DNA of 64,000 nt from a virus, in the IMG/VR virus record IMGVR_UViG_3300035670_000170, positions 4,977-68,976 of that record; one strand, written 5' to 3'. This document shows, piece by piece, positions 1 through 64,000 of this stretch. Under the pieces are notes generated by a model, which saw only the letters and a list, made by a program, of their open reading frames with translations, ran no database searches and was not told the origin of the DNA. The translations under genes and the position numbers were made by a program. Within the stretch, counting starts at the first letter, position 1; the number at the start of each line of letters is the position of its first letter.

Positions 1-360
1 TGCGTAGGCTTCTCGTTGGTCTATGGTGCCGAAGTCAAGGAGGTTGTGTTCTTCGGGGTGTAGCAGTACGATGTTGTCTTTGTTTAGCCTGAACTTGGGG
101 TACATCCCCTTGTTAAGGATGTGGGCGAATAGGGAGGCAAAAAAGGCCGTCGAAGCATATTGTTCCAACGGCCTACCGCTTAGTTCGCTAAAGTGAGGGC
201 GCTCTGCCCATATCTCCATGAATACTTGTAGTTCCCCTGTTTTTTTTCTTGCGCCCAATAACTTAGGCTTTTTATCTGCCCTGCTGTGCTGGTGATTGCG
301 GCAGTATCCACCACCCCATACGGGGTTTTGGCAGTTTCCGCTTTTGCACTTTTTTGGCAT
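1..360 (-). CDS. HNH-like endonuclease with N-terminal Cys/His cluster (3' end runs off window)
   Basis: Translated by hand, not in the ORF track: MPKKCKSGNCQNPVWGGGYCRNHQ...WAERPHFSELSG...FAHILNKGMYPKFRLNKDNIVLLHPEEHN. H...N...H spacing is HNH-like. Confidence 0.6.
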   Translation of the reverse strand, partial: MPKKCKSGNCQNPVWGGGYCRNHQHSRADKKPKLLGARKKTGELQVFMEIWAERPHFSELSGRPLEQYASTAFFASLFAHILNKGMYPKFRLNKDNIVLLHPEEHNLLDFGTIDQREAYA

Positions 361-466
361 AGGCAAATATAATTCATTATCAACATATAATGTGGTTTTT
401 GTTTATTCTTAATATACACTTAACGATGTTAGCAATGATTTACGTTCTATGCCGAAGGTATAATTG

Positions 467-811
467 TTAGTTCAGTCGAGGGTTTACTTGCGAGGATACA
501 CCTTCTATCATGCCTGCAATTATCTGTCGCTGTATTTCCACGGCTGCAATCAATATAATGTCTGCCTTTGGGGTGTTTTCAATAACCTTGTCGTCAAGCA
601 TTGATATTGCAGAACGTGTGGCTGTCATAAGGTCAACGCTTGTGTCAGCCATATAGTCCATCAGGGCGTCAATTTGTTCTTCTATTAGTTCTGACAGTTC
701 GTTGTCACCGTGTTCAAAGCTGAACGCGAGTTCAAGCGACACCATGCGTAATTGGGCGTATTCATGGTTTAAGACATTAGCGATTATGCTTGCCCTTTTT
801 GATTGTGTCAT
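467..811 (-). CDS. hypothetical protein
   Basis: 114-aa ORF co-oriented with its neighbours, A-rich leader. Confidence 0.7.
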   Translation of the reverse strand: MTQSKRASIIANVLNHEYAQLRMVSLELAFSFEHGDNELSELIEEQIDALMDYMADTSVDLMTATRSAISMLDDKVIENTPKADIILIAAVEIQRQIIAGMIEGVSSQVNPRLN

Positions 812-823
812 AGCGTTGGTTTT

Positions 824-1120
824 TTAGATTCCTATTAGCTGCATGGCCTCATCTACGGATTCTACGATGTGGTATTTGACGCCTACGTTGTTTAGCTTGT
901 CGGCGCATATTTGTTCACCCTCTGATAGCTTACGTGCCGATGGCGATTTTTTGCCGTCCTTTATTTCAACGATGTATGACTTTCCCCTAAAGTTTACAAT
1001 CATGTCAAAGGCGTTCTTTAGCTGGTGGGTGTCTATAACGTATGCCCCTACCTTTTCAAGCGCCTTTTTTATTTCGTTATGGTTTGCGTCCTTCCTTGAT
1101 GCTGTCCGTACTGTTGCCAT
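824..1120 (-). CDS. VRR-NUC family endonuclease (Holliday-junction resolvase-like)
   Basis: R-KDANHNEI..AL...G...D.....DMIV......IVEIKDG PD-(D/E)XK pattern. Start moved to MATVRT at 1120. Confidence 0.75.
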   Translation of the reverse strand: MATVRTASRKDANHNEIKKALEKVGAYVIDTHQLKNAFDMIVNFRGKSYIVEIKDGKKSPSARKLSEGEQICADKLNNVGVKYHIVESVDEAMQLIGI

Positions 1121-1186
1121 AGTGTAAAGATACGAATTGGATATGGCACGGTTTTTTTGCCGCACCCGATTTGGTATCTGATGGCA

Positions 1187-1214
1187 ATAAAAAAGGGGAG
1201 CGTTAACTCCCCTT
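1187..1214 (-). terminator. intrinsic terminator after SSB-like gene
   Basis: GGGGAG/CTCCCC stem with an A-run on the left (U-tail on the minus strand). Confidence 0.6.
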
Positions 1215-1240
1215 GGCTTAGTAAATCGGGCGCGACAATC

Positions 1241-1876
1241 TTAGAAAGGCAGATCATCTTCACCACCATCGTCAAACTTCTCATTACGGGCAAGTAGTTC
1301 CCCTTTCTTACTGGGGCGTTCTACACCACTTGGCACGTGTTGACTTGGGATAGTGTCAATCTTCTGTGGTATCTCTGACTTAACAAGCGACACAATGTGT
1401 TCCTCAAGGCGTGTCTTGTCAGAAATATCCTTTCCCTTAAACTTCACCTTATCAATGAACTTAGCCTGTTCGTCAAGGTCAAGTTTCCACGGTAGCTTTT
1501 GACCGTTCAGTTCCACATACGCGTTGTTGTACTTGTCTTTCTTGTACACGCTGATACGTAGCTTACCTGCAAGGCTATCGGCAGACAGCAGGCTGTTGAG
1601 GATAGATATACCCATTGATGAGCCAGTGTGGATGTCCACCTTGTATTGCTCATCCCCGTCGTGCATATTCAGCACGGCTTTGGTTTTCTTTTCCCCTTCG
1701 TACTCATACTCGCGGAACTCAATACCCGCAAGGGTGCCTTCGATGGTGTCAAAGGAATCAATCTCCTCATAGGAATCACCCATCTTTGCGATGCGCTTAA
1801 AGGCGGGTTTGTCTTCTGTGCTTCCTTTTAGGCGCAGGAAAATAGCGCTTCGTGCTTCACTGTTTGAGAGAGCCAT
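1241..1876 (-). CDS. putative single-stranded DNA-binding protein
   Basis: Beta-rich body, acidic tail ending DDGGEDDLPF, located in the replication module. Confidence 0.6.
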   Translation of the reverse strand: MALSNSEARSAIFLRLKGSTEDKPAFKRIAKMGDSYEEIDSFDTIEGTLAGIEFREYEYEGEKKTKAVLNMHDGDEQYKVDIHTGSSMGISILNSLLSADSLAGKLRISVYKKDKYNNAYVELNGQKLPWKLDLDEQAKFIDKVKFKGKDISDKTRLEEHIVSLVKSEIPQKIDTIPSQHVPSGVERPSKKGELLARNEKFDDGGEDDLPF

Positions 1877-1895
1877 GTTTATTTGGATTTAATGG

Positions 1896-2279
1896 TTACT
1901 TTTTGAATTTGCCCCTGAACATTTCGTCTATTATCAGACCTATTTGGCGGGCTTCCCGTTGGTTAATACGTATTTCTTCTTCCTTACCTTTTACTGTGGC
2001 GTTTAGGTTCTTGTCGACAGCAAATGTACCGTTTTCCAACTTAATTTCAACGTTTTTGTGGTGGAAATTGTGCAAATAATCAGGCACGCGAATACGACCA
2101 GCGCATAGCGCCCTTAGTATTTCTTCACTATCATACTGTCCCTTGTGGCGTATCTGTACCCACTCCCGCCCGTGGGGGGTGTCTACCTTTAGTTCGTACC
2201 GGAAGCCCTCTACAAACTCAAGTATGTGGGGGATACGGTAAGGGAAGTTCTGACTGAAGTATTGTTCTGCTTTATCCAT
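1896..2279 (-). CDS. hypothetical protein
   Basis: ORF between DnaB and SSB. Start moved to MDKAEQ after an A-rich leader. Confidence 0.65.
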   Translation of the reverse strand: MDKAEQYFSQNFPYRIPHILEFVEGFRYELKVDTPHGREWVQIRHKGQYDSEEILRALCAGRIRVPDYLHNFHHKNVEIKLENGTFAVDKNLNATVKGKEEEIRINQREARQIGLIIDEMFRGKFKK

Positions 2280-2316
2280 GTTAGTTGTTTTAGTTGGTAA
2301 ATCGGGCGCGACAATA

Positions 2317-3693
2317 TCAAAAAGGCACATCATCTTCGCCATACTCCCTCCTACGGTCAAAGTCTGCATTAGGTTTCACTACTGATTGAAATTCTTTTCT
2401 CCATTCACTAAACACACTCTGTTCTGGGTCAAACCTAAGTCTTATATCAGCAAGCGCACCGCCCCTGTGTTTAGATATGATAAACTCCGCCATGCCCACA
2501 GTGCTAAACCCTTCCTCATCCTGCATATCCCCATAGTATTCGGGTCGGTGTATAAACGCCACCATATCCGCATCCTGTTCAATAGCCCCCGATTCCCGTA
2601 GATTAGATAGCGTAGGTCTTTTACTGCCACGCTGCTCAACCGAACGGCTTAGCTGGCTTAGTGCAATAACAGGTATGTCCAACTCTTTCGCCAACACCTT
2701 TAGCCCACGGCTGATGCTACTAACTTCGTTCTCCCTGTTACCACCTTTCTCACCTGTCAACAGTTGCAGGTAGTCCAGTACAATCAGGTCAAGCCCATGC
2801 CTTGCCTTGTGGCGTGCCGCCATGCCGCGTAGTTCGTGGATGGTTAACGACGGGTCATCCCATATCCACAGGTTGTCCGTGGTGATTGCCGTAACGCCAT
2901 TATGTACCTTGTTCCAGTCAAGTAGCTTCGGTCGCCTAAAGGACGTGGTGTTGTATCCTGTTACGCGGGATAGTCGCCGCTTGTGTATTTCGTTGTTATT
3001 CATCTCAAGGCTGACCACCACGACCTTCTTTTTGAATTGCAGGGCTGCGTTATCTGCCATGTTCACGGCTAACATTGACTTACCCATTGCCGGACGTGCC
3101 GCAAGGATAATCAGGCTACTCTTTTGCCATCCCCCTGTTACCCTGTCAATGTCGTGGTACCCTGATGGGACACCTGTTATACCGTCTGATTCAATACTTG
3201 ATTCAATGTCCTTTATTACGTCCCTTAGTTGCTCTGCTGTTGTTTGGTGCGCCCGTTTTGGCATCGCTGATACATCCATAAGCCTTTTCGCGGCGTCTGT
3301 CAGTAACGTGTTAATAGGCTTTTTGATGTCTTGCGCGTCCGTGTATAGACCCCCAGCGTATGTGATTGTCTTACGTCGGATGTCAAGGTTGCATAGTAGG
3401 TCAATATACTCATCTAAGTGCCGTGCTGACGGGGCTACATTAAGTGATTCGGACAGGTACACGGCATCTACCTCACCGTATAGTTCCCGCATTTCGGTGG
3501 CTACCGTGACTAAGTTCACCGTCTTGCCCTTTTTGAACAGGGACATGGCGGCTTTGTATATCATGTTGTTATACTTATCGTAGAACGCTGTTTCAGGGAG
3601 TGCCGTGGCGCAGTCAAGGATGGCGTCGCTGTGCGATAGGATTGTGCCTATTACCCTACGTTCTAAGTCTAAGTCGTGTGGTGTTTCTGTCAT
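2317..3693 (-). CDS. dnaB: replicative DNA helicase DnaB
   Basis: N-terminal DnaB domain, Walker A AARPAMGKS, SLEM, LDYLQL, LSQLSR, LRESGAIEQDAD, KHRGG. Confidence 0.97.
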   Translation of the reverse strand: MTETPHDLDLERRVIGTILSHSDAILDCATALPETAFYDKYNNMIYKAAMSLFKKGKTVNLVTVATEMRELYGEVDAVYLSESLNVAPSARHLDEYIDLLCNLDIRRKTITYAGGLYTDAQDIKKPINTLLTDAAKRLMDVSAMPKRAHQTTAEQLRDVIKDIESSIESDGITGVPSGYHDIDRVTGGWQKSSLIILAARPAMGKSMLAVNMADNAALQFKKKVVVVSLEMNNNEIHKRRLSRVTGYNTTSFRRPKLLDWNKVHNGVTAITTDNLWIWDDPSLTIHELRGMAARHKARHGLDLIVLDYLQLLTGEKGGNRENEVSSISRGLKVLAKELDIPVIALSQLSRSVEQRGSKRPTLSNLRESGAIEQDADMVAFIHRPEYYGDMQDEEGFSTVGMAEFIISKHRGGALADIRLRFDPEQSVFSEWRKEFQSVVKPNADFDRRREYGEDDVPF

Positions 3694-3743
3694 TTATTCT
3701 TTGTTGGTTCGCCCGATTTAGCTGCTTCTGTTTAATTATCGTT

Positions 3744-3786
3744 GGGGGATAAACGCTATAAATACGCCACAAGCCCCCAGTTAGCC
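3744..3786 (+). other. conserved array-head site (attI-like), copy 1
   Basis: GGGGGATAAACGCTATAAATACGCCACAAGCCCCCA-GTTAGCC. Confidence 0.8.
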
Positions 3787-3792
3787 GTAATT

Positions 3793-4059
3793 CTAATCAC
3801 GCCAAGTGATGTGCATTGCTTCTAACTTATCGCCAAGTAACGAACTGCCATAGTTTTCAAACTTCATTTTTAGTGAAGGATATACTTCTAAATCATTTGG
3901 GCATTGTATTTTAAATGGTAGCTTTCGTTTATCTTCTGAAATTTGTAATGCTTCTAAAATGAAGTCATTCAAACTTTTGTCTTCGGAAGAAGAACTACGG
4001 ATAACAACGTATTGCTGAACATTGCCATCTTCATCTGTTATTTGAACTTTGTATTCCAT
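3793..4059 (-). CDS. cassette hypothetical protein (paralog of 61130..61393)
   Basis: 88 aa, closely similar to the array D copy. First ~20 codons lie inside the att hairpin. Confidence 0.85.
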   Translation of the reverse strand: MEYKVQITDEDGNVQQYVVIRSSSSEDKSLNDFILEALQISEDKRKLPFKIQCPNDLEVYPSLKMKFENYGSSLLGDKLEAMHITWRD

Positions 4060-4132
4060 ATCAACTTTTTATTTTAAATTAAATATTTGTGCTTCTAAAT
4101 TGGCAACGTCAGCAATACGCAAAACGTTAGGC
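3999..4132 (+). other. attC-like hairpin A1
   Basis: GGATAAC; arm CGTATTGCTGAACATTGCCA; loop; arm TGGCAACGTCAGCAATACG; AAAAC; GTTAGGC. Confidence 0.8.
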
Positions 4133-4140
4133 ACAATTAA

Positions 4141-4317
4141 TTAAGCAGCATTCGGCCAATCATAATAAATTTGCTTAGTTCGCCAAAACCAAAAAGTGTA
4201 ACCGAAGCATTCGACAAACATCGCTTCAAATTTCTTTTCACCTGTTTTGTAATTTGTGTGGAAAAACATTTTAGAGTTCCACTTTTTGTTTTTTGATTTG
4301 TACTTTTTAAAAACCAT
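4141..4317 (-). CDS. cassette hypothetical protein (58 aa)
   Basis: MVFKKYKSKNKKWNSKMFF...DWPNAA, fills cassette A2, below the ORF-track cut-off. Confidence 0.65.
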   Translation of the reverse strand: MVFKKYKSKNKKWNSKMFFHTNYKTGEKKFEAMFVECFGYTFWFWRTKQIYYDWPNAA

Positions 4318-4335
4318 TTTCGTAAAATTAACTGT

Positions 4336-4429
4336 GCCTAACAGCGTATATGTGCAATACGCTTCAAGCGGTTAGTAATAATTTAAAGTTTTGTCATTGC
4401 GTACTGCACATATACGCAAAACGTTATGC
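4336..4429 (+). other. attC-like hairpin A2
   Basis: GCCTAAC-A-GCGTATATGTGCAATACGC...GCGTACTGCACATATACGC-AAAAC-GTTATGC. Confidence 0.85.
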
Positions 4430-4464
4430 CCAGAATTGACGTTACCAAATCGGGCGCGGCAAAA

Positions 4465-5121
4465 TTACTTGTCCCCGTCAGGATTCCATTCTTCTTTCTT
4501 AGCCCTTCCTTGTACAACCCATTCTAATGGGTCACGGTTAATATCCCTGCCGAACACAACACCAAACTTTCTGTACGCACCCTTATAGGCTAAACTCTCT
4601 GCTAACGGTAGCTTCTTTTGAAGTTCAAAGGGGTCGCGCATATCCTCAAGTAACGCACATCCAACGCCCATGTGTGACACGCCCGATTTGCTATCGCACA
4701 CCTCTGCCACCACCACCACGTTACCTACCTCTACGCGCCATTCCACAATGCGTGACGACCGAAAAGGCATCAGCACGTCGGCAGTGTCCTCAAGGTACTG
4801 TATTGGCACGTAGTTGACGTCGGGTAGCTGCGGGTGCTTGCGTATTGCGTCAGGCGGCACAGGGGAAGAAAATGATTGTGAAACCTTTTCCTCTACGGGC
4901 TGGTCAACCTTTTCTTTTGGCTGCTTATTTTTGGGTGTAATCAGTTTTATTTCGTCTATCTCGATTGACCAACGGGAGCCTGTGCCGCCTGACTTTGGGT
5001 TGTCCCAAGAAACATCTACGTCTTTTTTGGACACTAAGGCGACTGTCCCTGTACCGCCCTTGCGTATAAACTCATTACCAACAAGGCTCTTAACCCTGTC
5101 GCCTACCTTAAAATTGCTCAT
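4465..5121 (-). CDS. Sak/Rad52-like ssDNA annealing protein with N-terminal KVGDRV domain
   Basis: YVPIQYLE...GVG...AESLAYKGAYRKFGVVFGRDINR resembles Rad52/Sak, adjacent to an exonuclease. Confidence 0.65.
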   Translation of the reverse strand: MSNFKVGDRVKSLVGNEFIRKGGTGTVALVSKKDVDVSWDNPKSGGTGSRWSIEIDEIKLITPKNKQPKEKVDQPVEEKVSQSFSSPVPPDAIRKHPQLPDVNYVPIQYLEDTADVLMPFRSSRIVEWRVEVGNVVVVAEVCDSKSGVSHMGVGCALLEDMRDPFELQKKLPLAESLAYKGAYRKFGVVFGRDINRDPLEWVVQGRAKKEEWNPDGDK

Positions 5122-5137
5122 GTTAAACTATTGTTAA

Positions 5138-5878
5138 TTAAACTTCAATTACTTCTTCAATGGGTGTGTAGCTGCGCTTATCACACAGTTTGTTGAACAG
5201 GCAGTCAGCACACACGTTACAGTCCTTCGTGGGTATAGGCTCAAACTTGTTAACCATGTAGTCACGCACTTGGTCAATGATACGGTAGTGGTTTTCCATC
5301 GCTTCACTGCTGATACGGGCGCGGATAAACTTTATCCACCCGCTTTTGCCGAACACCAGATAGTAAAACGGGCGCACCACCCCATCGCGCAGGTAAGAAC
5401 CAAGGGTATAGTGTACAGCCTGTGTATGGTCAAGTGCATCAGGGACGCCCCACCCATACTTACCCTTGTCGTCTTTACGTGATGCAGTGTACTTAATGTC
5501 AATGATAACACTACTACCTTCGTAATCAGCAATGCAGTCAAGGTGAAACACCAAGTCCCCTTCAATGATTTCCGGCTGTACCTCTGTCACCTTTATGCCC
5601 ATCTTTGGTAGTGTGTTTTGCTTGTGGTACTTCGCCTGTGATACGGCTTGTGCTGCCCATGCGTAGCTTCCTTCCCCACGCTGTTTCTTTGGCGGCTCGA
5701 TCGTCTGGTGTCCCCGTGCGGCACCTATTAGTTCCTGTTCAAAGAGTAGGCCGGAGTACATTGCCTCTGTTGGCTCCGACCGTAGGCCGTCGATGTACTT
5801 TAGCTTGAGCATATAACGGCATCCGTCACGGTCTTGTACGTCCTTTATTAGGGACTGACTTATTAGTAGTTTATTCAT
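5138..5878 (-). CDS. PD-(D/E)XK nuclease (Cas4/RecB-like exonuclease)
   Basis: SQS..K...C, LDCI...IIDIK, Q...Y, C-terminal CxxC..C.....C cluster. Confidence 0.8.
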   Translation of the reverse strand: MNKLLISQSLIKDVQDRDGCRYMLKLKYIDGLRSEPTEAMYSGLLFEQELIGAARGHQTIEPPKKQRGEGSYAWAAQAVSQAKYHKQNTLPKMGIKVTEVQPEIIEGDLVFHLDCIADYEGSSVIIDIKYTASRKDDKGKYGWGVPDALDHTQAVHYTLGSYLRDGVVRPFYYLVFGKSGWIKFIRARISSEAMENHYRIIDQVRDYMVNKFEPIPTKDCNVCADCLFNKLCDKRSYTPIEEVIEV

Positions 5879-5920
5879 GTTGATTTGTTTTTTTGTTGCG
5901 CCCGTTTTGGTAAGGGAATC

Positions 5921-5963
5921 GGGGGCTAAACGCTATAAATACGCCACAAGCCCCGTGTTAGCT
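5921..5963 (+). other. conserved array-head site, copy 2
   Basis: GGGGGCTAAACGCTATAAATACGCCACAAGCCCCGT-GTTAGCT. Confidence 0.8.
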
Positions 5964-6034
5964 GCAAGTGCTACATTGGTACTTCGTATAAAACTTTGGT
6001 GTTCAAAAATTTTATATAAAAAGCCACCGCACTT

Positions 6035-6754
6035 TTAAAACAATTCATATTCTGTTTTTAATAATTTATCTGTAACAAAATCAAAACAACTTTTATCAAT
6101 ATCACCTGCAATGTAATTTCTGCCTTCTTTTTTTGCTGTTACAAGCATATTGCCACCACCCATAAAGGGGTCTATTATTAGCCCTCCTTTTGGAGAGAAG
6201 CATCTAATCAATATTTGACATAGTTCTATTGGCTTTGTTGGTATATTACCCCCATCTTCTCTTTTTCTTTCTATGTTTAATAAATCATTCAGCCAAATCC
6301 CTTCTTTGCTATTAAAAAATGGGTTTGATTTTTCTTTATATCCATCAAAAACTAAATACCCTTTATCTCCTTGTTTGGTATTTGGGCTATACGGCATACC
6401 CGTTCTCGGATTAAAAAAGAAACTTTTTCCGCAACACCAAAATATTTTATGATACGAGTATGTAGGCATTTTATTTGATACCCAGTTACCTGTTTTTATA
6501 TACTTCCATATTATCTCATTCCTAAAACAATAGTTTATTTGGTTTCTTAAATCGTAATCATACGGTTTCTTTGTAAACATTAGAATATTGCCAGTTTCTT
6601 TTAACACTCTAAAACATTCACTTACCAAGCCATCGGCAATAAGTTTTACCCAATCTTGATAATTTGGGTCTAAAAATATTAAGTCGGCAGAATTATCATC
6701 AACTCCTGCAAGTAGTTCAAAACAGTCTTTTTGGTATATTTTATTTAATTCCAT
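6035..6754 (-). CDS. DNA N6-adenine/N4-cytosine methyltransferase (beta class)
   Basis: DLIFLDPNY (motif IV-like), PTKP..L, DPFMGGG (motif I). Start moved to MELNKIY. Confidence 0.88.
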   Translation of the reverse strand: MELNKIYQKDCFELLAGVDDNSADLIFLDPNYQDWVKLIADGLVSECFRVLKETGNILMFTKKPYDYDLRNQINYCFRNEIIWKYIKTGNWVSNKMPTYSYHKIFWCCGKSFFFNPRTGMPYSPNTKQGDKGYLVFDGYKEKSNPFFNSKEGIWLNDLLNIERKREDGGNIPTKPIELCQILIRCFSPKGGLIIDPFMGGGNMLVTAKKEGRNYIAGDIDKSCFDFVTDKLLKTEYELF

Positions 6755-6800
6755 CGTTTTTTTCTTTTTGTTTTTCTGTTTTCGTTTTAAATTGTGCATC

Positions 6801-6846
6801 CTACTAAACTAATCGGGTCTGCATATATTATCTGATATTTCTTCAT
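6801..6846 (-). pseudogene. 5' remnant of an MT-A70-type methyltransferase
   Basis: Reads MKKYQIIYADP then stops; compare MKYEIIYADP at 63384. Confidence 0.5.
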
Positions 6847-6867
6847 GTTTCTAAATTAAATTCGTAA

Positions 6868-6896
6868 ATAAATACGCCACAAGCCCCCAGTTATAG
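6868..6896 (+). other. partial array-head site, copy 3
   Basis: ATAAATACGCCACAAGCCCCCA-GTTATAG, right half only. Confidence 0.75.
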
Positions 6897-7049
6897 GTAA
6901 TAAAATTTGCTAAGTACCCAACATCCTGTAATTATGATGCAACTTACTGTTACGGTTCCTATTCCTATCCATACCAAGTCTCTGTTGGTTACATAAGGTT
7001 CATACCATTCACCACCTTCTCCTTTATCAAGCCATTCTTTTAATTTCAT
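6891..7049 (-). CDS. cassette small membrane protein (52 aa)
   Basis: MKLKEWLDKGEGGEWYEPYVTNRDLVWIGIGTVTVSCIIITGCWVLSKFYYL; its TAA stop lies in the GTTA core. Confidence 0.65.
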   Translation of the reverse strand: MKLKEWLDKGEGGEWYEPYVTNRDLVWIGIGTVTVSCIIITGCWVLSKFYYL

Positions 7050-7067
7050 ATCGCAAATTTTACATAC

Positions 7068-7122
7068 CTATAACAGCAAATAAGAAACATTAAAACGATT
7101 GCTTATTTGCAAAACGTTATGC
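7068..7122 (+). other. attC-like hairpin B2
   Basis: CTATAAC-A-GCAAATAAG...CTTATTTGC-AAAAC-GTTATGC. Confidence 0.8.
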
Positions 7123-7131
7123 GTAATAAGA

Positions 7132-7371
7132 TTAATCGCAGTCTTGACATTTATAGTCTTGTTTGATTATACCCAATTCCACGGGGCAATCTTCATAACC
7201 ATATTTACAACCATGCTCAAAACAGCAATGTGTTCTATGTACTCCCCAACGCTCTTGTGGAATTGACGTTGTTGCAGACTTACTACGCACAACACGTAAT
7301 AAATCCAATTGCTCACTTTCGTACTGTTTAATGAGTGTCTTTGCTTCGTTGTATTGTTCTTCTGTTATCAT
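7132..7371 (-). CDS. cassette Cys/His-rich hypothetical protein
   Basis: 79 aa with HRTHCC..HGCKYG..DCPV. N-terminus is encoded inside the att hairpin. Confidence 0.75.
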   Translation of the reverse strand: MITEEQYNEAKTLIKQYESEQLDLLRVVRSKSATTSIPQERWGVHRTHCCFEHGCKYGYEDCPVELGIIKQDYKCQDCD

Positions 7372-7419
7372 AGTTTTGTTCTTTTAATTCGCAACTGTAT
7401 TTATTACCAACCGTTACCA
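7287..7419 (+). other. attC-like hairpin B3
   Basis: GCACAAC; GTAATAAATCCAATTGC...GCAACTGTATTTATTAC; CAACC; GTTACCA. Confidence 0.78.
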
Positions 7420-7434
7420 AATCGGGCGATACAA

Positions 7435-7965
7435 TTAAGATTCGCTGCTTTCAAGCCCCTTCAGGTAGTCTTGGTAACGGGTGTATGCTTCAGTTAATTC
7501 GTCAGGTTGAAAATCAAGTTGATGAATGTACTCTTTGTCACACCACTCCCCAAACGTCATTACCTTATTAAGTTCACTCACCTTAACGTGTCCAACGGTT
7601 CCGTCGCAAAACTGGACAAGCACAAGTGGTTCGCTAATAACACCCACCCTTGCGCCTTTGTAGGTTGCGTCGTAATATATTTCAGCGGGTTCGGGCTTCT
7701 CTTGTTTGGGGAGTTCGACGTACGATTCGTCTACCCAATCAGTAGGCGTTCCGGTTTTCTCCGGCTCGATGGGTTGGAGATACTCCTGTCGCTGACCAAA
7801 CCTCAGGCTACTACTTTGGAAACGATTGTATATCATGTCCTGCGAATCCCAAATTACCCACGGAGTTGATTGATCGTCCTCAGCTACCGTTCCGGTTGCT
7901 CCGTACTTTAACACACCGTTGTCGACAATGTTACGCACCCTGTCGCCTTTCTTAAATTTTGCCAT
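7435..7965 (-). CDS. hypothetical protein with N-terminal KKGDRV domain
   Basis: 176-aa ORF whose N-terminus is shared with 4465..5121 and 12848..13528. Confidence 0.75.
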   Translation of the reverse strand: MAKFKKGDRVRNIVDNGVLKYGATGTVAEDDQSTPWVIWDSQDMIYNRFQSSSLRFGQRQEYLQPIEPEKTGTPTDWVDESYVELPKQEKPEPAEIYYDATYKGARVGVISEPLVLVQFCDGTVGHVKVSELNKVMTFGEWCDKEYIHQLDFQPDELTEAYTRYQDYLKGLESSES

Positions 7966-8275
7966 TTTCTTTGATTTTACTTGTTCTACGTTTACGATTG
8001 CCTTTGGGTTGCGAAAATTCCGAAATACTTTTCACCTTTCCAACTTTTATTAGGTCGAAAGTTCTTTTCTGTCGGTTATTCATTCGCCTAACGGATGAGT
8101 GGTGGATGAGGATAGGCGTAACGATTTGCCCGTCATCCTTTTGGTACTGTGGCATAGCAAAACGGGCGCCCACCCAAAAATAGTCCGGCATATTCTCATC
8201 TCCCATTGGTATGACAACACACCCATTGACGTGTCTTACTTCTATCACGTCTACTTCTATTACGTAGTATGCCAT
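7952..8275 (-). CDS. hypothetical protein
   Basis: Start moved to MAYY, directly after the repeated leader. Confidence 0.65.
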   Translation of the reverse strand: MAYYVIEVDVIEVRHVNGCVVIPMGDENMPDYFWVGARFAMPQYQKDDGQIVTPILIHHSSVRRMNNRQKRTFDLIKVGKVKSISEFSQPKGNRKRRTSKIKENGKI

Positions 8276-8355
8276 AGCTTGAATGGTTAAAATTGACACG
8301 TTTGCACTTGGTTCTTTTCACTATCATAAAAAGCTGTCCGGTGTTAGCGGACAAC
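8273..8355 (-). repeat. ~85-bp duplicated leader (second copy 9454-9543)
   Basis: CATAGCTTGAATGGTTAAA.TTGACACGTTTGCACTTGGTTCTTTTCACTATCA...AGCTGTCCG..CGGACA.CT occurs at both loci. Confidence 0.9.
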
Positions 8356-8499
8356 TGCGGGGGTCGGGGCGCCCGATTAGGCAATGGATTCTTCGATTAG
8401 CTGAATCGCAATTTGTACAAGTTTAGCACGTGCCGCCCTTGCCTGATTTTACTTCTTCAATCTTTTTCATTGTTCTGTGTGTTTTTCAGTTAATTACCC

Positions 8500-8748
8500 T
8501 CATACTGTGCCAGTTATTTCTATTGCATTTCCATAGGTATAATGAGGATGGCTTTTTGTCCCAGTTTTATAAAAGTTGAAGAAACTATCATAATAACTCA
8601 TTACCCCATTGTTATCCCAACATCTTAATGCTCTTAATGTAAATGTGTTTTCTTTTACTTCACATACTACACCAGTTTCAATCATTCCTTTTTCTTCAAA
8701 AGTTACCGTTTGGTTTAGTTTTACGTTATCAAATTTCCTTGTTTTCAT
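8500..8748 (-). CDS. hypothetical protein (AT-rich accessory)
   Basis: 82-aa ORF with A-rich leader. Confidence 0.7.
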   Translation of the reverse strand: MKTRKFDNVKLNQTVTFEEKGMIETGVVCEVKENTFTLRALRCWDNNGVMSYYDSFFNFYKTGTKSHPHYTYGNAIEITGTV

Positions 8749-8831
8749 TGTTCTTTGTTTTTTACGTTCTTTGTTTCTGAAAGGTTACGATTCAAATATC
8801 ATTTTACCAAATCGGGCGCGGCAAAAATAGG

Positions 8832-8927
8832 TCAGCCATACGTCACCCACATAAGGCCAAACATCACCAAGGCAATGAACACAACATACAACACTATGTA
8901 CAATAACACGGTTACAATGGTTCTCAT
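8832..8927 (-). CDS. small membrane peptide (31 aa)
   Basis: MRTIVTVLLYIVLYVVFIALVMFGLMWVTYG; ATG overlaps the upstream stop; paralog at 9560..9697. Confidence 0.55.
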   Translation of the reverse strand: MRTIVTVLLYIVLYVVFIALVMFGLMWVTYG

Positions 8928-9193
8928 GCGCCAGCGTGTTTAATCTTGCCGCGTGAACGCGTTACCCTGTCCTGTGCTGCGCGCAGCAATAAGTCACAAC
9001 AACATTCCTCTATTTCATCCATCGTGTAGCAGGTGGATTCGTCTACTTGATCTTTCACGTGATCGTTATATGCGTCGTACATCGAAGCGTTAGTAATGGT
9101 CGCGCTTACAGACATATCGCCAACCTCCCCATACACCTTGTAATGTCCGCTGCTGTTTGTTAAACCTATGCGGTGAAATTCTACTGCTTTCAT
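8924..9193 (-). CDS. hypothetical protein
   Basis: Start moved to MKAVEF after the AAATAGAAACC leader shared with 10535 and 11792. Confidence 0.7.
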   Translation of the reverse strand: MKAVEFHRIGLTNSSGHYKVYGEVGDMSVSATITNASMYDAYNDHVKDQVDESTCYTMDEIEECCCDLLLRAAQDRVTRSRGKIKHAGA

Positions 9194-9240
9194 GGTTTCT
9201 ATTTGTTTAGTTGTTAATAATTCCTTACCAAATCGGGCGC

Positions 9241-9456
9241 TCAAAACCCATATTTCCGCATAACAGACAATATACGTTCGCCCTGCTTTACTGTCATCTG
9301 ACGCGTACCGTTCAACACACCATTGATATAAAAGGATGTAGTACCCGCTTCAATGGCTATGCCCTTTTTATTTATGCCGGGGCGGGAGAAAAATTCCTGC
9401 ATCCTCTTTACGGTGTCTTCGTCTACCTTCGGCATCAATTTTCTTTTTCTTTTCAT
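9241..9456 (-). CDS. Cro/XRE-like helix-turn-helix protein
   Basis: INKKGIAIEAGTTSFYINGVLNGTRQMT fits an HTH pattern. Confidence 0.7.
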   Translation of the reverse strand: MKRKRKLMPKVDEDTVKRMQEFFSRPGINKKGIAIEAGTTSFYINGVLNGTRQMTVKQGERILSVMRKYGF

Positions 9457-9559
9457 AGCTTGAATGGTTAAATTTGACACGTTTGCACTTGGTTCTTTTC
9501 ACTATCACTATCACGCAAAGCTGTCCGATTTTATCGGACAGCTATGGGGTTGGTTGTTG

Positions 9560-9697
9560 TCAGGACCCATACTTGTTTGTTACGGACGCCCATACGCAAA
9601 AAAACAATACAAGAGCTATAAACATGGAGTAAAGCAATATGTACAATAACACAGTCAGTGCCGCGCGCCCACACGGTCGCAATCGTTTACGCGTCAT
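9560..9697 (-). CDS. small membrane peptide (45 aa)
   Basis: MTRKRLRPCGRAALTVLLYILLYSMFIALVLFFCVWASVTNKYGS; paralog of 8832..8927. Confidence 0.5.
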   Translation of the reverse strand: MTRKRLRPCGRAALTVLLYILLYSMFIALVLFFCVWASVTNKYGS

Positions 9698-10535
9698 AAT
9701 GCTCCTCCGCGTTTCCTGTGCTTATTTCGCGCTGAATGAGTGCCGGAAGTTTAGAAAGGTCGTAACATATCAGGTAATTCGCCCACTCTTCTATGTACTG
9801 AAATGCCTGTTCGTTTGTGCAGCCAATAACGGCAATTACTTTTTTTACACTTGCTTCAGTAACTCCTTCGTAAAAAAACGATAACTCTTCTGTAAGTTCA
9901 TGAATGGTTGTGCCGTCCTCCTCTGTTTCGTATTTGTATGCCCAATAATCCCAGCCCGCGCTCTTCCCTGTTTTGCTTCTCTTCTCATTGCCGAACCATA
10001 CAAAATCGTTGTTTCTTTTGTGACTGTCATTGCTGAACCAATTACCGTTCTCCCACTTGCCGGCCTCTTCGTTAATTATATCGTGCCCCCCCTTTGAGTT
10101 TAGAAACAAAAGTTTTGATGAGCCGATATAAGACGATATTAGTTCCCTCTGAACCTCGTTTTTTAGAAAGTCATTAGGCAATCGTTTAAGCATTTCGTTG
10201 AAGTGGAATGTATCTGACCGTAAATTGTCGCCAAGGCCGGAGATTATTCCGTTGTGAACAAATCCCAAGTTTTCAGAAACAAAAAACGGGTGAAGATTTA
10301 CGTACTTTTCGTGACCGCTTGTAGCTATTCGGAAGTGCAGCACTATTTTGCCCTGTATGGATGCGCGCACCGTTTTATATCGTTTCTTAAACTCATCGAA
10401 ATTGTAACTCTTAAACTCGTACAGTTTGCCGTTGTCGGAAAATAACATTCCGGCTCCTTCGGGGTTGTTGTCCCAACTATTTTTCAACTCGTTGTCAGTT
10501 ATTACGCCTTTGGCGTTCAAAATTGCTATACACAT
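9687..10535 (-). CDS. class II glutamine amidotransferase (Ntn hydrolase)
   Basis: N-terminal MC, NPEGAG, HFRIAT, HPF, HNG, SDT, WFSN. Confidence 0.88.
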   Translation of the reverse strand: MCIAILNAKGVITDNELKNSWDNNPEGAGMLFSDNGKLYEFKSYNFDEFKKRYKTVRASIQGKIVLHFRIATSGHEKYVNLHPFFVSENLGFVHNGIISGLGDNLRSDTFHFNEMLKRLPNDFLKNEVQRELISSYIGSSKLLFLNSKGGHDIINEEAGKWENGNWFSNDSHKRNNDFVWFGNEKRSKTGKSAGWDYWAYKYETEEDGTTIHELTEELSFFYEGVTEASVKKVIAVIGCTNEQAFQYIEEWANYLICYDLSKLPALIQREISTGNAEEHYDA

Positions 10536-10574
10536 GGTTTCTATTTTTTTATTTGTTGTTACTTTATTTTATTG

Positions 10575-11792
10575 TTATCCCACGTCCTCGCCCTCGTATT
10601 CCTTTGTGAATTTTATCAGTCTGTTTTCAAGTTCTTGCATCCTTTCAAGCGTCGTGTACTGTTCCTGAATTAAAGGTTTCAACGTATCGCGGAAATTTAG
10701 AAACGACTGTCTCGGGCAGTCTGTGGGGTTATTGCAGATATACTCTATCAGACGCGTCCTCCACATCAGCGTATCAAAATTCGGAACAGCGCTAATTATC
10801 CGAATTTCTATCCTGTTTGAATGTATGCGGATGGCTTGGTATTTCGCATTGTCGTTTTTCAGGTCGGCATTGCTTTTCCCTTTACTGTAATCTTTGTTCA
10901 CTCGTCCAAAGTAAAGAGCATAAAATAGTGGCGTATATCCCTTCACCTTATCAAAAAACTCCATGCCAGAAAGTCCCGATTCGCTAACATTTATATGCCC
11001 TCCGCACCTTTCTGACTTGTCAGCGTTGATATGCCGCATCAGTGTTTTGTTGTCCTTTATTGTTTCGCGTATCTTGTCGGGCGCAAGTTCAAAAATGGGG
11101 CTAACGAGTTCAAATCCTGTATCACTGTCTAAACTTCCGTCCCTTTCTTTTATCCAATATGGGCACGTTTCGTTAAATTCACTAATCATCAGTGAATTTC
11201 TTACATCTTCATCCTCCTTCTCTATTTCGTAGCCAATAAAAAACTTGGGGTTTTCTGTAAATTTAACAACATGACCCCTTTCGCCATCGTGGTATCCAAT
11301 CACATACTCCTCCTCCGGTTCGTAGTGGTACTCTTGGTCGGACTCCCAGAAGTACGCGTTGTCAATATGTGTTATATCACCGTCATACATCACCACTAAA
11401 TCGTGATACTCCAGCGCATCGTCATCGTAATAATCGCCCCGATACTCATGTAATCCCGCATCACTAACCGCCGTTTCACTGTATATGGACTGTCCGCGGC
11501 CTACATACACATCTCGAAAATCGCTCGTATGTTCTTCGTGATATTCGCAGAACGCCACATCCTCAAGTAGGCGAACATCACCCTCTAACGTTATACAATA
11601 ACTATCATGCGAATAGGCCTGCCTATCGTGAAAAAATACTTCGTCATTCGCGCACTGTTCAGCCGTGCAGGTTTCATCCTTTATTCCGGCAATAATAGCG
11701 GGCAAATGGTTGCTATGCACGTTCACAATTTCGCGGGCCTGTTCTTTGTCGTCGCAAATTGTCAGCAGGTCTCTTAATTCCTTGGTTTTCAT
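10575..11792 (-). CDS. putative phage amidoligase (COOH-NH2 ligase)
   Basis: GYEIE, DGSLD..GFELVSP, CGGHIN, KY.A, IEIR, with an acidic Cys/His N-terminal region; next to the amidotransferase. Confidence 0.8.
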   Translation of the reverse strand: MKTKELRDLLTICDDKEQAREIVNVHSNHLPAIIAGIKDETCTAEQCANDEVFFHDRQAYSHDSYCITLEGDVRLLEDVAFCEYHEEHTSDFRDVYVGRGQSIYSETAVSDAGLHEYRGDYYDDDALEYHDLVVMYDGDITHIDNAYFWESDQEYHYEPEEEYVIGYHDGERGHVVKFTENPKFFIGYEIEKEDEDVRNSLMISEFNETCPYWIKERDGSLDSDTGFELVSPIFELAPDKIRETIKDNKTLMRHINADKSERCGGHINVSESGLSGMEFFDKVKGYTPLFYALYFGRVNKDYSKGKSNADLKNDNAKYQAIRIHSNRIEIRIISAVPNFDTLMWRTRLIEYICNNPTDCPRQSFLNFRDTLKPLIQEQYTTLERMQELENRLIKFTKEYEGEDVG

Positions 11793-12847
11793 GGTTTCTA
11801 TTTGTTTATTTGTTTTACGTTGTTTTGTGCCGTTGTGTTACCAAATCGGGCGCCTCAATTAAAAGAGTAAGCATACCTTTTAGCTTCCATTGCAAGCCCC
11901 CATATAGTAGGGGTGAATTTGTATCGCTTCATGGTTTCTGTGTTTTTAATTATACTTCTTGTACGGCATCAGCGGAAACAAGGTTACAAAAAAATAGCAA
12001 AAAATAACCACGAATTTTATGCCGCTGACTGCCAATGAGTTACAGCACGTTGACGAACAAAAAAATTTGAGTTGTCTGTTTTTTTCGTCCAAGCCGTTTG
12101 TAAATGGCTAATTTTCAAACTTTGGCACGGTTTTATTTTTGTGCCGTTGTGTTACCAAATCGGGCGCGACAAAGAAAGGGAAACCACATAGGCACCAACA
12201 GTAGAGAAAGGAACAGACCAACAAAGGTAGCACACACACCAACGGGCAAAGCATGGATGAATTTGGCACGGTGGCTATCCCGTCCTTTAATCCTTTCAAT
12301 CTGCCGGAATTACTTGGCAAACGCCGTGAAACGGGCAACGAACAAACGGTGCGGGTGCCTGTGTTTTGGTTGTGCTGTCCCGTAATATGCATTATGTTAA
12401 ATTGTGGCGCAATTAGTCGGGCTGCGCGGCCTGTTAACTGCCTGAACGTCACCGGACGTACAAAATTTTCCGGTATGGGGCATGGGGTGGCGGAAACGGT
12501 TTTCCTTTGGCCGACCCACCCCCCGATACATACATACAACCCCACCCCGAAGCCTGCGTTGACCAGTTCTAAACGCCAGTGGTTTACAGCCACTTAGGGC
12601 AAACACCAAAAATTTGACTACTATGTATCAACCACTTGCGTATCCATTTCTGCTGGACTAAAATTATTTGTGCGATATTGGCTTTTGTGTTGTTGTTTAT
12701 TTGGCAAAAATGCGAAGTGTTCGCGGGGCGGTACAAATTATGTTTGGTTTGTTTGGGTATTTTGTGGTTAGGCGATGATTTTTGTAAAAATTGGTGTAAC
12801 CTTGTTGTGTGGTGATGCGTAATAATGGGAAACAAAAACACAGAAAT

Positions 12848-13528
12848 ATGACACCGAAGTTTAAGAGGGGAGATAGGGTGAAGAATCTTGTCGAGGATGG
12901 CACAATAAAAAGGGGCGCAACAGGAACAGTGGACGACGACGGGTCTTGCACTCCGTGGGTGATTTGGGATAGTCACGAAATGTTATACTTCGTGATAGGT
13001 GTAGGAATGCGTCGCTATCAAGCAGAATCCGCGCTTGAACTGATTGAGGCGGATGACAAGTCCCTTGCGTTAACCAAAAAACACAGAACAATGAAAAAGA
13101 TTGAGCAGGTAAAAGCAGGCAAGGCTGCTATTGAGAACACCGGAACGGTGGATGAGTTGAACAAGGTGTTAAAGTATTGTTGGCCGGATGATTTAGAATC
13201 CGCCGGGGTTGGTCGTTATTATTACGATGATGAAGGGTGGTGGAGGTCGTATAACCGCAACCCACTTGCAACCTCATACACCGTTCAGGAACTACTCGCG
13301 GAAATTGAGGGTGGTGTTGGCCTTCCAGTTCAGGAGTTGACTTTGCCCACCTTAACCAAGCGGGAGTATTTCGCCTTACAGGGCTTGCTTTCGATATACG
13401 ACACCATAGATATTGTCCCTAATAAAAGCAACGTCGAATACATGGCTAAACTTGCCGTATCAGCCGCCGACGCTCTTATTGCAGAACTTGAAAAATACTC
13501 GGTCAACGCCAATAGCAATGCCCGCTAA
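12848..13528 (+). CDS. composite hypothetical protein (KRGDRV domain plus further segments)
   Basis: Start MTPKFKRGDRV; a second A-rich leader and ATG at 13091; TAA stop lies in a CGCTAAC core. Confidence 0.7.
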   Translation: MTPKFKRGDRVKNLVEDGTIKRGATGTVDDDGSCTPWVIWDSHEMLYFVIGVGMRRYQAESALELIEADDKSLALTKKHRTMKKIEQVKAGKAAIENTGTVDELNKVLKYCWPDDLESAGVGRYYYDDEGWWRSYNRNPLATSYTVQELLAEIEGGVGLPVQELTLPTLTKREYFALQGLLSIYDTIDIVPNKSNVEYMAKLAVSAADALIAELEKYSVNANSNAR

Positions 13529-13563
13529 CTGGTGGCTTGTGGCTACCAGTATCGTTTAGCCCC
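13523..13563 (-). other. conserved array-head site, copy 4 (inverted)
   Basis: Minus strand GGGGCTAAACGATACTGGTAGCCACAAGCCACCA-GTTAGCG. Confidence 0.75.
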
Positions 13564-13624
13564 TTACCAAATCGGGCGAAACAAATAAATCGTGTTGTCC
13601 GTATAACGATCAAATCAAAAGAAC

Positions 13625-14020
13625 ATGAAAAAACTGACAGAGAAAGAGTTTTTTGAGGCGCCAAGAAAGATTCAATTCATCTACATGACAGAATTTGTTG
13701 GCATGAACTTTTTTGAGGAAGCTATGAGGGAACATCCTGAATACTTCCCTGAAGAAATTGAGAAAAAGAAAAAATGGGATGCTATACCGCAAGAGGTACA
13801 CGACAAATACTGGGAAGAAATGCGGGAATTAGACAAGAAACTTATGAAAGACGTGCCGCCAAGCAAAGGCGTCTTATACTTCGCCATCAACCCAAAAGAA
13901 TTCGATGAATGGCATGAAAAGCGGGATGCCGCGCGAAAAAAAGGCTGGCGGGAACGAAAAGCCATCCATGACAAATTCTATTCCCAATATGGTATTGAGT
14001 GGACAGGACGAGAACTGTAA
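13625..14020 (+). CDS. hypothetical protein
   Basis: 131-aa ORF with A-rich leader. Confidence 0.75.
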   Translation: MKKLTEKEFFEAPRKIQFIYMTEFVGMNFFEEAMREHPEYFPEEIEKKKKWDAIPQEVHDKYWEEMRELDKKLMKDVPPSKGVLYFAINPKEFDEWHEKRDAARKKGWRERKAIHDKFYSQYGIEWTGREL

Positions 14021-14031
14021 ATCAAAAGAAC

Positions 14032-14235
14032 ATGGCTATTTTTGAAAGAATGAAAACCTGTCAGAACTGTTTTGGTAACGGCAGGGTTGGAACCCAGACA
14101 AAGGGGTTTAGGGTGTGTGAAAGCTGCGATGGCACGGGTGAGGTGCCTATGACGGATGAGGAGATTGAGGTGGAGAGGTATTGGGATGAGCAGGACATGA
14201 GGTACGATAGGGAACGTGAAATTGACTGGTTATGA
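14032..14235 (+). CDS. DnaJ-type zinc-finger small protein
   Basis: CQNCFGNG and CESCDGTG (two CxxCxGxG). Confidence 0.7.
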   Translation: MAIFERMKTCQNCFGNGRVGTQTKGFRVCESCDGTGEVPMTDEEIEVERYWDEQDMRYDREREIDWL

Positions 14236-14612
14236 CAAAGCAGAAGAAGATGGTTAAGGCGCTGAGGGAACTTTTTAGGGAGGCGTATAAGAAGGCTGAG
14301 CCTGTGGGGGACTATGATGCGCTGATGGCTGACTGGGTTAGGCGTAGGGATGAATACTTTTTGTCGCGCCCGAATTGCCATCCTGCTGATGTGCAGCGTG
14401 ACTTTTTGGAGGAGAATGTGCCTTTTTACCGCTACCACTACTTAGACGAAAGGGTGTTTGGCGCTATGGTCAGGTACTATGTAAAAAGTCTAAGGCTTAC
14501 CCACCTGTTAGAAAGACAGTTTTGTGCCTCTGCCCACCTTGGGGAAGCGCCGTCGGGTAATAGGGAAGAAGTAATGAGGCTAAGGAAAGAAATGTTTGGG
14601 GAGGGTGGGTAA
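14232..14612 (+). CDS. hypothetical protein
   Basis: 126 aa, ATGA overlap with the previous gene. Confidence 0.7.
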   Translation: MTKQKKMVKALRELFREAYKKAEPVGDYDALMADWVRRRDEYFLSRPNCHPADVQRDFLEENVPFYRYHYLDERVFGAMVRYYVKSLRLTHLLERQFCASAHLGEAPSGNREEVMRLRKEMFGEGG

Positions 14613-14636
14613 TTTTGTCGCGCCCGATTTGGTAGG

Positions 14637-14678
14637 GGATAACATAGGGCTTGTGGCTACTGGATGCGTTTAGCCCCC
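14637..14678 (-). other. conserved array-head site, copy 5 (inverted, apparently empty)
   Basis: Minus strand GGGGGCTAAACGCATCCAGTAGCCACAAGCCCTAT-GTTATCC, followed 2 nt later by TACCAAATCGGGCGCG. Confidence 0.78.
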
Positions 14679-14720
14679 GAATATCGCATATCGCGATACG
14701 CGATAATTTAATCTAACTAT

Positions 14721-14918
14721 ATGGCTAAGAGAAGGAAACGCACTGGTTCAAAGTGCATGGTTTGTGGTAAAAAGGTCGTTTGGGGAAGGGACGGTCGCCC
14801 TTTTATGTCGGATGGGCTTGAAACGGGGGCGTTATTCGGCGCATGGATTGGCATGAAACACTACCATTGCGAAAATAATTTCGACAAAAACGAAACCCTT
14901 AGCAAAACGGGCGCGTAG
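14721..14918 (+). CDS. small Cys/His hypothetical protein
   Basis: 65 aa with CxxC...HxC. Confidence 0.55.
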   Translation: MAKRRKRTGSKCMVCGKKVVWGRDGRPFMSDGLETGALFGAWIGMKHYHCENNFDKNETLSKTGA

Positions 14919-14937
14919 AAGAAAGAAAAACAAAACC

Positions 14938-15252
14938 ATGAAAAAGCTATTTGTATTGATTATTTCGGCGATGCCGATTGTTGGATTTGGTCAGGACAAG
15001 ATTGACGCCATGATTAACAACTTTGACAACCTAAAGACGAATGATGGTTCGTTGTTCTTCTACACGGATGAAGACCCAAGTGTTTGCACGTTTATCAAGG
15101 GTGGATTTGGGGAGTATGAGGTTGGTCATGTGTTCTCTGGTGAGCCGTGTGTTCTTAATGGGGTGTGCTTTAGTGCCAAACTGAAGGGTAGGGGGGGTAT
15201 GATGTGGAAAAAGGTGGGCGACGACAGGTGGGCTGTGTATGTGTGTTTTTGA
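14938..15252 (+). CDS. putative secreted hypothetical protein
   Basis: MKKLFVLIISAMPIVGFGQ is a Bacteroidota-type signal peptide. Confidence 0.7.
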   Translation: MKKLFVLIISAMPIVGFGQDKIDAMINNFDNLKTNDGSLFFYTDEDPSVCTFIKGGFGEYEVGHVFSGEPCVLNGVCFSAKLKGRGGMMWKKVGDDRWAVYVCF

Positions 15253-15332
15253 CCCGCCCGATTTGGTATGCAATTAGATCGTGTCTTTAACGGTTTTAGC
15301 CAAATGCGTACTTTTGTGTAAACACTAATGAT

Positions 15333-15842
15333 ATGTTTATACGCAACGGTAAAAACGGCGACGGGGACAAGGAAAAGAAGAAGAACCGGAAGGACGCAAA
15401 GAAGAAGGGTGGCAGCGTAAGCTGCAAGCCCGGAAAGGTATGTGAACCTAACCCCAAGGTAAAAGAGGAAGACGTTAAAGGTACTGGCACAAAAAACAAG
15501 GGACAAAAGTTTTTCGTTGTAACAAAGGATGTTGACGTAACCAGACCTTCATCTGATGACGTGCGGTTTCTTGGCGGTGGCTCAAGGAATCCCCAAAGCG
15601 TGTATTCATCGAAAGCTGAATCATTAAGGCCAAATAGGAAAAGTGCGCGTGTTTACAAAAGGGTTGTCAAAAGTGAACTGAAAAAAGAAACGCGCAAGGC
15701 ATCGGACGTGTCGCCAGCGACAGGAAGCGCAACGGTTACAATACAAAAAAAGCGAATATATGGCGCTGGTTCGGGCAAGGAATCAAAACTTGGTCGCGTA
15801 AAAACAACAAAGTACAAGGCGCGGGGCGAAAGAAAAAGGTAA
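15333..15842 (+). CDS. Lys/Arg-rich hypothetical protein
   Basis: 169 aa, strongly basic, TACTTTTG upstream at 15309. Confidence 0.7.
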   Translation: MFIRNGKNGDGDKEKKKNRKDAKKKGGSVSCKPGKVCEPNPKVKEEDVKGTGTKNKGQKFFVVTKDVDVTRPSSDDVRFLGGGSRNPQSVYSSKAESLRPNRKSARVYKRVVKSELKKETRKASDVSPATGSATVTIQKKRIYGAGSGKESKLGRVKTTKYKARGERKR

Positions 15843-15904
15843 TTTTTTTTTCTTAGAAACGAAACCCTTACCAAAACGGGCGCGTAGAAGAAAGAAAAAA
15901 CAAC

Positions 15905-16273
15905 ATGAAAGCCATCATCACAATAGCCATCGCGCTAACAACACTATCTGCATCAGCACAGTGTAACAACAAAGAACTGGCAGACGTTCGCTACGTAATT
16001 GACAACTACACCGCGTTCAGAAAACAAGTCAAAGCCAACCAAGGGAAATACTATTCAGAGGATTCGTCTTACGTTGATAGTAGGTTGGTGTACTTCTGTT
16101 CAACCACAGACCCGCTTACGCTACCCGAATTTTACAAGTGCAAGCGGTACAAGAACAAAGTCGGTGATGTGCCTTACACATACCAGACGCGTAAATGCAA
16201 AGAGTTCCTTATTACTTGCTTTGAGGCATCCGGCTGTCCGGGCATCTATCGGTACACATTCTACAAGCTATAA
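15905..16273 (+). CDS. putative secreted hypothetical protein
   Basis: MKAIITIAIALTTLSASAQ signal peptide. Confidence 0.75.
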   Translation: MKAIITIAIALTTLSASAQCNNKELADVRYVIDNYTAFRKQVKANQGKYYSEDSSYVDSRLVYFCSTTDPLTLPEFYKCKRYKNKVGDVPYTYQTRKCKEFLITCFEASGCPGIYRYTFYKL

Positions 16274-16301
16274 TTTCTTAACTTTGGCGAAAGTATTTAC
16301 A

Positions 16302-17024
16302 ATGCCAAAGCCAAGACGCAAAAGACCTTATCGGATAGGTCACGTAGAGCAATCGCAGACGTTCCGTTACAGTGAGGAGAAAGAGCCGAATGTGGAACAT
16401 ACTCAAGTTGAGGTCGATAAGAAAGGTCAGAAAAAGACTGTCCTACAAAACCTCCGCAAGCAGTCTATGTACAGCGCTGAACAAGCCGCACAGGCTGGCG
16501 CCGTAGCCCCTGTGCCAAAAGAGCAACTTAGCGGTGGCAAGGAAAAGACCCCTGCCGAACCCGAAAAGAAAGACGTATCTACCAACACCAGTTACCTAAG
16601 AAGCAAGAAGAAAATTGCTGAAAGGCTACGTCAGGGCGGCACCACAAAGCGTGCTAAACCAAAAGACTACGGGCGTAAAAAGGCCGACGACGGAACTGTA
16701 ACACGTGAAACGACGGCTTACGAACGGTCTACCCAAAAGTATTACCAGCGTGGTAAAGGAAAGGGTACCGTTAAAACATCCAAGAGCGAACGGTTTGTAT
16801 TAGACCCCGAAGGCAAAAAGGCTATGCGTACACACGGCGTAAAGGAAAAGTACGTCCGTGGTGCCGTTAGCAGTTCCGTGCTGCGTGCCACAGAGGGCGA
16901 AGGGGCTGGCGGTACTACCAAGGAGAACCAAAAGACATCCAAGGGCGAGGTGTATCGCGGTAAGAAAAGACGTACATTTGTCATTGAAGGTGATGCCCGT
17001 CTAAAAAAACGCAAGTATTTCTAA
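16302..17024 (+). CDS. Lys/Arg-rich hypothetical protein
   Basis: Start moved to MPKPRR; TAACTTTG at 16279. Confidence 0.75.
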   Translation: MPKPRRKRPYRIGHVEQSQTFRYSEEKEPNVEHTQVEVDKKGQKKTVLQNLRKQSMYSAEQAAQAGAVAPVPKEQLSGGKEKTPAEPEKKDVSTNTSYLRSKKKIAERLRQGGTTKRAKPKDYGRKKADDGTVTRETTAYERSTQKYYQRGKGKGTVKTSKSERFVLDPEGKKAMRTHGVKEKYVRGAVSSSVLRATEGEGAGGTTKENQKTSKGEVYRGKKRRTFVIEGDARLKKRKYF

Positions 17025-17353
17025 TGGTTGAAATAGCCACCATACTTTTTATTTCACTGCCGATTATCGTGCTGTGGTATGCCATATACCGCGAGAAGCG
17101 TATGGTTAGCGAAGGGGTGAACATCATTGAGGTCGATGACAGCGATGATGTTGTTGCCGTTCCTTATAGTGATGGGAGTTCCCGTGTGGTGTTTTTGAAG
17201 CGGTATCAGATTCCGTGGTGGAACAGCTTAACATCGCGACAGAAAGCGGAGGTTTGGAAAGACATTCAGGATGCCGTTAAGCGTGGCGACCTTGAGTACG
17301 TTAAAGACGATAGCGGTAAGATAATTGGAATTAGGAATGGACAACATAATTGA
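17024..17353 (+). CDS. membrane-anchored hypothetical protein
   Basis: N-terminal hydrophobic helix, TAATG overlap. Confidence 0.75.
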   Translation: MVEIATILFISLPIIVLWYAIYREKRMVSEGVNIIEVDDSDDVVAVPYSDGSSRVVFLKRYQIPWWNSLTSRQKAEVWKDIQDAVKRGDLEYVKDDSGKIIGIRNGQHN

Positions 17354-17600
17354 TAACAGGCCGATTATTCGGATTAAGTGGGGGCCAGACCTAAAGAGCC
17401 AATACTACGTTTCCCAAGAGGTTAGTGTTGGTGCCGCCGGAACAGCTATCGTGACGCGCATTGTCCGCGATCAGTTTGAATACCTAAAGACTGGGCGTAG
17501 CGTGTACCACGTCTATGCCTTATTTGAACAACGGGAGGTCGTCCTTCGGTCAAGCGATGGGCTACCCGCTGAAATAAATTATGACGCAACAAAACAATAA
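17337..17600 (+). CDS. hypothetical protein
   Basis: Compact ORF within the operon. Confidence 0.7.
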   Translation: MDNIIDNRPIIRIKWGPDLKSQYYVSQEVSVGAAGTAIVTRIVRDQFEYLKTGRSVYHVYALFEQREVVLRSSDGLPAEINYDATKQ

Positions 17601-17602
17601 TC

Positions 17603-18388
17603 ATGGGAAACTTAGTTAGTGTAACTGTAAAAAGCATTGGCGACCAGCAGGTTGCCAACAATACGTACCTGTTGAACAAGAAATTTGTGGTTAACGCTGT
17701 TGAGGCTAATAGCGACACGGAGATTCTGTATAACTTCAAACAATCGGTTTCAAAGATCGTTGTAGATGAAACAGGGTTGTCTTTGAACTACGAAGGTGCT
17801 GGTAACGATGCTATCACCGTAAGTGTAATCGCTGTGGATAATATTTCACAGCCTACGCTGAGTGTAAATGTCGTTGTTGACGATATTATTATCTGTGCTA
17901 AAAACACCGCTGACGCTAACGACACAGACATTTTCCTTGCTGACGGACGGCAGTTGACGGTGAGCGAAACCATTGCGGAAGTCGTTGCCGAAAACCCAAC
18001 GGTTAAGGTTTATAGGGCTTTAATCACACAATCTGGTGAGGACAACCCTGTTGCGACTGTACTTGAGAATACTACCGGGGCGACATTATCATACAGCTTT
18101 GATGAACAGAACTTCGGGTACATTGACGCCAATAGGGATATTTTCTCCCAAGGTAAGGTAATCATTAACGGAAAGTTATGTATAACCACATCAGACGCAT
18201 ACTGCGTGTTGTACGACGCATATCTTGACGATTTAGCTGGCATTACTGGTTTTATTTACTTTGACAGGCTTACGGACAGCCAAATAAGGTTAACCATACT
18301 TGCAGACGGGAACCGATTGCAGTTTTCAAACAGTCTACTTTGCACCAGCGACAACCCTTACTACATCGAAATACTAATTTACCCATAA
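17603..18388 (+). CDS. putative virion structural protein
   Basis: 261 aa, beta-rich, KVYRALITQSG..NPVATVLENT segment. Confidence 0.55.
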   Translation: MGNLVSVTVKSIGDQQVANNTYLLNKKFVVNAVEANSDTEILYNFKQSVSKIVVDETGLSLNYEGAGNDAITVSVIAVDNISQPTLSVNVVVDDIIICAKNTADANDTDIFLADGRQLTVSETIAEVVAENPTVKVYRALITQSGEDNPVATVLENTTGATLSYSFDEQNFGYIDANRDIFSQGKVIINGKLCITTSDAYCVLYDAYLDDLAGITGFIYFDRLTDSQIRLTILADGNRLQFSNSLLCTSDNPYYIEILIYP

Positions 18389-18951
18389 TGTACGGACAGC
18401 CATTAAGTAAGGTCAATGTTTCGATAGACACAAAGGCTAAGTCAAAAAAGGACTTGGGTTCAGTAGTCATCGAAATAGTCACCGACTACGACCCATACAA
18501 CCCCTTGCACTGCGTTCAGGAAGGCGTCGTTACCGACGTGCCGCGTGACGGCAGCGCAGAGGTACAAATTGGTGACGTGGTGTACATCCACCATTCGTCA
18601 GGGGAAAAAGGGCATCCTGTACTAAAGGGGATATATCAGGTGGATAACGTGATGATATACGCCTACAAGCGCGACGGGGTGCTGCATACCGTTAAGGGGT
18701 GGACGTTCGTGGAACCCATGAAAGAAACCATTGACGACATTAAGCAGAACGGGGTGTTCATAAAGGCTATCGAAGGGGACAAACAGGGTTATGGTACCGC
18801 GTGGCTTGTAGACGATGAACTGTCACAACAGGGCGTTGTATCCGGTGACTTGGTTAGCTTTGTCCCCAACCGTGGGTATGGTATGTACATCGACGGGAAG
18901 TTCTACTTCCGTATTCGCAATAGGGACGTCATTGCTTTGTGTTACGTATGA
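18388..18951 (+). CDS. GroES-like protein (tandem Cpn10-type domains)
   Basis: G.V..VP....VQIGDVVY.HH and GV..GD.V.F.....Y...IDG..Y..IR..DV.A. Confidence 0.6.
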   Translation: MYGQPLSKVNVSIDTKAKSKKDLGSVVIEIVTDYDPYNPLHCVQEGVVTDVPRDGSAEVQIGDVVYIHHSSGEKGHPVLKGIYQVDNVMIYAYKRDGVLHTVKGWTFVEPMKETIDDIKQNGVFIKAIEGDKQGYGTAWLVDDELSQQGVVSGDLVSFVPNRGYGMYIDGKFYFRIRNRDVIALCYV

Positions 18952-19241
18952 GAAATAGGTTAGCAGGTAGGAAACTGGTTAGCGACAGCGATGCTGGCGC
19001 CACAACGCGCTTTTACCGCAAGAACCCCGCTGCCCGAAGGAAGAAGATGGCGTACATGAAAAAGTACAACAACAGACCTGAACGGGTGGCGTATCGCATG
19101 GAACATAACAAAAAGGCTAACGAAATGGGCGTAAACGGCAAGCGTGCGTCACGTAAGAAAGACTTGGTGCGCGGCAAGGACGGGAGACTACGCCTTGGCA
19201 GCATGGTAGCCAACAGGAAGGCGGCAAATCGCAAACGATAA
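18948..19241 (+). CDS. basic hypothetical protein
   Basis: Arg/Lys-rich, ATGA overlap. Confidence 0.7.
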   Translation: MRNRLAGRKLVSDSDAGATTRFYRKNPAARRKKMAYMKKYNNRPERVAYRMEHNKKANEMGVNGKRASRKKDLVRGKDGRLRLGSMVANRKAANRKR

Positions 19242-19247
19242 AAGTAT

Positions 19248-19255
19248 TATCTTTG
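19248..19255 (+). promoter_or_regulatory. Bacteroidota -7 promoter element TAnnTTTG (representative copy)
   Basis: TATCTTTG here. Same element just upstream of genes at 15309, 16279, 19955, 28473, 32477, 35120, 36347, 40762, 42573, 46228, 56586 (+) and 32411, 63987 (-). Confidence 0.8.
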
Positions 19256-19274
19256 GCTTAAATAAGGACTTGAA

Positions 19275-19901
19275 ATGGCAAAAATACTTAGCTTACAGCT
19301 TGTAAATAACGGCGGGTTATTCCAGATTAACGACATTGACATCGTTAAGGTTTACGCCGATACATTAGGTAGTGCAGTTCGTTGGGTTGAATCCGACAGC
19401 GGCCTACCACGTACAGCCGTTGTGACGGCATCATTGGCTAACATATCTACGTTTACAGACGTATTGATTAGCGTTACGATGAGCGACAACAGCGTTCAGT
19501 ACCTCATCATCAACCGCGTGGTCGATATGTACGAAGACCCGACTTCGGGTTATGCCGTGATTTACTACGATCAGGCTGGTGCTGCGTTAGAGCGACTGAT
19601 GACATCAGAAAGCGTGCCTGCCATCACTGCTAAACTTTCCACTAAGAACGGCGACACATCATACGTGTTTGACAGCGTTAACTTCACCACTGGTGTTATC
19701 GCCCTTGCTGCTGCCGAAGGGGACAAGACAAGTGTGTTCACCAATGGTATCGTGTTTAACGTGGTTGGCACCAACTGGTCAAACGTGTTCAGTGTATCAA
19801 GTTCTACGTACAATGCGACACTTGGAATCACCTACATCACGGTTAACGAAACCATTTCACGTTCTACCGAAGAATCGGGTCGTATCGTTACCCAAGGGTA
19901 A
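19275..19901 (+). CDS. putative virion structural protein
   Basis: 208 aa, Ser/Thr/Val-rich, with its own promoter motif and terminator. Confidence 0.55.
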   Translation: MAKILSLQLVNNGGLFQINDIDIVKVYADTLGSAVRWVESDSGLPRTAVVTASLANISTFTDVLISVTMSDNSVQYLIINRVVDMYEDPTSGYAVIYYDQAGAALERLMTSESVPAITAKLSTKNGDTSYVFDSVNFTTGVIALAAAEGDKTSVFTNGIVFNVVGTNWSNVFSVSSSTYNATLGITYITVNETISRSTEESGRIVTQG

Positions 19902-19924
19902 TTTAACAATAACTTAACAGCAAG

Positions 19925-19953
19925 AAAGGCTACCTATATGGTGGCCTTTTTTT
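19925..19953 (+). terminator. intrinsic terminator
   Basis: AGGCTACC-TATAT-GGTGGCCT followed by a T-run. Confidence 0.75.
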
Positions 19954-19981
19954 GTATCTTTGGGTACTTAAATTAAATTAA

Positions 19982-20893
19982 ATGCGCTTACTTCACATTG
20001 GCCTACACGCTGGCAGAAACCCGCGCAATGGCTTTCAGGGATCGCTATCCAATGCCTTTGATGTTTTAGAGATACCCGACGGCACCCCGAGCCTATCCGA
20101 TGTCGTTGTAGACAGGGTAGACCGATTTAAGCCCGACCTTGTGTTTATGCAGATTCAGCGCGATGGCGTCATTGACCCACAGGTGGTGGAGTGGCTATCT
20201 GAAAGAACCCGTGTGATAAACTGGACGGGGGACGTGCGTAAGGACGTCCCTGAATGGATGGTGGATATAGCCCAGTGGTGTGTCACGTCGTTTAGCAACA
20301 TGACGGACGTTAAGAAAGTCAGGGCTATGGGTTATGAATCGGAGTACCTACAAATAGGCTTTGACCCCACGATATTCTGTTCAGGGGACGTGGCGTTTAG
20401 AAAGAAGGACGTTGTGTTTATGGGTAATCACTACAAGGGTATGTTCCCCCTTAGTGACTTTAGGATTGATGCCGTACAGCGGTTATATTCAGAGTTCCCT
20501 AATGCCTTTGGCGCATGGGGCAGTAGCCTACCTGTTAGCGAAGGTAGCACTGGTTATAGCCAACACCTTGAGGCTGCGATTTATCGGGGCGCCCGAATTG
20601 GTATCAACATCAGCCACTTCGACTACGAAATGTACAGTTCAGACCGTATGTTCAGGATGATGGGTAGCGGGGTGATGTGCCTGTCGCACCACTTTAAGGG
20701 CATTGAGGATATGTTCACGGTGGGGGAACACCTTGATACGTTCAAGACCGTTGACGAAATGGTTGATAAGGTGCGGTTCTACTTGCAGAACCCAAAACGG
20801 GCGGCGGCAATAGCCATGAACGGGTGCATCCACGTCCACAAGAACTACACCTACGATCACATGGTAGCAAACATTAAAAACATGGGTAAATGA
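19982..20893 (+). CDS. glycosyltransferase (CgeB-like, GT-B C-terminal domain)
   Basis: DVVFMGN, IGINISH, SDRMF...GSG, IA.NG..HV...YTY.H. Confidence 0.85.
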   Translation: MRLLHIGLHAGRNPRNGFQGSLSNAFDVLEIPDGTPSLSDVVVDRVDRFKPDLVFMQIQRDGVIDPQVVEWLSERTRVINWTGDVRKDVPEWMVDIAQWCVTSFSNMTDVKKVRAMGYESEYLQIGFDPTIFCSGDVAFRKKDVVFMGNHYKGMFPLSDFRIDAVQRLYSEFPNAFGAWGSSLPVSEGSTGYSQHLEAAIYRGARIGINISHFDYEMYSSDRMFRMMGSGVMCLSHHFKGIEDMFTVGEHLDTFKTVDEMVDKVRFYLQNPKRAAAIAMNGCIHVHKNYTYDHMVANIKNMGK

Positions 20894-21645
20894 AGGTATG
20901 CTCATACATCCCACTTCACTACGGGCGTGAGTACCTACGTGAAAGCATAACGTCGTTCTACGACTTAGTGGATGAAATACACATCCTATACACGTCTAAG
21001 CCGTCCTACGGGTCGTCAACAAGCATGGCGTGTCCCGAAACAGAGATTGAACTACGTTCGACAGCCGAAGTAGCAGCGGGTAGTAAGCTGGTGTGGCACA
21101 ACGTGGATGCTTATAGCGAAGGTCAGCACAGGGGTATTGCCAATAGGATACTTCAGTCGTGTGATGTCCTATTCACCAGTGATGCCGATGAGGTGTGGTT
21201 CCAAGACCCGCTATCGTTAGCCATTGAACAGGCTTTTAATGACAAAGACCACAACAGGTTTGCCGTAACGGGTAAGATTGATTTGTGGCGCTCGTTTAAG
21301 TATCAAATGGTTGACGGCTTTACCCCCGTTAGGATACTAACCAACGGTGCCGACGGTCAAGCCACCGTACACGCGCCATACCTACATTTTGGGTACGCGC
21401 AGCGATTGAACGTCATTGAGTATAAAATGCACATCCACGGGCATAAAGGGGAGATTATTTCCTTGCACGGGTCGGTGGATAACTACTTGGACAAGCTACG
21501 AAAGTGGACACCCGATAATAATGTTGAGGACTGTTACCACCCTGCAAGCCGTGATATTTGGCGTCAGGCCGAACCGTTTAACAAGTGGTTTATGCCAGCG
21601 TTCATGCAGATTCACCCAAACTTTGAAAAGGAGATTATCGAATGA
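20890..21645 (+). CDS. GT2-like glycosyltransferase
   Basis: EYL..SI.S....VDEI.I, DADE motif, LHFGY. Confidence 0.75.
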   Translation: MKVCSYIPLHYGREYLRESITSFYDLVDEIHILYTSKPSYGSSTSMACPETEIELRSTAEVAAGSKLVWHNVDAYSEGQHRGIANRILQSCDVLFTSDADEVWFQDPLSLAIEQAFNDKDHNRFAVTGKIDLWRSFKYQMVDGFTPVRILTNGADGQATVHAPYLHFGYAQRLNVIEYKMHIHGHKGEIISLHGSVDNYLDKLRKWTPDNNVEDCYHPASRDIWRQAEPFNKWFMPAFMQIHPNFEKEIIE

Positions 21646-22277
21646 GGAAGGTGATGGTTGGTGTTCCGGTAATCTACTGTGATGAGTGCGTTAGGGACTG
21701 CCTTGCCACGCTGAACCAGTTTGACCATGTGTTTATCGTGGATAACTGCGCGACGGCTGGTATAAAGGCCATGATTGAGCCGTATGATAAGGTTGTTAAC
21801 CCACAGAACGTCTATGTGAACCCCGCATGGAATCAGATAATGTACAGGTTCTTACATTCGGAGTTTGACGTACTGGTTATCCTTAATTCAGATATGGTGC
21901 TACGCGGTGATGTAGCCGATCAGATACGCGCAAAAGATTGGGATGAGTTACTTGTGGTGCCGCTGCCAAACATGGTCAATGATTTCGTGTATGGTGTGGG
22001 GGCAAACCTTAGTGTGACGGACGGTGTGCCGGGGACGATGATTGTCCTGACCCGCAAGATGGTCGAACAGGTGTACCCCATACCGCAGGATATTCTACTG
22101 TGGTTTGGTGACAACTGGATATACGACAGGCTACGCAAACGCGGCTACACCACCACCATATACCACGGGTTACAAGGCAAACACGGCGGCAGTAGGAGCA
22201 TAGTGGCACTACCGGAAGCACATGAAATAATCGAAAAAGACAAATTAGCATGGAAACACGTAAAGACAAACCTGTAA
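21642..22277 (+). CDS. GT2 family glycosyltransferase
   Basis: IVDN, N..VNPAWN, ILNSD, WFGDNW. Confidence 0.8.
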   Translation: MRKVMVGVPVIYCDECVRDCLATLNQFDHVFIVDNCATAGIKAMIEPYDKVVNPQNVYVNPAWNQIMYRFLHSEFDVLVILNSDMVLRGDVADQIRAKDWDELLVVPLPNMVNDFVYGVGANLSVTDGVPGTMIVLTRKMVEQVYPIPQDILLWFGDNWIYDRLRKRGYTTTIYHGLQGKHGGSRSIVALPEAHEIIEKDKLAWKHVKTNL

Positions 22278-22831
22278 GACACGACGTAATTAACTACCTT
22301 ATTGAGCGCTATGGGTATAAGAAATACCTTGAGATAGGTGTTCAGTATATGGTTAACTGGAATGAGATTAAGTGCGAAACAAAGGTCGGGGTGGAGCCTA
22401 ACCCACTACCTGACGAGCGCATATTTAGGATGACGTCAGATGCTTTCTTTGAGCAGAACAAAGATGATTTTGACATTGTGTTTATTGACGGCGACCACAC
22501 CTACGCCCAAGCGAAGAAAGACTTTCTAAACGCAGCGGCAGTGCTAAAGAATGGTGGTGTGATTGTTTTCCACGACACCAACCCCATTGACGAAACATGG
22601 ACAAACCCATATCAAAACGGCACTGTCTACAAGGTTATTATGGACATCAGGACTGACCTTTACTTCCTTGTTGTCACCCACAACCACGACCACGGGGTAT
22701 GCTGTGTGTTCCCTGACAACAAGGGGGATAGAATGGATTGCACGGGGTTCACGTTTGATGATTTTGATAAGAACAGGGTTAGGATACTGAACCTGTGCGA
22801 TTGGGATATGTTCAAAGATATGCTACCATGA
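22250..22831 (+). CDS. class I SAM-dependent methyltransferase (Methyltransf_24-like)
   Basis: YLEIGV, TSDAFF, FDIVFIDGDH, GGVIVFHD. Confidence 0.88.
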   Translation: METRKDKPVRHDVINYLIERYGYKKYLEIGVQYMVNWNEIKCETKVGVEPNPLPDERIFRMTSDAFFEQNKDDFDIVFIDGDHTYAQAKKDFLNAAAVLKNGGVIVFHDTNPIDETWTNPYQNGTVYKVIMDIRTDLYFLVVTHNHDHGVCCVFPDNKGDRMDCTGFTFDDFDKNRVRILNLCDWDMFKDMLP

Positions 22832-23454
22832 ATTGTGCGGCTGTAATCATTGAAGGACGTCGGTTAGGGTTTTCGGCTACCCTTGACATCATCACAAGGC
22901 ACACAAAGTACCTTGAGGACTTTGATGTTATTGGCTATTGCTCCAACGAGAACCACATGGAGATGTTTAGCGCTGGTGCTGAAATAATAACTATCCTACC
23001 GGAACTATCGGGGAAGTTTGACTTTAGGCGGTACAATCAGTTGCTTACGTCGGAGTGGTTTTGGTTTGGGTTAGCGGACTACGACAGGGTGTTAATCTTC
23101 CAACACGATTCAGGGCTGTTACGTGATGGCATAGAGGAGTTTTTGGAATACGACTATGTAGGTGCGCCTTGGGGGTTTCAGGAACATGGGGGTAATGGGG
23201 GGCTTAGTATTAGGAACCCAGAGGCTATGCTGAAAGTTATCCGTAAGGTGCCATATTTTGAGAGTGTACATGGCAATGAGGATGTGTACTTTTGTAATGC
23301 GATGAAGGAACTTGGGATGAACCTTGCCCCGCGTGATGTGTGCGCCCGTTTTGCTATCGAAAGTATCCTTGAGTACGGGACACTTGGATACCACGCAATA
23401 GATAAGTATTTTAGCAAAGAAATTGTAAGTAAAATTAAATCACAGTATGCCTAA
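22828..23454 (+). CDS. DUF5672-like putative glycosyltransferase
   Basis: LIFQHD, YDYVGAPW, GNGGLSIR, NEDVYF. Confidence 0.8.
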   Translation: MNCAAVIIEGRRLGFSATLDIITRHTKYLEDFDVIGYCSNENHMEMFSAGAEIITILPELSGKFDFRRYNQLLTSEWFWFGLADYDRVLIFQHDSGLLRDGIEEFLEYDYVGAPWGFQEHGGNGGLSIRNPEAMLKVIRKVPYFESVHGNEDVYFCNAMKELGMNLAPRDVCARFAIESILEYGTLGYHAIDKYFSKEIVSKIKSQYA

Positions 23455-24856
23455 CGCCCAGCTAATAACCCCGTTCTATAAGGACAAGAACCCCATTAGA
23501 CATCAGGAGAATGTCGCTGCCCTGATACACAACATCCAAGAGAGGGTATTTTGGCGCATCGTCCTTGTGGTAGATGACGTGGATTACACGCTTCAGGACG
23601 TTGTGTTACCGCCGACAGTGGAGGTGCGATACCAAAACGGGCGCCCCACCTACAACGACCTATTTGCAATAGCCAACGAAGCCCCTATACCATGCGTATC
23701 CATTATCGCAAATACTGATATTTACTTCAACAGGGACAGCATAAACTTAATTGAGGCTACTATCAATAGCGAAACCTGCTTTGCATTAAGCCGATGGGAC
23801 GTTGACGACAGTGGTGGCGCAACACTATACGACCACTGGGATAGCCAAGACGCATGGGTGTTCTACGGGGCTATAAGGGCTATTGACGGTAGTTTCTATT
23901 TAGGGAAACCCGGCTGTGATAACGCCATTGCCCACCGCATCGAAAGCGCTGGCTACAAGGTTACAAACCCATCAAAGAGCATCAAGTCGTACCACATACA
24001 CCTATCGGGGCAACGTAACTACACCCGCGCAGAGGGGGAGATCATCGAAAAGCCGTACAAGCTAATAAACCCAACGTTTATCAACGAAGAAATTTTGTCT
24101 GTATCAAAGGGTAACGTAAGGCAAAACATAGAACTACCAACACCCGAACAGCTACGGGAAATGTATTCCTATGGGGTACAGAAGAAACAGATGGCAGCTA
24201 TGGCTACACGGATGCTCAAACCACGCTACCTACTGGCGATACTGATACCAACGATGTGGAGCAGGTCGGGTACGTTCAATAAGCTGATACAAGAACTGAA
24301 CTGTCAGATACGCGACGGGCGGTTTGGTGACAAGGTTATTGTCCGTCACAAGGTTGACGGTGGGGTGCTGCCGATAGGGGCTAAACGCAATGACCTTATT
24401 ATGCAAGCCGACGCTAAGTACGTTATCTTCATGGACGACGACGATATGCCATCACCCGACTATGTAGACCAACTGGTGTCGGCAATAGAGAACGGCAACC
24501 ACCCCGACTGCGTGACGATTGAGTGTAACGTATATTCGTGCGTTGAGGGACACGCCCCTGAATATATGATGCGTATGGTGTACGACATCAATGAGAAAGA
24601 GGGGCAGACGCACCTGACGGCTGGCGGTGGTAGGTTACTAAGGAAATACCCCGGCCACCTATGCGCCATCAAGCGGAAGATAATGCTTAACGTACCGTTT
24701 AACGTGCTATGGGGTGACGGTGGTGACAGGAAGCGCCGTGGTGACAACGGCACCGACGTAAACCAACTGTTAGACCTAAAGCAATCGGGTCTGATAAAAA
24801 GCGCAGTCCACATTAACAAAGTATTGTACCACTACTACTATAACCCACAAAAATGA
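23447..24856 (+). CDS. two-domain glycosyltransferase (GT-A-like N domain plus GT2 C domain)
   Basis: IANTDI, ALSRWD, SQDAWVF, GCDN; then ILIPT, IGAKRN, FMDDDD, LYHYYY. Confidence 0.8.
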   Translation: MPNAQLITPFYKDKNPIRHQENVAALIHNIQERVFWRIVLVVDDVDYTLQDVVLPPTVEVRYQNGRPTYNDLFAIANEAPIPCVSIIANTDIYFNRDSINLIEATINSETCFALSRWDVDDSGGATLYDHWDSQDAWVFYGAIRAIDGSFYLGKPGCDNAIAHRIESAGYKVTNPSKSIKSYHIHLSGQRNYTRAEGEIIEKPYKLINPTFINEEILSVSKGNVRQNIELPTPEQLREMYSYGVQKKQMAAMATRMLKPRYLLAILIPTMWSRSGTFNKLIQELNCQIRDGRFGDKVIVRHKVDGGVLPIGAKRNDLIMQADAKYVIFMDDDDMPSPDYVDQLVSAIENGNHPDCVTIECNVYSCVEGHAPEYMMRMVYDINEKEGQTHLTAGGGRLLRKYPGHLCAIKRKIMLNVPFNVLWGDGGDRKRRGDNGTDVNQLLDLKQSGLIKSAVHINKVLYHYYYNPQK

Positions 24857-25164
24857 AAATCAAAAGTTTCAAAGCCCTAAACGACTACCTGATTGTTGAG
24901 CCAGTAGTCCTAACGACAAAAACCGCAGGTGGTATATTCCTGCCCGAAACAGCCGAAGACGTGGAAAGACCGTACATCGGGAAGGTGTTAAGCGCTGGCG
25001 GCGGGTATAACACCATTGATGTAACTGTTGACGCAGGTGAATACGTGGCGTTCAACAGGAATATCTTTACCCCGTTGACAATGGATGTGGACGGAAAGAG
25101 GATTGAACTAAAGGCCATCCGTCAGATCGACGCCCTGTGTACCTTAGAAATGGAAGATGATTAA
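24853..25164 (+). CDS. groES: co-chaperonin GroES
   Basis: ALNDYLIVEP...KTAGGIFLPE...GKVLSAG.G. Confidence 0.88.
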   Translation: MKIKSFKALNDYLIVEPVVLTTKTAGGIFLPETAEDVERPYIGKVLSAGGGYNTIDVTVDAGEYVAFNRNIFTPLTMDVDGKRIELKAIRQIDALCTLEMEDD

Positions 25165-25570
25165 GCGCCCCGACAAAATATCGGACAAGGACTGGTATGA
25201 AATGCTTGAAACGTTTTTGTTTCAGATTTCATCGGCACAGCCATTGGCTAAACTGTACCGTGGTATCAACAAGCAGTTAGAGGACTTGGCGGCTATGCTT
25301 AATGAGGACATTGAGATTGAGGACAAGGATGATGATGGTAATGATAGGATACTCAAGGTAAAGCTAATGAGTTACAAGAGTATGTCTGCGTCCAATGACA
25401 AAGCCGTTGAGCGCTTTATCAAGATTGTTGACAGCCTCCCAAAGCTAATTGAAACACAGTCCATGCTTGAGAACAAGTTAAGCCCCGAAACGATGGAGCG
25501 CCTTGACGCCCTTAACACGGACGAAAATTCAGGTGTACTTGAAAAAGCCTTAAAGATTACAAACGGATGA
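25157..25570 (+). CDS. hypothetical protein (terminase small subunit candidate)
   Basis: Helical 137-aa protein overlapping the TerL start; call is positional only. Confidence 0.4.
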   Translation: MIKRPDKISDKDWYEMLETFLFQISSAQPLAKLYRGINKQLEDLAAMLNEDIEIEDKDDDGNDRILKVKLMSYKSMSASNDKAVERFIKIVDSLPKLIETQSMLENKLSPETMERLDALNTDENSGVLEKALKITNG

Positions 25571-27687
25571 TGCACCCCAAAGACTTCCAACGCACAAAGG
25601 AGATACCCGACGGTGATGGGAATGTCTTTGTCATCCAACTGCCTGAACCACCCGAAAGGGAGTTAATAGACAACTGGGACAAGCCCCTTAAGGAACAGCG
25701 GTGGCGCCCACCGTCTATCCCCAATGGTTTTAACCTATGGGGTGAAGACCAGCAGGTTGCGTATGTGGGCCAAGAACTAATGCGTAGGCGCAATGGTTAT
25801 TGGTTCTACAACAATGGGAACATAGAGTACATGACGGGGCTGCACTACTTCTACTGCGGCTACTGGAAGATAGACAGTGGGTACCCCGACTGGCGCGATG
25901 CCGACAGGGACTTCTTTTACGTGTGGGACTACTGCGCCAAAGACACCAACTGTTATGGGTTGCTGTACATCTGTGACCGCCGTTCGGGTAAGACGTGGAA
26001 GGGTACCACCATACTGTATGCCGATACATCCACGACACGGGAGGTAAACGCGGGTATCCAGTCTAAGAACGACGGTGACGCAGAGAAGATATTTGAGAAG
26101 ATGATTTCGTCGTGGCGTAAGCTACCGGATTTCTTTAAGCCCCTTGATTCCGGCGCTATGGCACCAAAAAAGGCGCTACGGTTCTCACCCCCGTCGGCAA
26201 AGAGTACAAAACAAAATATCCGTGCGCTAAAGGGGCGTGAGTACCTTGAGAGTGTCATCGACTATAAGCCATCCAACGAATACGCCTACGACGGCAGTAA
26301 ACTGTTTCGGCTGTACCACGATGAGGTAGGAAAGAAAAGCAATGCCAACCCATACAACAGGTGGTTAGTGTGTAAACCCTGTTTGGAGGTTGGTGATACG
26401 ATTGTCGGGAAAGCATACCTGTCATCCACGGTGGAAGAAACAGACAGGGAGGGCGGTGAGCCTATTAAGAAGCTGTGGGACAAGAGTAACTTCGCCACCG
26501 ATAAGTTAGACGGTAACGGTCGCACAGAAAGTGGACTGTACAGGTATTTCAAGCCAGCGACAATAGGGTTACAGGGCTTTATTGATGAGTATGGTTACAG
26601 CGTTGTTGAAGACCCCAAAGAACCAATACAGGGCATCGACGGTAAGATGATTACCATTGGTTCAGCGACGTTCATTCAAAACAGGAGAAAGGGCAAGACT
26701 GGCACTGACCTTAACAGTGAGCGCCGTAAGTACCCATTTAACATTCAGGATGCGTTTGTGCTTGACAGCCGTGGTGAAACATTCCCATCGCATAAGATTT
26801 ATGAGCAGAAGGACTACAACGATTCGTCCACCCGTATGCCGTGGCGTATCGGGAACTTCGTGTGGGAGGATTCCAATAGGACGTCGGTGGTGTTCCGTGA
26901 CGACCCTAACGGGCGGTGGAAGGTCGCGTGGATGCCAGACGCATCGGATAGGAACAGGTATGAGATACGCGGTGGTCAGCGATGCCCGTTAAACGAAACA
27001 CTGGGGGGTATAGGTGTTGACCCCTTTGACCACAACACCACGGTAGACAAAAGGAACTCCAACGGCGCCATAGCCGTGTTTAGGAAGTTCACCCCGTTAG
27101 CCCCGAACATATCTAACTGTTTTGTGTGCCTGTACCTTGCCCGACCGGAAACGTCGTTACAGTTTTATGACGACGTGGTTAAGACGGCTACGTTCTATGG
27201 GTACAAAGCCCTTGTTGAAAACCAGAAGATAGGGTGTATTAACTTCATGCGCCAGCAGGGGTACTATGGGTATGTGAAGCGCACTAAGCATAATGAGTTT
27301 ACCAAAACGGGCGCCAAGACAAAGATGGTCGATGGTATATCAATGGCAGGGGATATGGCACGGGAAGCCCTTGTCGATGGGTTACACTTGTACATCTATG
27401 ACTTTATTGGCAGGATAGCCCCTGACATACAGATTAGCAAGATTGGGATACCTGAAGGGGAGGTTAGTGATGCTATGTTTGGGTTCTGCCCGTTTGATGA
27501 ACTACTTGATGACTGGCTACACTTTGAGGTTGATAACTGGACTAAGTACGATGCTACTGTTGCGTCTGGGTTAGCAAAGCTGTGTGTTCAACAGATAGAA
27601 AAGGTTGAAGCCAACGCGGGTAGAAAGCCTAATGTAGGGCCACTGTTTAATGTACGCAGTGCAAGGTCAGGTAGGATTATGCGGTAA
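25567..27687 (+). CDS. terL: terminase large subunit
   Basis: RRSGKT Walker A, YHDEVGK Walker B, GIGVDPF nuclease motif, VENQ, YDATVASG. Confidence 0.92.
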   Translation: MMHPKDFQRTKEIPDGDGNVFVIQLPEPPERELIDNWDKPLKEQRWRPPSIPNGFNLWGEDQQVAYVGQELMRRRNGYWFYNNGNIEYMTGLHYFYCGYWKIDSGYPDWRDADRDFFYVWDYCAKDTNCYGLLYICDRRSGKTWKGTTILYADTSTTREVNAGIQSKNDGDAEKIFEKMISSWRKLPDFFKPLDSGAMAPKKALRFSPPSAKSTKQNIRALKGREYLESVIDYKPSNEYAYDGSKLFRLYHDEVGKKSNANPYNRWLVCKPCLEVGDTIVGKAYLSSTVEETDREGGEPIKKLWDKSNFATDKLDGNGRTESGLYRYFKPATIGLQGFIDEYGYSVVEDPKEPIQGIDGKMITIGSATFIQNRRKGKTGTDLNSERRKYPFNIQDAFVLDSRGETFPSHKIYEQKDYNDSSTRMPWRIGNFVWEDSNRTSVVFRDDPNGRWKVAWMPDASDRNRYEIRGGQRCPLNETLGGIGVDPFDHNTTVDKRNSNGAIAVFRKFTPLAPNISNCFVCLYLARPETSLQFYDDVVKTATFYGYKALVENQKIGCINFMRQQGYYGYVKRTKHNEFTKTGAKTKMVDGISMAGDMAREALVDGLHLYIYDFIGRIAPDIQISKIGIPEGEVSDAMFGFCPFDELLDDWLHFEVDNWTKYDATVASGLAKLCVQQIEKVEANAGRKPNVGPLFNVRSARSGRIMR

Positions 27688-27774
27688 TTTTGCCGCGCCC
27701 GATTTGGTAACGTTTTGCGGTTATCGGGGGCTAAACGCTATAAAACTACCACAAGCCCCGTGTTATGTGCCATT

Positions 27775-27966
27775 TTAAGAACACTCATCACACAATACAC
27801 TATCTCTTTTGAAAGTCCAACCTTTATGAATTAACTTTTCAGCAAAGTAATAATCATCTGTGTTGTAGTCTTTCTCAACCTTTTTACACTTTTGGCACTG
27901 TATTGAACATTCAACCAGTATTGCTTCTTGGACTTTCTCAAAAATCAGTTCTTCTTTCTTTGTCAT
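27775..27966 (-). CDS. cassette zinc-ribbon-like small protein
   Basis: CQKC...GW......LCDEC; start MTKKEE. Confidence 0.7.
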   Translation of the reverse strand: MTKKEELIFEKVQEAILVECSIQCQKCKKVEKDYNTDDYYFAEKLIHKGWTFKRDSVLCDECS

Positions 27967-27984
27967 AATCTGAATAAAAACGGC

Positions 27985-28077
27985 ACATAACAAAGGCTAA
28001 AAAGCATAGCCTGACAAGTTAGTGCTAATTTTAAAGCGTGATTAATAGGCTACGCTTCTTAGCCTCGACCGTTGGGC
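27985..28077 (+). other. attC-like hairpin C1
   Basis: ACATAAC; AGGCTAAAAAGCATAGCCT...AGGCTACGCTTCTTAGCCT; CGACC; GTTGGGC. Confidence 0.82.
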
Positions 28078-28081
28078 GCAA

Positions 28082-28294
28082 TTAAAAGCGACCCGTAAAC
28101 AGAACATTCGGAATATCACGATAATTTACCGTGTGTTCGTTGATGTATTTAGCGGCATCATTTTGTGCTTCACAAGCACCTTCTTGCCAGCATTTTTCAG
28201 CAAACTGACGAAGTATCTCTACACTTGCCGCTAAATTCTCACTTTGCATTAATTGTTCTGCAATCTCTTGTAATTCTTGTTCTTTGTTATCCAT
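28082..28294 (-). CDS. cassette hypothetical protein
   Basis: 70 aa, fills cassette C2. Confidence 0.7.
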   Translation of the reverse strand: MDNKEQELQEIAEQLMQSENLAASVEILRQFAEKCWQEGACEAQNDAAKYINEHTVNYRDIPNVLFTGRF

Positions 28295-28314
28295 TTCGTT
28301 TGAAAATTAACCGC

Positions 28315-28409
28315 GCCCAACAGCGGTTTAGCGCAATGCCGCTGAGAGTGCAGTGGTTAAAATTAAGTTTGTAATATGCGGCACTGCGCCAAGCCGCAAA
28401 ACGTTACAC
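28315..28409 (+). other. attC-like hairpin C2
   Basis: GCCCAAC; GCGGTTTAGCGCAATGCCGC...GCGGCACTGCGCCAAGCCGC; AAAAC; GTTACAC. Confidence 0.85.
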
Positions 28410-28498
28410 TAATAAAACGGGCGCCACAAAGAAAAGGTTTCACTTCCAATAAAACAATAGTGAATTAAGTAGTATTTTTGTAACAAACAAAGCCCTAA

Positions 28499-30934
28499 GT
28501 GGATAAGGACACAATAGCAAAGCACCTATCTGAAAGCCCCTTCCCTAACCTTCAGATAGACCCAAAGATAAAAGCCACCCCTGACTTTGGGCTAAAGGTG
28601 GCAAAGCACATATACTACCGCAACAGCTACGACAGCACCATCACGGGGCGTTCCATAAAGATACGTACCAACAGGATGTATTCGGAGGGTAGACAGCCAA
28701 TAGAGCAATACTACCCATACCTTGACGCAGACATCCAAGGGCAGAACGACGGTACCATGCTTAACATCGCGTGGGACATCGTTAGCCCAGCACCAAAGTT
28801 CGTCAGCCTCCTACTGGGGGATATGATTAACCAAGACTACAAGATTCAGTTTAACGCCATAGACCCCTTTAGCCGTACAGTATTCAGCAAAGCCCGCGAC
28901 GAATACTACGGTAAGATCGTCCGTCAGCAGATGGCAGATGAAATAAGCCGACAGACAGGGGTAGCCTTAGAATCAGCGATGGGGGAGGGCGACCCCGTGA
29001 CACCCGATGAGATAGAACTGCACATGAGTATGTCCTTTAAGCAGGACGTCGAACTGGCGTTTGAGGAAGGGGTGGACTTTGAGTTGTACAACAACAACGT
29101 CAAGGAAGTAGCAAAGAAAGTGTGCCGCGACCTGATAGAGAACGCAAGCGGTTGGTGCTGTGCATACTTCGATGAGAACAAGCGCGTCCGCTTTAGGTAC
29201 GTTGACCTTGAGTACGTCGTTACCAGTGCCAGCAACCAAAACGACTACCACGACGCGGACTACTTCGGGGAGGTTCGCCTTATATCTATACGGGAACTGC
29301 GCCGTATAGCGTCCGAGCAGGGGCTACTATCGGAAACAGACCTGTTCAGGATAGCAAAGATAAACAGCGGTCAGTTCAGTAACCCACGGTGGGTGTACGG
29401 GGACGTGTACAACTCCGCAGGGGTCTACAACGGGATGTACTACAATTACGACGATTTCAGGGTAGAAGTGCTGGACTTCCTGTTGTACACTATTGATACT
29501 GTTAACTACGAATGGCGCGAGAACAAGTACGGCAACCACTTCCTGAACAGGAAGGACTACGGGTACGTACCGCCCAAGGAATCGAAGTACAACAAGGAGA
29601 AGATAGAGAAGGATATTGAACAGGAATATGCTGGGGTGTTTATCCCGTCGTACAACAAGATGGTCAAGTGGGGGAAGTCCGAGAATATGCTCCGTCAAAA
29701 GAGCAATGGCTCTATCAGCGCCCGTTGCGTCCGTAAGTACATCGGATATGCCATCAACAACCGCTATGGCGACCCTGTTTCCATGTTAGACCGTATCAGG
29801 GTTCACCTTGACAACATACAGATTCTATCGCTGAAGATGCGGCAGTTTGTCGCTGAAGCCACCCCACCGGGCGTTGCCGTGGACGTTGACGCCTTAACAG
29901 ACGTTACGCTGTCTGCCGCCCAGTCCATGACACCCATGCAGATTGTAAAGATGTTCAAGCAGAAGGGTGTCCTTATTTACAGCCGCCGTTCGTCTATCGA
30001 CGGGGAGTATATGAATGGCGCCCCGTTAGAGAACCTACCCAATGGCATCGGTGACGGGTTACAGCCGTTTATGAACGCCATACAGTATGAGATGGCACAG
30101 ATACGGGAGTACACGGGTATCAATGAAGCGGTGGATGCCACCAAGCCTGACAAGGACGCCCTTGTGGGGATACAGAAGTTACAGATTGCCAATAGCAACA
30201 ACGCCACGCGGGAACTGTATTCAGCGTGGATTCACGGTATCTATGAGCCACTGGGACACACGTTAGCTGCTATGATTCAGAAAAGGCTTATGTACGACCC
30301 CAAGGCTTTTGAGGAATACAGTGCGGTGTTCGGTAAGATGGGGGCATCGGTGATAAAGTCCCTGAAAGATAGGGTTGACACCGTTGAGTTGGGTATTAAG
30401 ACAGAGGCGTTACCTGACGCTGAGGCCGTGGAACGGATGGAAGGGTATATCGTGGCGGCGCTTACAAGTGGCACCATTGATATTGAGGATGCTATATTGC
30501 TGCGTAAGGTGATGAACGTAGGTCGTGCCGAGCAGATGCTTATTGTGAAAAAGCGTAAGCGCCAAAAGGCTATGATGGAGGAGCAGCGGCAGAAGGAGAT
30601 GATGACTGCCGAGCGCGAGAAGATGGCTGCACAGGCAAGGGCAGAGGCCGATATGATGGTTGAGCAGACGAAGTTCCAGTTTGAAATGGAGAAGCTGAAG
30701 AAGAAGTACGAACTGGAAATCGAACTTGAGAAGGTTAAGGGTGAGAACCTACGTGCTGTTGCCCATATCCGTGGGGCTAATGAGATTGACAAGATTGAGG
30801 TAGCGTCACAGATTAACAAAGACATCCAAGATGAGGCGAGTGCTATTACCCCTAAAGGTAAAAGGGACTTAGTGCCGGGTATGCGTGACCCTAATGTTAA
30901 CACAGACCCTATGGGTGCTGCTATGGAAGTTTAA
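28499..30934 (+). CDS. portal protein
   Basis: 811 aa downstream of TerL; GINEAVDA..P..DALVG.QKL...NSNNAT segment and C-terminal coiled coil, as in crAss-like portals. Confidence 0.85.
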   Translation: MDKDTIAKHLSESPFPNLQIDPKIKATPDFGLKVAKHIYYRNSYDSTITGRSIKIRTNRMYSEGRQPIEQYYPYLDADIQGQNDGTMLNIAWDIVSPAPKFVSLLLGDMINQDYKIQFNAIDPFSRTVFSKARDEYYGKIVRQQMADEISRQTGVALESAMGEGDPVTPDEIELHMSMSFKQDVELAFEEGVDFELYNNNVKEVAKKVCRDLIENASGWCCAYFDENKRVRFRYVDLEYVVTSASNQNDYHDADYFGEVRLISIRELRRIASEQGLLSETDLFRIAKINSGQFSNPRWVYGDVYNSAGVYNGMYYNYDDFRVEVLDFLLYTIDTVNYEWRENKYGNHFLNRKDYGYVPPKESKYNKEKIEKDIEQEYAGVFIPSYNKMVKWGKSENMLRQKSNGSISARCVRKYIGYAINNRYGDPVSMLDRIRVHLDNIQILSLKMRQFVAEATPPGVAVDVDALTDVTLSAAQSMTPMQIVKMFKQKGVLIYSRRSSIDGEYMNGAPLENLPNGIGDGLQPFMNAIQYEMAQIREYTGINEAVDATKPDKDALVGIQKLQIANSNNATRELYSAWIHGIYEPLGHTLAAMIQKRLMYDPKAFEEYSAVFGKMGASVIKSLKDRVDTVELGIKTEALPDAEAVERMEGYIVAALTSGTIDIEDAILLRKVMNVGRAEQMLIVKKRKRQKAMMEEQRQKEMMTAEREKMAAQARAEADMMVEQTKFQFEMEKLKKKYELEIELEKVKGENLRAVAHIRGANEIDKIEVASQINKDIQDEASAITPKGKRDLVPGMRDPNVNTDPMGAAMEV

Positions 30935-30960
30935 CCCTTTCTTTGCCGCGCCCGTTTTGG

Positions 30961-31539
30961 TTACTTTTGTTTGCCCTGAATAAACTCGCTTAACTCCTGA
31001 TCGCACACATGACCAAAGTGCTGCTTGTAAAAAGCGTAACTCGCTAACTTAGCAGTACAATTTTCTGCCTTTTGGATGTCGTGTATCTTATTGTGGCACG
31101 TTCTACAAACAGGCCAAACCCATTCAACCTCATCCGGCGTGTTAACCTTGTGGTAACTTATGTGGTGTAGCTGTATCGGCATATTCTGACAGAACATACA
31201 TTCCCGATACTTTTGCTGACGTCTAAGAAATGCGTGTATGGCTTGCCACCTTTTTGACTTGTAGTACGTGTTAGTGCTAAACGTATAGTTCTTAATAATC
31301 GGTATGTCGGCAATAGTCTTTACAGTGGGCTTTGCTGGCGGGTTAGCATTTAGGTTGTATAAGTACCAGTAGAACTTTTCTGTTATTTTTCTACCAACAA
31401 CCTGTGATTTCCAACCCTTAAATAACGGATATGGTAAACCGAGAGCCTCCGCAACAGCGCGTGTCAGGGTGCCATTTCTGCTAATATCAGACAGCCTTTT
31501 CTCTGTCAGTATGAAATCAGGTATATAGTTGCTTCTCAT
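30961..31539 (-). CDS. HNH endonuclease
   Basis: YYKSKRW...CMFC...LHHISY...VCRTCHNKIH. Confidence 0.85.
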   Translation of the reverse strand: MRSNYIPDFILTEKRLSDISRNGTLTRAVAEALGLPYPLFKGWKSQVVGRKITEKFYWYLYNLNANPPAKPTVKTIADIPIIKNYTFSTNTYYKSKRWQAIHAFLRRQQKYRECMFCQNMPIQLHHISYHKVNTPDEVEWVWPVCRTCHNKIHDIQKAENCTAKLASYAFYKQHFGHVCDQELSEFIQGKQK

Positions 31540-31558
31540 TTATGTATAATAAGTGTAA

Positions 31559-32302
31559 TCATATAGAGTATTCAAGCATTGCACGCACAAGCACTGTTGA
31601 CCCCATTATGAAAGCCCCCTTCAGTTCAATGTGTTTAAGCATGGCTGGTGTTATGTCAACAGCGATGTATTGACCCCCACCTATTTTTATCTGCCCTGCT
31701 TTCTCCATTGACCGCAGCAGGTTCCATGCCGTCATGCGTGACACCTGAAGGATGCCAGCCCAACGTGTGATGCTGCAACGTGCTTTTAGGTCAAATGCGG
31801 CCTGACCTGTGTGTATAACCCGCTTTTGGTCAACCCCCAATCCAGCCCCGGTTTCATAAAAGCCCCATAGTTTTATCAGTTGCTTCTTGCTTTTACCCCG
31901 GACTTGTCGGTAGTTGAGCGTGTTCAGTTTGGCACACAGCCCTTCCCGCTTTCCAATTTCCTTTACGATGATATGTTTCCTAATCTCATTAGGTATGTCT
32001 TTAATGTTGTCGTATTCGATGTCAATATAGTAGTAAGCCTTTTTCACGAAGTGCTTTGGGCTAACAAACGTCATGTTCCCTTTTAGCATCCGGCAGAAGC
32101 CGTGTGTGAGCCACCCTTTTTGGTAGCGTGATATGCTGGCGTAGTTGATTCCTGATTTGTCGGCGGCGCTGCGTACCGTCCACTTGAAGAAAGTGCCGTT
32201 TTTGTATATGGACTTCATGTGCAGCCACACCGACAGGGATGGTAGCCCTATGGTTGCCGATGCGTATTTGTACAGTCCGTATGAAACAGTTGCCTTTTTC
32301 AA
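31559..32302 (-). CDS. putative DNA-binding protein with two winged-HTH-like segments
   Basis: TVRSAADKSGINYASISRY and SITRWAGILQVSRMTAWNLLRSMEKAGQI. Confidence 0.55.
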   Translation of the reverse strand: MKKATVSYGLYKYASATIGLPSLSVWLHMKSIYKNGTFFKWTVRSAADKSGINYASISRYQKGWLTHGFCRMLKGNMTFVSPKHFVKKAYYYIDIEYDNIKDIPNEIRKHIIVKEIGKREGLCAKLNTLNYRQVRGKSKKQLIKLWGFYETGAGLGVDQKRVIHTGQAAFDLKARCSITRWAGILQVSRMTAWNLLRSMEKAGQIKIGGGQYIAVDITPAMLKHIELKGAFIMGSTVLVRAMLEYSI

Positions 32303-32505
32303 TTCATTGTTCTATATGCGGCAACGGATAAAAAGTAAACCCCTCAAGATTAACCGGTGGCGCGGTAGTCGAGAGGGGTTTTAAGAAAGCTTTATCGGGC
32401 CACCGATACCCAAAGATACAACCTTTTTTGAAACCACCAAAAGGCAAGCCAAAATTTTCACACAAAATTTTATTCTTAACTTTGCGGTAATCAAATCAAA
32501 TTAAA

Positions 32506-33615
32506 ATGTCAGACGCAATGGAAGGCTTGGTTAAGTCCATGCTTGAGAAACAGAGTTCTTTGAATAACGATAATACGGCAGCACCCGCACAACCGGAGCC
32601 GACACAGGCAACCCCTGAACCGACGCCGCAGCCAGCAGCTACCGCCGAACCCACGCCTGAACCAAAGGTTGAGCCTACGGCAGAGCCGACACCAACGCCA
32701 CAGGCACAAGCGCCAACTACACCAGTAGCGGAACCCTTACCAAATCGGGCGCCCGAAACACCTACTGTTGAGGAAAAGCCACAGCCTAAGACATGGAGTG
32801 AGGCAATGGAGATACTAAACGACAACCTCTATGAGCAGTACGGTTACACCTACGAAGACATTGAGGCCATCCACAGTATCGACTTAGATGAAATGGAGGA
32901 CAGCGATGTAATCGTCAACAGTATGCTCCTTAACGACCCCGACATGACAGAACGGGAGATAGAGGTGCAGATGAAAAAGTTTGACGTCCTATACATGGAT
33001 GAAGCAAAGCTGAACGAACTGATTGAAGAAGGGAAGATTACCCAAGATGAGGTGGACGCACGCAGCGCGGAGTTCGACAGGATGCTACGCAACGCACGCA
33101 GGGCTATTGAGGAAGTGCAGGGTGAGCTACCAAAGCCGGAACAGATAGAATTTGGCATGGCACCGAACAAAAGCGGTGATGCCACACAAGAAGGACTAAA
33201 GCAGTTAGTGGAGTTCGTTAACGGTATCACATCCGAGTATCAGTCAGAGAAATTCGACATTAAGGACAAGGATGGGAACGTTATCGGTACCGTAAGCTAT
33301 GGTGTTGATGATACCGCGAAAGCACAAATCAAAGACACTATCGCAAACCCTAACGGCATTTGGTCACGGTGGGTTGATACCATTGATGGTAAAGCGCAAG
33401 TCAACCACAGCCGTATGCTACGGGACATGACCGTTTTGACGCAGTTTGAAAACATCGCACGGTCAATCTATAACGAAGCCTTTGCTAAGGGTAGCAAGGC
33501 CGAGTTGGAGAAGATTGATAACGTGACGTTCGACAGAAATGGACAAACAAGGACTGCACAAAAGACGGATGATGCCACCGAAGCAATGAAGCAAGCGCTA
33601 CGAACAAGTTTTTAA
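32506..33615 (+). CDS. putative capsid scaffolding protein
   Basis: Acidic, Pro/Glu/Thr-rich N-terminus, immediately before the MCP. Confidence 0.65.
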   Translation: MSDAMEGLVKSMLEKQSSLNNDNTAAPAQPEPTQATPEPTPQPAATAEPTPEPKVEPTAEPTPTPQAQAPTTPVAEPLPNRAPETPTVEEKPQPKTWSEAMEILNDNLYEQYGYTYEDIEAIHSIDLDEMEDSDVIVNSMLLNDPDMTEREIEVQMKKFDVLYMDEAKLNELIEEGKITQDEVDARSAEFDRMLRNARRAIEEVQGELPKPEQIEFGMAPNKSGDATQEGLKQLVEFVNGITSEYQSEKFDIKDKDGNVIGTVSYGVDDTAKAQIKDTIANPNGIWSRWVDTIDGKAQVNHSRMLRDMTVLTQFENIARSIYNEAFAKGSKAELEKIDNVTFDRNGQTRTAQKTDDATEAMKQALRTSF

Positions 33616-33639
33616 CAAATAATCTTTTAACAAGAAAAC

Positions 33640-35067
33640 ATGGCAACATTCACACCCGGAGTTTATAGTACAGATGTTACTAATAACTTCCTGTCGTTTT
33701 ACGACGCCCTAAAACCCAACATTGAAGAATTGTTGGTACAACGCTACGGAAAGGAACTTTTGGGACTTTCTATGATGATGGATTTGTTTGGCGCCACCAA
33801 AGGCACCGACAACCTTCAGTACAGCCACTATGAGATGAACCGCGTTATGCCGAAGATTTCGGCTACCAGCCCCGGCGGTGCCGCTGGCGCAGCAGTGACT
33901 TTCACGCTGGCAACTGATTCTAAGACCGCCTACGGTTCTTACGTGCCTTACAACACGTCTTCTACCGTTACCACCAAGGCACTGCCTGTACGTGTTAACG
34001 ACATCCTTCAGGTTAAACCTGCATCGGGAACAACTGTAAGTTCAGGTAACTACATCCAGTGTATCGTACTTAGCGTAGACAAGTCTGCGGGTACATTCTC
34101 TGCCCGTCCTGTTGACAGCACAAAGTCTATCCCTACTATCGCTACCGCTGACGAAATCGCCATCATGGGTAATGCCAACGGCGAAAAGTCAACTGACCCA
34201 GAATCACTGACCTACGGAACAGAGAAATATACCAACAACCTTGGTATCATCCGTCACCTGTGGGAGGTTTCTGACATCGGTAACGACGTTAAGACTTGGT
34301 ACAACGATGGCCCACTTCGCGGTCGCTTTAGCATCCGTGGTGAGCAGGTTGGTTTCACCCAGTTTATGAACATGGTTGACCTGCGTATCCTGACATCAGA
34401 GAACATCAACAACCTGTCTGTATCTGAAGCGTTCGACACTTTGGGTCAGCCTATCGCAGCTACTAAGGGTCTTATCCCTGAACTGACTTCACGTGCTAAC
34501 AACCGTACCTATGCTGGCGCCGTTGGTTTCACCGTGTCTGACATGGAGGACTTGGTTATTGAACTTGACGCACAGAAAGCTGGCGACGACCACCTGTTCT
34601 TCACTGGTATCGCCCTTGGTGGACAGATCGACCGTGAGTTCCGTGACTTGTTTAAGAACGGCGCTATATCTTATGGTTCGTTCACAGGCGACAGCGAGAA
34701 GTCTGTTAACCTTGCGTTCCAGAACTTCAGCATCAACGGTTATACCTTCCACAAGCGTAACCTTGCAGCCCTTAACGACACGCAGACCACTGGTGCGGCA
34801 GGCTACGGTTACAAGTACGAAGGGTTCACCATCCCAACACGTAGCGCGAAAATCGCTGGTGGTGAGGAGATGGGTGCTATGGTACCGACACTGCGTAAGC
34901 GTTACCTTCAGTCTGCCACTGGCGAAAGCCGTGAATACCGTATCGAATACTTCGACGGGTTCAAGAGTGCTGCTGACGGTGAGGCCACACACAAGGTGCG
35001 TTACATCGCCCATTGCGGTTTTGAATTGTTTGCAGCCAACACCTGCTCATACATCAAGCGCGCCTAA
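33640..35067 (+). CDS. major capsid protein
   Basis: 475 aa after the scaffold, strongly biased codons, followed by a terminator. Confidence 0.8.
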   Translation: MATFTPGVYSTDVTNNFLSFYDALKPNIEELLVQRYGKELLGLSMMMDLFGATKGTDNLQYSHYEMNRVMPKISATSPGGAAGAAVTFTLATDSKTAYGSYVPYNTSSTVTTKALPVRVNDILQVKPASGTTVSSGNYIQCIVLSVDKSAGTFSARPVDSTKSIPTIATADEIAIMGNANGEKSTDPESLTYGTEKYTNNLGIIRHLWEVSDIGNDVKTWYNDGPLRGRFSIRGEQVGFTQFMNMVDLRILTSENINNLSVSEAFDTLGQPIAATKGLIPELTSRANNRTYAGAVGFTVSDMEDLVIELDAQKAGDDHLFFTGIALGGQIDREFRDLFKNGAISYGSFTGDSEKSVNLAFQNFSINGYTFHKRNLAALNDTQTTGAAGYGYKYEGFTIPTRSAKIAGGEEMGAMVPTLRKRYLQSATGESREYRIEYFDGFKSAADGEATHKVRYIAHCGFELFAANTCSYIKRA

Positions 35068-35088
35068 TAGCCGCTTAAGGATAAAGGG

Positions 35089-35116
35089 AGGGAGGTCATT
35101 TGGCCTCCCTTTTTTT
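35089..35116 (+). terminator. intrinsic terminator after MCP
   Basis: AGGGAGGTCA-TT-TGGCCTCCCT followed by a T-run. Confidence 0.85.
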
Positions 35117-35149
35117 ATTTACCTTTGTGGAAATTAAATTAAAAGACAA

Positions 35150-36250
35150 ATGGAAAAGAAAGAGAACAAGCTTCTAATAGAGGCTATGAAGGAGATTAAC
35201 AAGCGGACAGAGTTAGTCTTCATGCTAAACCGCCGCAGTTCACAGGCACCGTACTTCCCGCCGACAGAAACAGTACCGGGCATCTGTGACATCTACGACC
35301 CATTCACCAACACACAGCGAACCATCAAGTACGCCACGGGGCTGTCCACGATATTCGTTGATGAAATGAGCGACGCGGAGAAGTTGCGTAACCCCGAATC
35401 AATCATGTTCACCAACGGTGTGCGTGTTGTGTCAACAATGGAGGTCAACCTATCGACATATATGATGCTGTGCGCGTACAATGAGGACGCGTCAAACGAA
35501 AAGACGGTGCTGGCGCCCTACGAATCCAAAAAGCGCAAGCGTAACATCAACAACAGTTCATTGTTCTTACTGCGTGACTTCCACCGTGAGGACAGCGAGA
35601 TTGTGTCTAAGCGTGAGGCGTCAATCCGCATGGAGAACAAAGTCCTTGAAATGAAAGACGATGAGTTACGTGCATACTACTTCGCTACTATGGGCGGTCG
35701 CTTTACCATCGCCGACGTGAGCAAGTTGGAACTTATTACCCTAAAGCGTGAATTGTTGGAGATTGCCCGTATTGATGCCGAGCGCATTGAGCGTGTGCTT
35801 ACAGACAGCGCCATCCGCGCACGTTACTGGTTGGGTCGCGCCATCAGCGAAGGGAAGGTTTTGCACAAGCACGAAGAAAACGCTTTGTATTGGCCTAATT
35901 CACAATCACCGTTCTTTAACGCGGTGGGTTCAGACGTGATTACATTCTTTGCCGAATCGTACACGGTTAACCCCAAGGTGCGTAAGTTCGTTGACGAGAT
36001 TGAGGAACTGATGGGTGTAAAGAAAGAGGAGAAGGAAGTTGTTGTGGTTGGTCACGAAGACCAGTTCTACATTAACCTTGTTGAGGAAGCCCTTGACCAA
36101 GACCTTGTGTTGAAGTTCGTTGAGAACGGGACAATTCGCTTTAGCAAACGTGGAGTAGCCCCGATGGAGTTCAAAGACAAGGAGGAAGTCATTGAAGCCA
36201 TTAAGAAGCCGGAAAATAAAAAACTATTAGCGTCTTTGATTATAGGATAA
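35150..36250 (+). CDS. hypothetical protein (virion module)
   Basis: 366-aa ORF following the MCP. Confidence 0.7.
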   Translation: MEKKENKLLIEAMKEINKRTELVFMLNRRSSQAPYFPPTETVPGICDIYDPFTNTQRTIKYATGLSTIFVDEMSDAEKLRNPESIMFTNGVRVVSTMEVNLSTYMMLCAYNEDASNEKTVLAPYESKKRKRNINNSSLFLLRDFHREDSEIVSKREASIRMENKVLEMKDDELRAYYFATMGGRFTIADVSKLELITLKRELLEIARIDAERIERVLTDSAIRARYWLGRAISEGKVLHKHEENALYWPNSQSPFFNAVGSDVITFFAESYTVNPKVRKFVDEIEELMGVKKEEKEVVVVGHEDQFYINLVEEALDQDLVLKFVENGTIRFSKRGVAPMEFKDKEEVIEAIKKPENKKLLASLIIG

Positions 36251-36302
36251 CACTGCATATATTTGCAGTCGTTCTTTACAGATGTTACATAGGACTAATG
36301 CC

Positions 36303-36336
36303 GAAGCCGTGATATTGTGTCGCGGCTTTGGTTTTT
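36303..36336 (+). terminator. probable intrinsic terminator
   Basis: AAGCCGTGATA/TGTCGCGGCTT stem followed by a T-rich tail. Confidence 0.55.
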
Positions 36337-36369
36337 AATAAAGGTGTATCTTTGTGCAAAGCATAAGAT

Positions 36370-37974
36370 ATGTCCCTTTCAGCAGTTAGTTTTAACCTTA
36401 CGTTTGACTTCTCATCGTCACCGAAGGTTTTTATTATCGAAGACACTACCGACTACGCTGGCGCCGCTGTTTCTAAGACGGTTGCTAACGGCGTCCTGAC
36501 TATCACGGGGCCTGACGGGTCTACCATTTACAACAACACCAACTTCAACGACCCTGACATTGACTGCGATGTGTCGCTAACCAATAGCGCTATCCAACTG
36601 CCACTAATGGGCGATGGTAGCGTGATGCAGGGCAGCTACACGGTGACGTACACCGTTCGTATCGCGGGGGCGTCTATCGCGTCTGCCTATGAGGTAAGCG
36701 ATTCAAAGACGTATTCACTAAACTACTTGTCGGGTGTCAACGTAAGCCTATCGCTTACCATGAACTGCAACAAGCCGTTGCTGACATCGACTGACACCAC
36801 TGACTATACCTATTTGGGCGTAACCCCAACTATCACCCGTGACCACCGCATCCAGTACCCACAGGTTGCTAACACGGCAGAGATTCAGGGCGGCAACGCC
36901 ACCACCGTTACAACATCCACGGTGTATGTGGTTAAGAACACCCCACTGACGTACACATCAACGGTATCGTCCACATTGATTTACTCAATGGGCGGGGGTG
37001 TGTATATCAAAAACCTTGTTTCAGGGGCTACCGCAGCACAGATAGCTTGTGACCCCAACTTGTGTGACATTTACTGTGGGCTACACGCTGCATGGGACAG
37101 GTACATCAATTACAAAGGTACACAGCGCGGTGCCGATGAGTTGAACAAGATTGTCAAGATGACGTCCGTGGCGCAGCTTGCGGCACAGGCTATTGAGTGC
37201 GGTAAGTCCGACGACGTTCCGGCTTACTTGGCAGAGATCAAGGCTATTGGTGGCTTTGACGACGACTGTGGTTGCGGATGCGACGACAGCGCCCCTACGT
37301 TGGTTCAGGGTCTTGGCGGCGGCACAGCGAACATCGTTGTTGAGGCTGGGAATGGCATTAGTGTTACAAGCACTACCGCTGGAGGCCAGACAACATACAC
37401 GGTAGCACTATCCACCACCCTGTTGAACAAAATCAATGCGATGTCCCCCATTGCCTTTGCAGAGGGTACGGGAATAGACATCACCAGTTCAACGGCGTCA
37501 GACGGAACTATTACATACACGATAACAAACAGCGCGGCTACGGATAACCCCGACCTGATGGCTGTTAACGTTGGCATAACATTCAACGGAAAGAGCTCCA
37601 CTGTCCCGACGTTAAGTGTTGTGTCAAGTAAGATTTACGGTGACTTGTTTAACGCCCCTACGTTGGCTAATGACAACGGTGGCAGTTACAACGACTGGGC
37701 ATCGTTACCCGTTGCGTTCACGCTGTCGAATATCTTTTCGGGTTCGGCTACAAGCTACTACCCCACTATTGAAGTTGTGGAAAGCACAATCCTTGGCGCA
37801 AGCAGCACAAAAGCAAATGATGGTCAGCGCTTGACGGCACGGATTATCGACTTCAACACCTCTGATATTAAGTTCACCTTACAGACGCCTGACGGCAGCG
37901 GCTACGCACAGTCTGGGGCGGTGTTTGATGGAGGGTTCTTGAGCGCTACTATAATCGTTAAATTCATGGCATAA
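36370..37974 (+). CDS. virion structural protein (tail hub/fibre-attachment candidate)
   Basis: 534 aa, Thr/Ser-rich, Cys cluster DCGCGCDD, AGNGI/EGTGI repeats. Confidence 0.6.
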   Translation: MSLSAVSFNLTFDFSSSPKVFIIEDTTDYAGAAVSKTVANGVLTITGPDGSTIYNNTNFNDPDIDCDVSLTNSAIQLPLMGDGSVMQGSYTVTYTVRIAGASIASAYEVSDSKTYSLNYLSGVNVSLSLTMNCNKPLLTSTDTTDYTYLGVTPTITRDHRIQYPQVANTAEIQGGNATTVTTSTVYVVKNTPLTYTSTVSSTLIYSMGGGVYIKNLVSGATAAQIACDPNLCDIYCGLHAAWDRYINYKGTQRGADELNKIVKMTSVAQLAAQAIECGKSDDVPAYLAEIKAIGGFDDDCGCGCDDSAPTLVQGLGGGTANIVVEAGNGISVTSTTAGGQTTYTVALSTTLLNKINAMSPIAFAEGTGIDITSSTASDGTITYTITNSAATDNPDLMAVNVGITFNGKSSTVPTLSVVSSKIYGDLFNAPTLANDNGGSYNDWASLPVAFTLSNIFSGSATSYYPTIEVVESTILGASSTKANDGQRLTARIIDFNTSDIKFTLQTPDGSGYAQSGAVFDGGFLSATIIVKFMA

Positions 37975-39722
37975 TGGCTGCAATAGACTACATTGCTAAC
38001 GGAAATGGGTATTTATACGTTGTAGCCACGGACGGCACGACGGTTCTTCAATCTATACAAAACACTGTCGACGGGGCTTCCCGCGTCCGTCAGATCGGTT
38101 CCTACGTGTCGGCTATCGGCGCTAACCTACCGTCTTATGGCATTATTGCCGTTACGTCTGTTGACGCTGGAGGTGGTGACGTGGACACGCTGACTGTAAA
38201 CGGTGTTGCCATCATTGGCTCCCCTGTGACTATCACCGCTGGTGATACCGCGTCGGTTGTTGCGCTGAATGTAGCCAACGCCATTAACGCATACACCCCA
38301 TTGTCGGGGCCAAAGTATCTGGCACGTAACAGTGGAACAAAGATTTATTTGTATGCCCCTATCGAACAGGCGTCAACACCTAATGGGTACGCCATTGTTA
38401 TATCCGGTGACGGGGCGTCGACGTACTCAACTACGGCTTTTTCAGGTGGGGTAACGTCGTCATCCAATATCTACGACACTAAGATTGGACGTCGGTTCTT
38501 TATCAACGCTAACTTCGATGCTTCGGGTTGTGCGTGTGGTGAAAGTGCAGGGCCGGGCGACCTGACCAACGCCATTGAGATTACCGAGTATATCATTGTC
38601 ACGGGTATAAACGGTTCGTTGCAGCGCGAAACGGCTACCATCGACAGCGTGGGGGCTATCAGCAACACAACCCGCTATGGGGTGCTTACGGTGGTTGATG
38701 TGGATACCAATTCGGGCGCGGCAACAGACAACCTTGACAACATCTTCTACGCAGCCGCCGACGGGGACATCCTTATTATCAAAGAGGGTTCGGGCAACAC
38801 CATCACCATTAGGCACAATGAGGGTAACATCAGACTTGCGGGGGCAGCTAACAAGACCATTGACGCTGACAGCTACGACGCCATCTTCTTGCAGTATAAC
38901 GCAGAGAACGCCTACTGGGAGGAAATCAGCGGTAAGAACGCCATGCCGTCTGTCGCTACCGCACGTGCCGCAGGTCAGCCTTGGTTGACACCCACACTGT
39001 ATGGCACCGCGTCCATAACGGCGGCTAATAACACTACGGTAACATACACCGTAAACACCGACAACAGGATTATTGATATTACGGGTACGTTAACCCTTTC
39101 AAGCGGAAACTTTGCCGTTGCGTTCAGCACGTCAGGGGCTATCAAAGGCGACACGTTCATTGTCCGTTACAATGCGAATATCACCATTGGTGCCTATCAG
39201 GTTACTATCGGCGGTAAGGCGCTGACGGCACACGAATCCCTAAAGGGTGGGTTGATATTGGAGATTGAGTTCAACGGAACGTCGTGGGATGTGAGTATCC
39301 TGTATAGCTTTGATAGCGGCTACCGCATCGGCACGGATGATATTCTTGATGCCAATGTTACTGTCCCTAAGCTGGAATCAGACCTTCAGATTGAGGACAG
39401 GGATTTGCCTGTTAGCTTTGAAACGGATGAGGTTGGGGATATGAAGATTAAGATGGGGTACCCCGGCGCTGTGAGCCTTGTGACGGCATACGTTACAAAG
39501 GCCATTGCGGCTACCGACGATGCTACTATTGTTTGTAAGGACAATGCTGCGGCAAGCATGGGGACTATCACCCTTACGGCAAGTTCGGCTATCGGCACTG
39601 CGTTTACGCTAACCCCTTCGTCTAACAACACCTTTGTCGCTGGTGACGTGCTTACGTTTACTACGGCAAAGTCCACTAAGGGAGGTAAGGCACACCTAAG
39701 TATTAAGATTACACGTTCGTAA
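37974..39722 (+). CDS. virion structural protein (fibre/spike candidate)
   Basis: 582 aa, Gly/Ala/Thr-rich beta protein. Confidence 0.6.
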   Translation: MAAIDYIANGNGYLYVVATDGTTVLQSIQNTVDGASRVRQIGSYVSAIGANLPSYGIIAVTSVDAGGGDVDTLTVNGVAIIGSPVTITAGDTASVVALNVANAINAYTPLSGPKYLARNSGTKIYLYAPIEQASTPNGYAIVISGDGASTYSTTAFSGGVTSSSNIYDTKIGRRFFINANFDASGCACGESAGPGDLTNAIEITEYIIVTGINGSLQRETATIDSVGAISNTTRYGVLTVVDVDTNSGAATDNLDNIFYAAADGDILIIKEGSGNTITIRHNEGNIRLAGAANKTIDADSYDAIFLQYNAENAYWEEISGKNAMPSVATARAAGQPWLTPTLYGTASITAANNTTVTYTVNTDNRIIDITGTLTLSSGNFAVAFSTSGAIKGDTFIVRYNANITIGAYQVTIGGKALTAHESLKGGLILEIEFNGTSWDVSILYSFDSGYRIGTDDILDANVTVPKLESDLQIEDRDLPVSFETDEVGDMKIKMGYPGAVSLVTAYVTKAIAATDDATIVCKDNAAASMGTITLTASSAIGTAFTLTPSSNNTFVAGDVLTFTTAKSTKGGKAHLSIKITRS

Positions 39723-39958
39723 TGGTTCGGGTGTACGATATGGGCGTTAAGCTTGGATTGTTAAGGGTTGTTGTTGGTAGCGACAGTGTGTATATTTTGG
39801 AAAAGAGTTCAGCCTATGTGTATGCCGAGGGTGGCGTTATCATTGTTGGTGATGCGGACAGGGAGGTGAATTTCCCCGCGCCCGATTTGCTATTGCCAGA
39901 GGGTAACACGGTGGATGAAAAGGTTGTTGGGATAAGGGCTATGATAGACAACACGTAA
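39722..39958 (+). CDS. hypothetical protein
   Basis: 78 aa, TAATG overlap. Confidence 0.65.
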   Translation: MVRVYDMGVKLGLLRVVVGSDSVYILEKSSAYVYAEGGVIIVGDADREVNFPAPDLLLPEGNTVDEKVVGIRAMIDNT

Positions 39959-39962
39959 GACA

Positions 39963-40757
39963 ATGGCAATCAACGTAGATACATTCAAGCAGTTTGTGGA
40001 CGCCGTTTCCAACAAGAACGGCAAAGGGACTGTCACACCACAGCAGTTCAACCTGTACGTTAACAGGGCGTTGATGGAGTGGACGATGAAGCAGTACGGC
40101 AATGAGGACGAATACCAATTCGGGCGCCCCATCCCCCGTTATGCCTACGAAATGACAACCAACATCACAGACAACCTAAGACACCTAAAGGAAGTCCGTG
40201 AGTTCAACGTCCCATCAGACGGTAAGGTAAGCATCCCCGACGGGTCAACAGTAAAAGACAGGTTCGGGAAGGTATGCCCCAAGTACATGAACTTCTCCTC
40301 CGCGCGCACCACATACAAGGTTTACGAAGGGACAACAGACAACGACATCTGCGGGTTTACGCCAAAGAAGCCCGAAGACAGACCAGTAAAGACTTACGAA
40401 AAGGAAGTACAGCTATTGCGCGATGATGAGATAGCCACCTACCTTGACAGCACTATTGTGTATCCGTCGGTATCTTACCCAAAATGCTCACTTTTTGGGT
40501 CTTATTTACAGATATGGCCCAAAAAGGGTCTGCAACAGGTTACGTTAACATACTTGCGTCAGCCCAACGAAGTATTATGGGCGTTCACCACACAGAACGG
40601 TCGCCCCGTGTACGATGCGGCGAACAGCGTGGACATTGACGCACCGGACAAGGCGTTTAACAGAATCGCCATGAACGTGCTTTCTTTTCTTGGTATATCC
40701 ATCAGGGAAGATCAACTGTTTCAGTATGCGGAACTCAATAAAAGCAAGGGTGTTTAA
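39963..40757 (+). CDS. tail ring/connector protein
   Basis: NK...G.VTPQQFN..., LTYLRQP..V.W; size and position match crAss-like ring proteins. Confidence 0.65.
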   Translation: MAINVDTFKQFVDAVSNKNGKGTVTPQQFNLYVNRALMEWTMKQYGNEDEYQFGRPIPRYAYEMTTNITDNLRHLKEVREFNVPSDGKVSIPDGSTVKDRFGKVCPKYMNFSSARTTYKVYEGTTDNDICGFTPKKPEDRPVKTYEKEVQLLRDDEIATYLDSTIVYPSVSYPKCSLFGSYLQIWPKKGLQQVTLTYLRQPNEVLWAFTTQNGRPVYDAANSVDIDAPDKAFNRIAMNVLSFLGISIREDQLFQYAELNKSKGV

Positions 40758-40774
40758 TTCGTAAATTTGTAATT

Positions 40775-40816
40775 ATGAAAAAGGGAACAAAGAAAGGCGG
40801 CAAGGGCTGTAAGTGA
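40775..40816 (+). CDS. 13-aa basic micro-ORF MKKGTKKGGKGCK
   Basis: TAAATTTG promoter element directly upstream; TGATG overlap with the next gene. Confidence 0.45.
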   Translation: MKKGTKKGGKGCK

Positions 40817-41076
40817 TGGAAAAGCCATTTCACGGGTACAACAAGAAGCGCCATGCCAAATCGGGCGGCCTCAATGACAAGTTCAGGAGGCAATACAACC
40901 GTGAGCATGGTTCAAACCTAAAGCGTCCTGTGACGCAAAAGAATGTCGACCCAAACAGCAAAGCGGGTAAGCGAAGAAAAAGTTTCTGCGCAAGAATGAG
41001 GGGCGTGCAAGGCCCAACAAGTAAGGACGGCAAATTAACCCCCAAGGGGGCTGCATTAAAACGATGGAGGTGTTGA
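40816..41076 (+). CDS. small basic phage protein (RRKSFCARM type)
   Basis: GGLN...R..YNR..GSNLK.PV...RRKSFCARM.G...AL.RW.C. Confidence 0.75.
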   Translation: MEKPFHGYNKKRHAKSGGLNDKFRRQYNREHGSNLKRPVTQKNVDPNSKAGKRRKSFCARMRGVQGPTSKDGKLTPKGAALKRWRC

Positions 41077-41228
41077 TGAAAAAGGGATTATACCACAACA
41101 TACACGCGAAGAGAAAGCGAATTGCAGAAGGTTCCGGTGAGCGCATGAGAAGCGTTGGCGAAAAGGGCGCTCCATCAAAAGCAGACTTCATCAAGTCGGA
41201 AAAAACAGCTAAAACAAGGAAGCGATAA
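41076..41228 (+). CDS. small basic phage protein (50 aa)
   Basis: MKKGLYHNIHAKRKRIAEGSGERMRSVGEKGAPSKADFIKSEKTAKTRKR; stop/start overlaps at both ends. Confidence 0.7.
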   Translation: MKKGLYHNIHAKRKRIAEGSGERMRSVGEKGAPSKADFIKSEKTAKTRKR

Positions 41229-41845
41229 TGGCTACAAAAAGGTCTTTAGCGGAACAGATACTACTAACGCTAAACAAACGTAGCGCGTCAAGGAACGTAG
41301 ACATCAGGGAGATAATCCTTTCTGTGGAGCAAGCCCTTGCGAACGTAATTAGGGTACGATACTTTGAAGGTAAAGCGGAGGAAACAGGTGAGATCAACGG
41401 TGCTTTGGTTAATACATTCCGCGACATCCCTGTTCTTGAAGACAGTGAACTATGCGCTTACTATTCAGAAATACCTGCACGAACGATTGACCTACCTCAT
41501 GGAATTGACATACGCCTTGTGGCTGCGATGAAAGACACCCGCAGGGGGTATGTGGAGGTTCCTAATGGGTTTGAGGGTTTGTTCGCGGGACTGGAAAGCT
41601 ATTCACTGGCGGGGCGCATAGGCTTCTACCGTGACGGCAACAGGCTGTACTACGTTAACATGAATTACGACAAAGCCCCGAAGTCCGTTGTGATAAAGAT
41701 GGTTGCTGGCATATCCTCACTGGGGGAAGACGAACAGCTAAACATTCCATCGGATATGGAGGCACAGGTTATTCAGTACGTCGTGCAGCTTTACGGGGCT
41801 ATGCCACAGGAGGATATTGTTAACGATAACGTCGATCAACCATGA
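41228..41845 (+). CDS. tail ring/structural protein
   Basis: 205 aa in the tail operon. Confidence 0.55.
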   Translation: MATKRSLAEQILLTLNKRSASRNVDIREIILSVEQALANVIRVRYFEGKAEETGEINGALVNTFRDIPVLEDSELCAYYSEIPARTIDLPHGIDIRLVAAMKDTRRGYVEVPNGFEGLFAGLESYSLAGRIGFYRDGNRLYYVNMNYDKAPKSVVIKMVAGISSLGEDEQLNIPSDMEAQVIQYVVQLYGAMPQEDIVNDNVDQP

Positions 41846-42570
41846 AGACATTTACCCTTGATAGCATAGTCCGTGAATATATGATTCAGCGTGGCGACGA
41901 AATGGTTAACAGGTCGTATGCCAGACTGTATCAGTTAGCCGTGTTGGGGCTGCGGGACATCTACCACGATAAGCCCGTTGCCAACAAGGAGATACCACTT
42001 GACGTTAACGAAGACCATACCGTTACACTACCCAACGACTTTATCAAACTGCGCCGCCTGTACATCATTGCAGCCGGACAGCGTATCGCCATAGGGCTAA
42101 ACGAGAACATGGCGCTCCCCACAAAGAACGACTGTGGCGACGACGTGGTAGACCAGCCATCCGACGACACCACCCCCGCATGGATTTACCCGTTTTACGG
42201 CATTGAGTACACGCAGTTCGGTGTGGGTGGTTCGTTCAACAAATACGGGTACTACCGCATATTCCCTGAACTGGGGTATATCGCATTGCAGATGAACATA
42301 GACTTTGACAGCGTGGTGATGGAGTATGAAGCCGACATTGAAACTGTTGGTGATGACTACGTTGTAGCGCCATACGATGTGGAGGCACTAAAGGCGTGGA
42401 TATTCTGGAAGGACATTCAGTTTAACAAGCGCATGACCCAACAGGCACTTGTAGCGAAGCGGGAATATCAGTTGGAGAAGCTACGTGCAGCTAAGCGCCA
42501 TAATGCCCTGAACGCCCCTGATATGATACGGGCAATCAAGAGTGGATTTATGAGCGCACCGAAGATTTAA
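41842..42570 (+). CDS. tail ring/tubular protein
   Basis: LPNDFIKL motif, directly before the muzzle gene. Confidence 0.6.
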   Translation: MKTFTLDSIVREYMIQRGDEMVNRSYARLYQLAVLGLRDIYHDKPVANKEIPLDVNEDHTVTLPNDFIKLRRLYIIAAGQRIAIGLNENMALPTKNDCGDDVVDQPSDDTTPAWIYPFYGIEYTQFGVGGSFNKYGYYRIFPELGYIALQMNIDFDSVVMEYEADIETVGDDYVVAPYDVEALKAWIFWKDIQFNKRMTQQALVAKREYQLEKLRAAKRHNALNAPDMIRAIKSGFMSAPKI

Positions 42571-42584
42571 GGTATCTTTGTCGT

Positions 42585-45500
42585 ATGCTTGATAAAAGGA
42601 TTTTCGTTGGTGGTATGGACTTTGACAGCGACGACAGGCTCGTTGAACAAGGGGACTACCGCTACGCCCTTAACGTCATGTCATCCAAAAACGACAAGGG
42701 TGACAACGGCACGTTGGTAAATGCCAAGGGCGACGTGGAGATACCGTTTGACCTACCCGCCGGAAACAACAGGTGCATAGGCTCTTACGAAAACAAGGCC
42801 ACACGGAAAGTCTACTTTTGGAACTGGAACGATTCAGGCAACCACGGTATTTACGAATATGATGTAGACCAGTCTACCGTTACTACGGTGATGGTGTCGT
42901 CCGTGCTTAACTTAAACTTAGATTTCAAGGTTGTCCATGCGGACATGGTTGACGACCTGTTGTTTTGGGTTGACGGCCTAAACCACCCACGGATGGTTAA
43001 TGTAAGCCGTGCCAAATCGGGCGCCTACCCAACCCCCTTGCTGGAATCGTACATCAACAACATCGTCCCACAGCCAGTAATGGCACCCGTGATACAGTAC
43101 ACCACTGACACAGCCCGTAAGACAAACAACTTGCGCGGGAACCTCTTTCAGTTTAAGACACAGTATCAGGACGTAGACGACAGGCGCAGCGCATGGAGTA
43201 CGGTTAGTAAAATATCACAGCCACCATACGCAGACCAGTACGACAGGATTCAGGCGGTGATAGACCCATCGGTGAACAACGCCATTGACCTAACGATAGA
43301 AACAGGGAGCGCCCTGATTAGGAAGATACGCATAGCCGTAAGGGTTGGTAACAACGCAGACTTTTACTTGGTTGATACCATTGACAAGGACGACCCATCG
43401 ACATGGGTAGACGGCGTGCAGCCACAGGATAACAGCACCTATGTATTTCGGTTCTACAACGACATTGCCCCGACAGCCATTGACATAACTGAATCGAACA
43501 AGCCATACGACTTTGTTCCACTGGTGGCGCATACACAGTCGCTACTTGACGGCCAGCGCCTTGGATATGCCAATATCGAAGAAGGCTTTGACAATGTACC
43601 ACTGAACGTATTTGCATCGGTGTTTAGAACGGAAAGACAGAACGTTGCTGGGCTTTCGGGTCAGATAAACGGTATAGGTATTAAGATTGACGGTGTAGAC
43701 CAGACCACGGGCGATTTCCCGTCTTTCACATCTGACACGTATTCCAATGATCTTACGGTTTCAAGCGATGACGCGCTAATCCTGAACTCAATAATCGGGG
43801 GAACGAACCTAAAGACTGAGTATTACATATCCGGGGCATGGAACGAAGGCGACGTGGTTAGTGTTGCATATACCGTTGCGGTGCGGTATGGCACACTTAA
43901 TGACGGGGCCATAGCTTATTCAGACAAAACAAAAACAGTAACACTTACACACATAGTAACTGCCGCCGATGCCGCTAATATATCTGTCCTTAACAACAGC
44001 ATCATATCGCAGCTAAACTCGCCAAGCGTTCTCGGTCAGGTTTCTCAAATATCCGAAAGCGGCTTCTTTAATTTACAGTCGTCAATCGCATCGGCAATAC
44101 CGAATCAGTTTGGTATAGGCTGCGAAATAAACACATCTGTATCGTCAATTCTTGACCTATCGCCAGTACGCGGGGTTCAGACCATAACCGGCAAGGTAAC
44201 GGTTCTTAGGGCGTCAATAGCGGGAACGCAGATTAACAGCTACAAGTCCGGTTCGCGACACGCACTGGGCATTGTTTACTACGACTATGCCGGACGTTAC
44301 GGGAAAGTTAACGCAGATAGCAGCACGGAGGTTTACGTGCCATTTGCCACTGAAGATGACGTGATAGGTTCTTCGGTTATACGCCTAACCATAGGGCATA
44401 CACCCCCTGTGTGGGCGACGCACTATCAGATTGTTTATGCGGGGAACTCGCAGACAAATAGGTTTATCCATACGCGCATAGGTACTGTAACAGCACAAAC
44501 AAATAATAGATGGAAGATAAACGTAAACCCAATAATCCGGTACAACGAAGGGTACAACAACGTCCCAATACTTTCGTATTCATTCACCAAGGGTGACAGG
44601 ATTCGTGGTGTTTGGAAGACCACGCCCACGGGAATACAGGTGTTTGACGATTTTATTGAGTACGAAGTGTTGGGCTTTGATGAAAGCACGTATGAGATAA
44701 CCGTTTCTGGCGACAGCACGGGTGCTATGATACTGACGTCAGGCAACATGGTGGAGATATTCACCCCAAAGAAAAGCGTTGAACAGCGGTTCTTCTACGA
44801 AACGGGTGATGTGTTTAAGATTGTTGGGGGATACCATCAGGGGAACCTACAAAACCAAACAGCGTCACAACCCGCCATACTTGATGTCAATAGTGGTGAC
44901 GTATGGGTAAGGCCGCGTAAATACAACTATGTGGTGGGCTATTCGTTTGGCTCCAGCGATATTATTATTGAGGACTTTTCGTACTCTGACTTTTACACAT
45001 CAAACTACTGGAACAGGGGCAGGGCTAACAACATTGACCGTTCATTCGGGCGTGTAAAAAGACCCACCACGGCCTACTATACAGAGGTGTTTATCCCTGA
45101 AACGCAGGTCAATGGATTGTCCAACATCTTCCCTGAAAGTTTTAGGACTTACGACATCCGGTACGGTGACGTCCTGCGGCTGTACAGCCTTGGCGACAGG
45201 GTTGTTGTTTTTCAGAACTTCAGGGTCGGTCAGGTGTTGGTTAACAAAGAGGTTCTGTACGACAGCACTGGCGGTCAGTCGGGTGCCGTGGAAAGGCTCA
45301 ATCAGGTGTTGTCACAGATCAGCTACTTTGGTGGGGAGTATGGCATCACTAACCCCGAAAGCATGGCTATCTATGGTAAGTCCATTTACTTTGTGGATAG
45401 CAACCGTGGGGCTGTGCTTCGTATCGGCGGTGACGGCATAACCCGCATCAGTTCATCCGAACAGGCACAGGTGGATTCCTATAAGATGAATACCTACTTT

Positions 45501-46223
45501 GTCCCACGCCTAAACAAGCTAAAGACAGGGGGGTTCTGCCGTGGGGTGTACAACAGGGATAATGAAGAATACATCCTCTGTTTTAGCGACTATGAAACAT
45601 TCACGCAGACTGTCGTTGTAAGACCCGAAACAAGGCCACTGCCAGCGCGTGTTGTGCCGCGTGGGGTAACGCCAAGCACGGAAAGCGTTGTGACGACGTT
45701 TGTTAACAACGGTGGTGGTGAAACAATATCGTTCAGTGAGGCGAAGAACAGGTGGGTGACGTTCTATTCGTGGGTAGCTGAATGGGCTAATGAAGCTGGC
45801 ACTGGTTATGTGAGTTGGCAAAACGGGCGCCTCTACCTTCACAACGCCTCACAGCAACGCAACGTATTCAGGGGCAACCCAAGTTACAGTCAGGTGACGG
45901 TAGCCTTTAACGCCCAACCAACAGACATCAAGTTCTTCATAAACCAAATCCAAGAGGCCACGTCAGTATGGCGTAACGAAAGGATATACAACCAATTTGG
46001 TCAGGAGAGCAACCTAATTGAGATGGACTTCGATGAGTTTGAGGGCGTGTACAAAGCCACGTATATGCGTGATGCCAACACCCCAAACGTCGATTTCCCG
46101 CTGATAAACGGTGATTCACTACGTTGCCACAGCCTTATTTGCGAATTGGTCAATGAATTGGAAACAGAGGCTAAGTTATTTGCAGTTTCATGCCGATATG
46201 CAAATAGCGAGTTGAACAACTAA
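42585..46223 (+). CDS. tail stabilization/muzzle protein
   Basis: F.GGM..D.D.RL...G.YR.ALN N-terminus, LLFWVDG.N.PR.VN, FFYET, YFVD.NRGAVLR, WVTFYS, EG.Y; 1212 aa. Confidence 0.78.
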   Translation: MLDKRIFVGGMDFDSDDRLVEQGDYRYALNVMSSKNDKGDNGTLVNAKGDVEIPFDLPAGNNRCIGSYENKATRKVYFWNWNDSGNHGIYEYDVDQSTVTTVMVSSVLNLNLDFKVVHADMVDDLLFWVDGLNHPRMVNVSRAKSGAYPTPLLESYINNIVPQPVMAPVIQYTTDTARKTNNLRGNLFQFKTQYQDVDDRRSAWSTVSKISQPPYADQYDRIQAVIDPSVNNAIDLTIETGSALIRKIRIAVRVGNNADFYLVDTIDKDDPSTWVDGVQPQDNSTYVFRFYNDIAPTAIDITESNKPYDFVPLVAHTQSLLDGQRLGYANIEEGFDNVPLNVFASVFRTERQNVAGLSGQINGIGIKIDGVDQTTGDFPSFTSDTYSNDLTVSSDDALILNSIIGGTNLKTEYYISGAWNEGDVVSVAYTVAVRYGTLNDGAIAYSDKTKTVTLTHIVTAADAANISVLNNSIISQLNSPSVLGQVSQISESGFFNLQSSIASAIPNQFGIGCEINTSVSSILDLSPVRGVQTITGKVTVLRASIAGTQINSYKSGSRHALGIVYYDYAGRYGKVNADSSTEVYVPFATEDDVIGSSVIRLTIGHTPPVWATHYQIVYAGNSQTNRFIHTRIGTVTAQTNNRWKINVNPIIRYNEGYNNVPILSYSFTKGDRIRGVWKTTPTGIQVFDDFIEYEVLGFDESTYEITVSGDSTGAMILTSGNMVEIFTPKKSVEQRFFYETGDVFKIVGGYHQGNLQNQTASQPAILDVNSGDVWVRPRKYNYVVGYSFGSSDIIIEDFSYSDFYTSNYWNRGRANNIDRSFGRVKRPTTAYYTEVFIPETQVNGLSNIFPESFRTYDIRYGDVLRLYSLGDRVVVFQNFRVGQVLVNKEVLYDSTGGQSGAVERLNQVLSQISYFGGEYGITNPESMAIYGKSIYFVDSNRGAVLRIGGDGITRISSSEQAQVDSYKMNTYFVPRLNKLKTGGFCRGVYNRDNEEYILCFSDYETFTQTVVVRPETRPLPARVVPRGVTPSTESVVTTFVNNGGGETISFSEAKNRWVTFYSWVAEWANEAGTGYVSWQNGRLYLHNASQQRNVFRGNPSYSQVTVAFNAQPTDIKFFINQIQEATSVWRNERIYNQFGQESNLIEMDFDEFEGVYKATYMRDANTPNVDFPLINGDSLRCHSLICELVNELETEAKLFAVSCRYANSELNN

Positions 46224-46242
46224 TTACTATCTTTGTGGTAAT

Positions 46243-46923
46243 ATGACTATTCCATTCGCAGTAATTCCCGCAGCACTTCAGACCGCGTTAGGCATTGGTC
46301 AGGCTATTGGTGGTGCCGTGTCGCTATCAAAGCAGCAGCGCCCCACGTATGAAATCCCAAAGGAGATTCAGCAAAACGTGGCACAGGCACAGGCTTTAGC
46401 GACAGAGGGGTTGGGGGCGCAGCAGGAACAGTATATGCGCCAGCAGGTTGAACGTGGCACGTCAGCGGCTTTGCAGACGGGTACGGAACGTGGCGCCGGA
46501 TTCGCTGGACTTGGTGGTGTATTACAAGCGCAGAACGACGCCTTTATGAATATCGCCATGCAGGATGAGATGTTGCGTAAGCAGCGTTTGTCGGAGGTGG
46601 CTGACGCCAAGGGTGTACTTGCAAGCTACAAAGACATGGCGTTTGAACTTAATAAGTTGATGCCATATCAGGAAAAGGTTGCCGCTGCACAGGCTAATAT
46701 CGGTGCTGGTATGCAGAATATCGGAGGGGCGTTAAAAACGTTGGCTATTATGTCACCCGACAAGTCGATTAACATAGGCGGTAACGGCAATCGTTCACAG
46801 CAGCCAACGCAGACGCCGTCGCAAACCATGCCAGTTCCAACGGGTGGAGCAAGCGCATTTGACCCTTACGGGTTCTTTATGTCACAGGCGCAAAACTTCC
46901 TGATGCAACCGCGCAAGATTTAA
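46243..46923 (+). CDS. putative ejection/cargo protein
   Basis: Ala/Gly/Gln-rich with a hydrophobic N-terminus, follows the muzzle gene. Confidence 0.55.
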   Translation: MTIPFAVIPAALQTALGIGQAIGGAVSLSKQQRPTYEIPKEIQQNVAQAQALATEGLGAQQEQYMRQQVERGTSAALQTGTERGAGFAGLGGVLQAQNDAFMNIAMQDEMLRKQRLSEVADAKGVLASYKDMAFELNKLMPYQEKVAAAQANIGAGMQNIGGALKTLAIMSPDKSINIGGNGNRSQQPTQTPSQTMPVPTGGASAFDPYGFFMSQAQNFLMQPRKI

Positions 46924-46930
46924 GCAATAA

Positions 46931-48226
46931 ATGGCAGCACCAACATCAGTAGGCATAGGCACCGGTACAGCACAGGTTATTGACACAACCCCCGTAGCCG
47001 AAGCGTTTTTGCAATACGGTCAGGAAAAGGCAAAGAAAGCCGAACTTGCTAAGAAACAAGCGCAAAACGAATTACTTGCGCTTAAGGACAAGCAGGGGTG
47101 GGCTATCCGTGATGCACAGGAGTATCAGAACGCATACAACCAAATACTAAACAAGTACGAAGGTCAGTGGGAGCAGGTGTACAACGACCCAGCAAAGATG
47201 AATGAGTACCTTTCGGATATGGCTGCGTATAAGTCCCTTATTGATAATTCTAACGAACAGAAAGAATTGATGAAGGGTGTTACGCAGATATACAGTAACG
47301 AAAAGAACAAAGACCCAAACGAAAGATATTACTCGGACGAGCAGCTTGCTAAGTACGAAGATGTAATGACAAACCCTAAGTACCTGTACGATAGGGATGC
47401 TTTTCAGAAAGTTTATTTGGAACTGACCACTCCAACCATGAACCTAAAGAATCCGGTTCAGATGGTGTTGGAAGATATTGACGCCAAACCCCAAAACCAC
47501 TTAGTAACAACAGGGGGCGGCGGCTATAATGAGCAGGGAGGTTATTCTTACTCTTACGGAAACCAGAAAGTTGACTTGGTGAAGTGGGGCAACGCAGTTA
47601 GGAACAAGTATAAGAATGACCTTTTGTTTAAGGCGTCAGTTGACAAAAACTATGGGGACATTGATTCGTTTGTGGCTGAACTGCCAAACATTTATTCTAC
47701 TACCGATAGTTCGTTTTCCAAATCACCGCTTGGAGGTAAGGGCGCCGACGACCAGCTATATGTTGACGGCACCACTACTGAAGACTTTGAGTTGGAAACA
47801 TCAGCAGAAAGCGGGTTTAAGCCTTGGGAAACTGTAAAAACAACGTACAAAGCATACACGCTGCCGTCAACGCTTGAAACAACCATTTCACTTGGTTCAG
47901 ACGCCATTGACGCAACAACCGGAAGGAAGACGGATGAGTTCACGGGTCAAAATGACGTGGTGATAACAAAAGCCATGTTTAATCCAGCAAGCGGCGATTA
48001 TTCAGTGCTTGTAGCCACAACCAGCAAGACGCTTGTTAATGTTGGTGGCAAGGAGCAGGTGAAGGAAATTTCCAAAAATGCTATTGTACCATTCAAGCAG
48101 GTTGAAAACAAGCTGATTGCACAGTACGGTAAAGAACAGGTTGAGGAACTAAAGCGTAAGCTTAGGGAACTTCCGACAGGCGACGGTGGTTCAGGAACAT
48201 CAAGCACTAAGAAACCATTACCATAA
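46931..48226 (+). CDS. putative ejection/cargo protein
   Basis: 431-aa helical protein between the small and giant cargo genes. Confidence 0.5.
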   Translation: MAAPTSVGIGTGTAQVIDTTPVAEAFLQYGQEKAKKAELAKKQAQNELLALKDKQGWAIRDAQEYQNAYNQILNKYEGQWEQVYNDPAKMNEYLSDMAAYKSLIDNSNEQKELMKGVTQIYSNEKNKDPNERYYSDEQLAKYEDVMTNPKYLYDRDAFQKVYLELTTPTMNLKNPVQMVLEDIDAKPQNHLVTTGGGGYNEQGGYSYSYGNQKVDLVKWGNAVRNKYKNDLLFKASVDKNYGDIDSFVAELPNIYSTTDSSFSKSPLGGKGADDQLYVDGTTTEDFELETSAESGFKPWETVKTTYKAYTLPSTLETTISLGSDAIDATTGRKTDEFTGQNDVVITKAMFNPASGDYSVLVATTSKTLVNVGGKEQVKEISKNAIVPFKQVENKLIAQYGKEQVEELKRKLRELPTGDGGSGTSSTKKPLP

Positions 48227-51200
48227 TGAACGACAAGGCATTACAGGCACTATACAAAGACTTATCCGGCGAGTATGAAGTTGGCAGCTATGACGATTTT
48301 AAGTCATACATGGCTAACCCAACAAACCGGAAGAAACTGTATGATAATGTAATTGTCAAGCGCTACAACGTAAGCGACTACAACCAGTTTGAAAGCACTT
48401 ACGCCACAGCCCCCGCGCAGGGAGAGCCAGTAAAAAAAAAAGAATCTACCATTGGTGGAATCGCATCAGAAGCATCCGTTTCAGAAGCCCAATCTACTTC
48501 GCAGGGCGATGAATTGGCTGTTCAGGCTGAAGTAACCGATACCAAAACGGGCGCCCCAAAACAAGGCATCGGCGCATTAGCAGTAAGCGTAATACCCACC
48601 AAGGATGAGGTAGCCTACAAGACAATATCCTCACAGCGCCAAAAGGCAGTAGACAGGGACATTGACGCAAACGCCCAAGCCACAATAAGTGAGATAGCGT
48701 CGTCAATAAGCCCCGAAACAGAGGCGCAGATACAGACCGAGTACGAAAACTACAAGGCCACACTACCTATACCCCAAAAGCCAAAAGACTACAACCAGTA
48801 CCGCTTAGACTACATCAAGGACTATTACGGTATCAAGGACAGCAAGGGCATAGCAGACATTGACGCACGTTACAAGGCCAAGTCAGAGGCGGCAAAGCGC
48901 CAGCGTGAGTTAGACGAAGCCGTAAGTGTGTTCGCAAAGAAGTTTAGCGAGAGGCCGTCAAGCCCGATATACTCAAACCTACTAAACGCCACTAAGCTAA
49001 TTGAAAAGCCCAAAGAAGGCGACGACAAGGCAGAACCCGTGGACGTTAGCGGTAGGTTCAAGCGCAACATAGACACGCCAGCAGGCACCACGACCGTCGA
49101 CATACTAACGCAAGGCATTAGTAGCGTACCGGAGGGCGGCATACAGTTTTACGCCAACAACTCCCCGCGCAGGGTGTATGTAGGTGGCGTTGACAGCAAG
49201 CCCGAATCGTTTGCCGTGGATGAGTTGGGCAATAGAACCGACGAACCCGACAAGGTTAAGCAATCGTTAAGTCAGTTTACCCCCAATACGGCTGATGCGT
49301 TAACACCCGTTGACGACAACCAGTACGCCATATTCAAGAAGGTCATTGAGGACTACGCGACAGAGAACCCCGAAAAGGCTAAGCAAATCGGGCGCCCCCA
49401 AACTCTTTATTCACAATCATGGGACAGGGGTGACTACCGCCTAAAACAAGAATGGGACGTAGTAAAAGACGGTGCCTTTGTACGCGAAGCAATAAAGTAC
49501 CAAAAGGAGAAACTCGCCAACGAATACACCCAACGGGTAACACAGTTAGAAAAGCAGTTCGCACAAGACATCGCAGCACGCCCCGACAAACAGGCGGTGT
49601 ACGACAGCGACTTTGAAGTACAAAAGGCAAACTTAGCACTGCAATATAACAGCGCAGAGAAGTACCTTGACCTAATGTACAACGGGTATGTACGTGCCAA
49701 CATAAAGAACGCAGACCGCGTAGAAACAGAGATTGCATACCAACAGGCTGAACGCGACATCAAGGAGATTGAAGCCATGCGTGAGGCCGACAAGCAGTGG
49801 TACAACAAACAAAACGCCGTAGTGCAATTTGGTGTTGACGTGTGGGACGGTTTCGCCGACGCTGGTAAAGAGATTGTAAGGGGCGTAGAATCCCTTGGTT
49901 ACTTAGCCACGGGTACAGATATGCCCGATGAGCAGAAACGCTTTTACGTGCAATATGACGCCATGCGCGCAGGTAGCGACGAAAGCCTTGTGCGCGATGC
50001 CACGTCAATGATCGCACAGACAGCAGCTATCATGGCTCCCGCAGGGTGGATTGGGGGTACGCTAAAGACATTAGGTGTCGGTGCCAAGGTAGCGCAAACA
50101 ACTGGTATCGTTACAAGTAGCTATTTGCAAACGGCTGGTACATCGTACATAGACGCGATGGCGCAGGGTATGGACAGCGAAACGGCAATGGTGTACGGAA
50201 ACGTCATGGGGCTGTCACAGGGTTTTGTGGAGGCTATATTCCCGTCGGATTACCTGTTCGGGGGTGTACGCACACAGATGAAGAAGAACATTGTCAACAT
50301 CCTAAAGAACGCATCCCCAGCGGAGATACGTAGGATGACAAGTGGGCAGGTTATACGTTCGGCATTTAGTGAATTTGCCAACGAAACAAAGAAGGAAATG
50401 GTGGAGGAGGTTGCCGCATACCTGTCAGAGAAGGGTATCAACTTCACCATGAATCAGGTTACTGGCAAGGACATACTTGATGACGAAGTGACGATTAAGG
50501 ACATGGCTAATGCCGCTGGTGGTGCAGCTATTGTCGGAACTTTCTTTGGTGGTAGCCGCGTCATTAAGTCGTTTAAGAACAGCGCGGTGTTCCCTGTGCA
50601 GATGCAGTACGAATACTTAGCTGCGTCAGACCCCGACGGGGTGATGGAGAAGATAGAGTTTGCCAAGAAAGAGGGGGCGCTGACCGACGTTCAATACAAA
50701 AACGCTAAGGACAGGCTTAACAGTTTGGTGGAGCAGAAGAAAGCCGTTGATGCCGCGTCACCTGAAATGAGTGAGTTCAACAAGGCCGTGCTGGTGAATA
50801 TGCGTGCCGATAAGGACGAAGCCGTTAAGTACGCTAAGACGCTGGACGAAACAGACCCCGTTGATGCGCGTATCTTACAGACGATGAATGAGAAGATTGC
50901 CACCATCGACGCATTGCAGAACGACATCCTCAAAGGCGAAGATGCTGGTAAGGCTTACGCTAAGTACCTCAATGAATCAATGGGTATCATTTCCCGTGGT
51001 GTTGAGGAGGCGGGTACGCAGCAGCCACAAGCAGAGGTTATCCCTGACGGCGTTGTTGTTGAGGACATCCCTGACGAAGATGCGTTTAGTGTGTTTGGAT
51101 TTGAGCAGATGTCCGGTGAGCAGTTAGCGGATATTCAGGAGCAGATAGACCTACGCGAAAGTGGCTACGATGAGATGGCTGAAATAATAGCCAAGGAACT

Positions 51201-54200
51201 TGGGTTGCCAGAGGGTACGGTTGCCACCGTGGAGGACTTGGCGGCTGCATACTTAGAAGCACAGAACCCCGACGTACAAACACTTAGGGACGGACTACGG
51301 GGGCTACGCGTTAACCGTGACAGCTTTGTGCAGTTCGCTGACAAGAACTATATCACACAAGGGCTTGCCCGTGCGTGGTTCACCCGCAAGAAAGACAGGT
51401 CAGGTCGTGACCTTGACGAGATAGCACAGGAAATATCTGAAATGCGGGGACAAGAGGTAACACCACAGGACATTGTTGATATTATTGTTGAGAATCCAAA
51501 CGGGATACCGCAACGTTCTGAAAGGGCTGCCCGTATAAATGACCTGTACAAACAGAAAACAGGCAAGAACCTAAACACCAGTGTCGCAGCAAAGATACTG
51601 AACAAAAGGGGCGTTAAGGCCGTAAACAACGATATTGTAAAGGATGTCCTAAACATATTTGTAGGGCCATCAGGGAATATAAACACAGACGAACTAATAC
51701 GTGAAATAGAATCAGGCCCCGACTTCTTTATGGCGTGGCCTTACAGTCTAACAATGCAGGAATATGAAGAACTCAAAAAAGCAATCGCAGACCCAAAACG
51801 ACGAGAAGAAATACTTGGAGAAGCTACAAATTTTAAGAAAGACTATTCATGGGTTGAGGGATTTGACGAAGACTACGGAACCCAAGAAGAAGGAGGTATA
51901 GATGCCATTCAAGAGCAAGGCGCAACTGCGGTGGATGTACAAGAACAAGCCGCAGATGGCGAAAAGGTGGTCGAAGGAACACCCGAATCAGGACGTGAAG
52001 AAGCTGCCCAAGAAGGTCAGGAAGCGGTAAGTTTTGAAGCCGCCCGTGCAGTAGAACCACCCATCAAAGAGCGTGTTGAGCTTACGGGCACACGTGCAGA
52101 CCGGGTGGTGATAGATCGCATCAAAGAGGGCGCAAGCGAAAGCGCCAAAGCCCTGTTGGATAGGCTACCTAATGTTATGAAGGCGTTAAGGCGTTCAGGT
52201 GTTAACGTGCGTATAGTGCTACACCCATCGGCAGAATCGTTTAATGGCGTTGACGGTGAAACAGTTTCTATGCGTACTGGCAACGCTAAGATACTGCCTG
52301 ACGGCACCATCCACATTGATATGTCAAGTGCCACCACCACAGCAGGTAGCCTTGTGCATGAGGCCGTACACCAAGTTATATCTGACGTCATCGCCGCCGA
52401 CCCTATCAGGTTAGCAAAGATGGCTAACGACCTACGTGACACACTGAAAAAGGCTATGCCTGACGTGCATGAGGACTTGGAGGAATTTACCCAGCAGTAT
52501 GAGCCACAGGAGCGTGATGAGGAGTACGTCGCTGAATTTATGGCGATGGTGGCTGACGGGTACGTAGATATTGACAAGCTATCACCGCCAAAGAGGAAGT
52601 CTGTCTTAGAATGGTTTAACCGTTTGTTAAACGCTTTTGGCTTTGATTCCGTGAAGATTACAGATACCATGTCAGCTATTGACGTGGCGGCTGCGATCAA
52701 TAGGGCATTGGAGGAAGGTGTTAGGATAAAGTCAAAGGTGTCGAAAGCAAATCGGGCGCCCCAAACACGCCAGCAGAAGTTCTTAGACCGTATGAACGCA
52801 AGCCGTGATTCAAAGGGTCTACCACGTTGGGGCGAAAAGAAGCAGAAGTCATTAGAGCAGCAAGCCAAGGAAATGGCTGACGACCTAATAAAGGACTTCC
52901 CAGACGAAGAAACAAAGAAGATGTACGACTTTGCGTACAGCTACCACCTACGTCAGTTACAGGCACAGAACAAGCCTAAGTACCAGCGTGTACAAAGAAT
53001 ATCACCGGAGTTCAGAAAGGGATTGATAAAGCTATCCAAGCAGTACATAGAGAACGGTACACCCAAAGACCAGATAATAGAGGGGCTAAAGGAACAGGGA
53101 ATATTGTCATCACAGGCTAACGCTATTTACACAGAGGCAAAGAACCAAACCCTCAACGACATATCCCAAACAGACCCCATCGTAAAGGATGCTGTTAAGC
53201 AGCTTGAAAGCGGCATTAAGATAAGTGAGGTATCACAAAATGTGATAGCAGCACTGCCGGACAACAAAAAGGCACTGTCGGCGTTCTACGTGGCGGCGGC
53301 AATGAACAGGTACCTGTCACGCCCTAACGACTTTAAGGCTACCATCGACAAGAAGGTCGCTGAAATAAAGCAAAAGGCTAAAGATAAAGCCGAATTAAAG
53401 GGGGATAAAGACAAGGCGGCTAAAGAGATCAAGAAAGCCAAAGCAGCTATCAAAAGGGCTATGCGTGGCAAATCGGGCGACAAAAGGCTATTCGCCCGTG
53501 ACAAGACAACGCTAAAGACATTTGTGGGTATAAACCACAACCAACTATCAGACGAATCAAAGGCTGAATACCTTGCCGTATTAGCATCAGTGGCATCGTC
53601 AGTATCACCTGTTAAAGTATCAAACATAGAGGATGAATACATAGCACAGAACGCCCGTAGGGAATACACCAACGACGATATAGATGCGCTGAACGAAAAG
53701 TATTTGGCAGAGGTGGATAGCGAGAAGCGCCGCAGACTGCTTGACAAAGTGGCGTCATTCTACTCACAGATGGATATGGCGTTACCGGAGGAGTTTGGGT
53801 CAATGACAGTATCCGACCTTCAGGCATTAGCCGCCAACATCCTATCGGAAGAACAGCTACCTGATGTTGACAAGGAACAGGAACAGCAGCTAAAGCGTCA
53901 GGCACTACTTGAACTGGCGGCTGAATACGTTGCCGAAGCAGTGGCGGCTATGGACAGCGGGGTGATAGACACTGAATCAATGACCCCGTTGGAGAAGCGT
54001 ATCATTGACGGTATTTCAAACGGTAGCGTGGATGCCCTGTCGCTGAACGAGATAAAGACGTTGATAAAGGGGATGGATAACTTCGTTACCAACGGCAGCT
54101 TAGACGGCATGGGTAAGATTGCAGCACGCATGGAAGCCCCCGCCATCGTTAAGCAGTTCTTGGCGGAAAAGGTGAAGATGTGCGTGAAGTTCGGGAACTT

Positions 54201-56580
54201 GGATTTCTTTACCCGCTTTGCTGGCAGCATGGAGCAATACGTGGAAAGCGTCGCTGGCAGTAGCCGCCTTGGGGCTAAGTTCTATGCCATGAGTGGCATG
54301 GCACAGGTGTACGCTGGCGGTAGCCGTGCCGACAAGCGCATGGTTGACGGGTTCCTAAACCCATTAGGGGAACTGTACAAGAAATACCCAGATACCAAGA
54401 CACCCGAATCCATCATGGCGCGATTCATATACGGGTTTATGAATCAGAACTATGGCGGCACAGCCGATGAGGTAGCCGCAGAGTTTGAGCGCAGGAAAGG
54501 GTTGTTAGTGTCAGACATTGAGGCAAAGAAAAAGTCAAAGCGTAAAGACCTACGTGAGCAAGCGGAGCTGGAACAGCGGATGTTCGATATGCTTGTGGCT
54601 GACGCGTCGACAATAAAGGACGTTGTTTCTGCCATGACAAAGAACGGTCACACAGGCGCCCGTGAGATTGTTGACTTAGCCGTGTCGTTTGCCAGCACAT
54701 ACGCTAATGAGTACGACGAGATTAGTAGGGTTTACAATAACAACACCCTTGACCTTGTAAACAACTACTTGCCCAATAAGACAAAGAAAACAGCTATTAT
54801 CAGGGACGAAGACCTTGGCATAGATCAAGACATCAACTCTGTTGACCCATCGGTAATGACACCCAGTTCGACAAAGAACAGGTTTAAGTCCATGAAGCGC
54901 TTAGAGGGTAGCCGTGTTTACGACGTGGACTTCGACGCTATGGTTACTAATGAGTTCCGTCATGCCTTAACCTACATTGAAACCCTACCACACATCATGC
55001 GCTTTAAGGCCGTGATGAACACCAATGATTTGATTGAGGAGATGGGCGAGAAGAACGTTAAGTTCTTAGACCTGAAGATGACTAATGGTGTTAAGATTCT
55101 ACGGCGTATGTACCCCAGCGATGAGTATGCCCGTGCGCTGTCAAAGGCGACGTCGGGGTTAGCGTCGTTGGGTGCCAACATAAGCCTTGCGGGTATCACC
55201 CAGCCCATGAAACAGGTGTTACCTGTTGCGTTCAGGGCGATGACGGCGGCAGCAGTAAGAAAGAAGGGCGCAGCGGCGGCACTACACACAACCCTTAGCG
55301 GTGCTAACTACAACGAAGGGCTGTTCTCTAAAGGGACTATCCTAAGCCGCAAGGAAACACGCGGTGGCTATCAGTTTGAGCGCTTAGAGGATTCTGTTGT
55401 CAAAGCCCAACGCGGCGTCCTGTCGAAAGCCTTTGGTAAGTACCTGTCGGCGCGTCGTAAGGCAGCAGACCTAACGATGTACCCATTAACACAGTCGGAT
55501 TACTTTGCTGCGCGTAAGGCGTGGGTGTCGTACTATGCAGAGAATCTACTTCAAAGGGGCGTGTATAAAAGCTGGCGCGACATTGACTGGCAAAAGGAAT
55601 CAGCAGACCCAAATGAAGAAGCGTCGGCGTATGCAGAGATAATGCTGTCACGTTCACAGAACGTCAATACTATGGCGGCGGCGTCGGAAATGATGACGCG
55701 TACAGGTGGATATAAGGACATTTGGCGAAATATCTTTTTCCCCTTTGCGTCGTTCACGATGAATAACAACGTCACCCGTTGGATAAACTTTAAGCGGTTG
55801 CTGTGGGGCAGTCCGACAGAAAAGGCTATTGCCTTTGGGGACATCACCGCACAGGGGGTGGAGGCACTGGCGTTTAACAGCATTAAGCTGTTGTTGATAT
55901 ACCCACTTAGGATATACCTTGTCAAGGAAGTTCTAAAGGCTATGTTCGACTATGACGATGAGGAGGTGGATGCTATCGTGTCGTCAAATGAACTACCGCA
56001 CCGTGTACACCAAGTCATTGCCCAGTCTACCATTGATATGACCTTCGGGGGCTTCTCATCGCAGTCTGACATGGCAGTGAAGTATGCCGTTAACGACTAT
56101 TACAAGAATGTGCTACTGCCGTTCTTTGACGTGGACACAGACAAGGATTTGTTCTATCAGGGTAACATGAGTAGCGATGAGATCAGTACGTTCTTGTCGT
56201 CTATTGGTTCTTACGGTATATTGGCGCAGCAGTTGTTGGACATAGCTGATGTTGCTGAAAGCACGATGTTTGGCTTTAGTGATACTATCATGCTTGACCC
56301 AAACCCGTTTGATGCAAGCACGGAAAAGGTGGAGTACAAGATGACCGAAGACCAGCAGCGGGCGTTACAGATGTATTTGATATTCCACGGAGTCACGATG
56401 TTGACGGGCTTAAACGACGTTGACGCACGGACTATTGTGAATAAAATTCAGAAGGGGGTAGAGCGTGATATTAAGAGGGGTGGTAAAACGGGCGGGTCAA
56501 ACAGTGGCACGTTAGAGGCCAAGCCGATGTCAGGGCGTTCGTTAAGCACCCAAAGCCTGTCGTCAAGGCGTCTAAGATAG
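48226..56580 (+). CDS. giant virion cargo/polyvalent protein with zincin-like motif
   Basis: 2784 aa; LVHEAVH...EEYVAE at about 52351-52540; Gly/Ala hydrophobic segments. Confidence 0.65.
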   Translation: MNDKALQALYKDLSGEYEVGSYDDFKSYMANPTNRKKLYDNVIVKRYNVSDYNQFESTYATAPAQGEPVKKKESTIGGIASEASVSEAQSTSQGDELAVQAEVTDTKTGAPKQGIGALAVSVIPTKDEVAYKTISSQRQKAVDRDIDANAQATISEIASSISPETEAQIQTEYENYKATLPIPQKPKDYNQYRLDYIKDYYGIKDSKGIADIDARYKAKSEAAKRQRELDEAVSVFAKKFSERPSSPIYSNLLNATKLIEKPKEGDDKAEPVDVSGRFKRNIDTPAGTTTVDILTQGISSVPEGGIQFYANNSPRRVYVGGVDSKPESFAVDELGNRTDEPDKVKQSLSQFTPNTADALTPVDDNQYAIFKKVIEDYATENPEKAKQIGRPQTLYSQSWDRGDYRLKQEWDVVKDGAFVREAIKYQKEKLANEYTQRVTQLEKQFAQDIAARPDKQAVYDSDFEVQKANLALQYNSAEKYLDLMYNGYVRANIKNADRVETEIAYQQAERDIKEIEAMREADKQWYNKQNAVVQFGVDVWDGFADAGKEIVRGVESLGYLATGTDMPDEQKRFYVQYDAMRAGSDESLVRDATSMIAQTAAIMAPAGWIGGTLKTLGVGAKVAQTTGIVTSSYLQTAGTSYIDAMAQGMDSETAMVYGNVMGLSQGFVEAIFPSDYLFGGVRTQMKKNIVNILKNASPAEIRRMTSGQVIRSAFSEFANETKKEMVEEVAAYLSEKGINFTMNQVTGKDILDDEVTIKDMANAAGGAAIVGTFFGGSRVIKSFKNSAVFPVQMQYEYLAASDPDGVMEKIEFAKKEGALTDVQYKNAKDRLNSLVEQKKAVDAASPEMSEFNKAVLVNMRADKDEAVKYAKTLDETDPVDARILQTMNEKIATIDALQNDILKGEDAGKAYAKYLNESMGIISRGVEEAGTQQPQAEVIPDGVVVEDIPDEDAFSVFGFEQMSGEQLADIQEQIDLRESGYDEMAEIIAKELGLPEGTVATVEDLAAAYLEAQNPDVQTLRDGLRGLRVNRDSFVQFADKNYITQGLARAWFTRKKDRSGRDLDEIAQEISEMRGQEVTPQDIVDIIVENPNGIPQRSERAARINDLYKQKTGKNLNTSVAAKILNKRGVKAVNNDIVKDVLNIFVGPSGNINTDELIREIESGPDFFMAWPYSLTMQEYEELKKAIADPKRREEILGEATNFKKDYSWVEGFDEDYGTQEEGGIDAIQEQGATAVDVQEQAADGEKVVEGTPESGREEAAQEGQEAVSFEAARAVEPPIKERVELTGTRADRVVIDRIKEGASESAKALLDRLPNVMKALRRSGVNVRIVLHPSAESFNGVDGETVSMRTGNAKILPDGTIHIDMSSATTTAGSLVHEAVHQVISDVIAADPIRLAKMANDLRDTLKKAMPDVHEDLEEFTQQYEPQERDEEYVAEFMAMVADGYVDIDKLSPPKRKSVLEWFNRLLNAFGFDSVKITDTMSAIDVAAAINRALEEGVRIKSKVSKANRAPQTRQQKFLDRMNASRDSKGLPRWGEKKQKSLEQQAKEMADDLIKDFPDEETKKMYDFAYSYHLRQLQAQNKPKYQRVQRISPEFRKGLIKLSKQYIENGTPKDQIIEGLKEQGILSSQANAIYTEAKNQTLNDISQTDPIVKDAVKQLESGIKISEVSQNVIAALPDNKKALSAFYVAAAMNRYLSRPNDFKATIDKKVAEIKQKAKDKAELKGDKDKAAKEIKKAKAAIKRAMRGKSGDKRLFARDKTTLKTFVGINHNQLSDESKAEYLAVLASVASSVSPVKVSNIEDEYIAQNARREYTNDDIDALNEKYLAEVDSEKRRRLLDKVASFYSQMDMALPEEFGSMTVSDLQALAANILSEEQLPDVDKEQEQQLKRQALLELAAEYVAEAVAAMDSGVIDTESMTPLEKRIIDGISNGSVDALSLNEIKTLIKGMDNFVTNGSLDGMGKIAARMEAPAIVKQFLAEKVKMCVKFGNLDFFTRFAGSMEQYVESVAGSSRLGAKFYAMSGMAQVYAGGSRADKRMVDGFLNPLGELYKKYPDTKTPESIMARFIYGFMNQNYGGTADEVAAEFERRKGLLVSDIEAKKKSKRKDLREQAELEQRMFDMLVADASTIKDVVSAMTKNGHTGAREIVDLAVSFASTYANEYDEISRVYNNNTLDLVNNYLPNKTKKTAIIRDEDLGIDQDINSVDPSVMTPSSTKNRFKSMKRLEGSRVYDVDFDAMVTNEFRHALTYIETLPHIMRFKAVMNTNDLIEEMGEKNVKFLDLKMTNGVKILRRMYPSDEYARALSKATSGLASLGANISLAGITQPMKQVLPVAFRAMTAAAVRKKGAAAALHTTLSGANYNEGLFSKGTILSRKETRGGYQFERLEDSVVKAQRGVLSKAFGKYLSARRKAADLTMYPLTQSDYFAARKAWVSYYAENLLQRGVYKSWRDIDWQKESADPNEEASAYAEIMLSRSQNVNTMAAASEMMTRTGGYKDIWRNIFFPFASFTMNNNVTRWINFKRLLWGSPTEKAIAFGDITAQGVEALAFNSIKLLLIYPLRIYLVKEVLKAMFDYDDEEVDAIVSSNELPHRVHQVIAQSTIDMTFGGFSSQSDMAVKYAVNDYYKNVLLPFFDVDTDKDLFYQGNMSSDEISTFLSSIGSYGILAQQLLDIADVAESTMFGFSDTIMLDPNPFDASTEKVEYKMTEDQQRALQMYLIFHGVTMLTGLNDVDARTIVNKIQKGVERDIKRGGKTGGSNSGTLEAKPMSGRSLSTQSLSSRRLR

Positions 56581-56607
56581 TTTAGTATCTTTGTTAAAAT
56601 TTGAGTT

Positions 56608-57078
56608 ATGGCAGTTACTATAAATAATCAGACGGCATTATACGCCAATGTGAAAGACACTTTTCCGCAGAGCGAGTCCCTTACGGGCACTGCTTCCACT
56701 ATGAGCAGAAAAGATAGGCTTATTGGCAGCGGTACTGCTTTTGTTTCTGAACTTGAAACTGGTGACTTTATTTGGGACACTGTTAATGATGAATTGTTAA
56801 AGGTTGTTAGCATAGAGAGCGACACTGAGTTGACCCTTAGTGGAGAGTTTAGTAACGCACTGAGTGGCGCTACTATAAAAAGAGTTCCGAGAATACGTTA
56901 TCAGTCTTTCAGTTATTTAATTGACAGTTCAAGCGGTGAAGAGATTGACGGTATATTGATGCCTGATGGTGCAAGTGCTACATTTGCCATTTCAGACCAT
57001 TATTCTAATATGGGCAATCCAATTATTATTGATTCAACTGTTAATGATGGAAATGTAATTATTTCATTCTTTGCTTAA
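56608..57078 (+). CDS. putative tail/fibre-associated protein
   Basis: G.GTAF.SEL..GD.I......KV.SI.SDTELTL beta module. Confidence 0.6.
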   Translation: MAVTINNQTALYANVKDTFPQSESLTGTASTMSRKDRLIGSGTAFVSELETGDFIWDTVNDELLKVVSIESDTELTLSGEFSNALSGATIKRVPRIRYQSFSYLIDSSSGEEIDGILMPDGASATFAISDHYSNMGNPIIIDSTVNDGNVIISFFA

Positions 57079-57866
57079 TGGGGGCATTTGGGAAAAGCGG
57101 TAGTGGTATTTACAAGATGGGTGGTGATGGTGCATCGTCCGTTGATGTGAATGTTAATAGTTCTCTTGAGGGTTCTGTTTCAAGTGCATCTCCTATTGAC
57201 ATTGATATTACTGATGGAAGTAGCCCTGTAACCCCTGATGCTGTAAGTGTTGTTGGCAATACGGTAACTATTGAAGTTCCTGCGGCTGCTGCGCCAGTTG
57301 GTGCTACGCTTATGAAAACGGGGCAAACTACTTCTTATCGTACTGGCGATGATGGGGATTTGCAGGCAGGCAGAGCAACAGACATCACCACGCTGGCCAG
57401 CAATAACCCCTTTGGTAATACAGACAGGTTTACCGATGAGTTAGGGGGGCAAACCTACACTAACGACATCGTGATTGATTGGAGCACTTATGATGGCAGT
57501 ACGGTGTTGGGCTGGCGAAGAACTATTAACGGAACTGGTATAAGCTGGAACAATGCGATTGATGGAGCTTTATTAGTTAGCATAGGCACATTTACAAGCG
57601 GATGGAAATTGCCAAATTTGAACGAAATGGCAAGTTTGTTCAATGCTTCAAAAAATATGTTTGGCAGTACTGGCCCGTCCCCGTGGACAAGCGTAATTGC
57701 AGGCGGTAGCTTATGGACATCCACCACCTCTTATAGCAGCACGGCCACAGCGTTACGTTTGAATACTTCAACGGGAGAATTTGATAGGTCGTCAAAGACC
57801 AATTCATCACAACATTTTTATATGCCCTGCCGCACCTTCACAGTAACAGGAACAACACTTACATAA
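57078..57866 (+). CDS. DUF1566/Lcl C-type-lectin-like fibre protein 1
   Basis: KTGQTTSY..GDDGDL..G, ID..T..GW, W..A, GWKLPNLNEM, WTST. Confidence 0.8.
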   Translation: MGAFGKSGSGIYKMGGDGASSVDVNVNSSLEGSVSSASPIDIDITDGSSPVTPDAVSVVGNTVTIEVPAAAAPVGATLMKTGQTTSYRTGDDGDLQAGRATDITTLASNNPFGNTDRFTDELGGQTYTNDIVIDWSTYDGSTVLGWRRTINGTGISWNNAIDGALLVSIGTFTSGWKLPNLNEMASLFNASKNMFGSTGPSPWTSVIAGGSLWTSTTSYSSTATALRLNTSTGEFDRSSKTNSSQHFYMPCRTFTVTGTTLT

Positions 57867-57867
57867 T

Positions 57868-58101
57868 ATGAAATACAAATTTGAACAATTCAAAGTAACA
57901 ATAGACAACCCAACGGTAACGGTTGACATGAATACCATTCGGGATAAAGCTATTGACAAACTTTTGAGCGTGGACATTATATTAACAACCAACACGGCTT
58001 CGTTTGGCGTAACGGCTGAAGATATGCCATACGACCCAACGTGGGAGGACGACATGGTTCAGGATATGGTTAATAATTGGCTTGTGCAATTTGAAGTGTA
58101 A
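57868..58101 (+). CDS. small partner of fibre protein 1
   Basis: 77 aa, NP.V...TWED..V; paralog-like to 58790..59155. Confidence 0.65.
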   Translation: MKYKFEQFKVTIDNPTVTVDMNTIRDKAIDKLLSVDIILTTNTASFGVTAEDMPYDPTWEDDMVQDMVNNWLVQFEV

Positions 58102-58166
58102 TTTTTATAGTTTACACAAGTATATTTTTTTTTACAAAAGATTATACTTATTTTATTCTTCGATTT

Positions 58167-58793
58167 ATGGGGGCATTTGGGAAAAGCGGTAGTGGTATTT
58201 ACAAGATGGGTGGTGATGGTGCATGCCCTGAAAGGTATAATTCTGCCAACCCTTACAAGACGGGACAAACCACATCGTATGTAAGCAACGATGATGGCGA
58301 TTTAGAACGTGGTAGAGGTTCGGATTTCACAACGCTTGACTTTAATAACCCGTTTGGAAACACCAATAGATTTACCGACACGCTGGGCGGTCAGACGTAT
58401 GCGAATGATATTGTTATTGATTGGGCGACTACCAACTACATAGCGGAAACAGTTATCGGTTGGTATCGGGTAGTTCAGGGTGGTGCAGGAGTTAATTGGA
58501 CTACGGCAATGGCAGCACAACCAGTAACGGCAGAGGGGTACAATGATTGGTACGTGCCCAATAAGAATGAATTTACTTTAATAATTAGCAGCGAGAATAG
58601 TATAAACTACAATCCTTTTAGTTTAACCCATAACTTGTGGACATCAAGTTCGCGCGATGCAAGTGCGGCAAGAGTTTATCAAGAAACACAAAAAGATTTA
58701 CAAAGTCAAACAAAAACATTGACATTGCTAAATGGTAACGCAATAGGCTACATATTACTACGTTACTTCACCTTCACAGAATTAGGACTATGA
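58167..58793 (+). CDS. DUF1566/Lcl C-type-lectin-like fibre protein 2
   Basis: Same motifs (KTGQTTSY, GYNDWYVPNKNE, LWTSS); first 58 nt identical to protein 1. Confidence 0.8.
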   Translation: MGAFGKSGSGIYKMGGDGACPERYNSANPYKTGQTTSYVSNDDGDLERGRGSDFTTLDFNNPFGNTNRFTDTLGGQTYANDIVIDWATTNYIAETVIGWYRVVQGGAGVNWTTAMAAQPVTAEGYNDWYVPNKNEFTLIISSENSINYNPFSLTHNLWTSSSRDASAARVYQETQKDLQSQTKTLTLLNGNAIGYILLRYFTFTELGL

Positions 58794-59155
58794 TACCAAT
58801 TAAAAACACATTTGAAGTCGAAACCCATCCGGGGGTTACGATAGTAAACCCCGACATTGAATTGGTGACTACGGTGGACATCGCCCGTGATGAGGTGTTT
58901 CAGCCTACGGTGATAATCCACGCAGAAAACATAAAGATTTACCACGTGCTGCCCTTGCAGCCATACGTTGACGGAACGTGGACGGATGAGGACGTTGACA
59001 ATGCAATAGTTAATTACTTCACGCTGTTTGGCGGCAGGGCTTCAAGGAAGTCGGTTAGGATGCCAAATCGGGCGGGACAAAAGAAATTGAAGGCCATAAA
59101 AAAAACAACGATATGGAAAAGGATATTGTCATACCTAAAAAAACTATTCGCATGA
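58790..59155 (+). CDS. small partner of fibre protein 2
   Basis: NP.I...TWTDEDV with a basic C-terminal extension. Confidence 0.6.
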   Translation: MIPIKNTFEVETHPGVTIVNPDIELVTTVDIARDEVFQPTVIIHAENIKIYHVLPLQPYVDGTWTDEDVDNAIVNYFTLFGGRASRKSVRMPNRAGQKKLKAIKKTTIWKRILSYLKKLFA

Positions 59156-59394
59156 TACACAACGTAGACAACTTGAAGGAATCAATATCCGACGTAATAG
59201 GATGGGGCGGCACGATTATGGCTGTCAGCTTCCCGCTTTTGGACGGCTTACAGCAATGGGCGCAAACACTTGGCGCCTGTGGTGGTGTCGTCCTCCTCTT
59301 TATCACAATCATAAACAAGGTGCGTGATTCACGGATAAAGAAGTTAGAGATTAAGAAACTTGAAAAAGAGATTAACGATGCAGAAGGTTTATGA
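59152..59394 (+). CDS. holin-like membrane protein
   Basis: Hydrophobic segments plus a charged C-terminus, in the lysis region. Confidence 0.5.
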   Translation: MIHNVDNLKESISDVIGWGGTIMAVSFPLLDGLQQWAQTLGACGGVVLLFITIINKVRDSRIKKLEIKKLEKEINDAEGL

Positions 59395-59578
59395 CTTTGT
59401 AGGCGGTCGCAAGATGTTTGTGGCCTTCCTGTTGTTCGCCCTTAGTGGGTCGCTGTGGTTCTTTAACCGTGACATCATGGCATCCGACCTGTTCCAGTTT
59501 TGGGAGTGGGTAACGGCAATCCTTGTGGTGGGAAATGTAAGTAGTAAGTTCGCTAATCGGGCGCCCGAAAACAAATGA
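59378..59578 (+). CDS. holin-like membrane protein
   Basis: GGRKMFVA, two TM helices, VGNVSSK. Confidence 0.6.
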   Translation: MQKVYDFVGGRKMFVAFLLFALSGSLWFFNRDIMASDLFQFWEWVTAILVVGNVSSKFANRAPENK

Positions 59579-59606
59579 CATGGAATAGCCTAAAGTAAAT
59601 AGATTG

Positions 59607-59807
59607 ATGGACGGGTTTTGTAAAATTACTATTCAGACCGAGGACGTGCAGAAAGCGCAGCGGATGCTTGCTGTTGACGACGTGTTTATTAAGTTGTGGG
59701 AAGTGTATCAAATCACGACGTGGAACGACCTACGACCAGACCAACAGGTGGAACTGATTAGGGAACACATCAACATAGAACTTTTTGAGCAATACCATTG
59801 GACATGA
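59607..59807 (+). CDS. hypothetical protein
   Basis: Short ORF with ATGA overlap to the endolysin. Confidence 0.55.
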   Translation: MDGFCKITIQTEDVQKAQRMLAVDDVFIKLWEVYQITTWNDLRPDQQVELIREHINIELFEQYHWT

Positions 59808-60286
59808 TAAGGGAATCCATCCTACAATTCGCATCCGCCGACATCGGCACAAGAGGGCCGGAAAAGTACAACGATTGGTTCTACAATCGCGCAGGGTACA
59901 AGTACGCCCATTGCGCTACGGCTGTATCATATTGGTATTTTTGGGCATCGCAGCATTGTGGGATAGCCTACCCATTAGCCGACGTGGAAACACCGGAGGG
60001 GGTAAAGTATGTGCCTATCCTTGTCAACCACGCCCGAAAGCATGGGAAGGTTACGACCGACCCGCAGCCGGGTGACATCGTTTGTTTCGACTGGGACAAG
60101 AACGGCGGGGCTGACCATGTGGGCATCTTTGAAAAGTGGGCCGACCGGAAAGCCGGATTGTTTTATGCTATCGAAGCCAACACAACGCCCGACGGTACTT
60201 ATGGCAGTCAGGATCGCGGAGGGTGGCAGGCGCGGAAGCTACGCCACACACGGCTGGTTATTGCGTTCTGTAATTACTTGGACTGA
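59804..60286 (+). CDS. CHAP-domain endolysin
   Basis: CATAVS, PQPGDIVCFDW, DHVGIF, IEANT. Confidence 0.88.
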   Translation: MIRESILQFASADIGTRGPEKYNDWFYNRAGYKYAHCATAVSYWYFWASQHCGIAYPLADVETPEGVKYVPILVNHARKHGKVTTDPQPGDIVCFDWDKNGGADHVGIFEKWADRKAGLFYAIEANTTPDGTYGSQDRGGWQARKLRHTRLVIAFCNYLD

Positions 60287-60537
60287 TGGTTAGAATGAAT
60301 TTACCGATGTTTGTGCTGCTGCTTGGTGCGGTATTCGTGTTGGCTGGTGTTCTTATCGGCAAGGGATGTTCACGCACGGAAACGCCACAATACGACTTTA
60401 GGCGGGTGGATTCACTACAACGGGTAGTGGACGACAGGGGTAAAGAGATTGAACGCCTGAAGGGGCTTCTGATTGAAAGGATAGACACGCTTCCACGCGA
60501 TGTTCAGGACAGCCTTATCGACGTGTGGTTGAGGTGA
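60286..60537 (+). CDS. spanin-like membrane protein
   Basis: N-terminal TM, Cys and short coiled coil, directly after the endolysin. Confidence 0.45.
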   Translation: MVRMNLPMFVLLLGAVFVLAGVLIGKGCSRTETPQYDFRRVDSLQRVVDDRGKEIERLKGLLIERIDTLPRDVQDSLIDVWLR

Positions 60538-60568
60538 TACACCGAAGCCAGTATCGTTGAACGGGTAG

Positions 60569-61069
60569 TTAGCCTTCATTGACCAACACACCGTCCGAAC
60601 CTCTACTTTTCTCCCTGTCAATAGCCCATTGCTTCATTGGTGGCTGCGGCTTGCCTTCCCTATATTCCTGTGAGTGTTTGCTACACACCGTCCAATATCC
60701 CGTGTCACGCCAACAACCGCCGCCGTTTGCGCCTTCTTGCTCACACCCTTCAACTTCGCACCACCCAAAATAAGGTTCTTGTTTTTCCTTCGAATCCGTC
60801 AATGAAAGGCTGACGTTAAAGGCCACAAGTTGCAAATGTGATACCTGTAACGTAGTTACATTCTCCATCACGTACCGTCCATTGAACGACCTCTTGTACT
60901 TCTTTTTCCAGCCGTTTTTAGAGTAACGCCTGTGTTCTGATGTCAACACCGTGCGGGTGATTTTCACAACCTTTGAGGTGTCGTCGATTAGAACCAAGTA
61001 AGCCAACCGCATTGGCTCGCCGAATGTCCCCTCTGTGCGTATTGTCTTGAAGTCTATTTTCTTTACCAT
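60569..61069 (-). CDS. chimeric hypothetical protein (C-terminal half is a cassette)
   Basis: 166 aa; C-terminal Cys-rich half bounded by GTTAGCCTTCATTGAC (60568) and GTCAATGAAAGGCTGAC (60814). Confidence 0.65.
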   Translation of the reverse strand: MVKKIDFKTIRTEGTFGEPMRLAYLVLIDDTSKVVKITRTVLTSEHRRYSKNGWKKKYKRSFNGRYVMENVTTLQVSHLQLVAFNVSLSLTDSKEKQEPYFGWCEVEGCEQEGANGGGCWRDTGYWTVCSKHSQEYREGKPQPPMKQWAIDREKSRGSDGVLVNEG

Positions 61070-61129
61070 GTTATTGATATTCGGGGCTAAACGCTATAAA
61101 TACGCCACAAGCCCCCAGTTAGCCGTAAT

Positions 61130-61393
61130 TCAATCACGCCAAGTAACGTGCATTGCTTCGAGTTTATCTCCGAGTATTGGCGAACCATAGTTTTCAAACT
61201 TCATTTTAATTGAAGGATGAACTTCTAATCCGTTTGGGCATTGTATCATAAATGGTAACTTTCGTTTATCTTCACTAATCTGTAATGCTTCTAAAATGAA
61301 GTCATTCAAGGATTTTGGAGAAGAAGAACTACGGCTAACATTGTATAAATGAACATTGCCAGCTTCATCGGTTATTTGAACTTTGTATTCCAT
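61130..61393 (-). CDS. cassette hypothetical protein (paralog of 3793..4059)
   Basis: 87 aa, MEYKVQITDE...WRD. Confidence 0.85.
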   Translation of the reverse strand: MEYKVQITDEAGNVHLYNVSRSSSSPKSLNDFILEALQISEDKRKLPFMIQCPNGLEVHPSIKMKFENYGSPILGDKLEAMHVTWRD

Positions 61394-61463
61394 ATCAAGT
61401 TTATTTTTAAGTTTAACATTTGTGTTTTAAAATGGCAACGTCATTTATACCTTGCCGTTATAC
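61333..61463 (+). other. attC-like hairpin D1
   Basis: GGCTAAC; GTATAAATGAACATTGCCA...TGGCAACGTCATTTATAC; CTTGCC; GTTATAC. Confidence 0.8.
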
Positions 61464-61472
61464 GCAAATAAA

Positions 61473-61802
61473 CTAAACCCCACCCGCATTATTTTCGTTG
61501 TTCTTTTTAGCACTTTCAATAAGCGTGTTCATTCCCGCACTTAGTTGTTCAAATGTTTGAAGTTGTGAAACCAACAATTGAAGGTCTCCTATCATTGCAT
61601 TTACGCCTTCCAATGAAGTGAAAATTCTAAACTCTCCAAGTTCGTGTCCCTTCAAAATTTCGCCTTTTTTATTCACTTCATATTTTGGTTCAGTACTTAG
61701 TAGTATCAATTCAACTTGTGGTTTCAAATTATTGGTTTCATAGTTGATTGAAAAATTTGTGTTACTTCTAAATGTAACTAAGTGTTTTTTTGTTGTTGCC
61801 AT
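61473..61802 (-). CDS. cassette hypothetical protein
   Basis: 109 aa, between GTTATACGCAAATAAACTAAAC and GTTTAGTTTATCAGCGTATAAC. Confidence 0.75.
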   Translation of the reverse strand: MATTKKHLVTFRSNTNFSINYETNNLKPQVELILLSTEPKYEVNKKGEILKGHELGEFRIFTSLEGVNAMIGDLQLLVSQLQTFEQLSAGMNTLIESAKKNNENNAGGV

Positions 61803-61870
61803 TTTTTTGTGTTTTATTTAATTATTATTATTTAGTTTCTAATTGCCAACGCTTCGTTTAGTTTATCAGC

Positions 61871-61925
61871 GTATAACAGCAAATAATCAACATTAAAACG
61901 ATTGCCTACCTGCAAACCGTTAGGC
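61871..61925 (+). other. attC-like hairpin D2 (degenerate)
   Basis: GTATAAC-AGCAAATAATCAACATTAAAACGATTGCCTACCTGC-AAACC-GTTAGGC, related to hairpin B2. Confidence 0.7.
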
Positions 61926-62004
61926 AACATTAAAACGAGCCAACGCACAGACAAACGCACTTGCCTAACAGCGTATAAACTCAATTTAAAATTAACCCAA
62001 CGCA

Positions 62005-62235
62005 CTATTCACAGTATTCATCACACCACGGATGATGACCATGATAGCATCCGCAGTCATCACAACATTCGTGGCTATCGTCATAGTCAGGGTCTTCTTC
62101 GTCTGGTGCATTTCCAAAAGCATCACAAATGCAAGTAGTATTTCGGCAATTTTCACAAAACAATCCAACTCTTTTCATTGATTCAACAGCATTATTAACA
62201 GATGCTATCTCATCTTTTGTTAATCCATTTTCCAT
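62005..62235 (-). CDS. Cys/Asp-rich small protein
   Basis: 76 aa with multiple CxxC/CxC. Confidence 0.7.
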   Translation of the reverse strand: MENGLTKDEIASVNNAVESMKRVGLFCENCRNTTCICDAFGNAPDEEDPDYDDSHECCDDCGCYHGHHPWCDEYCE

Positions 62236-62247
62236 TTTAATCTATAT

Positions 62248-62430
62248 TTATTTTACCATTTTTCTGATGTCAGGAGAATGGTTGTTCAACCAGTATTTTG
62301 CAATCGAATATCGTTCCTCTTTTGTTTTAGTATTCATCGCTATTCCTTTATTGTCTCGGTACTTTGCAAAGTGCATTTCCTCTAATGAAGTCATTTCAAC
62401 TCCGTAAACCATTTTATTTTTTGCCATCAC
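62248..62430 (-). CDS. hypothetical protein
   Basis: 60 aa, starts right after the hairpin arm. Confidence 0.6.
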   Translation of the reverse strand: MMAKNKMVYGVEMTSLEEMHFAKYRDNKGIAMNTKTKEERYSIAKYWLNNHSPDIRKMVK

Positions 62431-62478
62431 TATTTAATTTTAAACTAAGTTTATACGCATACCGTTATCGGAAATATT

Positions 62479-62703
62479 TTAATTTCCAACGCACACACCT
62501 TCACCTTTTACAGATTGATTAACAAGTATATTACCTCTTGAACTTAATTGAATGTCACGCAAATTGATTGGAATTTCAATTGTATCATATCCAATATTCA
62601 CATCAGATATATCATGGTTTAAGTCTTGATAAGACATTAAGGCAACCAATTTGCCGTTTTTCGTTGAGATATTAATAATCTCCATGTTAGTTAAATTTTT
62701 CAT
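62479..62703 (-). CDS. cassette hypothetical protein
   Basis: 74 aa, between GTTATCGGAAATATTTT and AAAATACTATCCGATAAC. Confidence 0.65.
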   Translation of the reverse strand: MKNLTNMEIINISTKNGKLVALMSYQDLNHDISDVNIGYDTIEIPINLRDIQLSSRGNILVNQSVKGEGVCVGN

Positions 62704-62751
62704 TCTATTTATATTTATTTGTTAATAATTCCTACGCTCTAAAATACTATC

Positions 62752-62816
62752 CGATAACAGCATCTTGGCGAAAATACGTACATATCCAAGGTTCGCCAAG
62801 TTGCGTTCCGTTATAC
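62752..62816 (+). other. attC-like hairpin D4
   Basis: CGATAAC; GCATCTTGGCGAA...TTCGCCAAGTTGC; GTTCC; GTTATAC. Confidence 0.8.
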
Positions 62817-62826
62817 GCAATTTGTT

Positions 62827-63384
62827 TTAATTTTTTTTTCCCTCCCCTCCAAGAGTTATAGAGTTTTCGCATTCATTACCCCAAGCATCCCATCCTAAAA
62901 CATTCTGCCTTGCAAATAATTCTACTTTATTTTGAGTTGGAAACATTGCTTCTATTCTTGCTCTTATTTCGTTTGGTTTAGCAGAATGTTTACCTCTCAT
63001 TTTAGATAAAAATTGCCTTACATTCCTTGCGCCTCTCGGAGTTGGTATTGTGCCACGCTTTCCTACCAAGCAAATTTCACATTCACTCATTGTATAATGT
63101 CCTGGATTTGTTCTTTGCTTGTGCCATATAAAAGCTATTGTGGCATATTTGAAGCCCCAACTTTCCATCACTTCAATACCTTATTTTAACATCGGGCTTA
63201 CAACCCACAAAAACAGCATACAATTTTTATCTGAAATACTTTGCACTTCTAATGCTTTTAAGTCTTTCAATGTCATTGTACTATAATGTGTATTCAATTC
63301 TCCATTAAGTATTGATGTTTTAGCCAAACATTCCTTTGTGTTGTATTCCCAAGCTGGATCAGCGTATATTATTTCGTATTTCAT
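62827..63384 (-). pseudogene. MT-A70 family adenine methyltransferase with an in-frame TAA
   Basis: IIYADPAW, LFLWV, WGFKY.T..F.W.K, E.CL.G..G, HSAKP, ELFAR, GWD.WGNE. The two ORFs are in the same frame, split by TAA at 63181-63183 (MLK*GIEVMESWG). Confidence 0.85.
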
Positions 63385-63441
63385 ATTTTAGTTATTAAGT
63401 TTAAAAGTTTTCCAACCGCACAAAAAATTAAAACAAACAGC

Positions 63442-63496
63442 GTATAACAGCAGCTATGCGCCATTAAAACGAGCGCATAGCTGCGGCACGTTAGGT
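63442..63496 (+). other. attC-like hairpin D5
   Basis: GTATAAC-A-GCAGCTATGCGC-CATTAAAACGA-GCGCATAGCTGC-GGCAC-GTTAGGT, perfect 12-bp stem. Confidence 0.85.
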
Positions 63497-63538
63497 GCAA
63501 TTTATTTGAATGTCTTATCATACCTTATCGGGTATAAG

Positions 63539-63838
63539 TTATTCCAAGTGCTCGGCCAGCCAGTCGATAAAATCTTCGGGCATTGTGACATCAACGGTAG
63601 ATTTGTCTGCCATCGTTATTACTTTATCCACATCTTCGTAAAGCCACCACACCACTAAGTCAATCGCCGCATCAAAATCCTTTTCGTCTTTAACAAATAA
63701 TAACGCCACACCCTCTTCTAACAAATTTACGCCATCTTCAAAGTCTAATAAATCAACACCCAAGTCCCTTAGCTTGTCGTGTGTTTCCTGAATTTCTTTA
63801 ATTCTTTTCAGGCTTTTTACTGCAAATTCTTTTTTCAT
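63539..63838 (-). CDS. hypothetical protein
   Basis: Start moved to MKKEFA; acidic protein with a WWLYE motif. Confidence 0.7.
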   Translation of the reverse strand: MKKEFAVKSLKRIKEIQETHDKLRDLGVDLLDFEDGVNLLEEGVALLFVKDEKDFDAAIDLVVWWLYEDVDKVITMADKSTVDVTMPEDFIDWLAEHLE

Positions 63839-64000
63839 TTTATAGTTGTTTAACATTATCCCTACCTTTGTTTATGCTTAAATACTTACTACTTGTCATC
63901 CCCTTTACGGCATCCGGTCAGGACACCATCTGCATCAAGCGCTCTAAGGCTCTGGAATGTGTCGAGTGCCTGATGAACCGAGCAACCAAAGATAGCATTA

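What the first reader, a model, noticed from the sequence alone, without database searches (positions are those of the whole stretch)
1161..59565. A ~13-bp non-palindromic motif, CCAAAWCGGGCGC, occurs about 43 times across the genome, including inside essential genes
Seen: about 30 plus-strand and 13 minus-strand copies by eye, roughly one per 1.5 kb. They lie in intergenic DNA and inside dnaB, terL, scaffold, muzzle, the giant cargo gene and the GT genes, in different reading frames (PNRAP, KTGA, KSGA, QIGRP, ARF). Rough arithmetic: three 10-mer core variants on two strands of 64 kb would be expected less than once by chance. Inference: selection acts at the DNA level on a binding, loading, nicking or priming site, analogous to Chi, KOPS, parS or primase sites but matching none I recognise. 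The two-wHTH protein at 31559..32302 is one candidate binder.
Basis: partly seen in the sequence, partly recalled or inferred. Interest (0 to 1): 0.85.

Follow-up and report, generated by a model that had tools for sequence, protein, structure and literature searches.

The report
Phage-private polar DNA punctuation motif
One uncultivated phage of a Bacteroidota-type host writes a roughly 28-letter one-directional DNA word about 45 times into its genome, at gene borders with a strict direction rule and also through genes, so some phage-specific factor must read it, most likely to start and stop transcription.

Summary
CCAAAWCGGGCGC occurs 16 times exactly (0.01 expected) and 44 times with up to 2 mismatches (3.2 expected; 30 on +, 14 on -). 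It survives a synonymous-codon shuffle and lies in all three frames.

New here:
- The signal is longer: TA + 13-nt core + SNCAAA + an A/C-rich tail.
- 21 of 44 copies lie in the 8% non-coding DNA (my refined gene list).
- The tail always faces the adjacent gene. Ten copies sit 0-13 nt after a stop codon, inverted; nine sit 15-74 nt before a start, in sense.
- Late + strand genes carry 13 sense copies and 1 antisense copy.
- Back-to-back pairs flank all three insertions relative to the nearest relative.
- Intragenic copies overwrite homologous codons; they are not insertions.
- The motif was absent from 84 related loci, 406 Bacteroidota genomes and the searched papers.

Best reading (about 0.4): a transcription-unit punctuation signal, promoter or operator one way and polar barrier the other. 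It works like stoperators and PeSLs but belongs to neither. Nicking, priming, Chi/DUS-like and selfish-repeat readings are weaker. The reader protein is unknown; the two-wHTH orphan is only a candidate.

The scan noted similar private motifs in other phages, never this sequence.

The parts
1162..1174 (-). Copy (1 mismatch), non-coding, sense, just before the start of gene 824..~1150(-). Forms a back-to-back pair with 1221+.
1221..1233 (+). After-stop copy (class A), 7 nt after the stop of 1241..1876(-), tail facing the stop.
2297..2309 (+). Class A copy, 7 nt after the dnaB stop (2317).
3249..3261 (-). Exact copy inside dnaB, sense, frame 0.
3709..3721 (-). Before-start copy (class S), 15 nt upstream of the dnaB ATG, preceded by the D6 hairpin.
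4445..4457 (+). Exact class A copy, 7 nt after the stop of 4465..5121(-). 30 nt are identical to the copy after terL.
4679..4691 (-). Copy inside 4465..5121(-), sense.
5363..5375 (+). Copy inside the PD-(D/E)XK nuclease gene 5138..5878(-), antisense.
5898..5910 (-). Exact class S copy, 19 nt upstream of ATG 5878, preceded by the D6 hairpin.
7417..7429 (+). Class A copy, 5 nt after the stop of 7435..7965(-).
8157..8169 (+). Copy inside 7952..8299(-), antisense.
8369..8381 (-). Class S copy, 69 nt upstream of start 8299.
8807..8819 (+). Exact class A copy, 12 nt after the stop of the small ORF 8832..8927(-).
9228..9240 (+). Exact class A copy, abutting the stop of 9241..9480(-).
11841..11853 (+). 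Exact copy in the ~1-kb non-coding region between the divergent gene blocks. Shares 41 nt (90%) with the copy at 12155.
12155..12167 (+). Exact copy in the same non-coding region.
13567..13579 (+). Class S copy, 45 nt upstream of ATG 13625, preceded by a D6-like hairpin.
14366..14378 (-). Copy inside 14232..14612(+), antisense.
14620..14632 (-). Exact class A copy, 7 nt after the stop of 14232..14612(+).
14902..14914 (+). Class S copy, 23 nt upstream of ATG 14938.
15254..15266 (-). Class A copy, 1 nt after the stop of 14938..15252(+).
15871..15883 (+). Exact class S copy, 21 nt upstream of ATG 15905.
20589..20601 (-). Copy inside 19982..20893(+), antisense. Left member of the pair at the left border of the GT/MTase insertion. 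Shares 29 nt (93%) with the copy at 38707.
20792..20804 (+). Copy inside the 3' end of 19982..20893(+), sense, 86 nt before start 20890.
21288..21300 (-). Weaker copy (18.5 bits, matrix only) inside 20890..21645(+), antisense.
23342..23354 (-). Copy inside 22795..23454(+), antisense. At the right border of the GT/MTase insertion.
23632..23644 (+). Exact copy inside the glycosyltransferase gene 23447..24856(+), sense.
26164..26176 (+). 2-mismatch match in terL, below the matrix threshold. Probably chance.
27302..27314 (+). Exact copy inside terL, sense. Overlays a variable loop after invariant T579.
27695..27707 (-). Exact class A copy, 7 nt after the terL stop, followed by a D6 hairpin. Left border of an 811-nt insert.
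28412..28424 (+). Class S copy, 74 nt upstream of the portal start. Forms a 35-nt inverted repeat (86%) with the copy at 30948.
30948..30960 (-). Exact class A copy, 13 nt after the portal stop, abutting the HNH stop.
32111..32123 (-). Weaker copy (17.8 bits, matrix only) inside the wHTH gene, sense.
32740..32752 (+). Exact copy inside 32506..33615(+), sense. Right member of the pair around the HNH/wHTH cassette.
38707..38719 (+). Copy inside 37974..39722(+), sense.
39878..39890 (-). Copy inside the 78-aa ORF 39722..39958(+), antisense. The last minus-strand copy.
40115..40127 (+). Copy inside 39963..40757(+), sense. Overlays the conserved peptide YQ.GRP.
40856..40868 (+). Copy in the gap 40758..41227.
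43012..43024 (+). Exact copy inside the 1212-aa structural gene, sense.
45818..45830 (+). Copy inside the 1212-aa structural gene, sense.
48542..48554 (+). Exact copy inside the 2784-aa gene, sense.
49383..49395 (+). Copy inside the 2784-aa gene, sense.
52747..52759 (+). Copy inside the 2784-aa gene, sense.
53468..53480 (+). Copy inside the 2784-aa gene, sense.
56483..56495 (+). Weaker copy (23.9 bits, matrix only) at the 3' end of the 2784-aa gene, sense.
59063..59075 (+). Copy in the 3' end of 58790..59155(+), sense, 37 nt before start 59113.
59552..59564 (+). Copy in the 3' end of the 72-aa ORF, sense, 39 nt before start 59604.
31559..32302 (-). Candidate reader: an orphan protein with two winged-helix domains. 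Lies in a cassette absent from relative L206. Binding is untested.
30961..31539 (-). HNH endonuclease gene in the same cassette. Candidate nickase under the rival reading only.
5919..5970 (.). One of five copies of the 52-nt D6 hairpin (also at 3742, 6852, 27724, 61080). It sits next to copies 3709-, 5898- and 27695-, forming a stem-loop + motif composite.

Best explanation
The motif is a phage-private, one-directional DNA signal of about 28 nt. Its parts are TA, the 13-nt core CCAAAWCGGGCGC, SNCAAA and an A/C-rich tail. It punctuates transcription units and is read by a factor that the phage itself specifies.

Shown:
- The word is selected at the nucleotide level.
- Its tail always points into the adjacent gene, so genes or small operons are bracketed as [motif-> gene(s) <-motif].
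- In sense orientation it sits 15-74 nt before start codons, often just after a stem-loop. That is the place of a promoter or operator.
- In inverted orientation it sits 0-13 nt after stop codons.
- Inside late genes it is almost only in sense.
- Back-to-back pairs mark the borders of accessory insertions.

Inferred:
- The bound factor, or an RNA polymerase recruited by it, starts transcription towards the tail.
- It blocks or collides with polymerases arriving from the tail side. One word would then serve as promoter one way and polar terminator or insulator the other way.
- Sense-only copies in late genes would reinforce late transcription or shield it from antisense transcription.
- Copies arise in place and are homogenised by short-patch gene conversion, which also makes them convenient recombination borders for accessory cassettes.
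For: DNA-level selection:
- Enrichment.
- Copies in all frames.
- Copies overlay homologous residues without insertion, in TerL and in 5 further genes aligned to L206.

Extended polar signal:
- Logo: T at -2 in 38/44, A at -1 in 32/44, C at +15 in 31/44, A at +17 in 37/44.
- The tail at +14..+28 is 66-71% A+C in junction, sense and antisense classes, against 52% on the gene sense strand.

Position and polarity:
- 21 of 44 copies lie in the 8.3% non-coding DNA, P=6e-12 (refined gene list).
- Tail faces a stop within 15 nt: 10 of 44, against 0.55 in 5000 random placements.
- Tail faces a start at 10-80 nt: 9 of 44, against 2.04 (P=0.0002).
- Head faces a stop: 1 of 44, against 0.55.
- Five of the ten after-stop copies have exactly a 7-nt gap.

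Promoter-like setting:
- Stem-loop, then motif, then A-rich leader, then ATG at 3709-, 5898- and 13567+.
- At 1162- an intrinsic-terminator-like hairpin (1214-1193) lies between the two copies.

Orientation tied to transcription in late genes: 13 sense and 1 antisense in + genes from terL on, p=0.002.

Borders of accessory DNA: back-to-back pairs flank 3 of 3 insertions relative to the syntenic relative L206, and 1 of 12 other junctions (Fisher 0.0088).

Precedent for both roles:
- Monomeric two-domain repressors bind 13-mer asymmetric sites in more than 20 places and stop elongation only in one orientation (PMC9283540, passages read).
- Composite terminator/promoter PeSLs sit at indel borders (PMC4122927, abstract read).
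Against: - No RNA polymerase, sigma factor or other transcription protein was recognised. I scanned 60 proteins against PHROGs and 20 against Pfam. The 2784-aa protein has no family, no PDB relative and no DFDxD motif.
- Six or seven copies lie antisense inside genes. A polar barrier would cut those genes.
- The after-stop copy at 2297 lies 7 nt after the dnaB stop, about 26 nt before the likely next ATG near 2270 (judged). That leaves no room for a new promoter if it terminated efficiently.
- After-stop copies form no local hairpin (6 regions folded, z from -1.25 to +1.46).
- Two D6 hairpins precede genes without any motif (6852, 61080).
- A host-type TTTG-N-TAnnTTTG promoter stands before gene 35150, so host polymerase can serve late genes without the motif.
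- The + strand is favoured in both gene blocks (10:6 and 20:8). This hints at a genome-wide polarity independent of transcription.
- No expression data exist.
- The non-coding counts depend on my manual removal of 22 short shadow ORFs and addition of 7 small ORFs. With the raw greedy ORF list only 7 of 44 copies are strictly intergenic.
Confidence: 0.4

Rival explanations
1. It is a site for a DNA transaction with strand polarity. The phage HNH endonuclease, guided by the wHTH protein, nicks it sequence-specifically, or it is a recombination hotspot. Nick-stimulated repair would explain the conversion patches and the mosaic borders.
For: - An HNH endonuclease and a double-wHTH gene lie side by side in a cassette bracketed by two copies.
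- Sub-families share flanks well beyond the core: 30 nt at 100%, 29 nt at 93%, 41 nt at 90%.
- Copies overwrite homologous codons as patches.
- Copies sit at 3 of 3 indel borders.
- + strand excess of 30:14, p=0.023, in both gene blocks.
- Known phage nick sites are short or medium asymmetric consensus words (PMC3517423, passages read).
Against: - All described nick systems (T5, phiKMV-like, tf) have every site on one strand only (PMC3517423). Here it is 30 against 14.
- Nicking does not predict the fixed 7-nt distance from stop codons, the tail-faces-gene rule, or the A/C-rich tail.
- The HNH cassette looks like a recent insertion.
- No raw reads exist to look for nicks.
Confidence: 0.2
2. 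It is a selfish or neutral dispersed repeat, like REPIN or MITE elements. It spreads by copy-paste or biased gene conversion and has no function for the phage.
For: - Shared flanks among subsets of copies.
- Back-to-back pairs can fold into long hairpins, as REPINs do. Region 1145-1250 forms a 16-bp outer stem, z -5.2.
- Assembly graphs break at the copies.
Against: - Half the copies lie inside essential genes, in frame-neutral replacement of existing codons, with no length change in 4 of 7 aligned sites and only small indels in the others.
- Strict polarity at gene ends and the sense-only rule in late genes imply selection on orientation.
- No transposase or RAYT-like gene was found among the proteins scanned.
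- The flanking tail composition is conserved even where its sequence is not.
Confidence: 0.1
3. It is a start or loading site for replication: a primase recognition site, or a helicase or primosome loading site. The A/C-rich tail would be the primer sequence.
For: - Density is about one per 1.4 kb, on both strands.
- An asymmetric core is followed by an A/C-rich tract in every context.
- The phage has its own DnaB-type helicase.
Against: - Spacing is no more even than random (CV 1.04), and copies cluster in the early region.
- No primase or DNA polymerase was found.
- A 13- to 21-nt specific site is far longer than known primase sites (recalled).
- The stop/start geometry is unexplained.
Confidence: 0.08
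4. It acts in RNA. Sense copies in 5' leaders pair with inverted copies in 3' ends, in cis or through 3'-derived small RNAs, to stabilise, process or couple messages.
For: - Genes are bracketed by complementary copies. The portal gene is flanked by a 35-nt inverted repeat with 86% match.
- The 1145-1250 module folds strongly.
Against: - The W position does not co-vary within brackets: 4 of 6 pairs match, about 0.55 expected (hand count).
- Sixteen or seventeen sense copies lie deep inside ORFs, and copies stand in untranscribed-looking orientations.
- No Rfam family matches.
Confidence: 0.07
5. It is a host signal carried by the phage, like Chi, KOPS or a DNA-uptake sequence.
For: - Dispersed copies on both strands, inside genes in all frames, with inverted pairs near gene ends, recall uptake sequences (recalled).
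- Minus-strand copies are confined to the left 62% of the window, with a trailing run of 10 + copies, p=0.012. A Chi-like site on a linear genome could show this.
Against: - The exact 13-mer occurs 0-7 times per genome in 5 + 401 genomes of the phylum of a Saprospiraceae MAG, and 58 of 401 have any.
- Scans of viral and genome collections gave only single chance-level hits, none homologous.
- 0 hits in 84 related phage loci.
- The host itself is unknown, so it was not scanned.
Confidence: 0.05

Closest known systems
Operator/stoperator arrays of Cluster A mycobacteriophages (L5 gp71-type repressor). Source: PMC9283540, abstract and passages read.
   Same: - A 13-nt asymmetric word in more than 20 copies spread over a phage genome.
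- Copies at promoter positions and in very short intergenic spaces next to start and stop codons.
- Action depends on orientation.
- Read by a monomer with two HTH-type domains; here a two-wHTH orphan is available.
- After-stop copies here are strictly polar (10 to 1).
   Different: - Here half the copies are inside genes.
- Before-start and after-stop copies have opposite orientation relative to transcription.
- No gp71 homologue: the fold search found no match at E <= 0.001.
- No integrase or immunity module was seen among the proteins scanned.
- The host is of Bacteroidota type.
- Binding and repression are untested.
PeSL composite terminator/promoter cassettes of T4-type phages. Sources: PMC4122927, abstract and outline read; PMC2839356, search listing only.
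   Same: - A small stem-loop plus promoter-position motif repeated at ORF borders in plastic regions.
- Borders of insertions relative to a relative coincide with the repeats.
   Different: - In PeSLs the promoter part is the 'early promoter' (Pe), per that abstract; that it is a host sigma-70-type promoter is recalled, not read. Here the word matches no host consensus that I know.
- The word also occurs alone, inverted after stops, and inside core genes.
- Recombination at the copies is inferred, not observed.
Phage-RNA-polymerase promoters of T7 type (about 23 nt, asymmetric, start inside the conserved block). Recalled, no call.
   Same: - Length and information content.
- A contiguous asymmetric block with a GC-rich part followed by a composition-biased initial region.
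- Many copies per genome, some inside upstream genes.
   Different: - No cognate polymerase was found.
- About 40% of copies point against the local genes.
- Copies lie in mid-gene.
Nick-associated motifs of T5, phiKMV-like phages and tf. Source: PMC3517423, abstract and passages read.
   Same: - A phage-private asymmetric consensus at a dozen or more sites.
- Unknown purpose.
- The T5 consensus R/GCGCRGG shares a GCGC core with this motif.
   Different: - Those sites are on one strand only and have no relation to gene ends.
- Here both strands carry copies and there is a gene-end rule.
- Nicks could not be tested.
Middle/late promoters of the crAss-like phage phi14:2. Source: bioRxiv 10.1101/2020.03.07.982082, passages read.
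   Same: - A phage of a Bacteroidota host with distantly related packaging genes.
- A conserved upstream motif shared by several genes.
   Different: - That motif is tripartite, resembles -35/-10 elements, and is used by host polymerase.
- 120 of its 137 hits were intergenic, and all but four of those were in sense.
- Early transcripts there had no common motif.

Membership tests
Stoperator/operator array (L5 gp71 type) | 13-mer asymmetric site in more than 20 copies across the phage genome | tested here: met
   16 exact and 44 near copies; the logo is non-palindromic.
Stoperator/operator array (L5 gp71 type) | Sites lie in promoters and short intergenic spaces | tested here: inconclusive
   21 of 44 lie in the 8.3% non-coding DNA and 19 abut starts or stops. 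But 23 of 44 lie inside genes.
Stoperator/operator array (L5 gp71 type) | One orientation relative to the direction of transcription | tested here: not met
   After-stop copies are antisense (10 to 1) and before-start copies are sense (9). Inside genes there are 17 sense and 6 antisense.
Stoperator/operator array (L5 gp71 type) | Bound by a gp71-like monomeric repressor of a temperate phage | tested here: not met
   No homologue was found. The only two-HTH candidate (P0123) has 5 remote relatives, generic wHTH families and no PDB fold match at E <= 0.001. Binding cannot be tested with these tools.
PeSL-type composite terminator/promoter | Stem-loop plus promoter-position motif at ORF borders | tested here: met
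   D6 hairpin + motif + leader + ATG at 3709-, 5898- and 13567+. Terminator hairpin + motif at 1162-. This holds for only 4-5 of 44 copies.
PeSL-type composite terminator/promoter | Marks indel borders between related phages | tested here: met
   3 of 3 insertions relative to L206 are flanked by pairs, against 1 of 12 other junctions. Only one relative, at 30-66% protein identity.
PeSL-type composite terminator/promoter | The promoter part is a host early promoter | tested here: not met
   The core lacks the TTTG/TAnnTTTG pattern (consensus recalled). That pattern occurs elsewhere, 5 hits.
Phage-polymerase promoter (T7 type) | The genome encodes the cognate RNA polymerase | tested here: not met
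   None was found among 60 proteins scanned against PHROGs and 20 against Pfam. The giant protein has no RNAP signature. Remote homologues could be missed.
Phage-polymerase promoter (T7 type) | Copies are co-oriented with the genes downstream | tested here: inconclusive
   True for 9 before-start copies and for 13 of 14 copies in late genes. False for 10 after-stop copies and 6 intragenic antisense copies.
Nick-site motif (T5 / phiKMV / tf) | All sites on one DNA strand | tested here: not met
   30 on + and 14 on -. The defining feature is taken from PMC3517423.
Nick-site motif (T5 / phiKMV / tf) | Physical nicks in virion DNA | not testable with these tools
   Only assembled contigs of 4 runs from 1 study were available; no raw reads.
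Host polar or uptake signal (Chi, KOPS, DUS/USS) | High density in the host chromosome | tested here: not met
   0-7 exact copies per genome in 5 + 401 genomes of one phylum. The true host is unknown and may not have been sampled.
Primase recognition site | Regular spacing and a phage primase | tested here: not met
   Gap CV is 1.04. No primase was found among the scanned proteins.

The most novel reading that the evidence does not exclude
The phage runs a private 'bracket code'. One asymmetric word, read by one phage protein (perhaps the orphan two-winged-helix protein), acts as promoter in one direction and as polar barrier in the other. Core genes are enclosed by inward-pointing copies and are thereby insulated from accessory cassettes. 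Those cassettes dock, by recombination at the same word, in the spaces between back-to-back copies. This would be a convergent-site rule for transcription domains in a virus. It would also couple gene regulation to modular genome evolution through a single DNA word that propagates itself by short-patch conversion.
Probability: 0.15. Interest if true: 0.8.

Novelty: new variant of a known kind. Interest (0 to 1): 0.62.

Why it matters
Transcription signals of the large, mostly uncultivated group of Bacteroidota podophages related to Cellulophaga and Flavobacterium phages are almost unknown. For the crAss-like model phi14:2, no motif could be found for early transcripts.

This genome offers an unusually clean, information-rich signal with testable rules:
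- a 7-nt offset from stop codons;
- the tail facing the gene;
- sense-only copies in late genes.

If the word is both a start and a polar stop signal, it is a compact regulatory part with a private reader, of interest for phage biology and as an orthogonal genetic part. Its coincidence with the borders of accessory insertions gives a concrete handle on how such phages swap genes. It also shows how strongly a DNA-level signal can overwrite protein-coding sequence.

Tried and rejected
- Host signal. By tblastx, 3 of 192 loci share any gene with the phage and none has several copies. 5 + 401 genomes of one phylum had at most 7 copies.

- Relatives with the same word. 84 loci around TerL homologues (36-50% identity, 1.07 Mb) gave 0 matrix hits at 15.8 bits or more. 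The closest loci, L205 and L206, have no enriched word of their own. L209 has a different dispersed word with a different geometry. I did not take it as the same system.

- Regular spacing. Rejected (CV 1.04).

- Local RNA hairpins at after-stop copies. None found.

- Known RNA families and tRNAs. None found.

- crAss-type polymerase in the 2784-aa protein. No DFDxD motif, no PHROG, Pfam or PDB match.

- Sequencing runs. Four DNA runs from one study, kept only as contigs; no RNA holder is listed. Laying them showed contig breaks at the repeats and no begin or end pile-ups, so nicks and transcript ends could not be examined. A loose end at 14620 that looked like a variant junction proved to be the copy at record position 730 of the same genome.

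- Structure of the wHTH candidate. The AlphaFold model has mean pLDDT 66.8. Foldseek against PDB gave only generic winged-helix regulators, with no match at E <= 0.001.

- Sigma-54 and Bacteroidota -33/-7 readings of the core. Considered by eye and dropped because spacing and letters do not fit.

- Supplementary files of papers were not consulted. Supplementary file 1 of the phi14:2 preprint (promoter lists) might bear on similarity to known crAss-like promoters.

Full report
**What the window is**

The window is bases 4977-68976 of a 68,976-base IMG/VR virus record with a 103-base terminal repeat.
- Its large terminase is only 33-35% identical to those of cultured Flavobacterium, Cellulophaga, Tenacibaculum and Maribacter phages.
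- It is at most 50% identical to any protein in the large metagenome collection.
- PHROG and Pfam scans recognise:
  - DnaB (2317..3693 -);
  - a PD-(D/E)XK nuclease and two DNA methyltransferase-like genes;
  - glycosyltransferases and GroES-like genes;
  - terL (25567..27687) and portal (28499..30934);
  - several virion proteins and an endolysin;
  - two HNH endonucleases and an SbcD-like exonuclease.
- No DNA polymerase, primase, RNA polymerase, sigma factor or integrase was recognised among the 60 PHROG-scanned and 20 Pfam-scanned proteins.
- The 2784-aa 'cargo' protein matches nothing and lacks the DFDxD motif of crAss-type polymerases.
- Genes run leftwards in 1-11.8 kb, rightwards in 12.8-60.5 kb and leftwards again at the right end.

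- CCAAAWCGGGCGC occurs 16 times exactly (0.01 expected) and 44 times with up to 2 mismatches (3.17 expected; 30 on +, 14 on -).
- Its sub-words are the commonest 8- to 11-mers of the genome.
- A weight matrix finds 49 sites in the whole genome and none in the last 4.4 kb of the window.
- Twenty-three copies lie in ORFs of at least 100 aa, in all three frames and both senses.
- A synonymous-codon shuffle of 59 ORFs gives 0.085/1.08/5.86 matches (up to 0/1/2 mismatches), against 8/18/24 observed.

**The signal is longer and polar**

Aligning the 44 copies shows conservation from -5 to +18: S-W-T-A, the core, S-N-C-A-A-A.

Beyond that comes a tail at +14..+28 that is 66-71% A+C. This holds at junctions, in sense intragenic copies and in antisense intragenic copies. 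The gene sense strand as a whole is 52% A+C. The functional unit is therefore about 28 nt and has a head (TTAC side) and a tail (CAAA side).

**Where it sits**

With a gene list that I refined by hand (22 short shadow ORFs removed, 7 small ORFs added), 21 of 44 copies lie in the 8.3% non-coding DNA (P=6e-12). With the raw greedy list only 7 are strictly intergenic, and the rest of these 21 fall in 40-86-aa ORFs that I judge spurious.

The orientation rule is the striking part (5000 random placements; that script used a nearly identical list, 20 ORFs removed and 5 added):

| Geometry | Observed (of 44) | Random expectation |
|---|---|---|
| Tail faces a stop codon within 15 nt | 10 | 0.55 |
| Tail faces a start at 10-80 nt | 9 | 2.04 (P=0.0002) |
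| Head faces a stop | 1 | 0.55 |

- The single head-faces-stop case is the copy between the convergent portal and HNH genes.
- Gaps between core and stop are 7, 7, 7, 5, 12, 0, 7, 1, 7 and 13 nt.
- Gaps between core and start are 15, 19, 69, 45, 23, 21, 74, 37 and 39 nt.
- A further copy outside the window, at record position 730, has the same before-start layout.

Genes or small operons are therefore bracketed by inward-pointing copies: dnaB (3709-/2297+), nuclease plus neighbour (5898-/4445+), 8369-/7417+, 13567+/14620-, 14902+/15254-, and portal (28412+/30948-).

**Before-start copies look like promoters or operators**

- At 3709-, 5898- and 13567+ the order is: upstream stop, 52-nt D6 stem-loop, motif, A-rich leader, ATG.
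- At 1162- a terminator-like hairpin with a T-run lies between an after-stop copy and the before-start copy. The whole 106-nt module folds with a 16-bp outer stem made by the two copies.
- A-rich leaders without Shine-Dalgarno sequences, and the TTTG-N-TAnnTTTG match 22 nt before gene 35150 (consensus recalled), fit a Bacteroidota host.

**Orientation inside genes**

In + strand genes from terL onwards there are 13 sense copies and 1 antisense copy (p=0.002). The exception is in a 78-aa ORF.

Antisense intragenic copies (5363, 8157, 14366, 20589, 23342, and matrix-only 21288) lie in early or accessory genes.

Overall the + strand is favoured in both gene blocks (10:6 and 20:8). Minus copies are followed closely by plus copies (median 449 nt, permutation p=0.026), and the last 10 copies are all + (p=0.012).

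**How copies arise**

- In TerL the copy overlays a variable loop after an invariant threonine, with at most one extra residue.
- In five other genes aligned to the syntenic relative L206, copies replace homologous codons. Three of those six sites have no gap and three have small indels nearby.
- Subsets of copies share much longer identity:
  - 30 nt at 100% after two unrelated genes, stop codon included;
  - 29 nt at 93% between two intragenic copies of opposite sense;
  - 41 nt at 90%;
  - a 35-nt inverted repeat around portal.

I read this as in-place creation plus short-patch gene conversion, not insertion of a mobile element.

**Borders of accessory DNA**

The window is collinear with L206 from 17.6 to 40.8 kb (16 proteins, 27-66% identity). 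Three segments are extra here:
- four GT/MTase-type genes (20893-23447);
- an 811-nt spacer with two small minus-strand ORFs between terL and portal (114 nt in L206);
- the HNH + wHTH cassette between portal and the next structural gene.

All three are flanked by back-to-back copies. Only 1 of the 12 other syntenic junctions is (Fisher 0.0088).

**Who carries it**

Nobody else that I could find.
- 0 matrix hits in 84 related loci (1.07 Mb).
- Only chance-level single hits in the viral and genome collections.
- At most 7 copies per genome in 406 genomes of the likely host phylum.
- 0 papers contain the four 13-mers.
- The scan's own notes hold no look-alike sequence. They do hold similar phage-private dispersed motifs in other phages, with stoperators, PeSLs and primase sites named there as analogues. 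I took the first two as leads and checked them in the papers.

**Mechanism**

I commit, at about 0.4, to a transcription-unit punctuation signal read by a phage-specified factor. It would be promoter or operator towards the tail, and a polar barrier (or convergent promoter) for polymerases arriving from the tail side.

- Shown: selection on DNA, polarity at stops and starts, a promoter-like setting, the sense rule in late genes, and coincidence with insertion borders.
- Inferred: - Precedents:
  - L5-type repressors are monomers with two HTH-type domains. They bind 13-mer asymmetric sites at promoters and in short intergenic spaces and stop elongation only in one orientation (PMC9283540).
  - PeSLs are composite terminator/promoter repeats at indel borders (PMC4122927).

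The motif is a member of neither family. Orientation relative to transcription is not uniform, half the copies are intragenic, no gp71 homologue exists, and the core is not a host promoter.

**Against this reading**

- No polymerase or sigma factor was found.
- There are 6-7 antisense intragenic copies.
- The copy after dnaB lies inside an apparent operon.
- After-stop copies form no hairpins.
- D6 hairpins serve two genes without the motif.
- The + strand bias is independent of gene direction.
- There are no RNA data.

**The candidate binder**

The protein at 31559..32302 (ATG form P0123, 219 aa) has only 5 remote relatives among 1.84 billion representatives. All carry winged-helix families such as HTH_24, MarR and Crp-like. 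The model shows two winged-helix units joined by a long helix (pLDDT 66.8) and has no specific PDB match. It sits in a cassette missing from the motif-less relative. That is a correlation of one; binding is untested.

**Rivals**

- Nicking or recombination by the HNH (0.2). Shared flanks, borders and strand bias fit; the one-strand rule of known nick systems (PMC3517423) and the gene-end geometry do not.
- Selfish repeat (0.1).
- Priming or loading site (0.08).
- RNA pairing (0.07).
- Host signal (0.05).

**Verdict**

This is a real, strong, phage-private DNA signal with new positional rules. It is a new variant of the known kind 'dispersed asymmetric regulatory sites of phages'. Its function is not proven.

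Noticed in passing
window 3742-3793, 5919-5970, 6852-6903, 27724-27775, 61080-61131: A second repeat family (D6): a 52-nt stem-loop (GGGGGCT...AGCCCCC with a roughly 21-nt loop) between small genes. Three copies are directly followed by the motif. Two stand directly before a start codon without it.
   Followed up: partly
window 7069-7122, 61872-61925, 63443-63496: A third repeat family (D16): a 54-nt hairpin-like repeat in the accessory gene arrays at both ends of the genome.
   Followed up: no
window 3795-4082 vs 61132-61416; 57056-57135 vs 58145-58224: Duplicated segments. A small gene with its flanks is present twice, 57 kb apart (84-86% identity). An 80-nt gene start is duplicated 1.1 kb apart (94%).
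   Followed up: no
window 8437-8485 vs 13076-13124: A 49-nt inverted repeat (90%). Both arms contain the reading MKKIE...; at 13076-13124 it lies inside gene 12809..13528, while the coding status of the 8437-8485 arm was not checked. The arms lie in the two divergent gene blocks.
   Followed up: no
window 11793-12808: About 1 kb without a convincing gene, between the leftward and rightward gene blocks. It holds two extended copies of the motif, each preceded by a hairpin. It could be an origin or control region.
   Followed up: partly
window 20893-23447, 27688-28498, 30935-32505: Three insertions relative to the syntenic metagenome relative L206: four GT/MTase-type genes, two small minus-strand ORFs, and an HNH + double-wHTH cassette.
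   Followed up: partly
window 48226-56580: The 2784-aa ORF has no PHROG, Pfam or PDB relative and no DFDxD motif. The phage cannot be called crAss-like on the basis of a virion RNA polymerase.
   Followed up: partly
window 35099-35127 (+): A good match to the Bacteroidota-type promoter pattern TTTG-N-TAnnTTTG (consensus recalled), 22 nt before gene 35150..36250. That gene may be a highly expressed capsid gene.
   Followed up: no
L209 (Ga0208161_1000058), whole 21,947-nt locus: A distant relative (TerL 40%) carries its own dispersed word, AATTGTGYA: 29 copies in 22 kb, or 39 of the 7-mer. Copies lie on both strands. In several genes the word is placed right at the start codon, and in the structural genes it is all antisense. 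The geometry differs from the motif studied here.
   Followed up: partly
L204 (IMGVR_UViG_3300025655_000002) 441-3143: Six same-strand copies of a roughly 30-nt intergenic repeat (AATACAATACCGAAC...AAAT.TAAAC). They look like a classical promoter family.
   Followed up: no
window 8832-8927 (-) and 9560-9697 (-): Two paralogous tiny hydrophobic ORFs (31 and 45 aa, shared TVLLYI.LY..FIALV) that ordinary gene calling would miss.
   Followed up: no
window 62827-63171 (-): A 114-aa ORF matching only the C-terminal part of the MT-A70 methyltransferase family (E 3.8e-10). It may be a fragment or a split gene.
   Followed up: no

What the first reader, a model, noticed from the sequence alone, without database searches (positions are those of the whole stretch)
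1161..59565. The motif appears to polarise local strand composition: A/C-rich 3' of plus copies, G/T-rich 5' of minus copies
Seen by eye, regardless of gene direction. After plus copies the sequence turns A/C-rich for a few hundred bp (after 8820, 12168, 15884, 20803, 23646, 28425, 38720, 40128, 43025, 45831, 48555, 49396). Before minus copies it is strongly G/T-rich (14100-14365, 15100-15255, 23050-23340, 27450-27690, 39720-39877). The portal gene starts A/C-rich and ends G/T-rich between two inward-pointing copies. Established: C>T and A>G deamination on exposed ssDNA enriches G+T on that strand. Inference: each motif launches a directional process (strand displacement, priming, nick translation or a tracking modifier) that leaves a mutational or selective footprint. 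That would imply dozens of oriented mini-origins or loading sites.
Basis: partly seen in the sequence, partly recalled or inferred. Interest (0 to 1): 0.85.

Follow-up and report, generated by a model that had tools for sequence, protein, structure and literature searches.

The report
Oriented phage motif with A/C-rich tail
A 69-kb phage of Bacteroidota-type carries about 48 copies of a directional 27-base motif, each followed on the same strand by a stretch rich in A and C, and relatives with quite different motifs show the same tail, so this looks like a new kind of strand-specific signal in phage DNA whose job is not yet known.

Summary
The genome holds 48 oriented copies of sgwTACCAAAWCGGGCGCsnCAAa (45 in the window). 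On the motif strand the 3' flank is A/C-rich. Keto skew at +26..300 is -0.090, against -0.006±0.014 for orientation-matched random sites (0 of 2000). At fourfold sites it is -0.181 (z -5.4). It is significant to +300 nt, and the 5' flank is flat. It holds for copies co- and anti-oriented to genes and for deep intragenic copies.

Ten of 48 copies lack it, and the portal gene's "G/T-rich end" is not confirmed.

The pattern replicates in two other lineages of related podophages with unrelated cores: TCGGYATTG (48 copies) and TRCACAATT (94-101 copies). Cores are conserved there.

Polarised substitutions show no excess flux towards A/C, only a deficit of A/C>G/T changes. This favours constraint over a deamination scar, with modest power.

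It fits no tested family:
- gene promoters (mostly intragenic, one third antisense);
- T5/tf-type nick sites (both strands; tf sites show no skew);
- host Chi (sparse in 151 Bacteroidota genomes).

My best reading, at 0.35, is dispersed strand-specific initiation or loading sites read on single-stranded DNA. No reads were available to test nicks or 5' ends.

The parts
1162..1174 (-). motif copy (13-nt core, 1 mismatch); A/C tract lies 3' on the - strand
   Evidence: keto skew +26..300 on motif strand -0.178
1221..1233 (+). motif copy (2 mismatches, AWCGGGCG intact)
   Evidence: downstream skew +0.040: no tract
2297..2309 (+). motif copy (2 mismatches)
   Evidence: -0.113
3249..3261 (-). motif copy (exact core)
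   Evidence: -0.084
3709..3721 (-). motif copy (2 mismatches)
   Evidence: -0.142
4445..4457 (+). motif copy (exact core)
   Evidence: -0.156
4679..4691 (-). motif copy (2 mismatches)
   Evidence: +0.062: no tract
5363..5375 (+). motif copy (2 mismatches)
   Evidence: +0.055: no tract
5898..5910 (-). motif copy (exact core), 24 nt before an ATG
   Evidence: -0.193
7417..7429 (+). motif copy (1 mismatch)
   Evidence: +0.055: no tract
8157..8169 (+). motif copy (1 mismatch)
   Evidence: +0.069: no tract
8369..8381 (-). motif copy (1 mismatch)
   Evidence: -0.040
8807..8819 (+). motif copy (exact core)
   Evidence: -0.084
9228..9240 (+). motif copy (exact core)
   Evidence: +0.062: no tract
11841..11853 (+). 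motif copy (exact core); shares its 12 printed upstream bases with the copy at 12155
   Evidence: +0.098: no tract
12155..12167 (+). motif copy (exact core)
   Evidence: -0.033
13567..13579 (+). motif copy (1 mismatch)
   Evidence: -0.135
14366..14378 (-). motif copy (1 mismatch), antisense inside a + gene
   Evidence: -0.229
14620..14632 (-). motif copy (exact core)
   Evidence: -0.120
14902..14914 (+). motif copy (1 mismatch), 24 nt before ATG of 14938-15252
   Evidence: +0.236: no tract beyond +25
15254..15266 (-). motif copy (exact core), directly after the stop of 14938-15252
   Evidence: -0.244
15871..15883 (+). motif copy (exact core); flanks nearly identical to the copy at 14902
   Evidence: -0.178
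20589..20601 (-). motif copy (exact core), antisense in a + gene
   Evidence: -0.105
20792..20804 (+). motif copy (CGGGCGG variant)
   Evidence: -0.127
23342..23354 (-). motif copy (1 mismatch), antisense in a + gene
   Evidence: -0.258
23632..23644 (+). motif copy (exact core)
   Evidence: -0.055
26904..26916 (+). doubtful copy (2 mismatches, CCCTAACGGGCGG)
   Evidence: -0.004
27302..27314 (+). motif copy (exact core) inside terL
   Evidence: +0.142: no tract
27695..27707 (-). motif copy (exact core) just after terL
   Evidence: -0.127
28412..28424 (+). motif copy (2 mismatches) 75 nt before the portal ORF
   Evidence: -0.229
30948..30960 (-). motif copy (exact core) 14 nt after the portal stop
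   Evidence: -0.018: hardly any tract
32740..32752 (+). motif copy (exact core)
   Evidence: -0.113
38707..38719 (+). motif copy (exact core), intragenic
   Evidence: -0.113
39878..39890 (-). motif copy (1 mismatch)
   Evidence: -0.185
40115..40127 (+). motif copy (exact core), intragenic
   Evidence: -0.222
40856..40868 (+). motif copy (CGGGCGG variant)
   Evidence: -0.113
43012..43024 (+). motif copy (exact core) inside the muzzle-like gene
   Evidence: -0.207
45818..45830 (+). motif copy (1 mismatch) inside the muzzle-like gene
   Evidence: -0.135
48542..48554 (+). motif copy (exact core) inside the 2784-aa ORF
   Evidence: -0.309
49383..49395 (+). motif copy (1 mismatch) inside the 2784-aa ORF
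   Evidence: -0.200
52747..52759 (+). motif copy (1 mismatch) inside the 2784-aa ORF
   Evidence: -0.178
53468..53480 (+). motif copy (2 mismatches) inside the 2784-aa ORF
   Evidence: -0.120
56483..56495 (+). motif copy (2 mismatches)
   Evidence: +0.069: no tract
59063..59075 (+). motif copy (CGGGCGG variant)
   Evidence: -0.069
59552..59564 (+). motif copy (2 mismatches)
   Evidence: -0.047

Best explanation
Each copy is a composite, strand-oriented cis element. It has a sequence-specific core of about 27 nt here, followed on the same strand by a tract enriched in A and C and depleted in G and T. The tract runs about 300 nt here, about 150 nt in lineage G001 and about 40 nt in lineage G004-6.

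SHOWN:
- The tract exists and is polar.
- It is written into synonymous sites and also into amino-acid choice.
- It does not depend on the direction of the gene it lies in.
- It recurs in three lineages with unrelated cores.
- In the one clade with close relatives, the cores are conserved and the tract loses fewer A/C bases than its flanks do.

INFERRED:
- A strand asymmetry of this kind changes nothing in a duplex, so the element is read when the DNA is single-stranded.
- The most likely use is a genome-wide set of strand-specific initiation or loading sites. A phage protein recognises the core on the complementary strand, at the 3' end of the G/T-rich stretch. It then starts synthesis, or loads a filament or helicase, along that stretch. 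The product has the A/C-rich sequence.
- The tract is then a preferred template or product composition, kept by selection.
- Part of the longer tail in this genome could still be a deamination footprint of the same single-stranded state.
For: 1. Existence and polarity: (z -5.8 at all sites, -5.4 at fourfold sites, 0 of 2000 matched random sets as low).
2. DNA level rather than mRNA level. In this genome, co-oriented copies give -0.097 and anti-oriented -0.101. In G004-6 the tract is -0.18 (co) and -0.19 (anti), and conservation is 40/47 (co) and 16/20 (anti). The core sits in all three reading frames and both orientations.
3. Independent replication with other cores. G001: 48 copies, z -3.7 at +10..50 and -3.8 at +51..150. 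G004: 96 copies, z -8.3.
4. Constraint. 62 of 76 alignable cores are intact across about 83-90% identical genomes. A/C>G/T changes are depleted in the tract (45/1220 vs 250/4532, p 0.01), with no rise of G/T>A/C. The G-poor block at +11..+40 is sharp.
5. The density is one copy per 0.7-1.4 kb with random spacing (CV about 1).
6. Precedent for the geometry. The NrS-1 PrimPol recognises an 8-nt template site and starts at the first base 5' of it (PMC8718748, passages). RSF1010 RepB' primes on two 40-nt ssi sites (abstract in the listing). From recall: T7 primase makes primers of A and C only on G/T-rich template sites.
7. G004 and G001 carry a Prim-Pol-like helicase gene next to an SSB-like gene. 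The SSB-like gene is the only early gene that BLAST finds in all five motif-bearing genomes.
Against: - No primase was found in the window's own genome. It has DnaB, an SbcD-like exonuclease, a PD-(D/E)XK nuclease and a methylase.
- The three lineages have different replication modules. A link to one phage primase is therefore not supported.
- The Prim-Pol hit in G004 is below Pfam's cut-off (21.6 vs 22.8 bits).
- Most copies point the same way as the genes (about 2:1). If forks run with transcription, that is the leading-strand direction, not the lagging-strand one.
- The idea that the tract keeps single strands free of hairpins holds only here: 60-nt DNA MFE -3.2 vs -4.9 kcal/mol, p 0.0015. 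It does not hold in G001 or G004 (p 0.32 and 0.92).
- 10 of 48 copies have no tract, 6 of them + copies in the early block.
- Known primase sites are 3-8 nt, not 27.
- No read, 5'-end or RNA data exist for this phage.
Confidence: 0.35

Rival explanations
1. Mutational footprint. A process launched at the motif leaves the complementary strand single-stranded for tens to hundreds of bases. C>T and A>G deamination there makes it G/T-rich. The tract itself has no function.
For: - The sign of the skew fits.
- The effect is largest at fourfold sites: A rises from 0.25 to 0.40, G falls from 0.25 to 0.16, T falls from 0.28 to 0.21.
- In this genome it decays gradually to about 300 nt.
- In G004/5 the ratio of T>C to C>T rates rises about threefold in the tract (my division of the rates), about as much as the C/T composition shifts (my division's frequencies).
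Against: - In G004/5 the per-site G/T>A/C flux is not raised (34/534 vs 250/4514, p 0.43).
- G>A is 5/150 vs 72/1300. The change lies in fewer A/C>G/T events.
- The tract in G004-6 is a sharp block of about 40 nt with position-specific preferences.
- Amino-acid choice shifts too (first and second codon positions, z -3.9).
- Power is low (5 G>A events), and no test was possible in the window's own lineage.
Confidence: 0.2
2. Promoters. The core is a promoter for a phage-directed RNA polymerase, and the tract is an A/C-rich, G-poor 5' part of the transcript. This would suit ribosome loading without a Shine-Dalgarno sequence in Bacteroidota.
For: - 19 of 48 copies lie between genes.
- 10 of those point at a gene start, 7 of them within 120 nt.
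- Several are followed by A-rich leaders and an ATG.
- A-rich, SD-less leaders in Bacteroidota are recalled knowledge.
- Long, information-rich cores resemble single-subunit RNAP promoters (recalled).
Against: - In G004-6, 80-87 of 94-101 copies are inside genes, and only 14-18 of 71-88 genes have one within 150 nt upstream.
- About a third are antisense, with the same tract and the same conservation.
- Intergenic copies point at gene starts and gene ends about equally: 10:9, 10:6, 9:5, 8:5, 4:8.
- No RNA polymerase was found. The 2784-aa ORF has no Pfam hit and no D[FY]DxD motif, and DFDxD occurs in no called protein except one site in the muzzle-like gene.
- Transcription-linked mutation is known to give the opposite sign, G+T excess on the non-template strand (recalled).
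Confidence: 0.15
3. Site-specific nick sites of the T5, tf or phiKMV kind. A phage nickase cuts at the core, and the tract reflects what happens 3' of the nick.
For: - The sites are short, asymmetric and conserved.
- The T5 major-nick consensus R/GCGCRGG (PMC3517423, passages) shares GCGC with CGGGCGC.
- There is a weak HNH endonuclease hit at the left edge of the window.
- Nicks would give a natural entry for resection or strand displacement.
Against: [quoted passage not shown] Here the split is 32 + and 16 -.
- The 14 mapped tf sites and 9 LUZ24 sites show no skew: +3..50 gives -0.036 and +0.065 with null sd 0.045-0.051.
- Nicks could not be looked for. All four runs that hold the phage are kept as contigs only.
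Confidence: 0.1
4. Chi-like sites. The complement of the core is read from its 3' side by a helicase-nuclease. The G/T-rich stretch 5' of it becomes the 3' tail on which a recombinase loads.
For: - The geometry matches Chi (recalled): the tail runs 5' from Chi on the Chi strand, and RecA prefers G/T-rich DNA.
- The element is oriented, dense and present in both orientations.
- The phage carries SbcD-like and PD-(D/E)XK nucleases.
Against: - It is not a host-genome motif. TRCACAATT reaches at most 233 copies in 6.1 Mb among 151 Bacteroidota genomes, at least 35 times sparser than in the phage, and mostly 1-5 times its reversed control.
- Cores of 9-27 nt that differ between related phages are unlike the 5-8-nt host Chi.
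- A phage-encoded reader is not excluded.
Confidence: 0.07

Closest known systems
Primase recognition and single-strand initiation (ssi) signals: T7 gp4 sites, the NrS-1 PrimPol site TTTGGTTA, RSF1010 ssiA/ssiB
   Same: All are strand-specific and read on single-stranded template, with synthesis starting next to the site and running to one side. T7 sites have G/T-rich template and A/C primers (recalled). The NrS-1 enzyme starts at the first base 5' of an 8-nt site (PMC8718748, passages). Density is similar to Okazaki-fragment spacing. The complement of this genome's core contains ATTTGGTA, which I treat as a lead only.
   Different: The cores here are 9-27 nt, not 3-8. A compositional tract of 40-300 nt has not been described for these signals. 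ssi signals are hairpins at one origin, whereas these are 48-101 dispersed copies. No primase was found in this genome.
Localised nick sites of phages T5, tf/LUZ24 and phiKMV
   Same: A short asymmetric consensus repeated through a phage genome, partly inside genes, with function still unknown (PMC3517423, passages).
   Different: Those sites number 4-14 and all lie on one strand. tf and LUZ24 sites carry no compositional tail. Here there are 48-101 sites on both strands with a tail.
Chi sites
   Same: Oriented, over-represented and read from one side on a single strand. The neighbouring G/T-rich strand would be the recombinase substrate (recalled).
   Different: Chi is a host-chromosome motif of 5-8 nt. 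These cores are phage-specific, longer, and sparse in 151 Bacteroidota genomes.
Replication- or transcription-linked strand compositional skew
   Same: A keto/amino asymmetry that is strongest at synonymous sites.
   Different: Known skews span replichores or transcription units and switch at origins and termini. This one is reset at each copy of a sequence motif and lasts 40-300 nt. Its sign is opposite to the transcription-linked one if the motif were a promoter (recalled).
Phage promoters (T7-like promoters; middle promoters of crAss-like phage phi14:2)
   Same: Information-rich motifs repeated through the genome. Some copies sit before genes. The phi14:2 middle promoters are a tripartite motif found mostly between genes and in sense direction (bioRxiv 10.1101/2020.03.07.982082, passages).
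   Different: Most copies here are intragenic, a third are antisense, and there is no preference for gene starts. I could not see that paper's Supplementary file 1 with the promoter logos, as supplements are closed.

Membership tests
T5/tf-type localised nick sites | All sites lie on one DNA strand | tested here: not met
   There are 32 + and 16 - copies. G001 has 18 + and 30 -; G004 has 39 + and 57 -. The one-strand rule comes from PMC3517423 (passages).
T5/tf-type localised nick sites | A physical nick (3'-OH/5'-P) at the site in virion DNA | not testable with these tools
   The four runs holding the phage are kept as Logan contigs, which cannot show ends.
Chi sites | Strong over-representation in the host chromosome | tested here: not met
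   TRCACAATT reaches at most 233 copies per genome in 151 Bacteroidota genomes. The true hosts are unknown.
Chi sites | Short core of 5-8 nt read by RecBCD/AddAB | tested here: not met
   The conserved block is about 27 nt here and at least 9 nt in the relatives. The reading enzyme is not testable.
Phage gene promoters | Sites lie upstream of genes and point the way of the genes | tested here: not met
   This genome: 21 intragenic co-oriented, 8 intragenic antisense, 10 intergenic pointing to a start, 9 intergenic pointing to a stop. G004-6: 80-87 of 94-101 copies are intragenic.
Phage gene promoters | Transcripts start at the sites | not testable with these tools
   No RNA holder was listed.
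Phage gene promoters | A phage RNA polymerase or sigma factor in the genome | tested here: inconclusive
   There are no Pfam or PHROG hits for an RNAP among the 43 proteins scanned. The 2784-aa ORF has no D[FY]DxD motif. Many ORFs remain unannotated.
Primase recognition / ssi signals | Synthesis starts at the site on single-stranded template | not testable with these tools
   This needs biochemistry or end mapping.
Primase recognition / ssi signals | A cognate primase encoded by the element's genome | tested here: inconclusive
   G004 has a 688-aa protein hitting PF09250 Prim-Pol at E 3.4e-4, below the cut-off. G001 has a homologue at 22% identity. None was found in the window's genome.
Mutational strand skew from single-strand exposure | Strongest at neutral (fourfold) sites | tested here: met
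   Fourfold sites give -0.241 at +26..150, against -0.084 at second codon positions.
Mutational strand skew from single-strand exposure | Raised per-site G>A and T>C flux on the motif strand in polarised substitutions | tested here: not met
   In G004/G005 with G006 as outgroup, G/T>A/C is 34/534 vs 250/4514 (p 0.43) and G>A is 5/150 vs 72/1300. Power is low, and the test was not done in the window's own lineage.

The most novel reading that the evidence does not exclude
A group of Bacteroidota podophages uses a genome-wide address system. Dozens to a hundred copies of a lineage-specific oriented core each mark where a strand-specific process starts on single-stranded DNA, either priming or the loading of a replisome or recombinase. 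The first tens to hundreds of bases are tuned, or scarred, to an A/C product and a G/T template. This would be a sequence-addressed, multi-site way of starting DNA strands. It is unlike single origins with short primase triplets, and its address code changes between related phages.
Probability: 0.3. Interest if true: 0.85.

Novelty: new variant of a known kind. Interest (0 to 1): 0.7.

Why it matters
Dispersed oriented motifs in phage genomes, such as nick sites and Chi-like words, are old puzzles with few functional answers. Here a motif comes with a second, measurable property: a polar compositional tail. That tail says which way, on which strand and roughly how far the linked process acts.

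The feature recurs in three lineages with different cores, so it can be used to find such elements by computation. If the sites start or load something on single strands, they would show how these abundant, uncultured Bacteroidota phages copy or repair their DNA. They would also give oligonucleotide substrates for direct tests with the Prim-Pol-like and SSB-like proteins.

If the tail is a scar after all, it is a natural map of single-strand exposure at base resolution.

I found no description of such an element. The searches (listings only) returned nothing that fits. The phi14:2 and tf papers (passages) describe other motif classes.

Tried and rejected
- **Reads.** One search found four DNA runs of one study, all kept as contigs, and no RNA holder was listed. 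Laying them on 12000-31999 gave no read ends and only one variant letter. The loose ends at motif copies are assembly branch points. There is therefore no test of nicks, 5' ends or expression.
- **Closer relatives of the window's phage.**
  - The IMG/VR scan with TerL gave 4 loci at 38-39% identity.
  - The scan with a 3-sequence TerL alignment gave 80 loci, best 50%.
  - The JGI metagenome scan gave one locus at 38%.
  - The 5.8-billion-protein search gave a best match of 50%.
  - No polarisation was therefore possible in this lineage.
- **Exact core in other records.** I found only single chance hits.
- **k-mer screen.** I screened 63 related loci of at least 9 kb. Dispersed two-strand motifs appear only in L074-076 and in L034/L037. 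Other high counts were tandem coding repeats (L126, L127, L140, L132, L143), clustered iteron-like repeats (L089), hairpin repeats (L088), or 8 copies without a tail (L078).
- **Relatives without the element.** Cultured relatives elemoC, phi46:3 and Gundel_1 have no such motif. phi38:1 has a 10-copy word. A Manatee Spring phage has a 16-bp palindrome 14 times. The closest TerL relatives G007 and G008 (partial contigs) lack the element.
- **Regular spacing.** Rejected: CV is 0.96-1.16.
- **Back-to-back pairs closer than face-to-face pairs.** This is a trend in all five genomes but significant only in G006 (35 of 2000).
- **Hairpin-free tract.** Supported only in this genome, not in G001 or G004.
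- **AT-rich unwinding element.** Rejected: A+T in the tract equals the background.
- **crAss-type virion RNA polymerase.** Neither giant ORF has a D[FY]DxD motif.
- **Motif-linked gene.** BLAST finds only an SSB-like gene shared by all five motif-bearing genomes. Its model has pLDDT 62, only weak OB-fold matches and none at E 0.001 or better. I treat this as an association, not a mechanism.
- **Skew at the known nick sites of tf and LUZ24.** None was found.
- **Host Chi.** Not supported.
- **Supplements.** They are closed, and I did not ask for them. Supplementary file 1 of the phi14:2 preprint (promoter motifs) and Fig. S2 of the tf paper could bear on the promoter and nick comparisons.

Full report
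**What the window is.** The window is bases 4977-68976 of a 68,976-bp IMG/VR virus record with a 103-bp terminal repeat.
- Genes run leftward up to about 12 kb, rightward from about 12.6 to 60.5 kb, and leftward again at the end.
- TerL and portal match PHROG families. A 1212-aa protein carries the crAss muzzle domain.
- The nearest cultured relatives by TerL, at 26-35% identity, are Flavobacterium, Cellulophaga, Tenacibaculum and Maribacter phages. So this is a podophage of Bacteroidota type.
- Early genes include DnaB, an SbcD-like exonuclease, a PD-(D/E)XK nuclease and an N6/N4 methylase. There is also an amidoligase-like/GATase-like pair and an SSB-like protein ending in DLPF.
- I found no polymerase, primase or RNA polymerase.

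**The motif.** The finding does not spell the motif out. The listed coordinates show it to be CCAAAWCGGGCGC.
- AAWWCGGGCGC occurs 31 times in the window against 0.13 expected.
- In the whole genome there are 38 copies with at most 1 mismatch (0.37 expected) and 54 with at most 2 (6.4 expected).
- I worked with 48 copies (32 +, 16 -) and dropped 6 weak ones.
- The aligned copies show a conserved block of about 27 nt, sgwTACCAAAWCGGGCGCsnCAAa. After it there is no positional conservation, only a compositional bias.

- On the motif strand the keto skew is flat upstream. Downstream it is -0.18 at +26..50, about -0.10 to +200, about -0.05 to +500, and zero beyond.
- Against 2000 sets of random sites matched for orientation to the local genes, the +26..300 value of -0.090 lies 5.8 sd below the mean, and no set reaches it.
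- At fourfold sites the value is -0.181 against +0.015±0.036.
- By window, the effect is significant to +300 and marginal at +301..500.
- At fourfold sites within +26..150, A rises from about 0.25 to 0.40 while G and T fall. This holds whether the motif strand is the coding or the template strand.
- The effect is the same for co-oriented and anti-oriented copies. It is strong in 15 copies deep inside genes.
- Shuffling synonymous codons within genes leaves -0.062 of the -0.090 (0 of 300 shuffles as low). Protein composition is nevertheless bent the same way.

**Exceptions.**
- Ten copies have no tail.
- The ten + copies in the early block average -0.017.
- The 3' end of the portal gene is not G/T-rich (+0.027).

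**Replication elsewhere.** The exact core is not multi-copy in any other IMG/VR or GTDB contig. Relatives found through TerL have cores of their own.
- G001 (69.5 kb, TerL 38%) has 48 dispersed copies of TCGGYATTG on both strands. G002 carries many identical copies with the same printed flanks, and G003 is a fragment carrying the same core.
- G004, G005 and G006 (63-70 kb, TerL 40%) have 94-101 copies of TRCACAATT, against 0-1 for the reversed word.
- In each, the 3' flank on the motif strand is A/C-rich and the 5' flank is flat.
  - G001: -0.108 at +10..50 (z -3.7) and -0.072 at +51..150 (z -3.8).
  - G004: -0.183 at +10..50 (z -8.3; fourfold -0.376, z -6.8), and nothing significant beyond +50.
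- A fine profile over 280 distinct G004-6 contexts shows a G-poor block from about +11 to +40 after the core (G 0.06-0.13 against 0.175). Some positions have their own preferences.
- Of 63 related loci screened, only these lineages show the element.
- The closest TerL relatives of the window's phage (G007 at 50%, G008 at 43%, both partial contigs) do not show it. Nor do elemoC, phi46:3 or Gundel_1.

**What kind of signal it is.**
- In G004-6, 80-87 of 94-101 copies lie inside genes, in all three frames and both orientations. The ratio of sense to antisense is about 2:1.
- Antisense copies have the same tail (-0.19 against -0.18) and the same conservation (16/20 against 40/47) as sense copies.
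- Intergenic copies point at gene starts and gene ends about equally often.
- So the element is not an mRNA signal and not, as a rule, a gene promoter.
- Spacing is random (CV about 1).
- A+T is not raised in the tail, so it is not a melting element.
- An amino/keto asymmetry between strands does not change the duplex. I therefore infer that it matters when the strands are apart.

**Scar or constraint.** G004 and G005 are about 90% identical, and G006 is an outgroup at about 83-85%.
- 62 of 76 G004 cores alignable in both other genomes are intact in all three.
- I polarised substitutions around 89 cores. At third positions in the tail, G/T>A/C is 34/534 against 250/4514 in the flanks (p 0.43), and G>A is 5/150 against 72/1300.
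- A/C>G/T is 45/1220 against 250/4532 (p 0.01; against the rest of the genome p 4e-7). C>T is 9/350 against 59/972 (p 0.011).
- The composition is thus held by fewer losses of A/C, not by more gains. I read this as constraint.
- A lowered deamination of the motif strand would look similar, counts are small, and parsimony with one outgroup is rough.
- In this window's genome the tail is longer and more gradual, and a mutational part cannot be excluded.

**Tests of known families.**
[quoted passage not shown] Here both strands carry them. The 14 tf and 9 LUZ24 sites have no tail.
- *Host Chi.* The G004 core is at least 35 times sparser in each of 151 Bacteroidota genomes than in the phage.
- *Promoters.* See the section above on what kind of signal it is. 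No RNA data exist.
- *Priming signals.* The geometry fits. NrS-1 PrimPol reads an 8-nt template site and starts at the first base 5' of it (PMC8718748, passages). T7 primers made of A and C are recalled knowledge.
  - G004 and G001 carry a Prim-Pol-like helicase beside the SSB-like gene.
  - The window's genome has DnaB and no primase that I could find.
  - The replication modules differ between the lineages.
  - The majority orientation is that of the genes.
- *Hairpin-free tail.* This is supported only in this genome.

**Verdict.** It is not explained by gene direction or by protein composition alone. The same architecture recurs in three phage lineages with different cores, where core and tail look constrained.

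The element fails the membership tests for nick sites, host Chi and gene promoters. Membership among priming or loading signals cannot be tested with sequence alone.

The searches (listings) and the papers read in passages gave no description of such an element.

Noticed in passing
window 1241-1876 (-): A 211-aa protein with an acidic tail ending in DLPF. The tail is invariant in 5 of 5 homologues. Fold matches to OB domains are weak (model pLDDT 62). It is probably an SSB, and it is the only early gene that BLAST finds in all five motif-bearing genomes (G000, G001, G004-6). In each genome it lies next to the replicative helicase gene.
   Followed up: partly
window 9687-11792 (-): A 405-aa protein resembles amidoligases (PF12224) in the ESM Atlas. 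It sits beside a 282-aa protein with faint class-II glutamine amidotransferase hits. The pair could modify a base or a small molecule. Homologues occur in the Manatee Spring phage MW202828.
   Followed up: partly
window 48226-56580 (+): A 2784-aa ORF follows the muzzle-like gene cluster, in what I recall to be the place where crAss-like phages keep their virion RNA polymerase. It has no Pfam hit and no DFDxD motif. The giant ORFs at the same place in G001 (2083 aa) and G004 (2624 aa) are barely or not at all similar to it.
   Followed up: partly
window 14890-14940 and 15860-15910; 11829-11853 and 12143-12167: Two pairs of motif copies share much longer identical flanks, for example acgaaaccctta...GTAGAAGAAAGAAAAA before an ATG. 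These look like duplicated regulatory regions rather than independent copies.
   Followed up: no
window 23447-24856 (+): A 469-aa protein with a family-2 glycosyltransferase domain lies in the late block just before terL. An earlier first-stage note describes a six-gene GT/methyltransferase cluster at 19982-24856.
   Followed up: partly
MW202828 (W01), whole record: This related 60.9-kb phage carries 14 copies of the perfect 16-bp palindrome GTGTCGTTAACGACAC. This is a different, symmetric high-copy site.
   Followed up: no
L148 4907-5557, 5712-6506 and 10455-11675 (G004): The TRCACAATT phage encodes a serine recombinase (Resolvase domain), an N6/N4 methylase and a C5 cytosine methylase in its early block.
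   Followed up: no
proteins P0003, P0016, P0019, P0040, P0074, P0083, P0096: Several TerL relatives are about 1030-1075 aa long and carry PF14528, some also PF05204/PF05203. I recall these as LAGLIDADG/Hint families, which would mean intein-bearing terminases in this phage group.
   Followed up: no
window 12172, 14620, 23648, 27688, 27713: Contigs of the public runs break or branch exactly at motif copies. These are assembly-graph forks caused by the repeat, not biological ends.
   Followed up: partly

What the first reader, a model, noticed from the sequence alone, without database searches (positions are those of the whole stretch)
3744..63496. Phage-borne, multi-locus integron-like cassette system with inverted architecture and no integrase in view
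Seen: four AT-rich arrays share one grammar. A conserved head site is followed by GTT, the cassette body, AAC, 1-3 nt, a 9-25 bp stem arm, loop, arm, a 5-6 nt spacer, then GTT again. Eleven such hairpins are present. Each intact cassette has mutually complementary ends over about 9-25 nt (e.g. GTTATGTGCCATTTT/AAAACGGCACATAAC; GTTGGGCGCAATTAA/TTAACCGCGCCCAAC), while the two cores of one hairpin mostly do not match each other. Established: this is the scar pattern of integron cassettes recombined at G/TT by IntI tyrosine recombinases on folded attC. Differences from canonical integrons: cargo genes all run antisense to the head-to-tail direction, the spacer is strongly asymmetric (1-3 vs 5-6 nt), there are several head sites per genome, and no intI is adjacent. 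Inference: a distinct cassette-exchange system that uses a host or distant recombinase to reshuffle phage accessory genes.
Basis: partly seen in the sequence, partly recalled or inferred. Interest (0 to 1): 0.93.

Follow-up and report, generated by a model that had tools for sequence, protein, structure and literature searches.

The report
Integron-like gene cassettes in a phage
A complete 69-kb phage of Bacteroidota carries four arrays of swappable mini-genes bounded by GTT/AAC cores and DNA hairpins, part of an integron-like system whose likely recombinase sits beside such arrays in other phages and in host chromosomes.

Summary
The window is most of a complete 68,976-bp virus record. It has four arrays of head, GTT, cassette, AAC, 1-2 nt, hairpin, 5 nt, GTT. 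All are on the + strand, and the cargo is on the minus strand. Cassette ends pair with their own partner (permutation p=5e-5), and the hairpin stems covary. Content turns over at GTT boundaries. One relative shares a head and its flanks but no cassettes. Two other contigs with 100% identical flanks differ by a single 748-bp cassette. The phage encodes no tyrosine, serine or Y1-HUH recombinase. The same hairpins occur in many IMG/VR contigs and in Polaribacter phage P12002L, where Qi et al. 2023 called them a CALIN. In other phages, and in chromosomes of the Flavobacteriales order, such arrays adjoin a XerA/Xer-like tyrosine recombinase that lacks the IntI-specific domain. True IntI was found in 0 of 301 sampled genomes of that order. 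Best reading: these are integrase-less arrays of a Bacteroidota and phage integron-like system, served in trans. Phage cassettes carry their cargo inverted relative to site polarity, whereas chromosomal cassettes do not. Catalysis and the single-strand mechanism are inferred. Novelty: new variant of a known kind.

The parts
3744..3779 (+). Head A: conserved head ending directly at the GTT of cassette A1. On the minus strand it lies upstream of DnaB (2317-3693).
   Evidence: (D6)
3780..4125 (+). Cassette A1 (GTT 3780, AAC 4105-4107; cargo ORF 3793-4059 on minus, 88 aa, no family) plus an 18-nt remnant of a hairpin 3' arm and spacer (4108-4125). It is a paralogue of D1 (84-86% identity).
   Evidence: (D7, D14)
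4126..4422 (+). Cassette A2 (AAC 4340-4342; cargo 4141-4317 on minus, 58 aa), then a 1-nt spacer, a hairpin at 4344-4417 (19-bp arms) and a 5-nt spacer.
   Evidence: (R1 46.7 bits)
4423..4468 (+). Distal end of array A: GTT, a short piece, and a copy of the genome-wide backbone motif.
   Evidence: (I3)
5921..5956 (+). Head B. On the minus strand it lies upstream of a PD-(D/E)XK-like nuclease gene (5138-5878).
5957..6889 (+). Cassette B1 carrying an N6_N4 DNA methyltransferase (6035-6799 on minus). It ends in a partial second head (6870-6889) instead of a hairpin.
   Evidence: E 4.5e-21
6890..7115 (+). Cassette B2 (AAC 7072-7074; cargo 6891-7049 on minus, 52 aa) plus a hairpin at 7076-7110 with the conserved 11-nt loop and a 5-nt spacer.
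   Evidence: own-end score 14.5; 68.7 bits; z -2.58
7116..7428 (+). Cassette B3 (AAC 7409-7411; cargo 7132-7371 on minus, 79 aa). One base later comes GTT 7413 and the backbone motif, with no hairpin.
27726..27761 (+). Head C, placed between two + strand structural genes (25567-27687 and 28499-30934).
27762..28070 (+). Cassette C1 (AAC 27989-27991; cargo on minus, 72 aa) plus a 2-nt spacer, a hairpin at 27994-28065 (19-nt arms) and a 5-nt spacer. An 83% aa homologue lies in unrelated contig L063, with homology starting at the GTT and ending at the AAC.
28071..28405 (+). Cassette C2 (AAC 28319-28321; cargo 28082-28294 on minus, 70 aa) plus a hairpin at 28323-28397, a spacer and the terminal GTT at 28403.
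   Evidence: 40.7 bits
61083..61117 (+). Head D. On the minus strand it lies upstream of ORF 60569-61069. It is shared at 98.9% identity with relative G001.
61118..61456 (+). Cassette D1 (AAC 61437-61439; cargo 61130-61393 on minus, 87 aa) plus a 17-nt tail without a hairpin.
61457..61918 (+). Cassette D2 (AAC 61875-61877; cargo 61473-61802 on minus, 109 aa; 22-nt complementary ends) plus a hairpin at 61879-61913 and a spacer.
   Evidence: I19; score 15; 57.7 bits
61919..61969 (+). D3: a 51-nt cassette without an ORF, with 9-nt complementary ends.
61971..62463 (+). D4: inverted 11-nt arms (61971-61981 / 62448-62458) enclosing about 470 nt with two likely minus-strand ORFs (62005-62235, 62248-62430), then a 5-nt spacer.
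   Evidence: coding strand judged by composition only
62464..62809 (+). Cassette D5 (AAC 62756-62758; cargo 62479-62703 on minus, 74 aa) plus a hairpin at 62760-62804 and a spacer.
   Evidence: 44.9 bits
62810..63489 (+). Cassette D6 (AAC 63446-63448; 27-nt complementary ends) with an MT-A70 DNA methyltransferase split into two ORFs (63181-63384 and 62827-63171, minus), plus a hairpin at 63450-63484 and a spacer.
   Evidence: I14; score 20; 62.9 bits; z -3.77
63490..63861 (+). D7 (63490-63537, no ORF; shared with G001) and D8 (GTT 63538; cargo 63539-63856 on minus, 105 aa; absent in G001). Homology to G001 resumes at 63862. The right boundary is approximate.
14636..14679 (-). Inverted copy of the head whose GTT abuts the backbone motif directly: an apparently empty head.
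   Evidence: (I23)
13513..13543 (-). Partial inverted head with GTT, at the end of ORF 12809-13528.
   Evidence: I17, I24

Best explanation
The four loci are integrase-less arrays of mobile gene cassettes. They belong to an integron-like site-specific recombination system of Bacteroidota and their phages.

The unit. A cassette runs from a GTT core to an AAC core. Its two ends pair with each other over 9-27 nt. It is followed by an imperfect hairpin flanked by unequal unpaired spacers, 1-2 nt before and 5 nt after. In a circular cassette, the paired ends, the spacers and the hairpin would form one long folded site that resembles an attC.

The enzyme. The likely enzyme is a XerA/Xer-like tyrosine recombinase that lacks the IntI-specific domain. 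In other phages its gene sits next to the array and is read away from it, beside a semi-conserved AT-rich site ending in GTT. In Flavobacteriales-order chromosomes it is read into arrays of up to 11 or more elements of about 125 nt.

This phage. It has no such gene, so cassettes would be inserted, excised or exchanged by an enzyme supplied in trans from the host chromosome or a co-infecting phage. The crossover would fall at the GTT that follows the 5-nt spacer. The head would act as the array-proximal site.

Cargo. Two DNA methyltransferases and small ORFans, which fits anti-restriction or accessory roles. In phage cassettes the cargo is inverted relative to site polarity, so each hairpin lies upstream of its gene and the gene is read towards the head. 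Expression presumably comes from promoters inside the cassette.

Shown here: the grammar, stem covariation, end pairing, turnover and a single-cassette indel at GTT, the same cassette in different contexts, and the association and orientation of the recombinase.

Inferred: catalysis by this enzyme, folding of single strands, supply in trans, the role of the head, and promoters.
For: Grammar and statistics
- Own-end pairing p=5e-5.
- In 31 distinct hairpins, 90.3% of stem cells are paired, against 65.1% in shuffles (0 of 500 reach the observed value). There are 92 double-sided changes against 31 expected, and slid controls give 24-36% paired.
- R1 hits in the window are all on the + strand.

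Mobility
- G001 shares head D and its flanks, but its array content is unrelated.
- L077 and L080 have 100% identical flanks with one 748-bp cassette present or absent, and the same 7-nt core at both junctions.
- Cassette C1 recurs in L063 with homology bounded by its GTT and AAC, next to a hairpin of the same architecture but with different stems.
- Logan contigs of the same study stop or continue differently at 3783, 5960/5974, 6890, 7075 and 4120. These are single contigs and possibly the source samples.

Spread
- 60 of 82 pattern matches in the fetched IMG/VR loci have stems of at least 8 bp.
- 18 genome contigs, all MAGs, carry the hairpin; 15 of 18 are labelled Bacteroidota.
- P12002L has the same junctions and the same loop.

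Recombinase
- Homologues lie in 8 hairpin loci.
- Among 79 Xer-like loci, 51 of 51 R1 hits at E<1e-3 lie upstream of the gene on the opposite strand, in 19 loci.
- By my own scanner, 19 of 25 loci with at least 50% identity to the seeds have such hairpins, against 2 of 31 below 50%.
- In five chromosomal loci, 27 of 27 R1 hits are on the integrase strand and downstream of it. In 18 more loci, 10 of 10 hits at E<0.01 are so placed.
- 111 of 401 genomes of the order have a homologue at E<=1e-40.
- L139 shows a chromosomal integrase next to a single phage-type cassette.
- The catalytic-type columns are invariant in the 8-sequence alignment (which residues are catalytic is recalled).

Strand asymmetry as in integrons
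- 17 wobble pairs form on the complement of the hairpin-frame strand, against 5 on the frame strand. The complement is the more stable strand in 19 of 31 hairpins.
Against: - No recombination product, circle or enzyme activity was observed. The four runs that hold this DNA are kept as contigs and may be the source samples.
- This phage, G001 and P12002L all lack the recombinase, so its action on these arrays is an inference from other genomes.
- The recombinase could be an ordinary lysogeny integrase that merely sits next to accessory regions.
- 6 of 25 close integrase loci show no hairpin. Only 12 of the 30 best chromosomal integrase loci show an R1 hit.
- The head of this phage does not resemble the integrase-proximal site of other phages. 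Its stem-loop folds no better than shuffles (z -0.14).
- Cassettes A1, D1, B1 and B3 lack a full hairpin. A1, D1 and D3 have weak end pairing.
- Some differences between related contigs are ordinary gene replacements away from any hairpin.
- An IntI1 enzyme recombined a P12002L site in the hands of Qi et al., so canonical IntI is not excluded as an actor.
Confidence: 0.7

Rival explanations
1. These are ordinary integron attC clusters (CALIN). They derive from, and are recombined by, canonical integron integrases (IntI) of the hosts, and are carried passively by the phage.
For: - The cores resemble the integron core and inverse core, the sites are hairpins, and cassette-specific end pairing is the classical integron scar (attC features as described in passages of PMC5027507).
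- Qi et al. report that HattCI plus Infernal predicted attC sites in P12002L, and that IntI1 recombined one of them into attI1 (PMC9892861, section 3.4). The P12002L methyltransferase region carries hairpins of this family.
Against: - 0 of 301 sampled genomes of the order pass the IntI family cut-off. The best score is 145.5 bits against a cut-off of 265.
- Passages of the IntegronFinder 2.0 paper say that complete integrons are nearly unknown in Bacteroidetes.
- The recombinase found next to these arrays lacks the IntI region: 28 residues stand where VchIntIA has 70.
- The spacers are 1-2 versus 5 nt, one hairpin class has a conserved 11-nt loop, and end pairing reaches 27 nt.
- The specific hairpin was found only in MAG contigs, never in an isolate genome.
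Confidence: 0.1
2. The host chromosome-dimer resolvases XerC/XerD, rather than a dedicated enzyme, act on the cores. This would be like elements that exploit Xer, or the dif-flanked modules of some plasmids.
For: - The associated recombinases are Xer-like by profile and by solved structures.
- Xer enzymes are present in nearly all bacteria, which would explain arrays without an integrase (recalled).
- The cassette ends look to me like Xer half-sites. This is a recalled resemblance and was not tested.
Against: - The two cores of a junction are separated by a 35-75 nt hairpin, not by the short central region of a dif site (definition recalled).
- A dedicated recombinase clade, present in only 111 of 401 genomes of the order and therefore accessory, sits next to arrays in a fixed orientation.
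Confidence: 0.08
3. The hairpins are regulatory elements: promoter, terminator or RNA-processing stem-loops in front of each accessory gene. Cassettes are shuffled by phage homologous recombination between these repeated modules, as proposed for the promoter-stem-loop modules of T4-type phages (recalled; paper not seen).
For: - Each hairpin lies upstream of its cargo gene in the sense orientation.
- One hairpin class has a conserved loop.
- The phage encodes a PD-(D/E)XK-like nuclease (just below the Pfam cut-off).
- The same hairpin recurs with many different flanks.
- Heads are long enough for homologous exchange, and Logan contigs break at them.
Against: - No run of T follows the stem on either strand (reading).
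- Homology between copies of one cassette stops exactly at the 3-nt cores.
- Cassette-specific pairing of the two ends has no role in this model.
- Hairpin stems differ too much between cassettes for homologous exchange.
- The fixed orientation next to a tyrosine recombinase is left unexplained.
Confidence: 0.07
4. Each cassette is a miniature transposon with terminal inverted repeats, or a single-strand transposon of the IS200/IS605 kind moved by a Y1 HUH enzyme that reads subterminal hairpins.
For: - Cassettes have inverted terminal repeats of 9-27 nt.
- The L080 insertion is flanked by a 7-nt direct repeat.
- The hairpins are asymmetric and strand-specific.
Against: - There is no Y1_Tnp match in the phage.
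- The flanking repeat is the conserved core present at every junction, not a variable target duplication.
- Cassettes are concatenated head to tail in arrays next to a tyrosine recombinase.
Confidence: 0.03

Closest known systems
Clusters of attC sites lacking an integrase (CALIN) in virulent phages, notably Polaribacter phage P12002L (Qi et al. 2023, PMC9892861; abstract, section 3.4 and passages read)
   Same: - The hairpin family is the same. P12002L intergenic regions show AAC, 2 nt, stem, the identical 11-nt loop, stem, spacer, GTT. R1 scores them at 35.7, 27.4 and 23.3 bits.
- Cargo is on the minus strand and includes DNA methyltransferases.
- There is no integrase in the phage.
- A phage-specific head is repeated at two loci.
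   Different: - The paper treats them as components of canonical integrons and reports two attC sites in that phage.
- It does not describe, in the parts I read, the wide family in uncultured phages, the head, the mirrored cargo, the Xer-like recombinase or the chromosomal arrays.
Equating its attC1/attC2 with my R1 hits is therefore an inference.
Sedentary chromosomal integrons (IntI, attI, attC arrays)
   Same: - Arrays of single-gene cassettes with conserved AAC/GTT cores.
- Cassette-own end pairing, and imperfect hairpins with unpaired spacers.
- The better-folding strand is the complement of the site's top strand (compare passages of PMC5027507).
- A tyrosine recombinase at the array's proximal end with a semi-conserved adjacent site.
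- Chromosomal cargo such as a GNAT acetyltransferase, a SUKH immunity protein and an AAA_21/DUF4435 protein.
   Different: - The recombinase lacks the IntI-specific additional domain, which the literature gives as the defining feature (passage of PMC9668308; tested).
- Spacers are 1-2 versus 5 nt.
- End pairing reaches 27 nt instead of 7.
- Phage cassettes have inverted cargo.
- In the chromosomal version the recombinase is read into the array.
Xer-dependent mobile elements and dif-flanked plasmid modules (recalled; no paper read here)
   Same: A Xer-family recombinase, modules bounded by inverted sites, and elements without a recombinase of their own that could use a resident enzyme.
   Different: The sites here are long hairpin-containing junctions arranged head to tail, not 28-bp dif-like sites (recalled definition). 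A dedicated accessory recombinase clade is associated with them.
Promoter-stem-loop modules of T4-type phages that shuffle small accessory genes (recalled; paper not seen)
   Same: Small accessory phage genes, each preceded by a stem-loop, in hyperplastic regions that differ among relatives.
   Different: Here the breakpoints fall at 3-nt cores, cassette ends pair with each other, stems covary while the sequence diverges, and a tyrosine recombinase is associated.

Membership tests
Integron (IntI-attI-attC) | An integrase with the IntI-specific additional domain around patch III (as stated in a passage of PMC9668308 citing Messier and Roy 2001) | tested here: not met
   - No tyrosine recombinase at all in this phage.
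- The array-associated recombinases score 145-208 bits on TIGR02249, against a cut-off of 265, and match it in two stretches.
- Against VchIntIA (2a3v), query residues 172-199 (28 aa) stand where the chain has 174-243 (70 aa). The alignment to XerA (4a8e) is in one piece.
Integron (IntI-attI-attC) | attC: an imperfect hairpin with conserved AAC/GTT cores, in which the cassette's first bases pair with its own inverse core | tested here: met
   p=5e-5; covariation
Integron (IntI-attI-attC) | attC geometry: R and L boxes separated by an unpaired central spacer, extrahelical bases, and a variable terminal structure (passages of PMC5027507) | tested here: inconclusive
   - An unpaired spacer exists but is 1-2 versus 5 nt.
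- There is a recurrent unpaired stem position: 13 of 31 hairpins are unpaired at stem pair 4.
- Clear extrahelical bases were not identified.
- One class has a conserved, not variable, loop.
Integron (IntI-attI-attC) | Hairpins score with the IntegronFinder/HattCI attC models and are recombined by IntI | not testable with these tools
   The attC model is not on hand. Qi et al. report a prediction and IntI1 recombination for one P12002L site, but its coordinates are in closed supplements.
Integron (IntI-attI-attC) | Cargo in sense orientation, followed by its attC and read away from attI | tested here: not met
   - In this phage, 13 of 13 cassette-filling ORFs are antisense to the site polarity.
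- In integrase-linked phage arrays, 11 of 13 clear intervals are antisense.
- The feature is met in the chromosomal arrays: 13 of 14 clear intervals are sense.
CALIN (at least two attC sites without a nearby intI) | Two or more attC sites within 4 kb and no IntI nearby (definition in passages of PMC4889954) | tested here: inconclusive
   Arrays A to D each have 1-4 hairpins and there is no integrase. Whether the hairpins count as attC depends on the model I could not run.
Xer/dif-dependent modules | Sites of two roughly 11-bp arms around a 6-8 bp central region (recalled definition) | tested here: not met
   The cores are separated by 35-75 nt hairpins, or by 17-18 nt remnants.
IS200/IS605-type single-strand transposons | A Y1 HUH transposase | tested here: not met
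   No PF01797 match at E<=1 in six frames of the complete genome.
Intrinsic terminators / promoter-stem-loop regulatory modules | A stem followed by a run of T on the transcribed strand, or a conserved promoter in the module | tested here: inconclusive
   No T run follows the stems on either strand (reading). Promoters of the Bacteroidota type were not scanned.

The most novel reading that the evidence does not exclude
Bacteroidota and their phages run a parallel integron. A XerA/Xer-like tyrosine recombinase without the IntI domain recombines folded hairpin sites. Host chromosomes stock sense-oriented cassettes, including defence-like genes. Phages, virulent ones included, stock mirror-oriented cassettes such as DNA methyltransferases at several heads per genome and borrow the enzyme in trans. 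Host and phage would then draw on one cassette-exchange grammar in their arms race.
Probability: 0.55. Interest if true: 0.9.

Novelty: new variant of a known kind. Interest (0 to 1): 0.82.

Why it matters
- Integrons are held to need the IntI-specific domain and to be nearly absent from Bacteroidetes (passages read). A cassette system with the same logic but a Xer-like enzyme would show that this way of stockpiling genes arose, or persists, outside the IntI clade. It would also open a large phylum and its phages to cassette-based gene discovery.
- For phage biology, it gives a concrete and testable mechanism for the turnover of small accessory and anti-restriction genes, including in phages that have no integrase.
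- The mirrored cargo orientation in phages, against sense cargo in host arrays, is a clean natural contrast for studying strand choice and cassette expression.
- The short hairpins with a conserved loop are compact candidate recombination sites for tools.

Tried and rejected
Searches that led nowhere
- No megablast match of 24 kb to the phage collection. There was no tblastn match of ORF 33640-35067. DnaB finds only relatives at 40% identity or less, so no cultured relative helped.
- Scanning IMG/VR with the head found only G001.
- Relatives found with the 706-aa protein are only 38-39% identical and have a 58-60 nt gap with no array at the place of array C. This shows that the array is not ancestral there, but it gives no breakpoints.

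Methods that were too weak
- My first loose hairpin scanner gave as many calls on the wrong strand (31) as on the right one (29), so I dropped it for the strict grammar and model R1.
- A whole-genome R1 search over 151 genomes gave 8 with a hit. Only 40 candidates per genome were scored, and it missed an array I already knew in G136, so I do not use it as a prevalence.
- R1 misses the C1 hairpin and gives one likely spurious long hit at 4002-4129.
- A joint skipping 6912-7050 in one contig has only 22 letters on its shorter side and lies between inverted repeats. I treat it as an assembly artefact.

Negative or neutral results
- Pairs L058/L093 and L016/L082 differ by gene replacement with no hairpin involved.
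- The integrase-proximal motif of other phages is not in the window beyond chance.
- The head stem-loop is not more stable than shuffles.
- Pfam and PHROGs name only the two methyltransferases among the cargo.

Literature
- Searches for a described system of this kind found only Qi et al. 2023 that bears on it. Subscription journals and supplements were not searchable.

Not done
- A promoter scan with the Bacteroidota consensus.
- A recombinase phylogeny with IntI, XerC and XerD.
- Any structure or complex prediction.

Full report
WHAT THE WINDOW IS
The window is bases 4977-68976 of a complete virus record of 68,976 bases. The record has direct terminal repeats of 103 nt. A long + strand block holds large structural genes. 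A minus-strand block wraps around the record's ends and holds DnaB, a PD-(D/E)XK-like nuclease and many small genes. No cultured phage is close. In six frames of the whole genome there is no match at E<=1 to Pfam Phage_integrase, Resolvase or Y1_Tnp. There is also no match to a profile of the recombinase family described below.

THE OBSERVATION
- Each starts with a conserved head. There are four full copies and one partial copy (family D6), and each head ends directly at a GTT.
- Cassettes run from that GTT to an AAC. After the AAC come 1-2 nt, a hairpin, 5 nt and the next GTT.
- Excluding the invariant cores, the first 24 nt of a cassette pair with its own last 24 nt far better than with other cassettes' ends. 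The mean score is 10.45 against 5.76, and 1 of 20,000 permutations reaches the own-pair sum. A1, D1 and D3 are weak.
- The start of the next cassette pairs less well with a cassette's end than that cassette's own start does, in 7 of the 9 junctions printed.
- I count seven compact junction hairpins. One more has arms that enclose about 470 nt with two ORFs, and there are two arm remnants.
- All 13 ORFs that fill cassettes are on the minus strand. The D4 interval is ambiguous by ORF calls alone.
- Cargo with a name: an N6_N4 DNA methyltransferase in B1 and an MT-A70 methyltransferase split into two ORFs in D6. The other eight tested ORFs match nothing.

THE HAIRPINS ARE A SELECTED STRUCTURE
- In the loci fetched I examined 82 pattern matches, and 60 have a stem of at least 8 bp.
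- These collapse to 31 distinct hairpins. I aligned 27 of those 31 together with four from the window.
- On the 12 stem pairs, 90.3% of cells are paired against 65.1% in shuffles (0 of 500 reach the observed value). There are 92 cells with changes on both sides against 31.2 expected, and sliding the partner gives 24-36% paired. Because the hairpins were selected for a stem, the paired percentage is partly circular. The double-sided changes are not.
- One class has a 12-bp variable stem around an identical 11-nt loop. Stem pair 4 is unpaired in 13 of 31 hairpins.
- Mismatches that would be wobble pairs on the complementary strand (17) outnumber wobble pairs on the strand as written (5). The complement is the more stable strand in 19 of 31 hairpins. 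This is the asymmetry reported for attC bottom strands (passages of PMC5027507).
- In this phage the better-folding strand is the cargo-sense strand.

CASSETTES MOVE, AND THE BREAKPOINTS ARE THE CORES
- G001 is a 36-kb virus record. It shares the head D region at 98.9% and the region beyond the array at 94%, plus the late genes to its left. Nothing between its head and window position 63862 is alike. G001 holds other cassettes there, two of which look like methyltransferase genes by eye.
- L077 and L080 come from different samples. They are 100% identical on both sides of one 748-bp cassette that only L080 has, and the same 7-nt core stands at both junctions.
- Cassette C1 has an 83% identical protein in the otherwise unrelated contig L063. 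There the DNA likeness starts at the GTT and ends at the AAC. The following hairpin has the same architecture but different stems.
- D2 and D6 cargo also recur beside hairpins in other contigs.
- Logan contigs of four runs of one study, three of which may be the source, stop at the repeated heads. They show single-contig alternative continuations exactly at 6890 (before the GTT of B2), 7075 (after its AAC) and 4120. This is weak, non-independent support.

THE SAME FAMILY IS IN PRINT ONCE, UNDER ANOTHER NAME
- Qi et al. 2023 (PMC9892861; abstract, section 3.4 and passages read) list a CALIN with two methyltransferase genes in the virulent Polaribacter phage P12002L. They show that IntI1 recombined one of its two predicted attC sites.
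- I fetched that genome. Its intergenic regions between minus-strand methyltransferase genes carry this grammar and the identical 11-nt loop. A 60-nt phage-specific head occurs twice, each time ending at GTT. R1 finds three sites there.
- Eight literature searches found no other paper on such a system.

HOSTS
- The specific 12-bp-stem hairpin occurs in 18 contigs of one-genome-per-species GTDB. All 18 are from MAGs, and 15 of 18 are labelled Bacteroidota.
- Relatives' promoters upstream of the structural gene look like the Bacteroidota -7 box. That motif is recalled, and I read it.

A RECOMBINASE FOR THE SYSTEM
One MAG contig (L139) has ordinary chromosomal genes. Between them lies one cassette of the phage type next to a 347-aa tyrosine recombinase.
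- Its homologues (36-45% identity) lie in 7 hairpin-bearing viral loci and in L142.
- By NCBIfam the best model is XerA (164-229 bits). The integron-integrase model gives 145-208 bits against a cut-off of 265, and matches in two stretches.
- Against solved structures, the protein aligns in one piece with archaeal XerA. Against VchIntIA it aligns in two pieces, with 28 residues where the integrase has 70. That is the region the literature calls the IntI-specific additional domain (passage of PMC9668308).
- Columns that I recall as the catalytic R, K, H, R, H and Y are invariant.
- A profile-guided scan of IMG/VR returned the best 80 of 450 Xer-like loci, and 79 were analysed. R1 finds 61 sites in them at E<=0.1. 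Of these, 59 are on the strand opposite the recombinase. All 51 at E<1e-3 lie upstream of it, in 19 loci.
- By my own scanner, 19 of 25 loci with at least 50% identity to the seeds and at least 1.5 kb of upstream DNA have such hairpins. Below 50% the figure is 2 of 31. Reversed-sequence controls gave 53 calls against 93 in all. Several loci are near-duplicates: L226/L231/L054, L195/L198 and L210/L213.
- Between the recombinase start and the first cassette, 8 of 11 loci share an AT-alternating run ending in GTT, and all 11 align at a GTT.
- In these arrays the longest ORF is co-directional with the recombinase, that is antisense to the site polarity, in 11 of 13 clear intervals. This is the same arrangement as in the window.

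CHROMOSOMAL ARRAYS
- In 401 genomes sampled from the order of the Flavobacterium MAG (Flavobacteriales by NCBI taxonomy), 111 have a homologue at E<=1e-40, usually as an ORF of 320-390 aa. None of 301 has a true IntI.
- Of the 30 best loci, 6 have an R1 hit within 1.5 kb.
- I extended five of these. All five show hits. In total 27 of 27 hits lie on the recombinase strand and downstream of it, with 13 in G297:C54 alone. Eleven of those 13 I read and confirmed.
- The elements are about 125 nt long and have the same junction ends and next-cassette start motif. Their cassettes also have own-end pairing of 10-14 nt (read).
- Of 18 further loci, 6 have a hit at E<0.01. All 10 such hits are on the recombinase strand and downstream of it.
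- R1 was built from short phage hairpins, so these are lower bounds.
- Here the cargo is in sense orientation in 13 of 14 clear intervals. It includes a GNAT acetyltransferase, a DUF4279 protein, a SUKH immunity protein and an AAA_21/DUF4435 protein.

READING
The window holds integrase-less arrays of an integron-like system whose enzyme is Xer-like.
- Site geometry relative to the recombinase is that of an integron. The cargo, however, is mirrored in phages.
- L139 shows a phage-type cassette parked at a chromosomal recombinase. This makes supply of the enzyme by the host plausible.
- The head of this phage is not like the integrase-proximal site of other phages and is not a stable hairpin. 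Its role as the insertion point is therefore the weakest link.
- No event was seen happening.
- I put 0.7 on this reading, 0.10 on canonical IntI, 0.08 on host XerC/XerD, 0.07 on regulatory modules shuffled by homologous recombination, and 0.03 on transposon models.

LIMITS
- All comparisons rest on metagenome contigs and MAGs.
- Host assignment is by MAG labels.
- The attC models of the field could not be run.
- The recombinase tree was not built.
- The supplements of Qi et al. were closed.

Noticed in passing
window, 30 sites, e.g. 4443, 7415, 8805, 9226, 11839, 12153, 13565, 14621(-), 15255(-), 27696(-), 32738, 48540: A 14-mer backbone motif occurs 30 times (up to 1 mismatch) against 0.04 expected. 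It often follows stop codons in the sense orientation, and it occurs as inverted pairs that flank array C, array A, ORF 15333-15842 and a terminator-like hairpin at 1140-1250. Its core contains the same TAAC/GTTA letters as the cassette junctions. Its function is unknown; it may mark the backbone sites into which arrays are inserted.
   Followed up: partly
window 62827-63171 and 63181-63384 (minus): The MT-A70 DNA methyltransferase of cassette D6 is split into two ORFs (N-terminal part 67 aa, C-terminal part 114 aa). The homologue in L151 is a single ORF.
   Followed up: partly
window 14636-14679 (minus): An inverted copy of the head abuts the backbone motif with no cassette. It is an apparently empty head, oriented so that cargo would be co-directional with the local + strand genes.
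   Followed up: partly
window 57056-57135 and 58145-58224: An 80-nt direct repeat (94% identity) covers the starts of two neighbouring + strand ORFs (57078-57866 and 58167-58793). These are paralogous late genes that are also shared with G001.
   Followed up: no
window 8437-8485 and 13076-13124: A 49-nt inverted repeat (90% complementary) lies 4.6 kb apart, on either side of the switch between the minus-strand and + strand gene blocks.
   Followed up: no
window 4465-5121 and 7435-7965 (minus): The two genes just beyond the distal ends of arrays A and B both give a weak N-terminal SH3_12 match (E 0.006 and 0.002, below the cut-off). They may be paralogues.
   Followed up: no
L264 (G297:C54:1-12500), L265, L263, L267, L268: Chromosomes of the Flavobacteriales order hold arrays of up to 11 or more elements of about 125 nt, downstream of a Xer-like recombinase. 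The cargo is sense-oriented and includes a GNAT, a SUKH immunity protein and an AAA_21/DUF4435 protein.
   Followed up: partly
L139 2585-4297: In a Flavobacterium MAG, a recombinase plus a single phage-type cassette sits between ordinary chromosomal genes (a lipid A acyltransferase, a rhomboid protease and SIMPL-domain genes).
   Followed up: partly
L153 (NC_028924) 29165-29236 and 37200-37265: Polaribacter phage P12002L has its own roughly 60-nt head. It is repeated at two loci, and each copy ends at the GTT of a methyltransferase or Mom-like cassette.
   Followed up: partly
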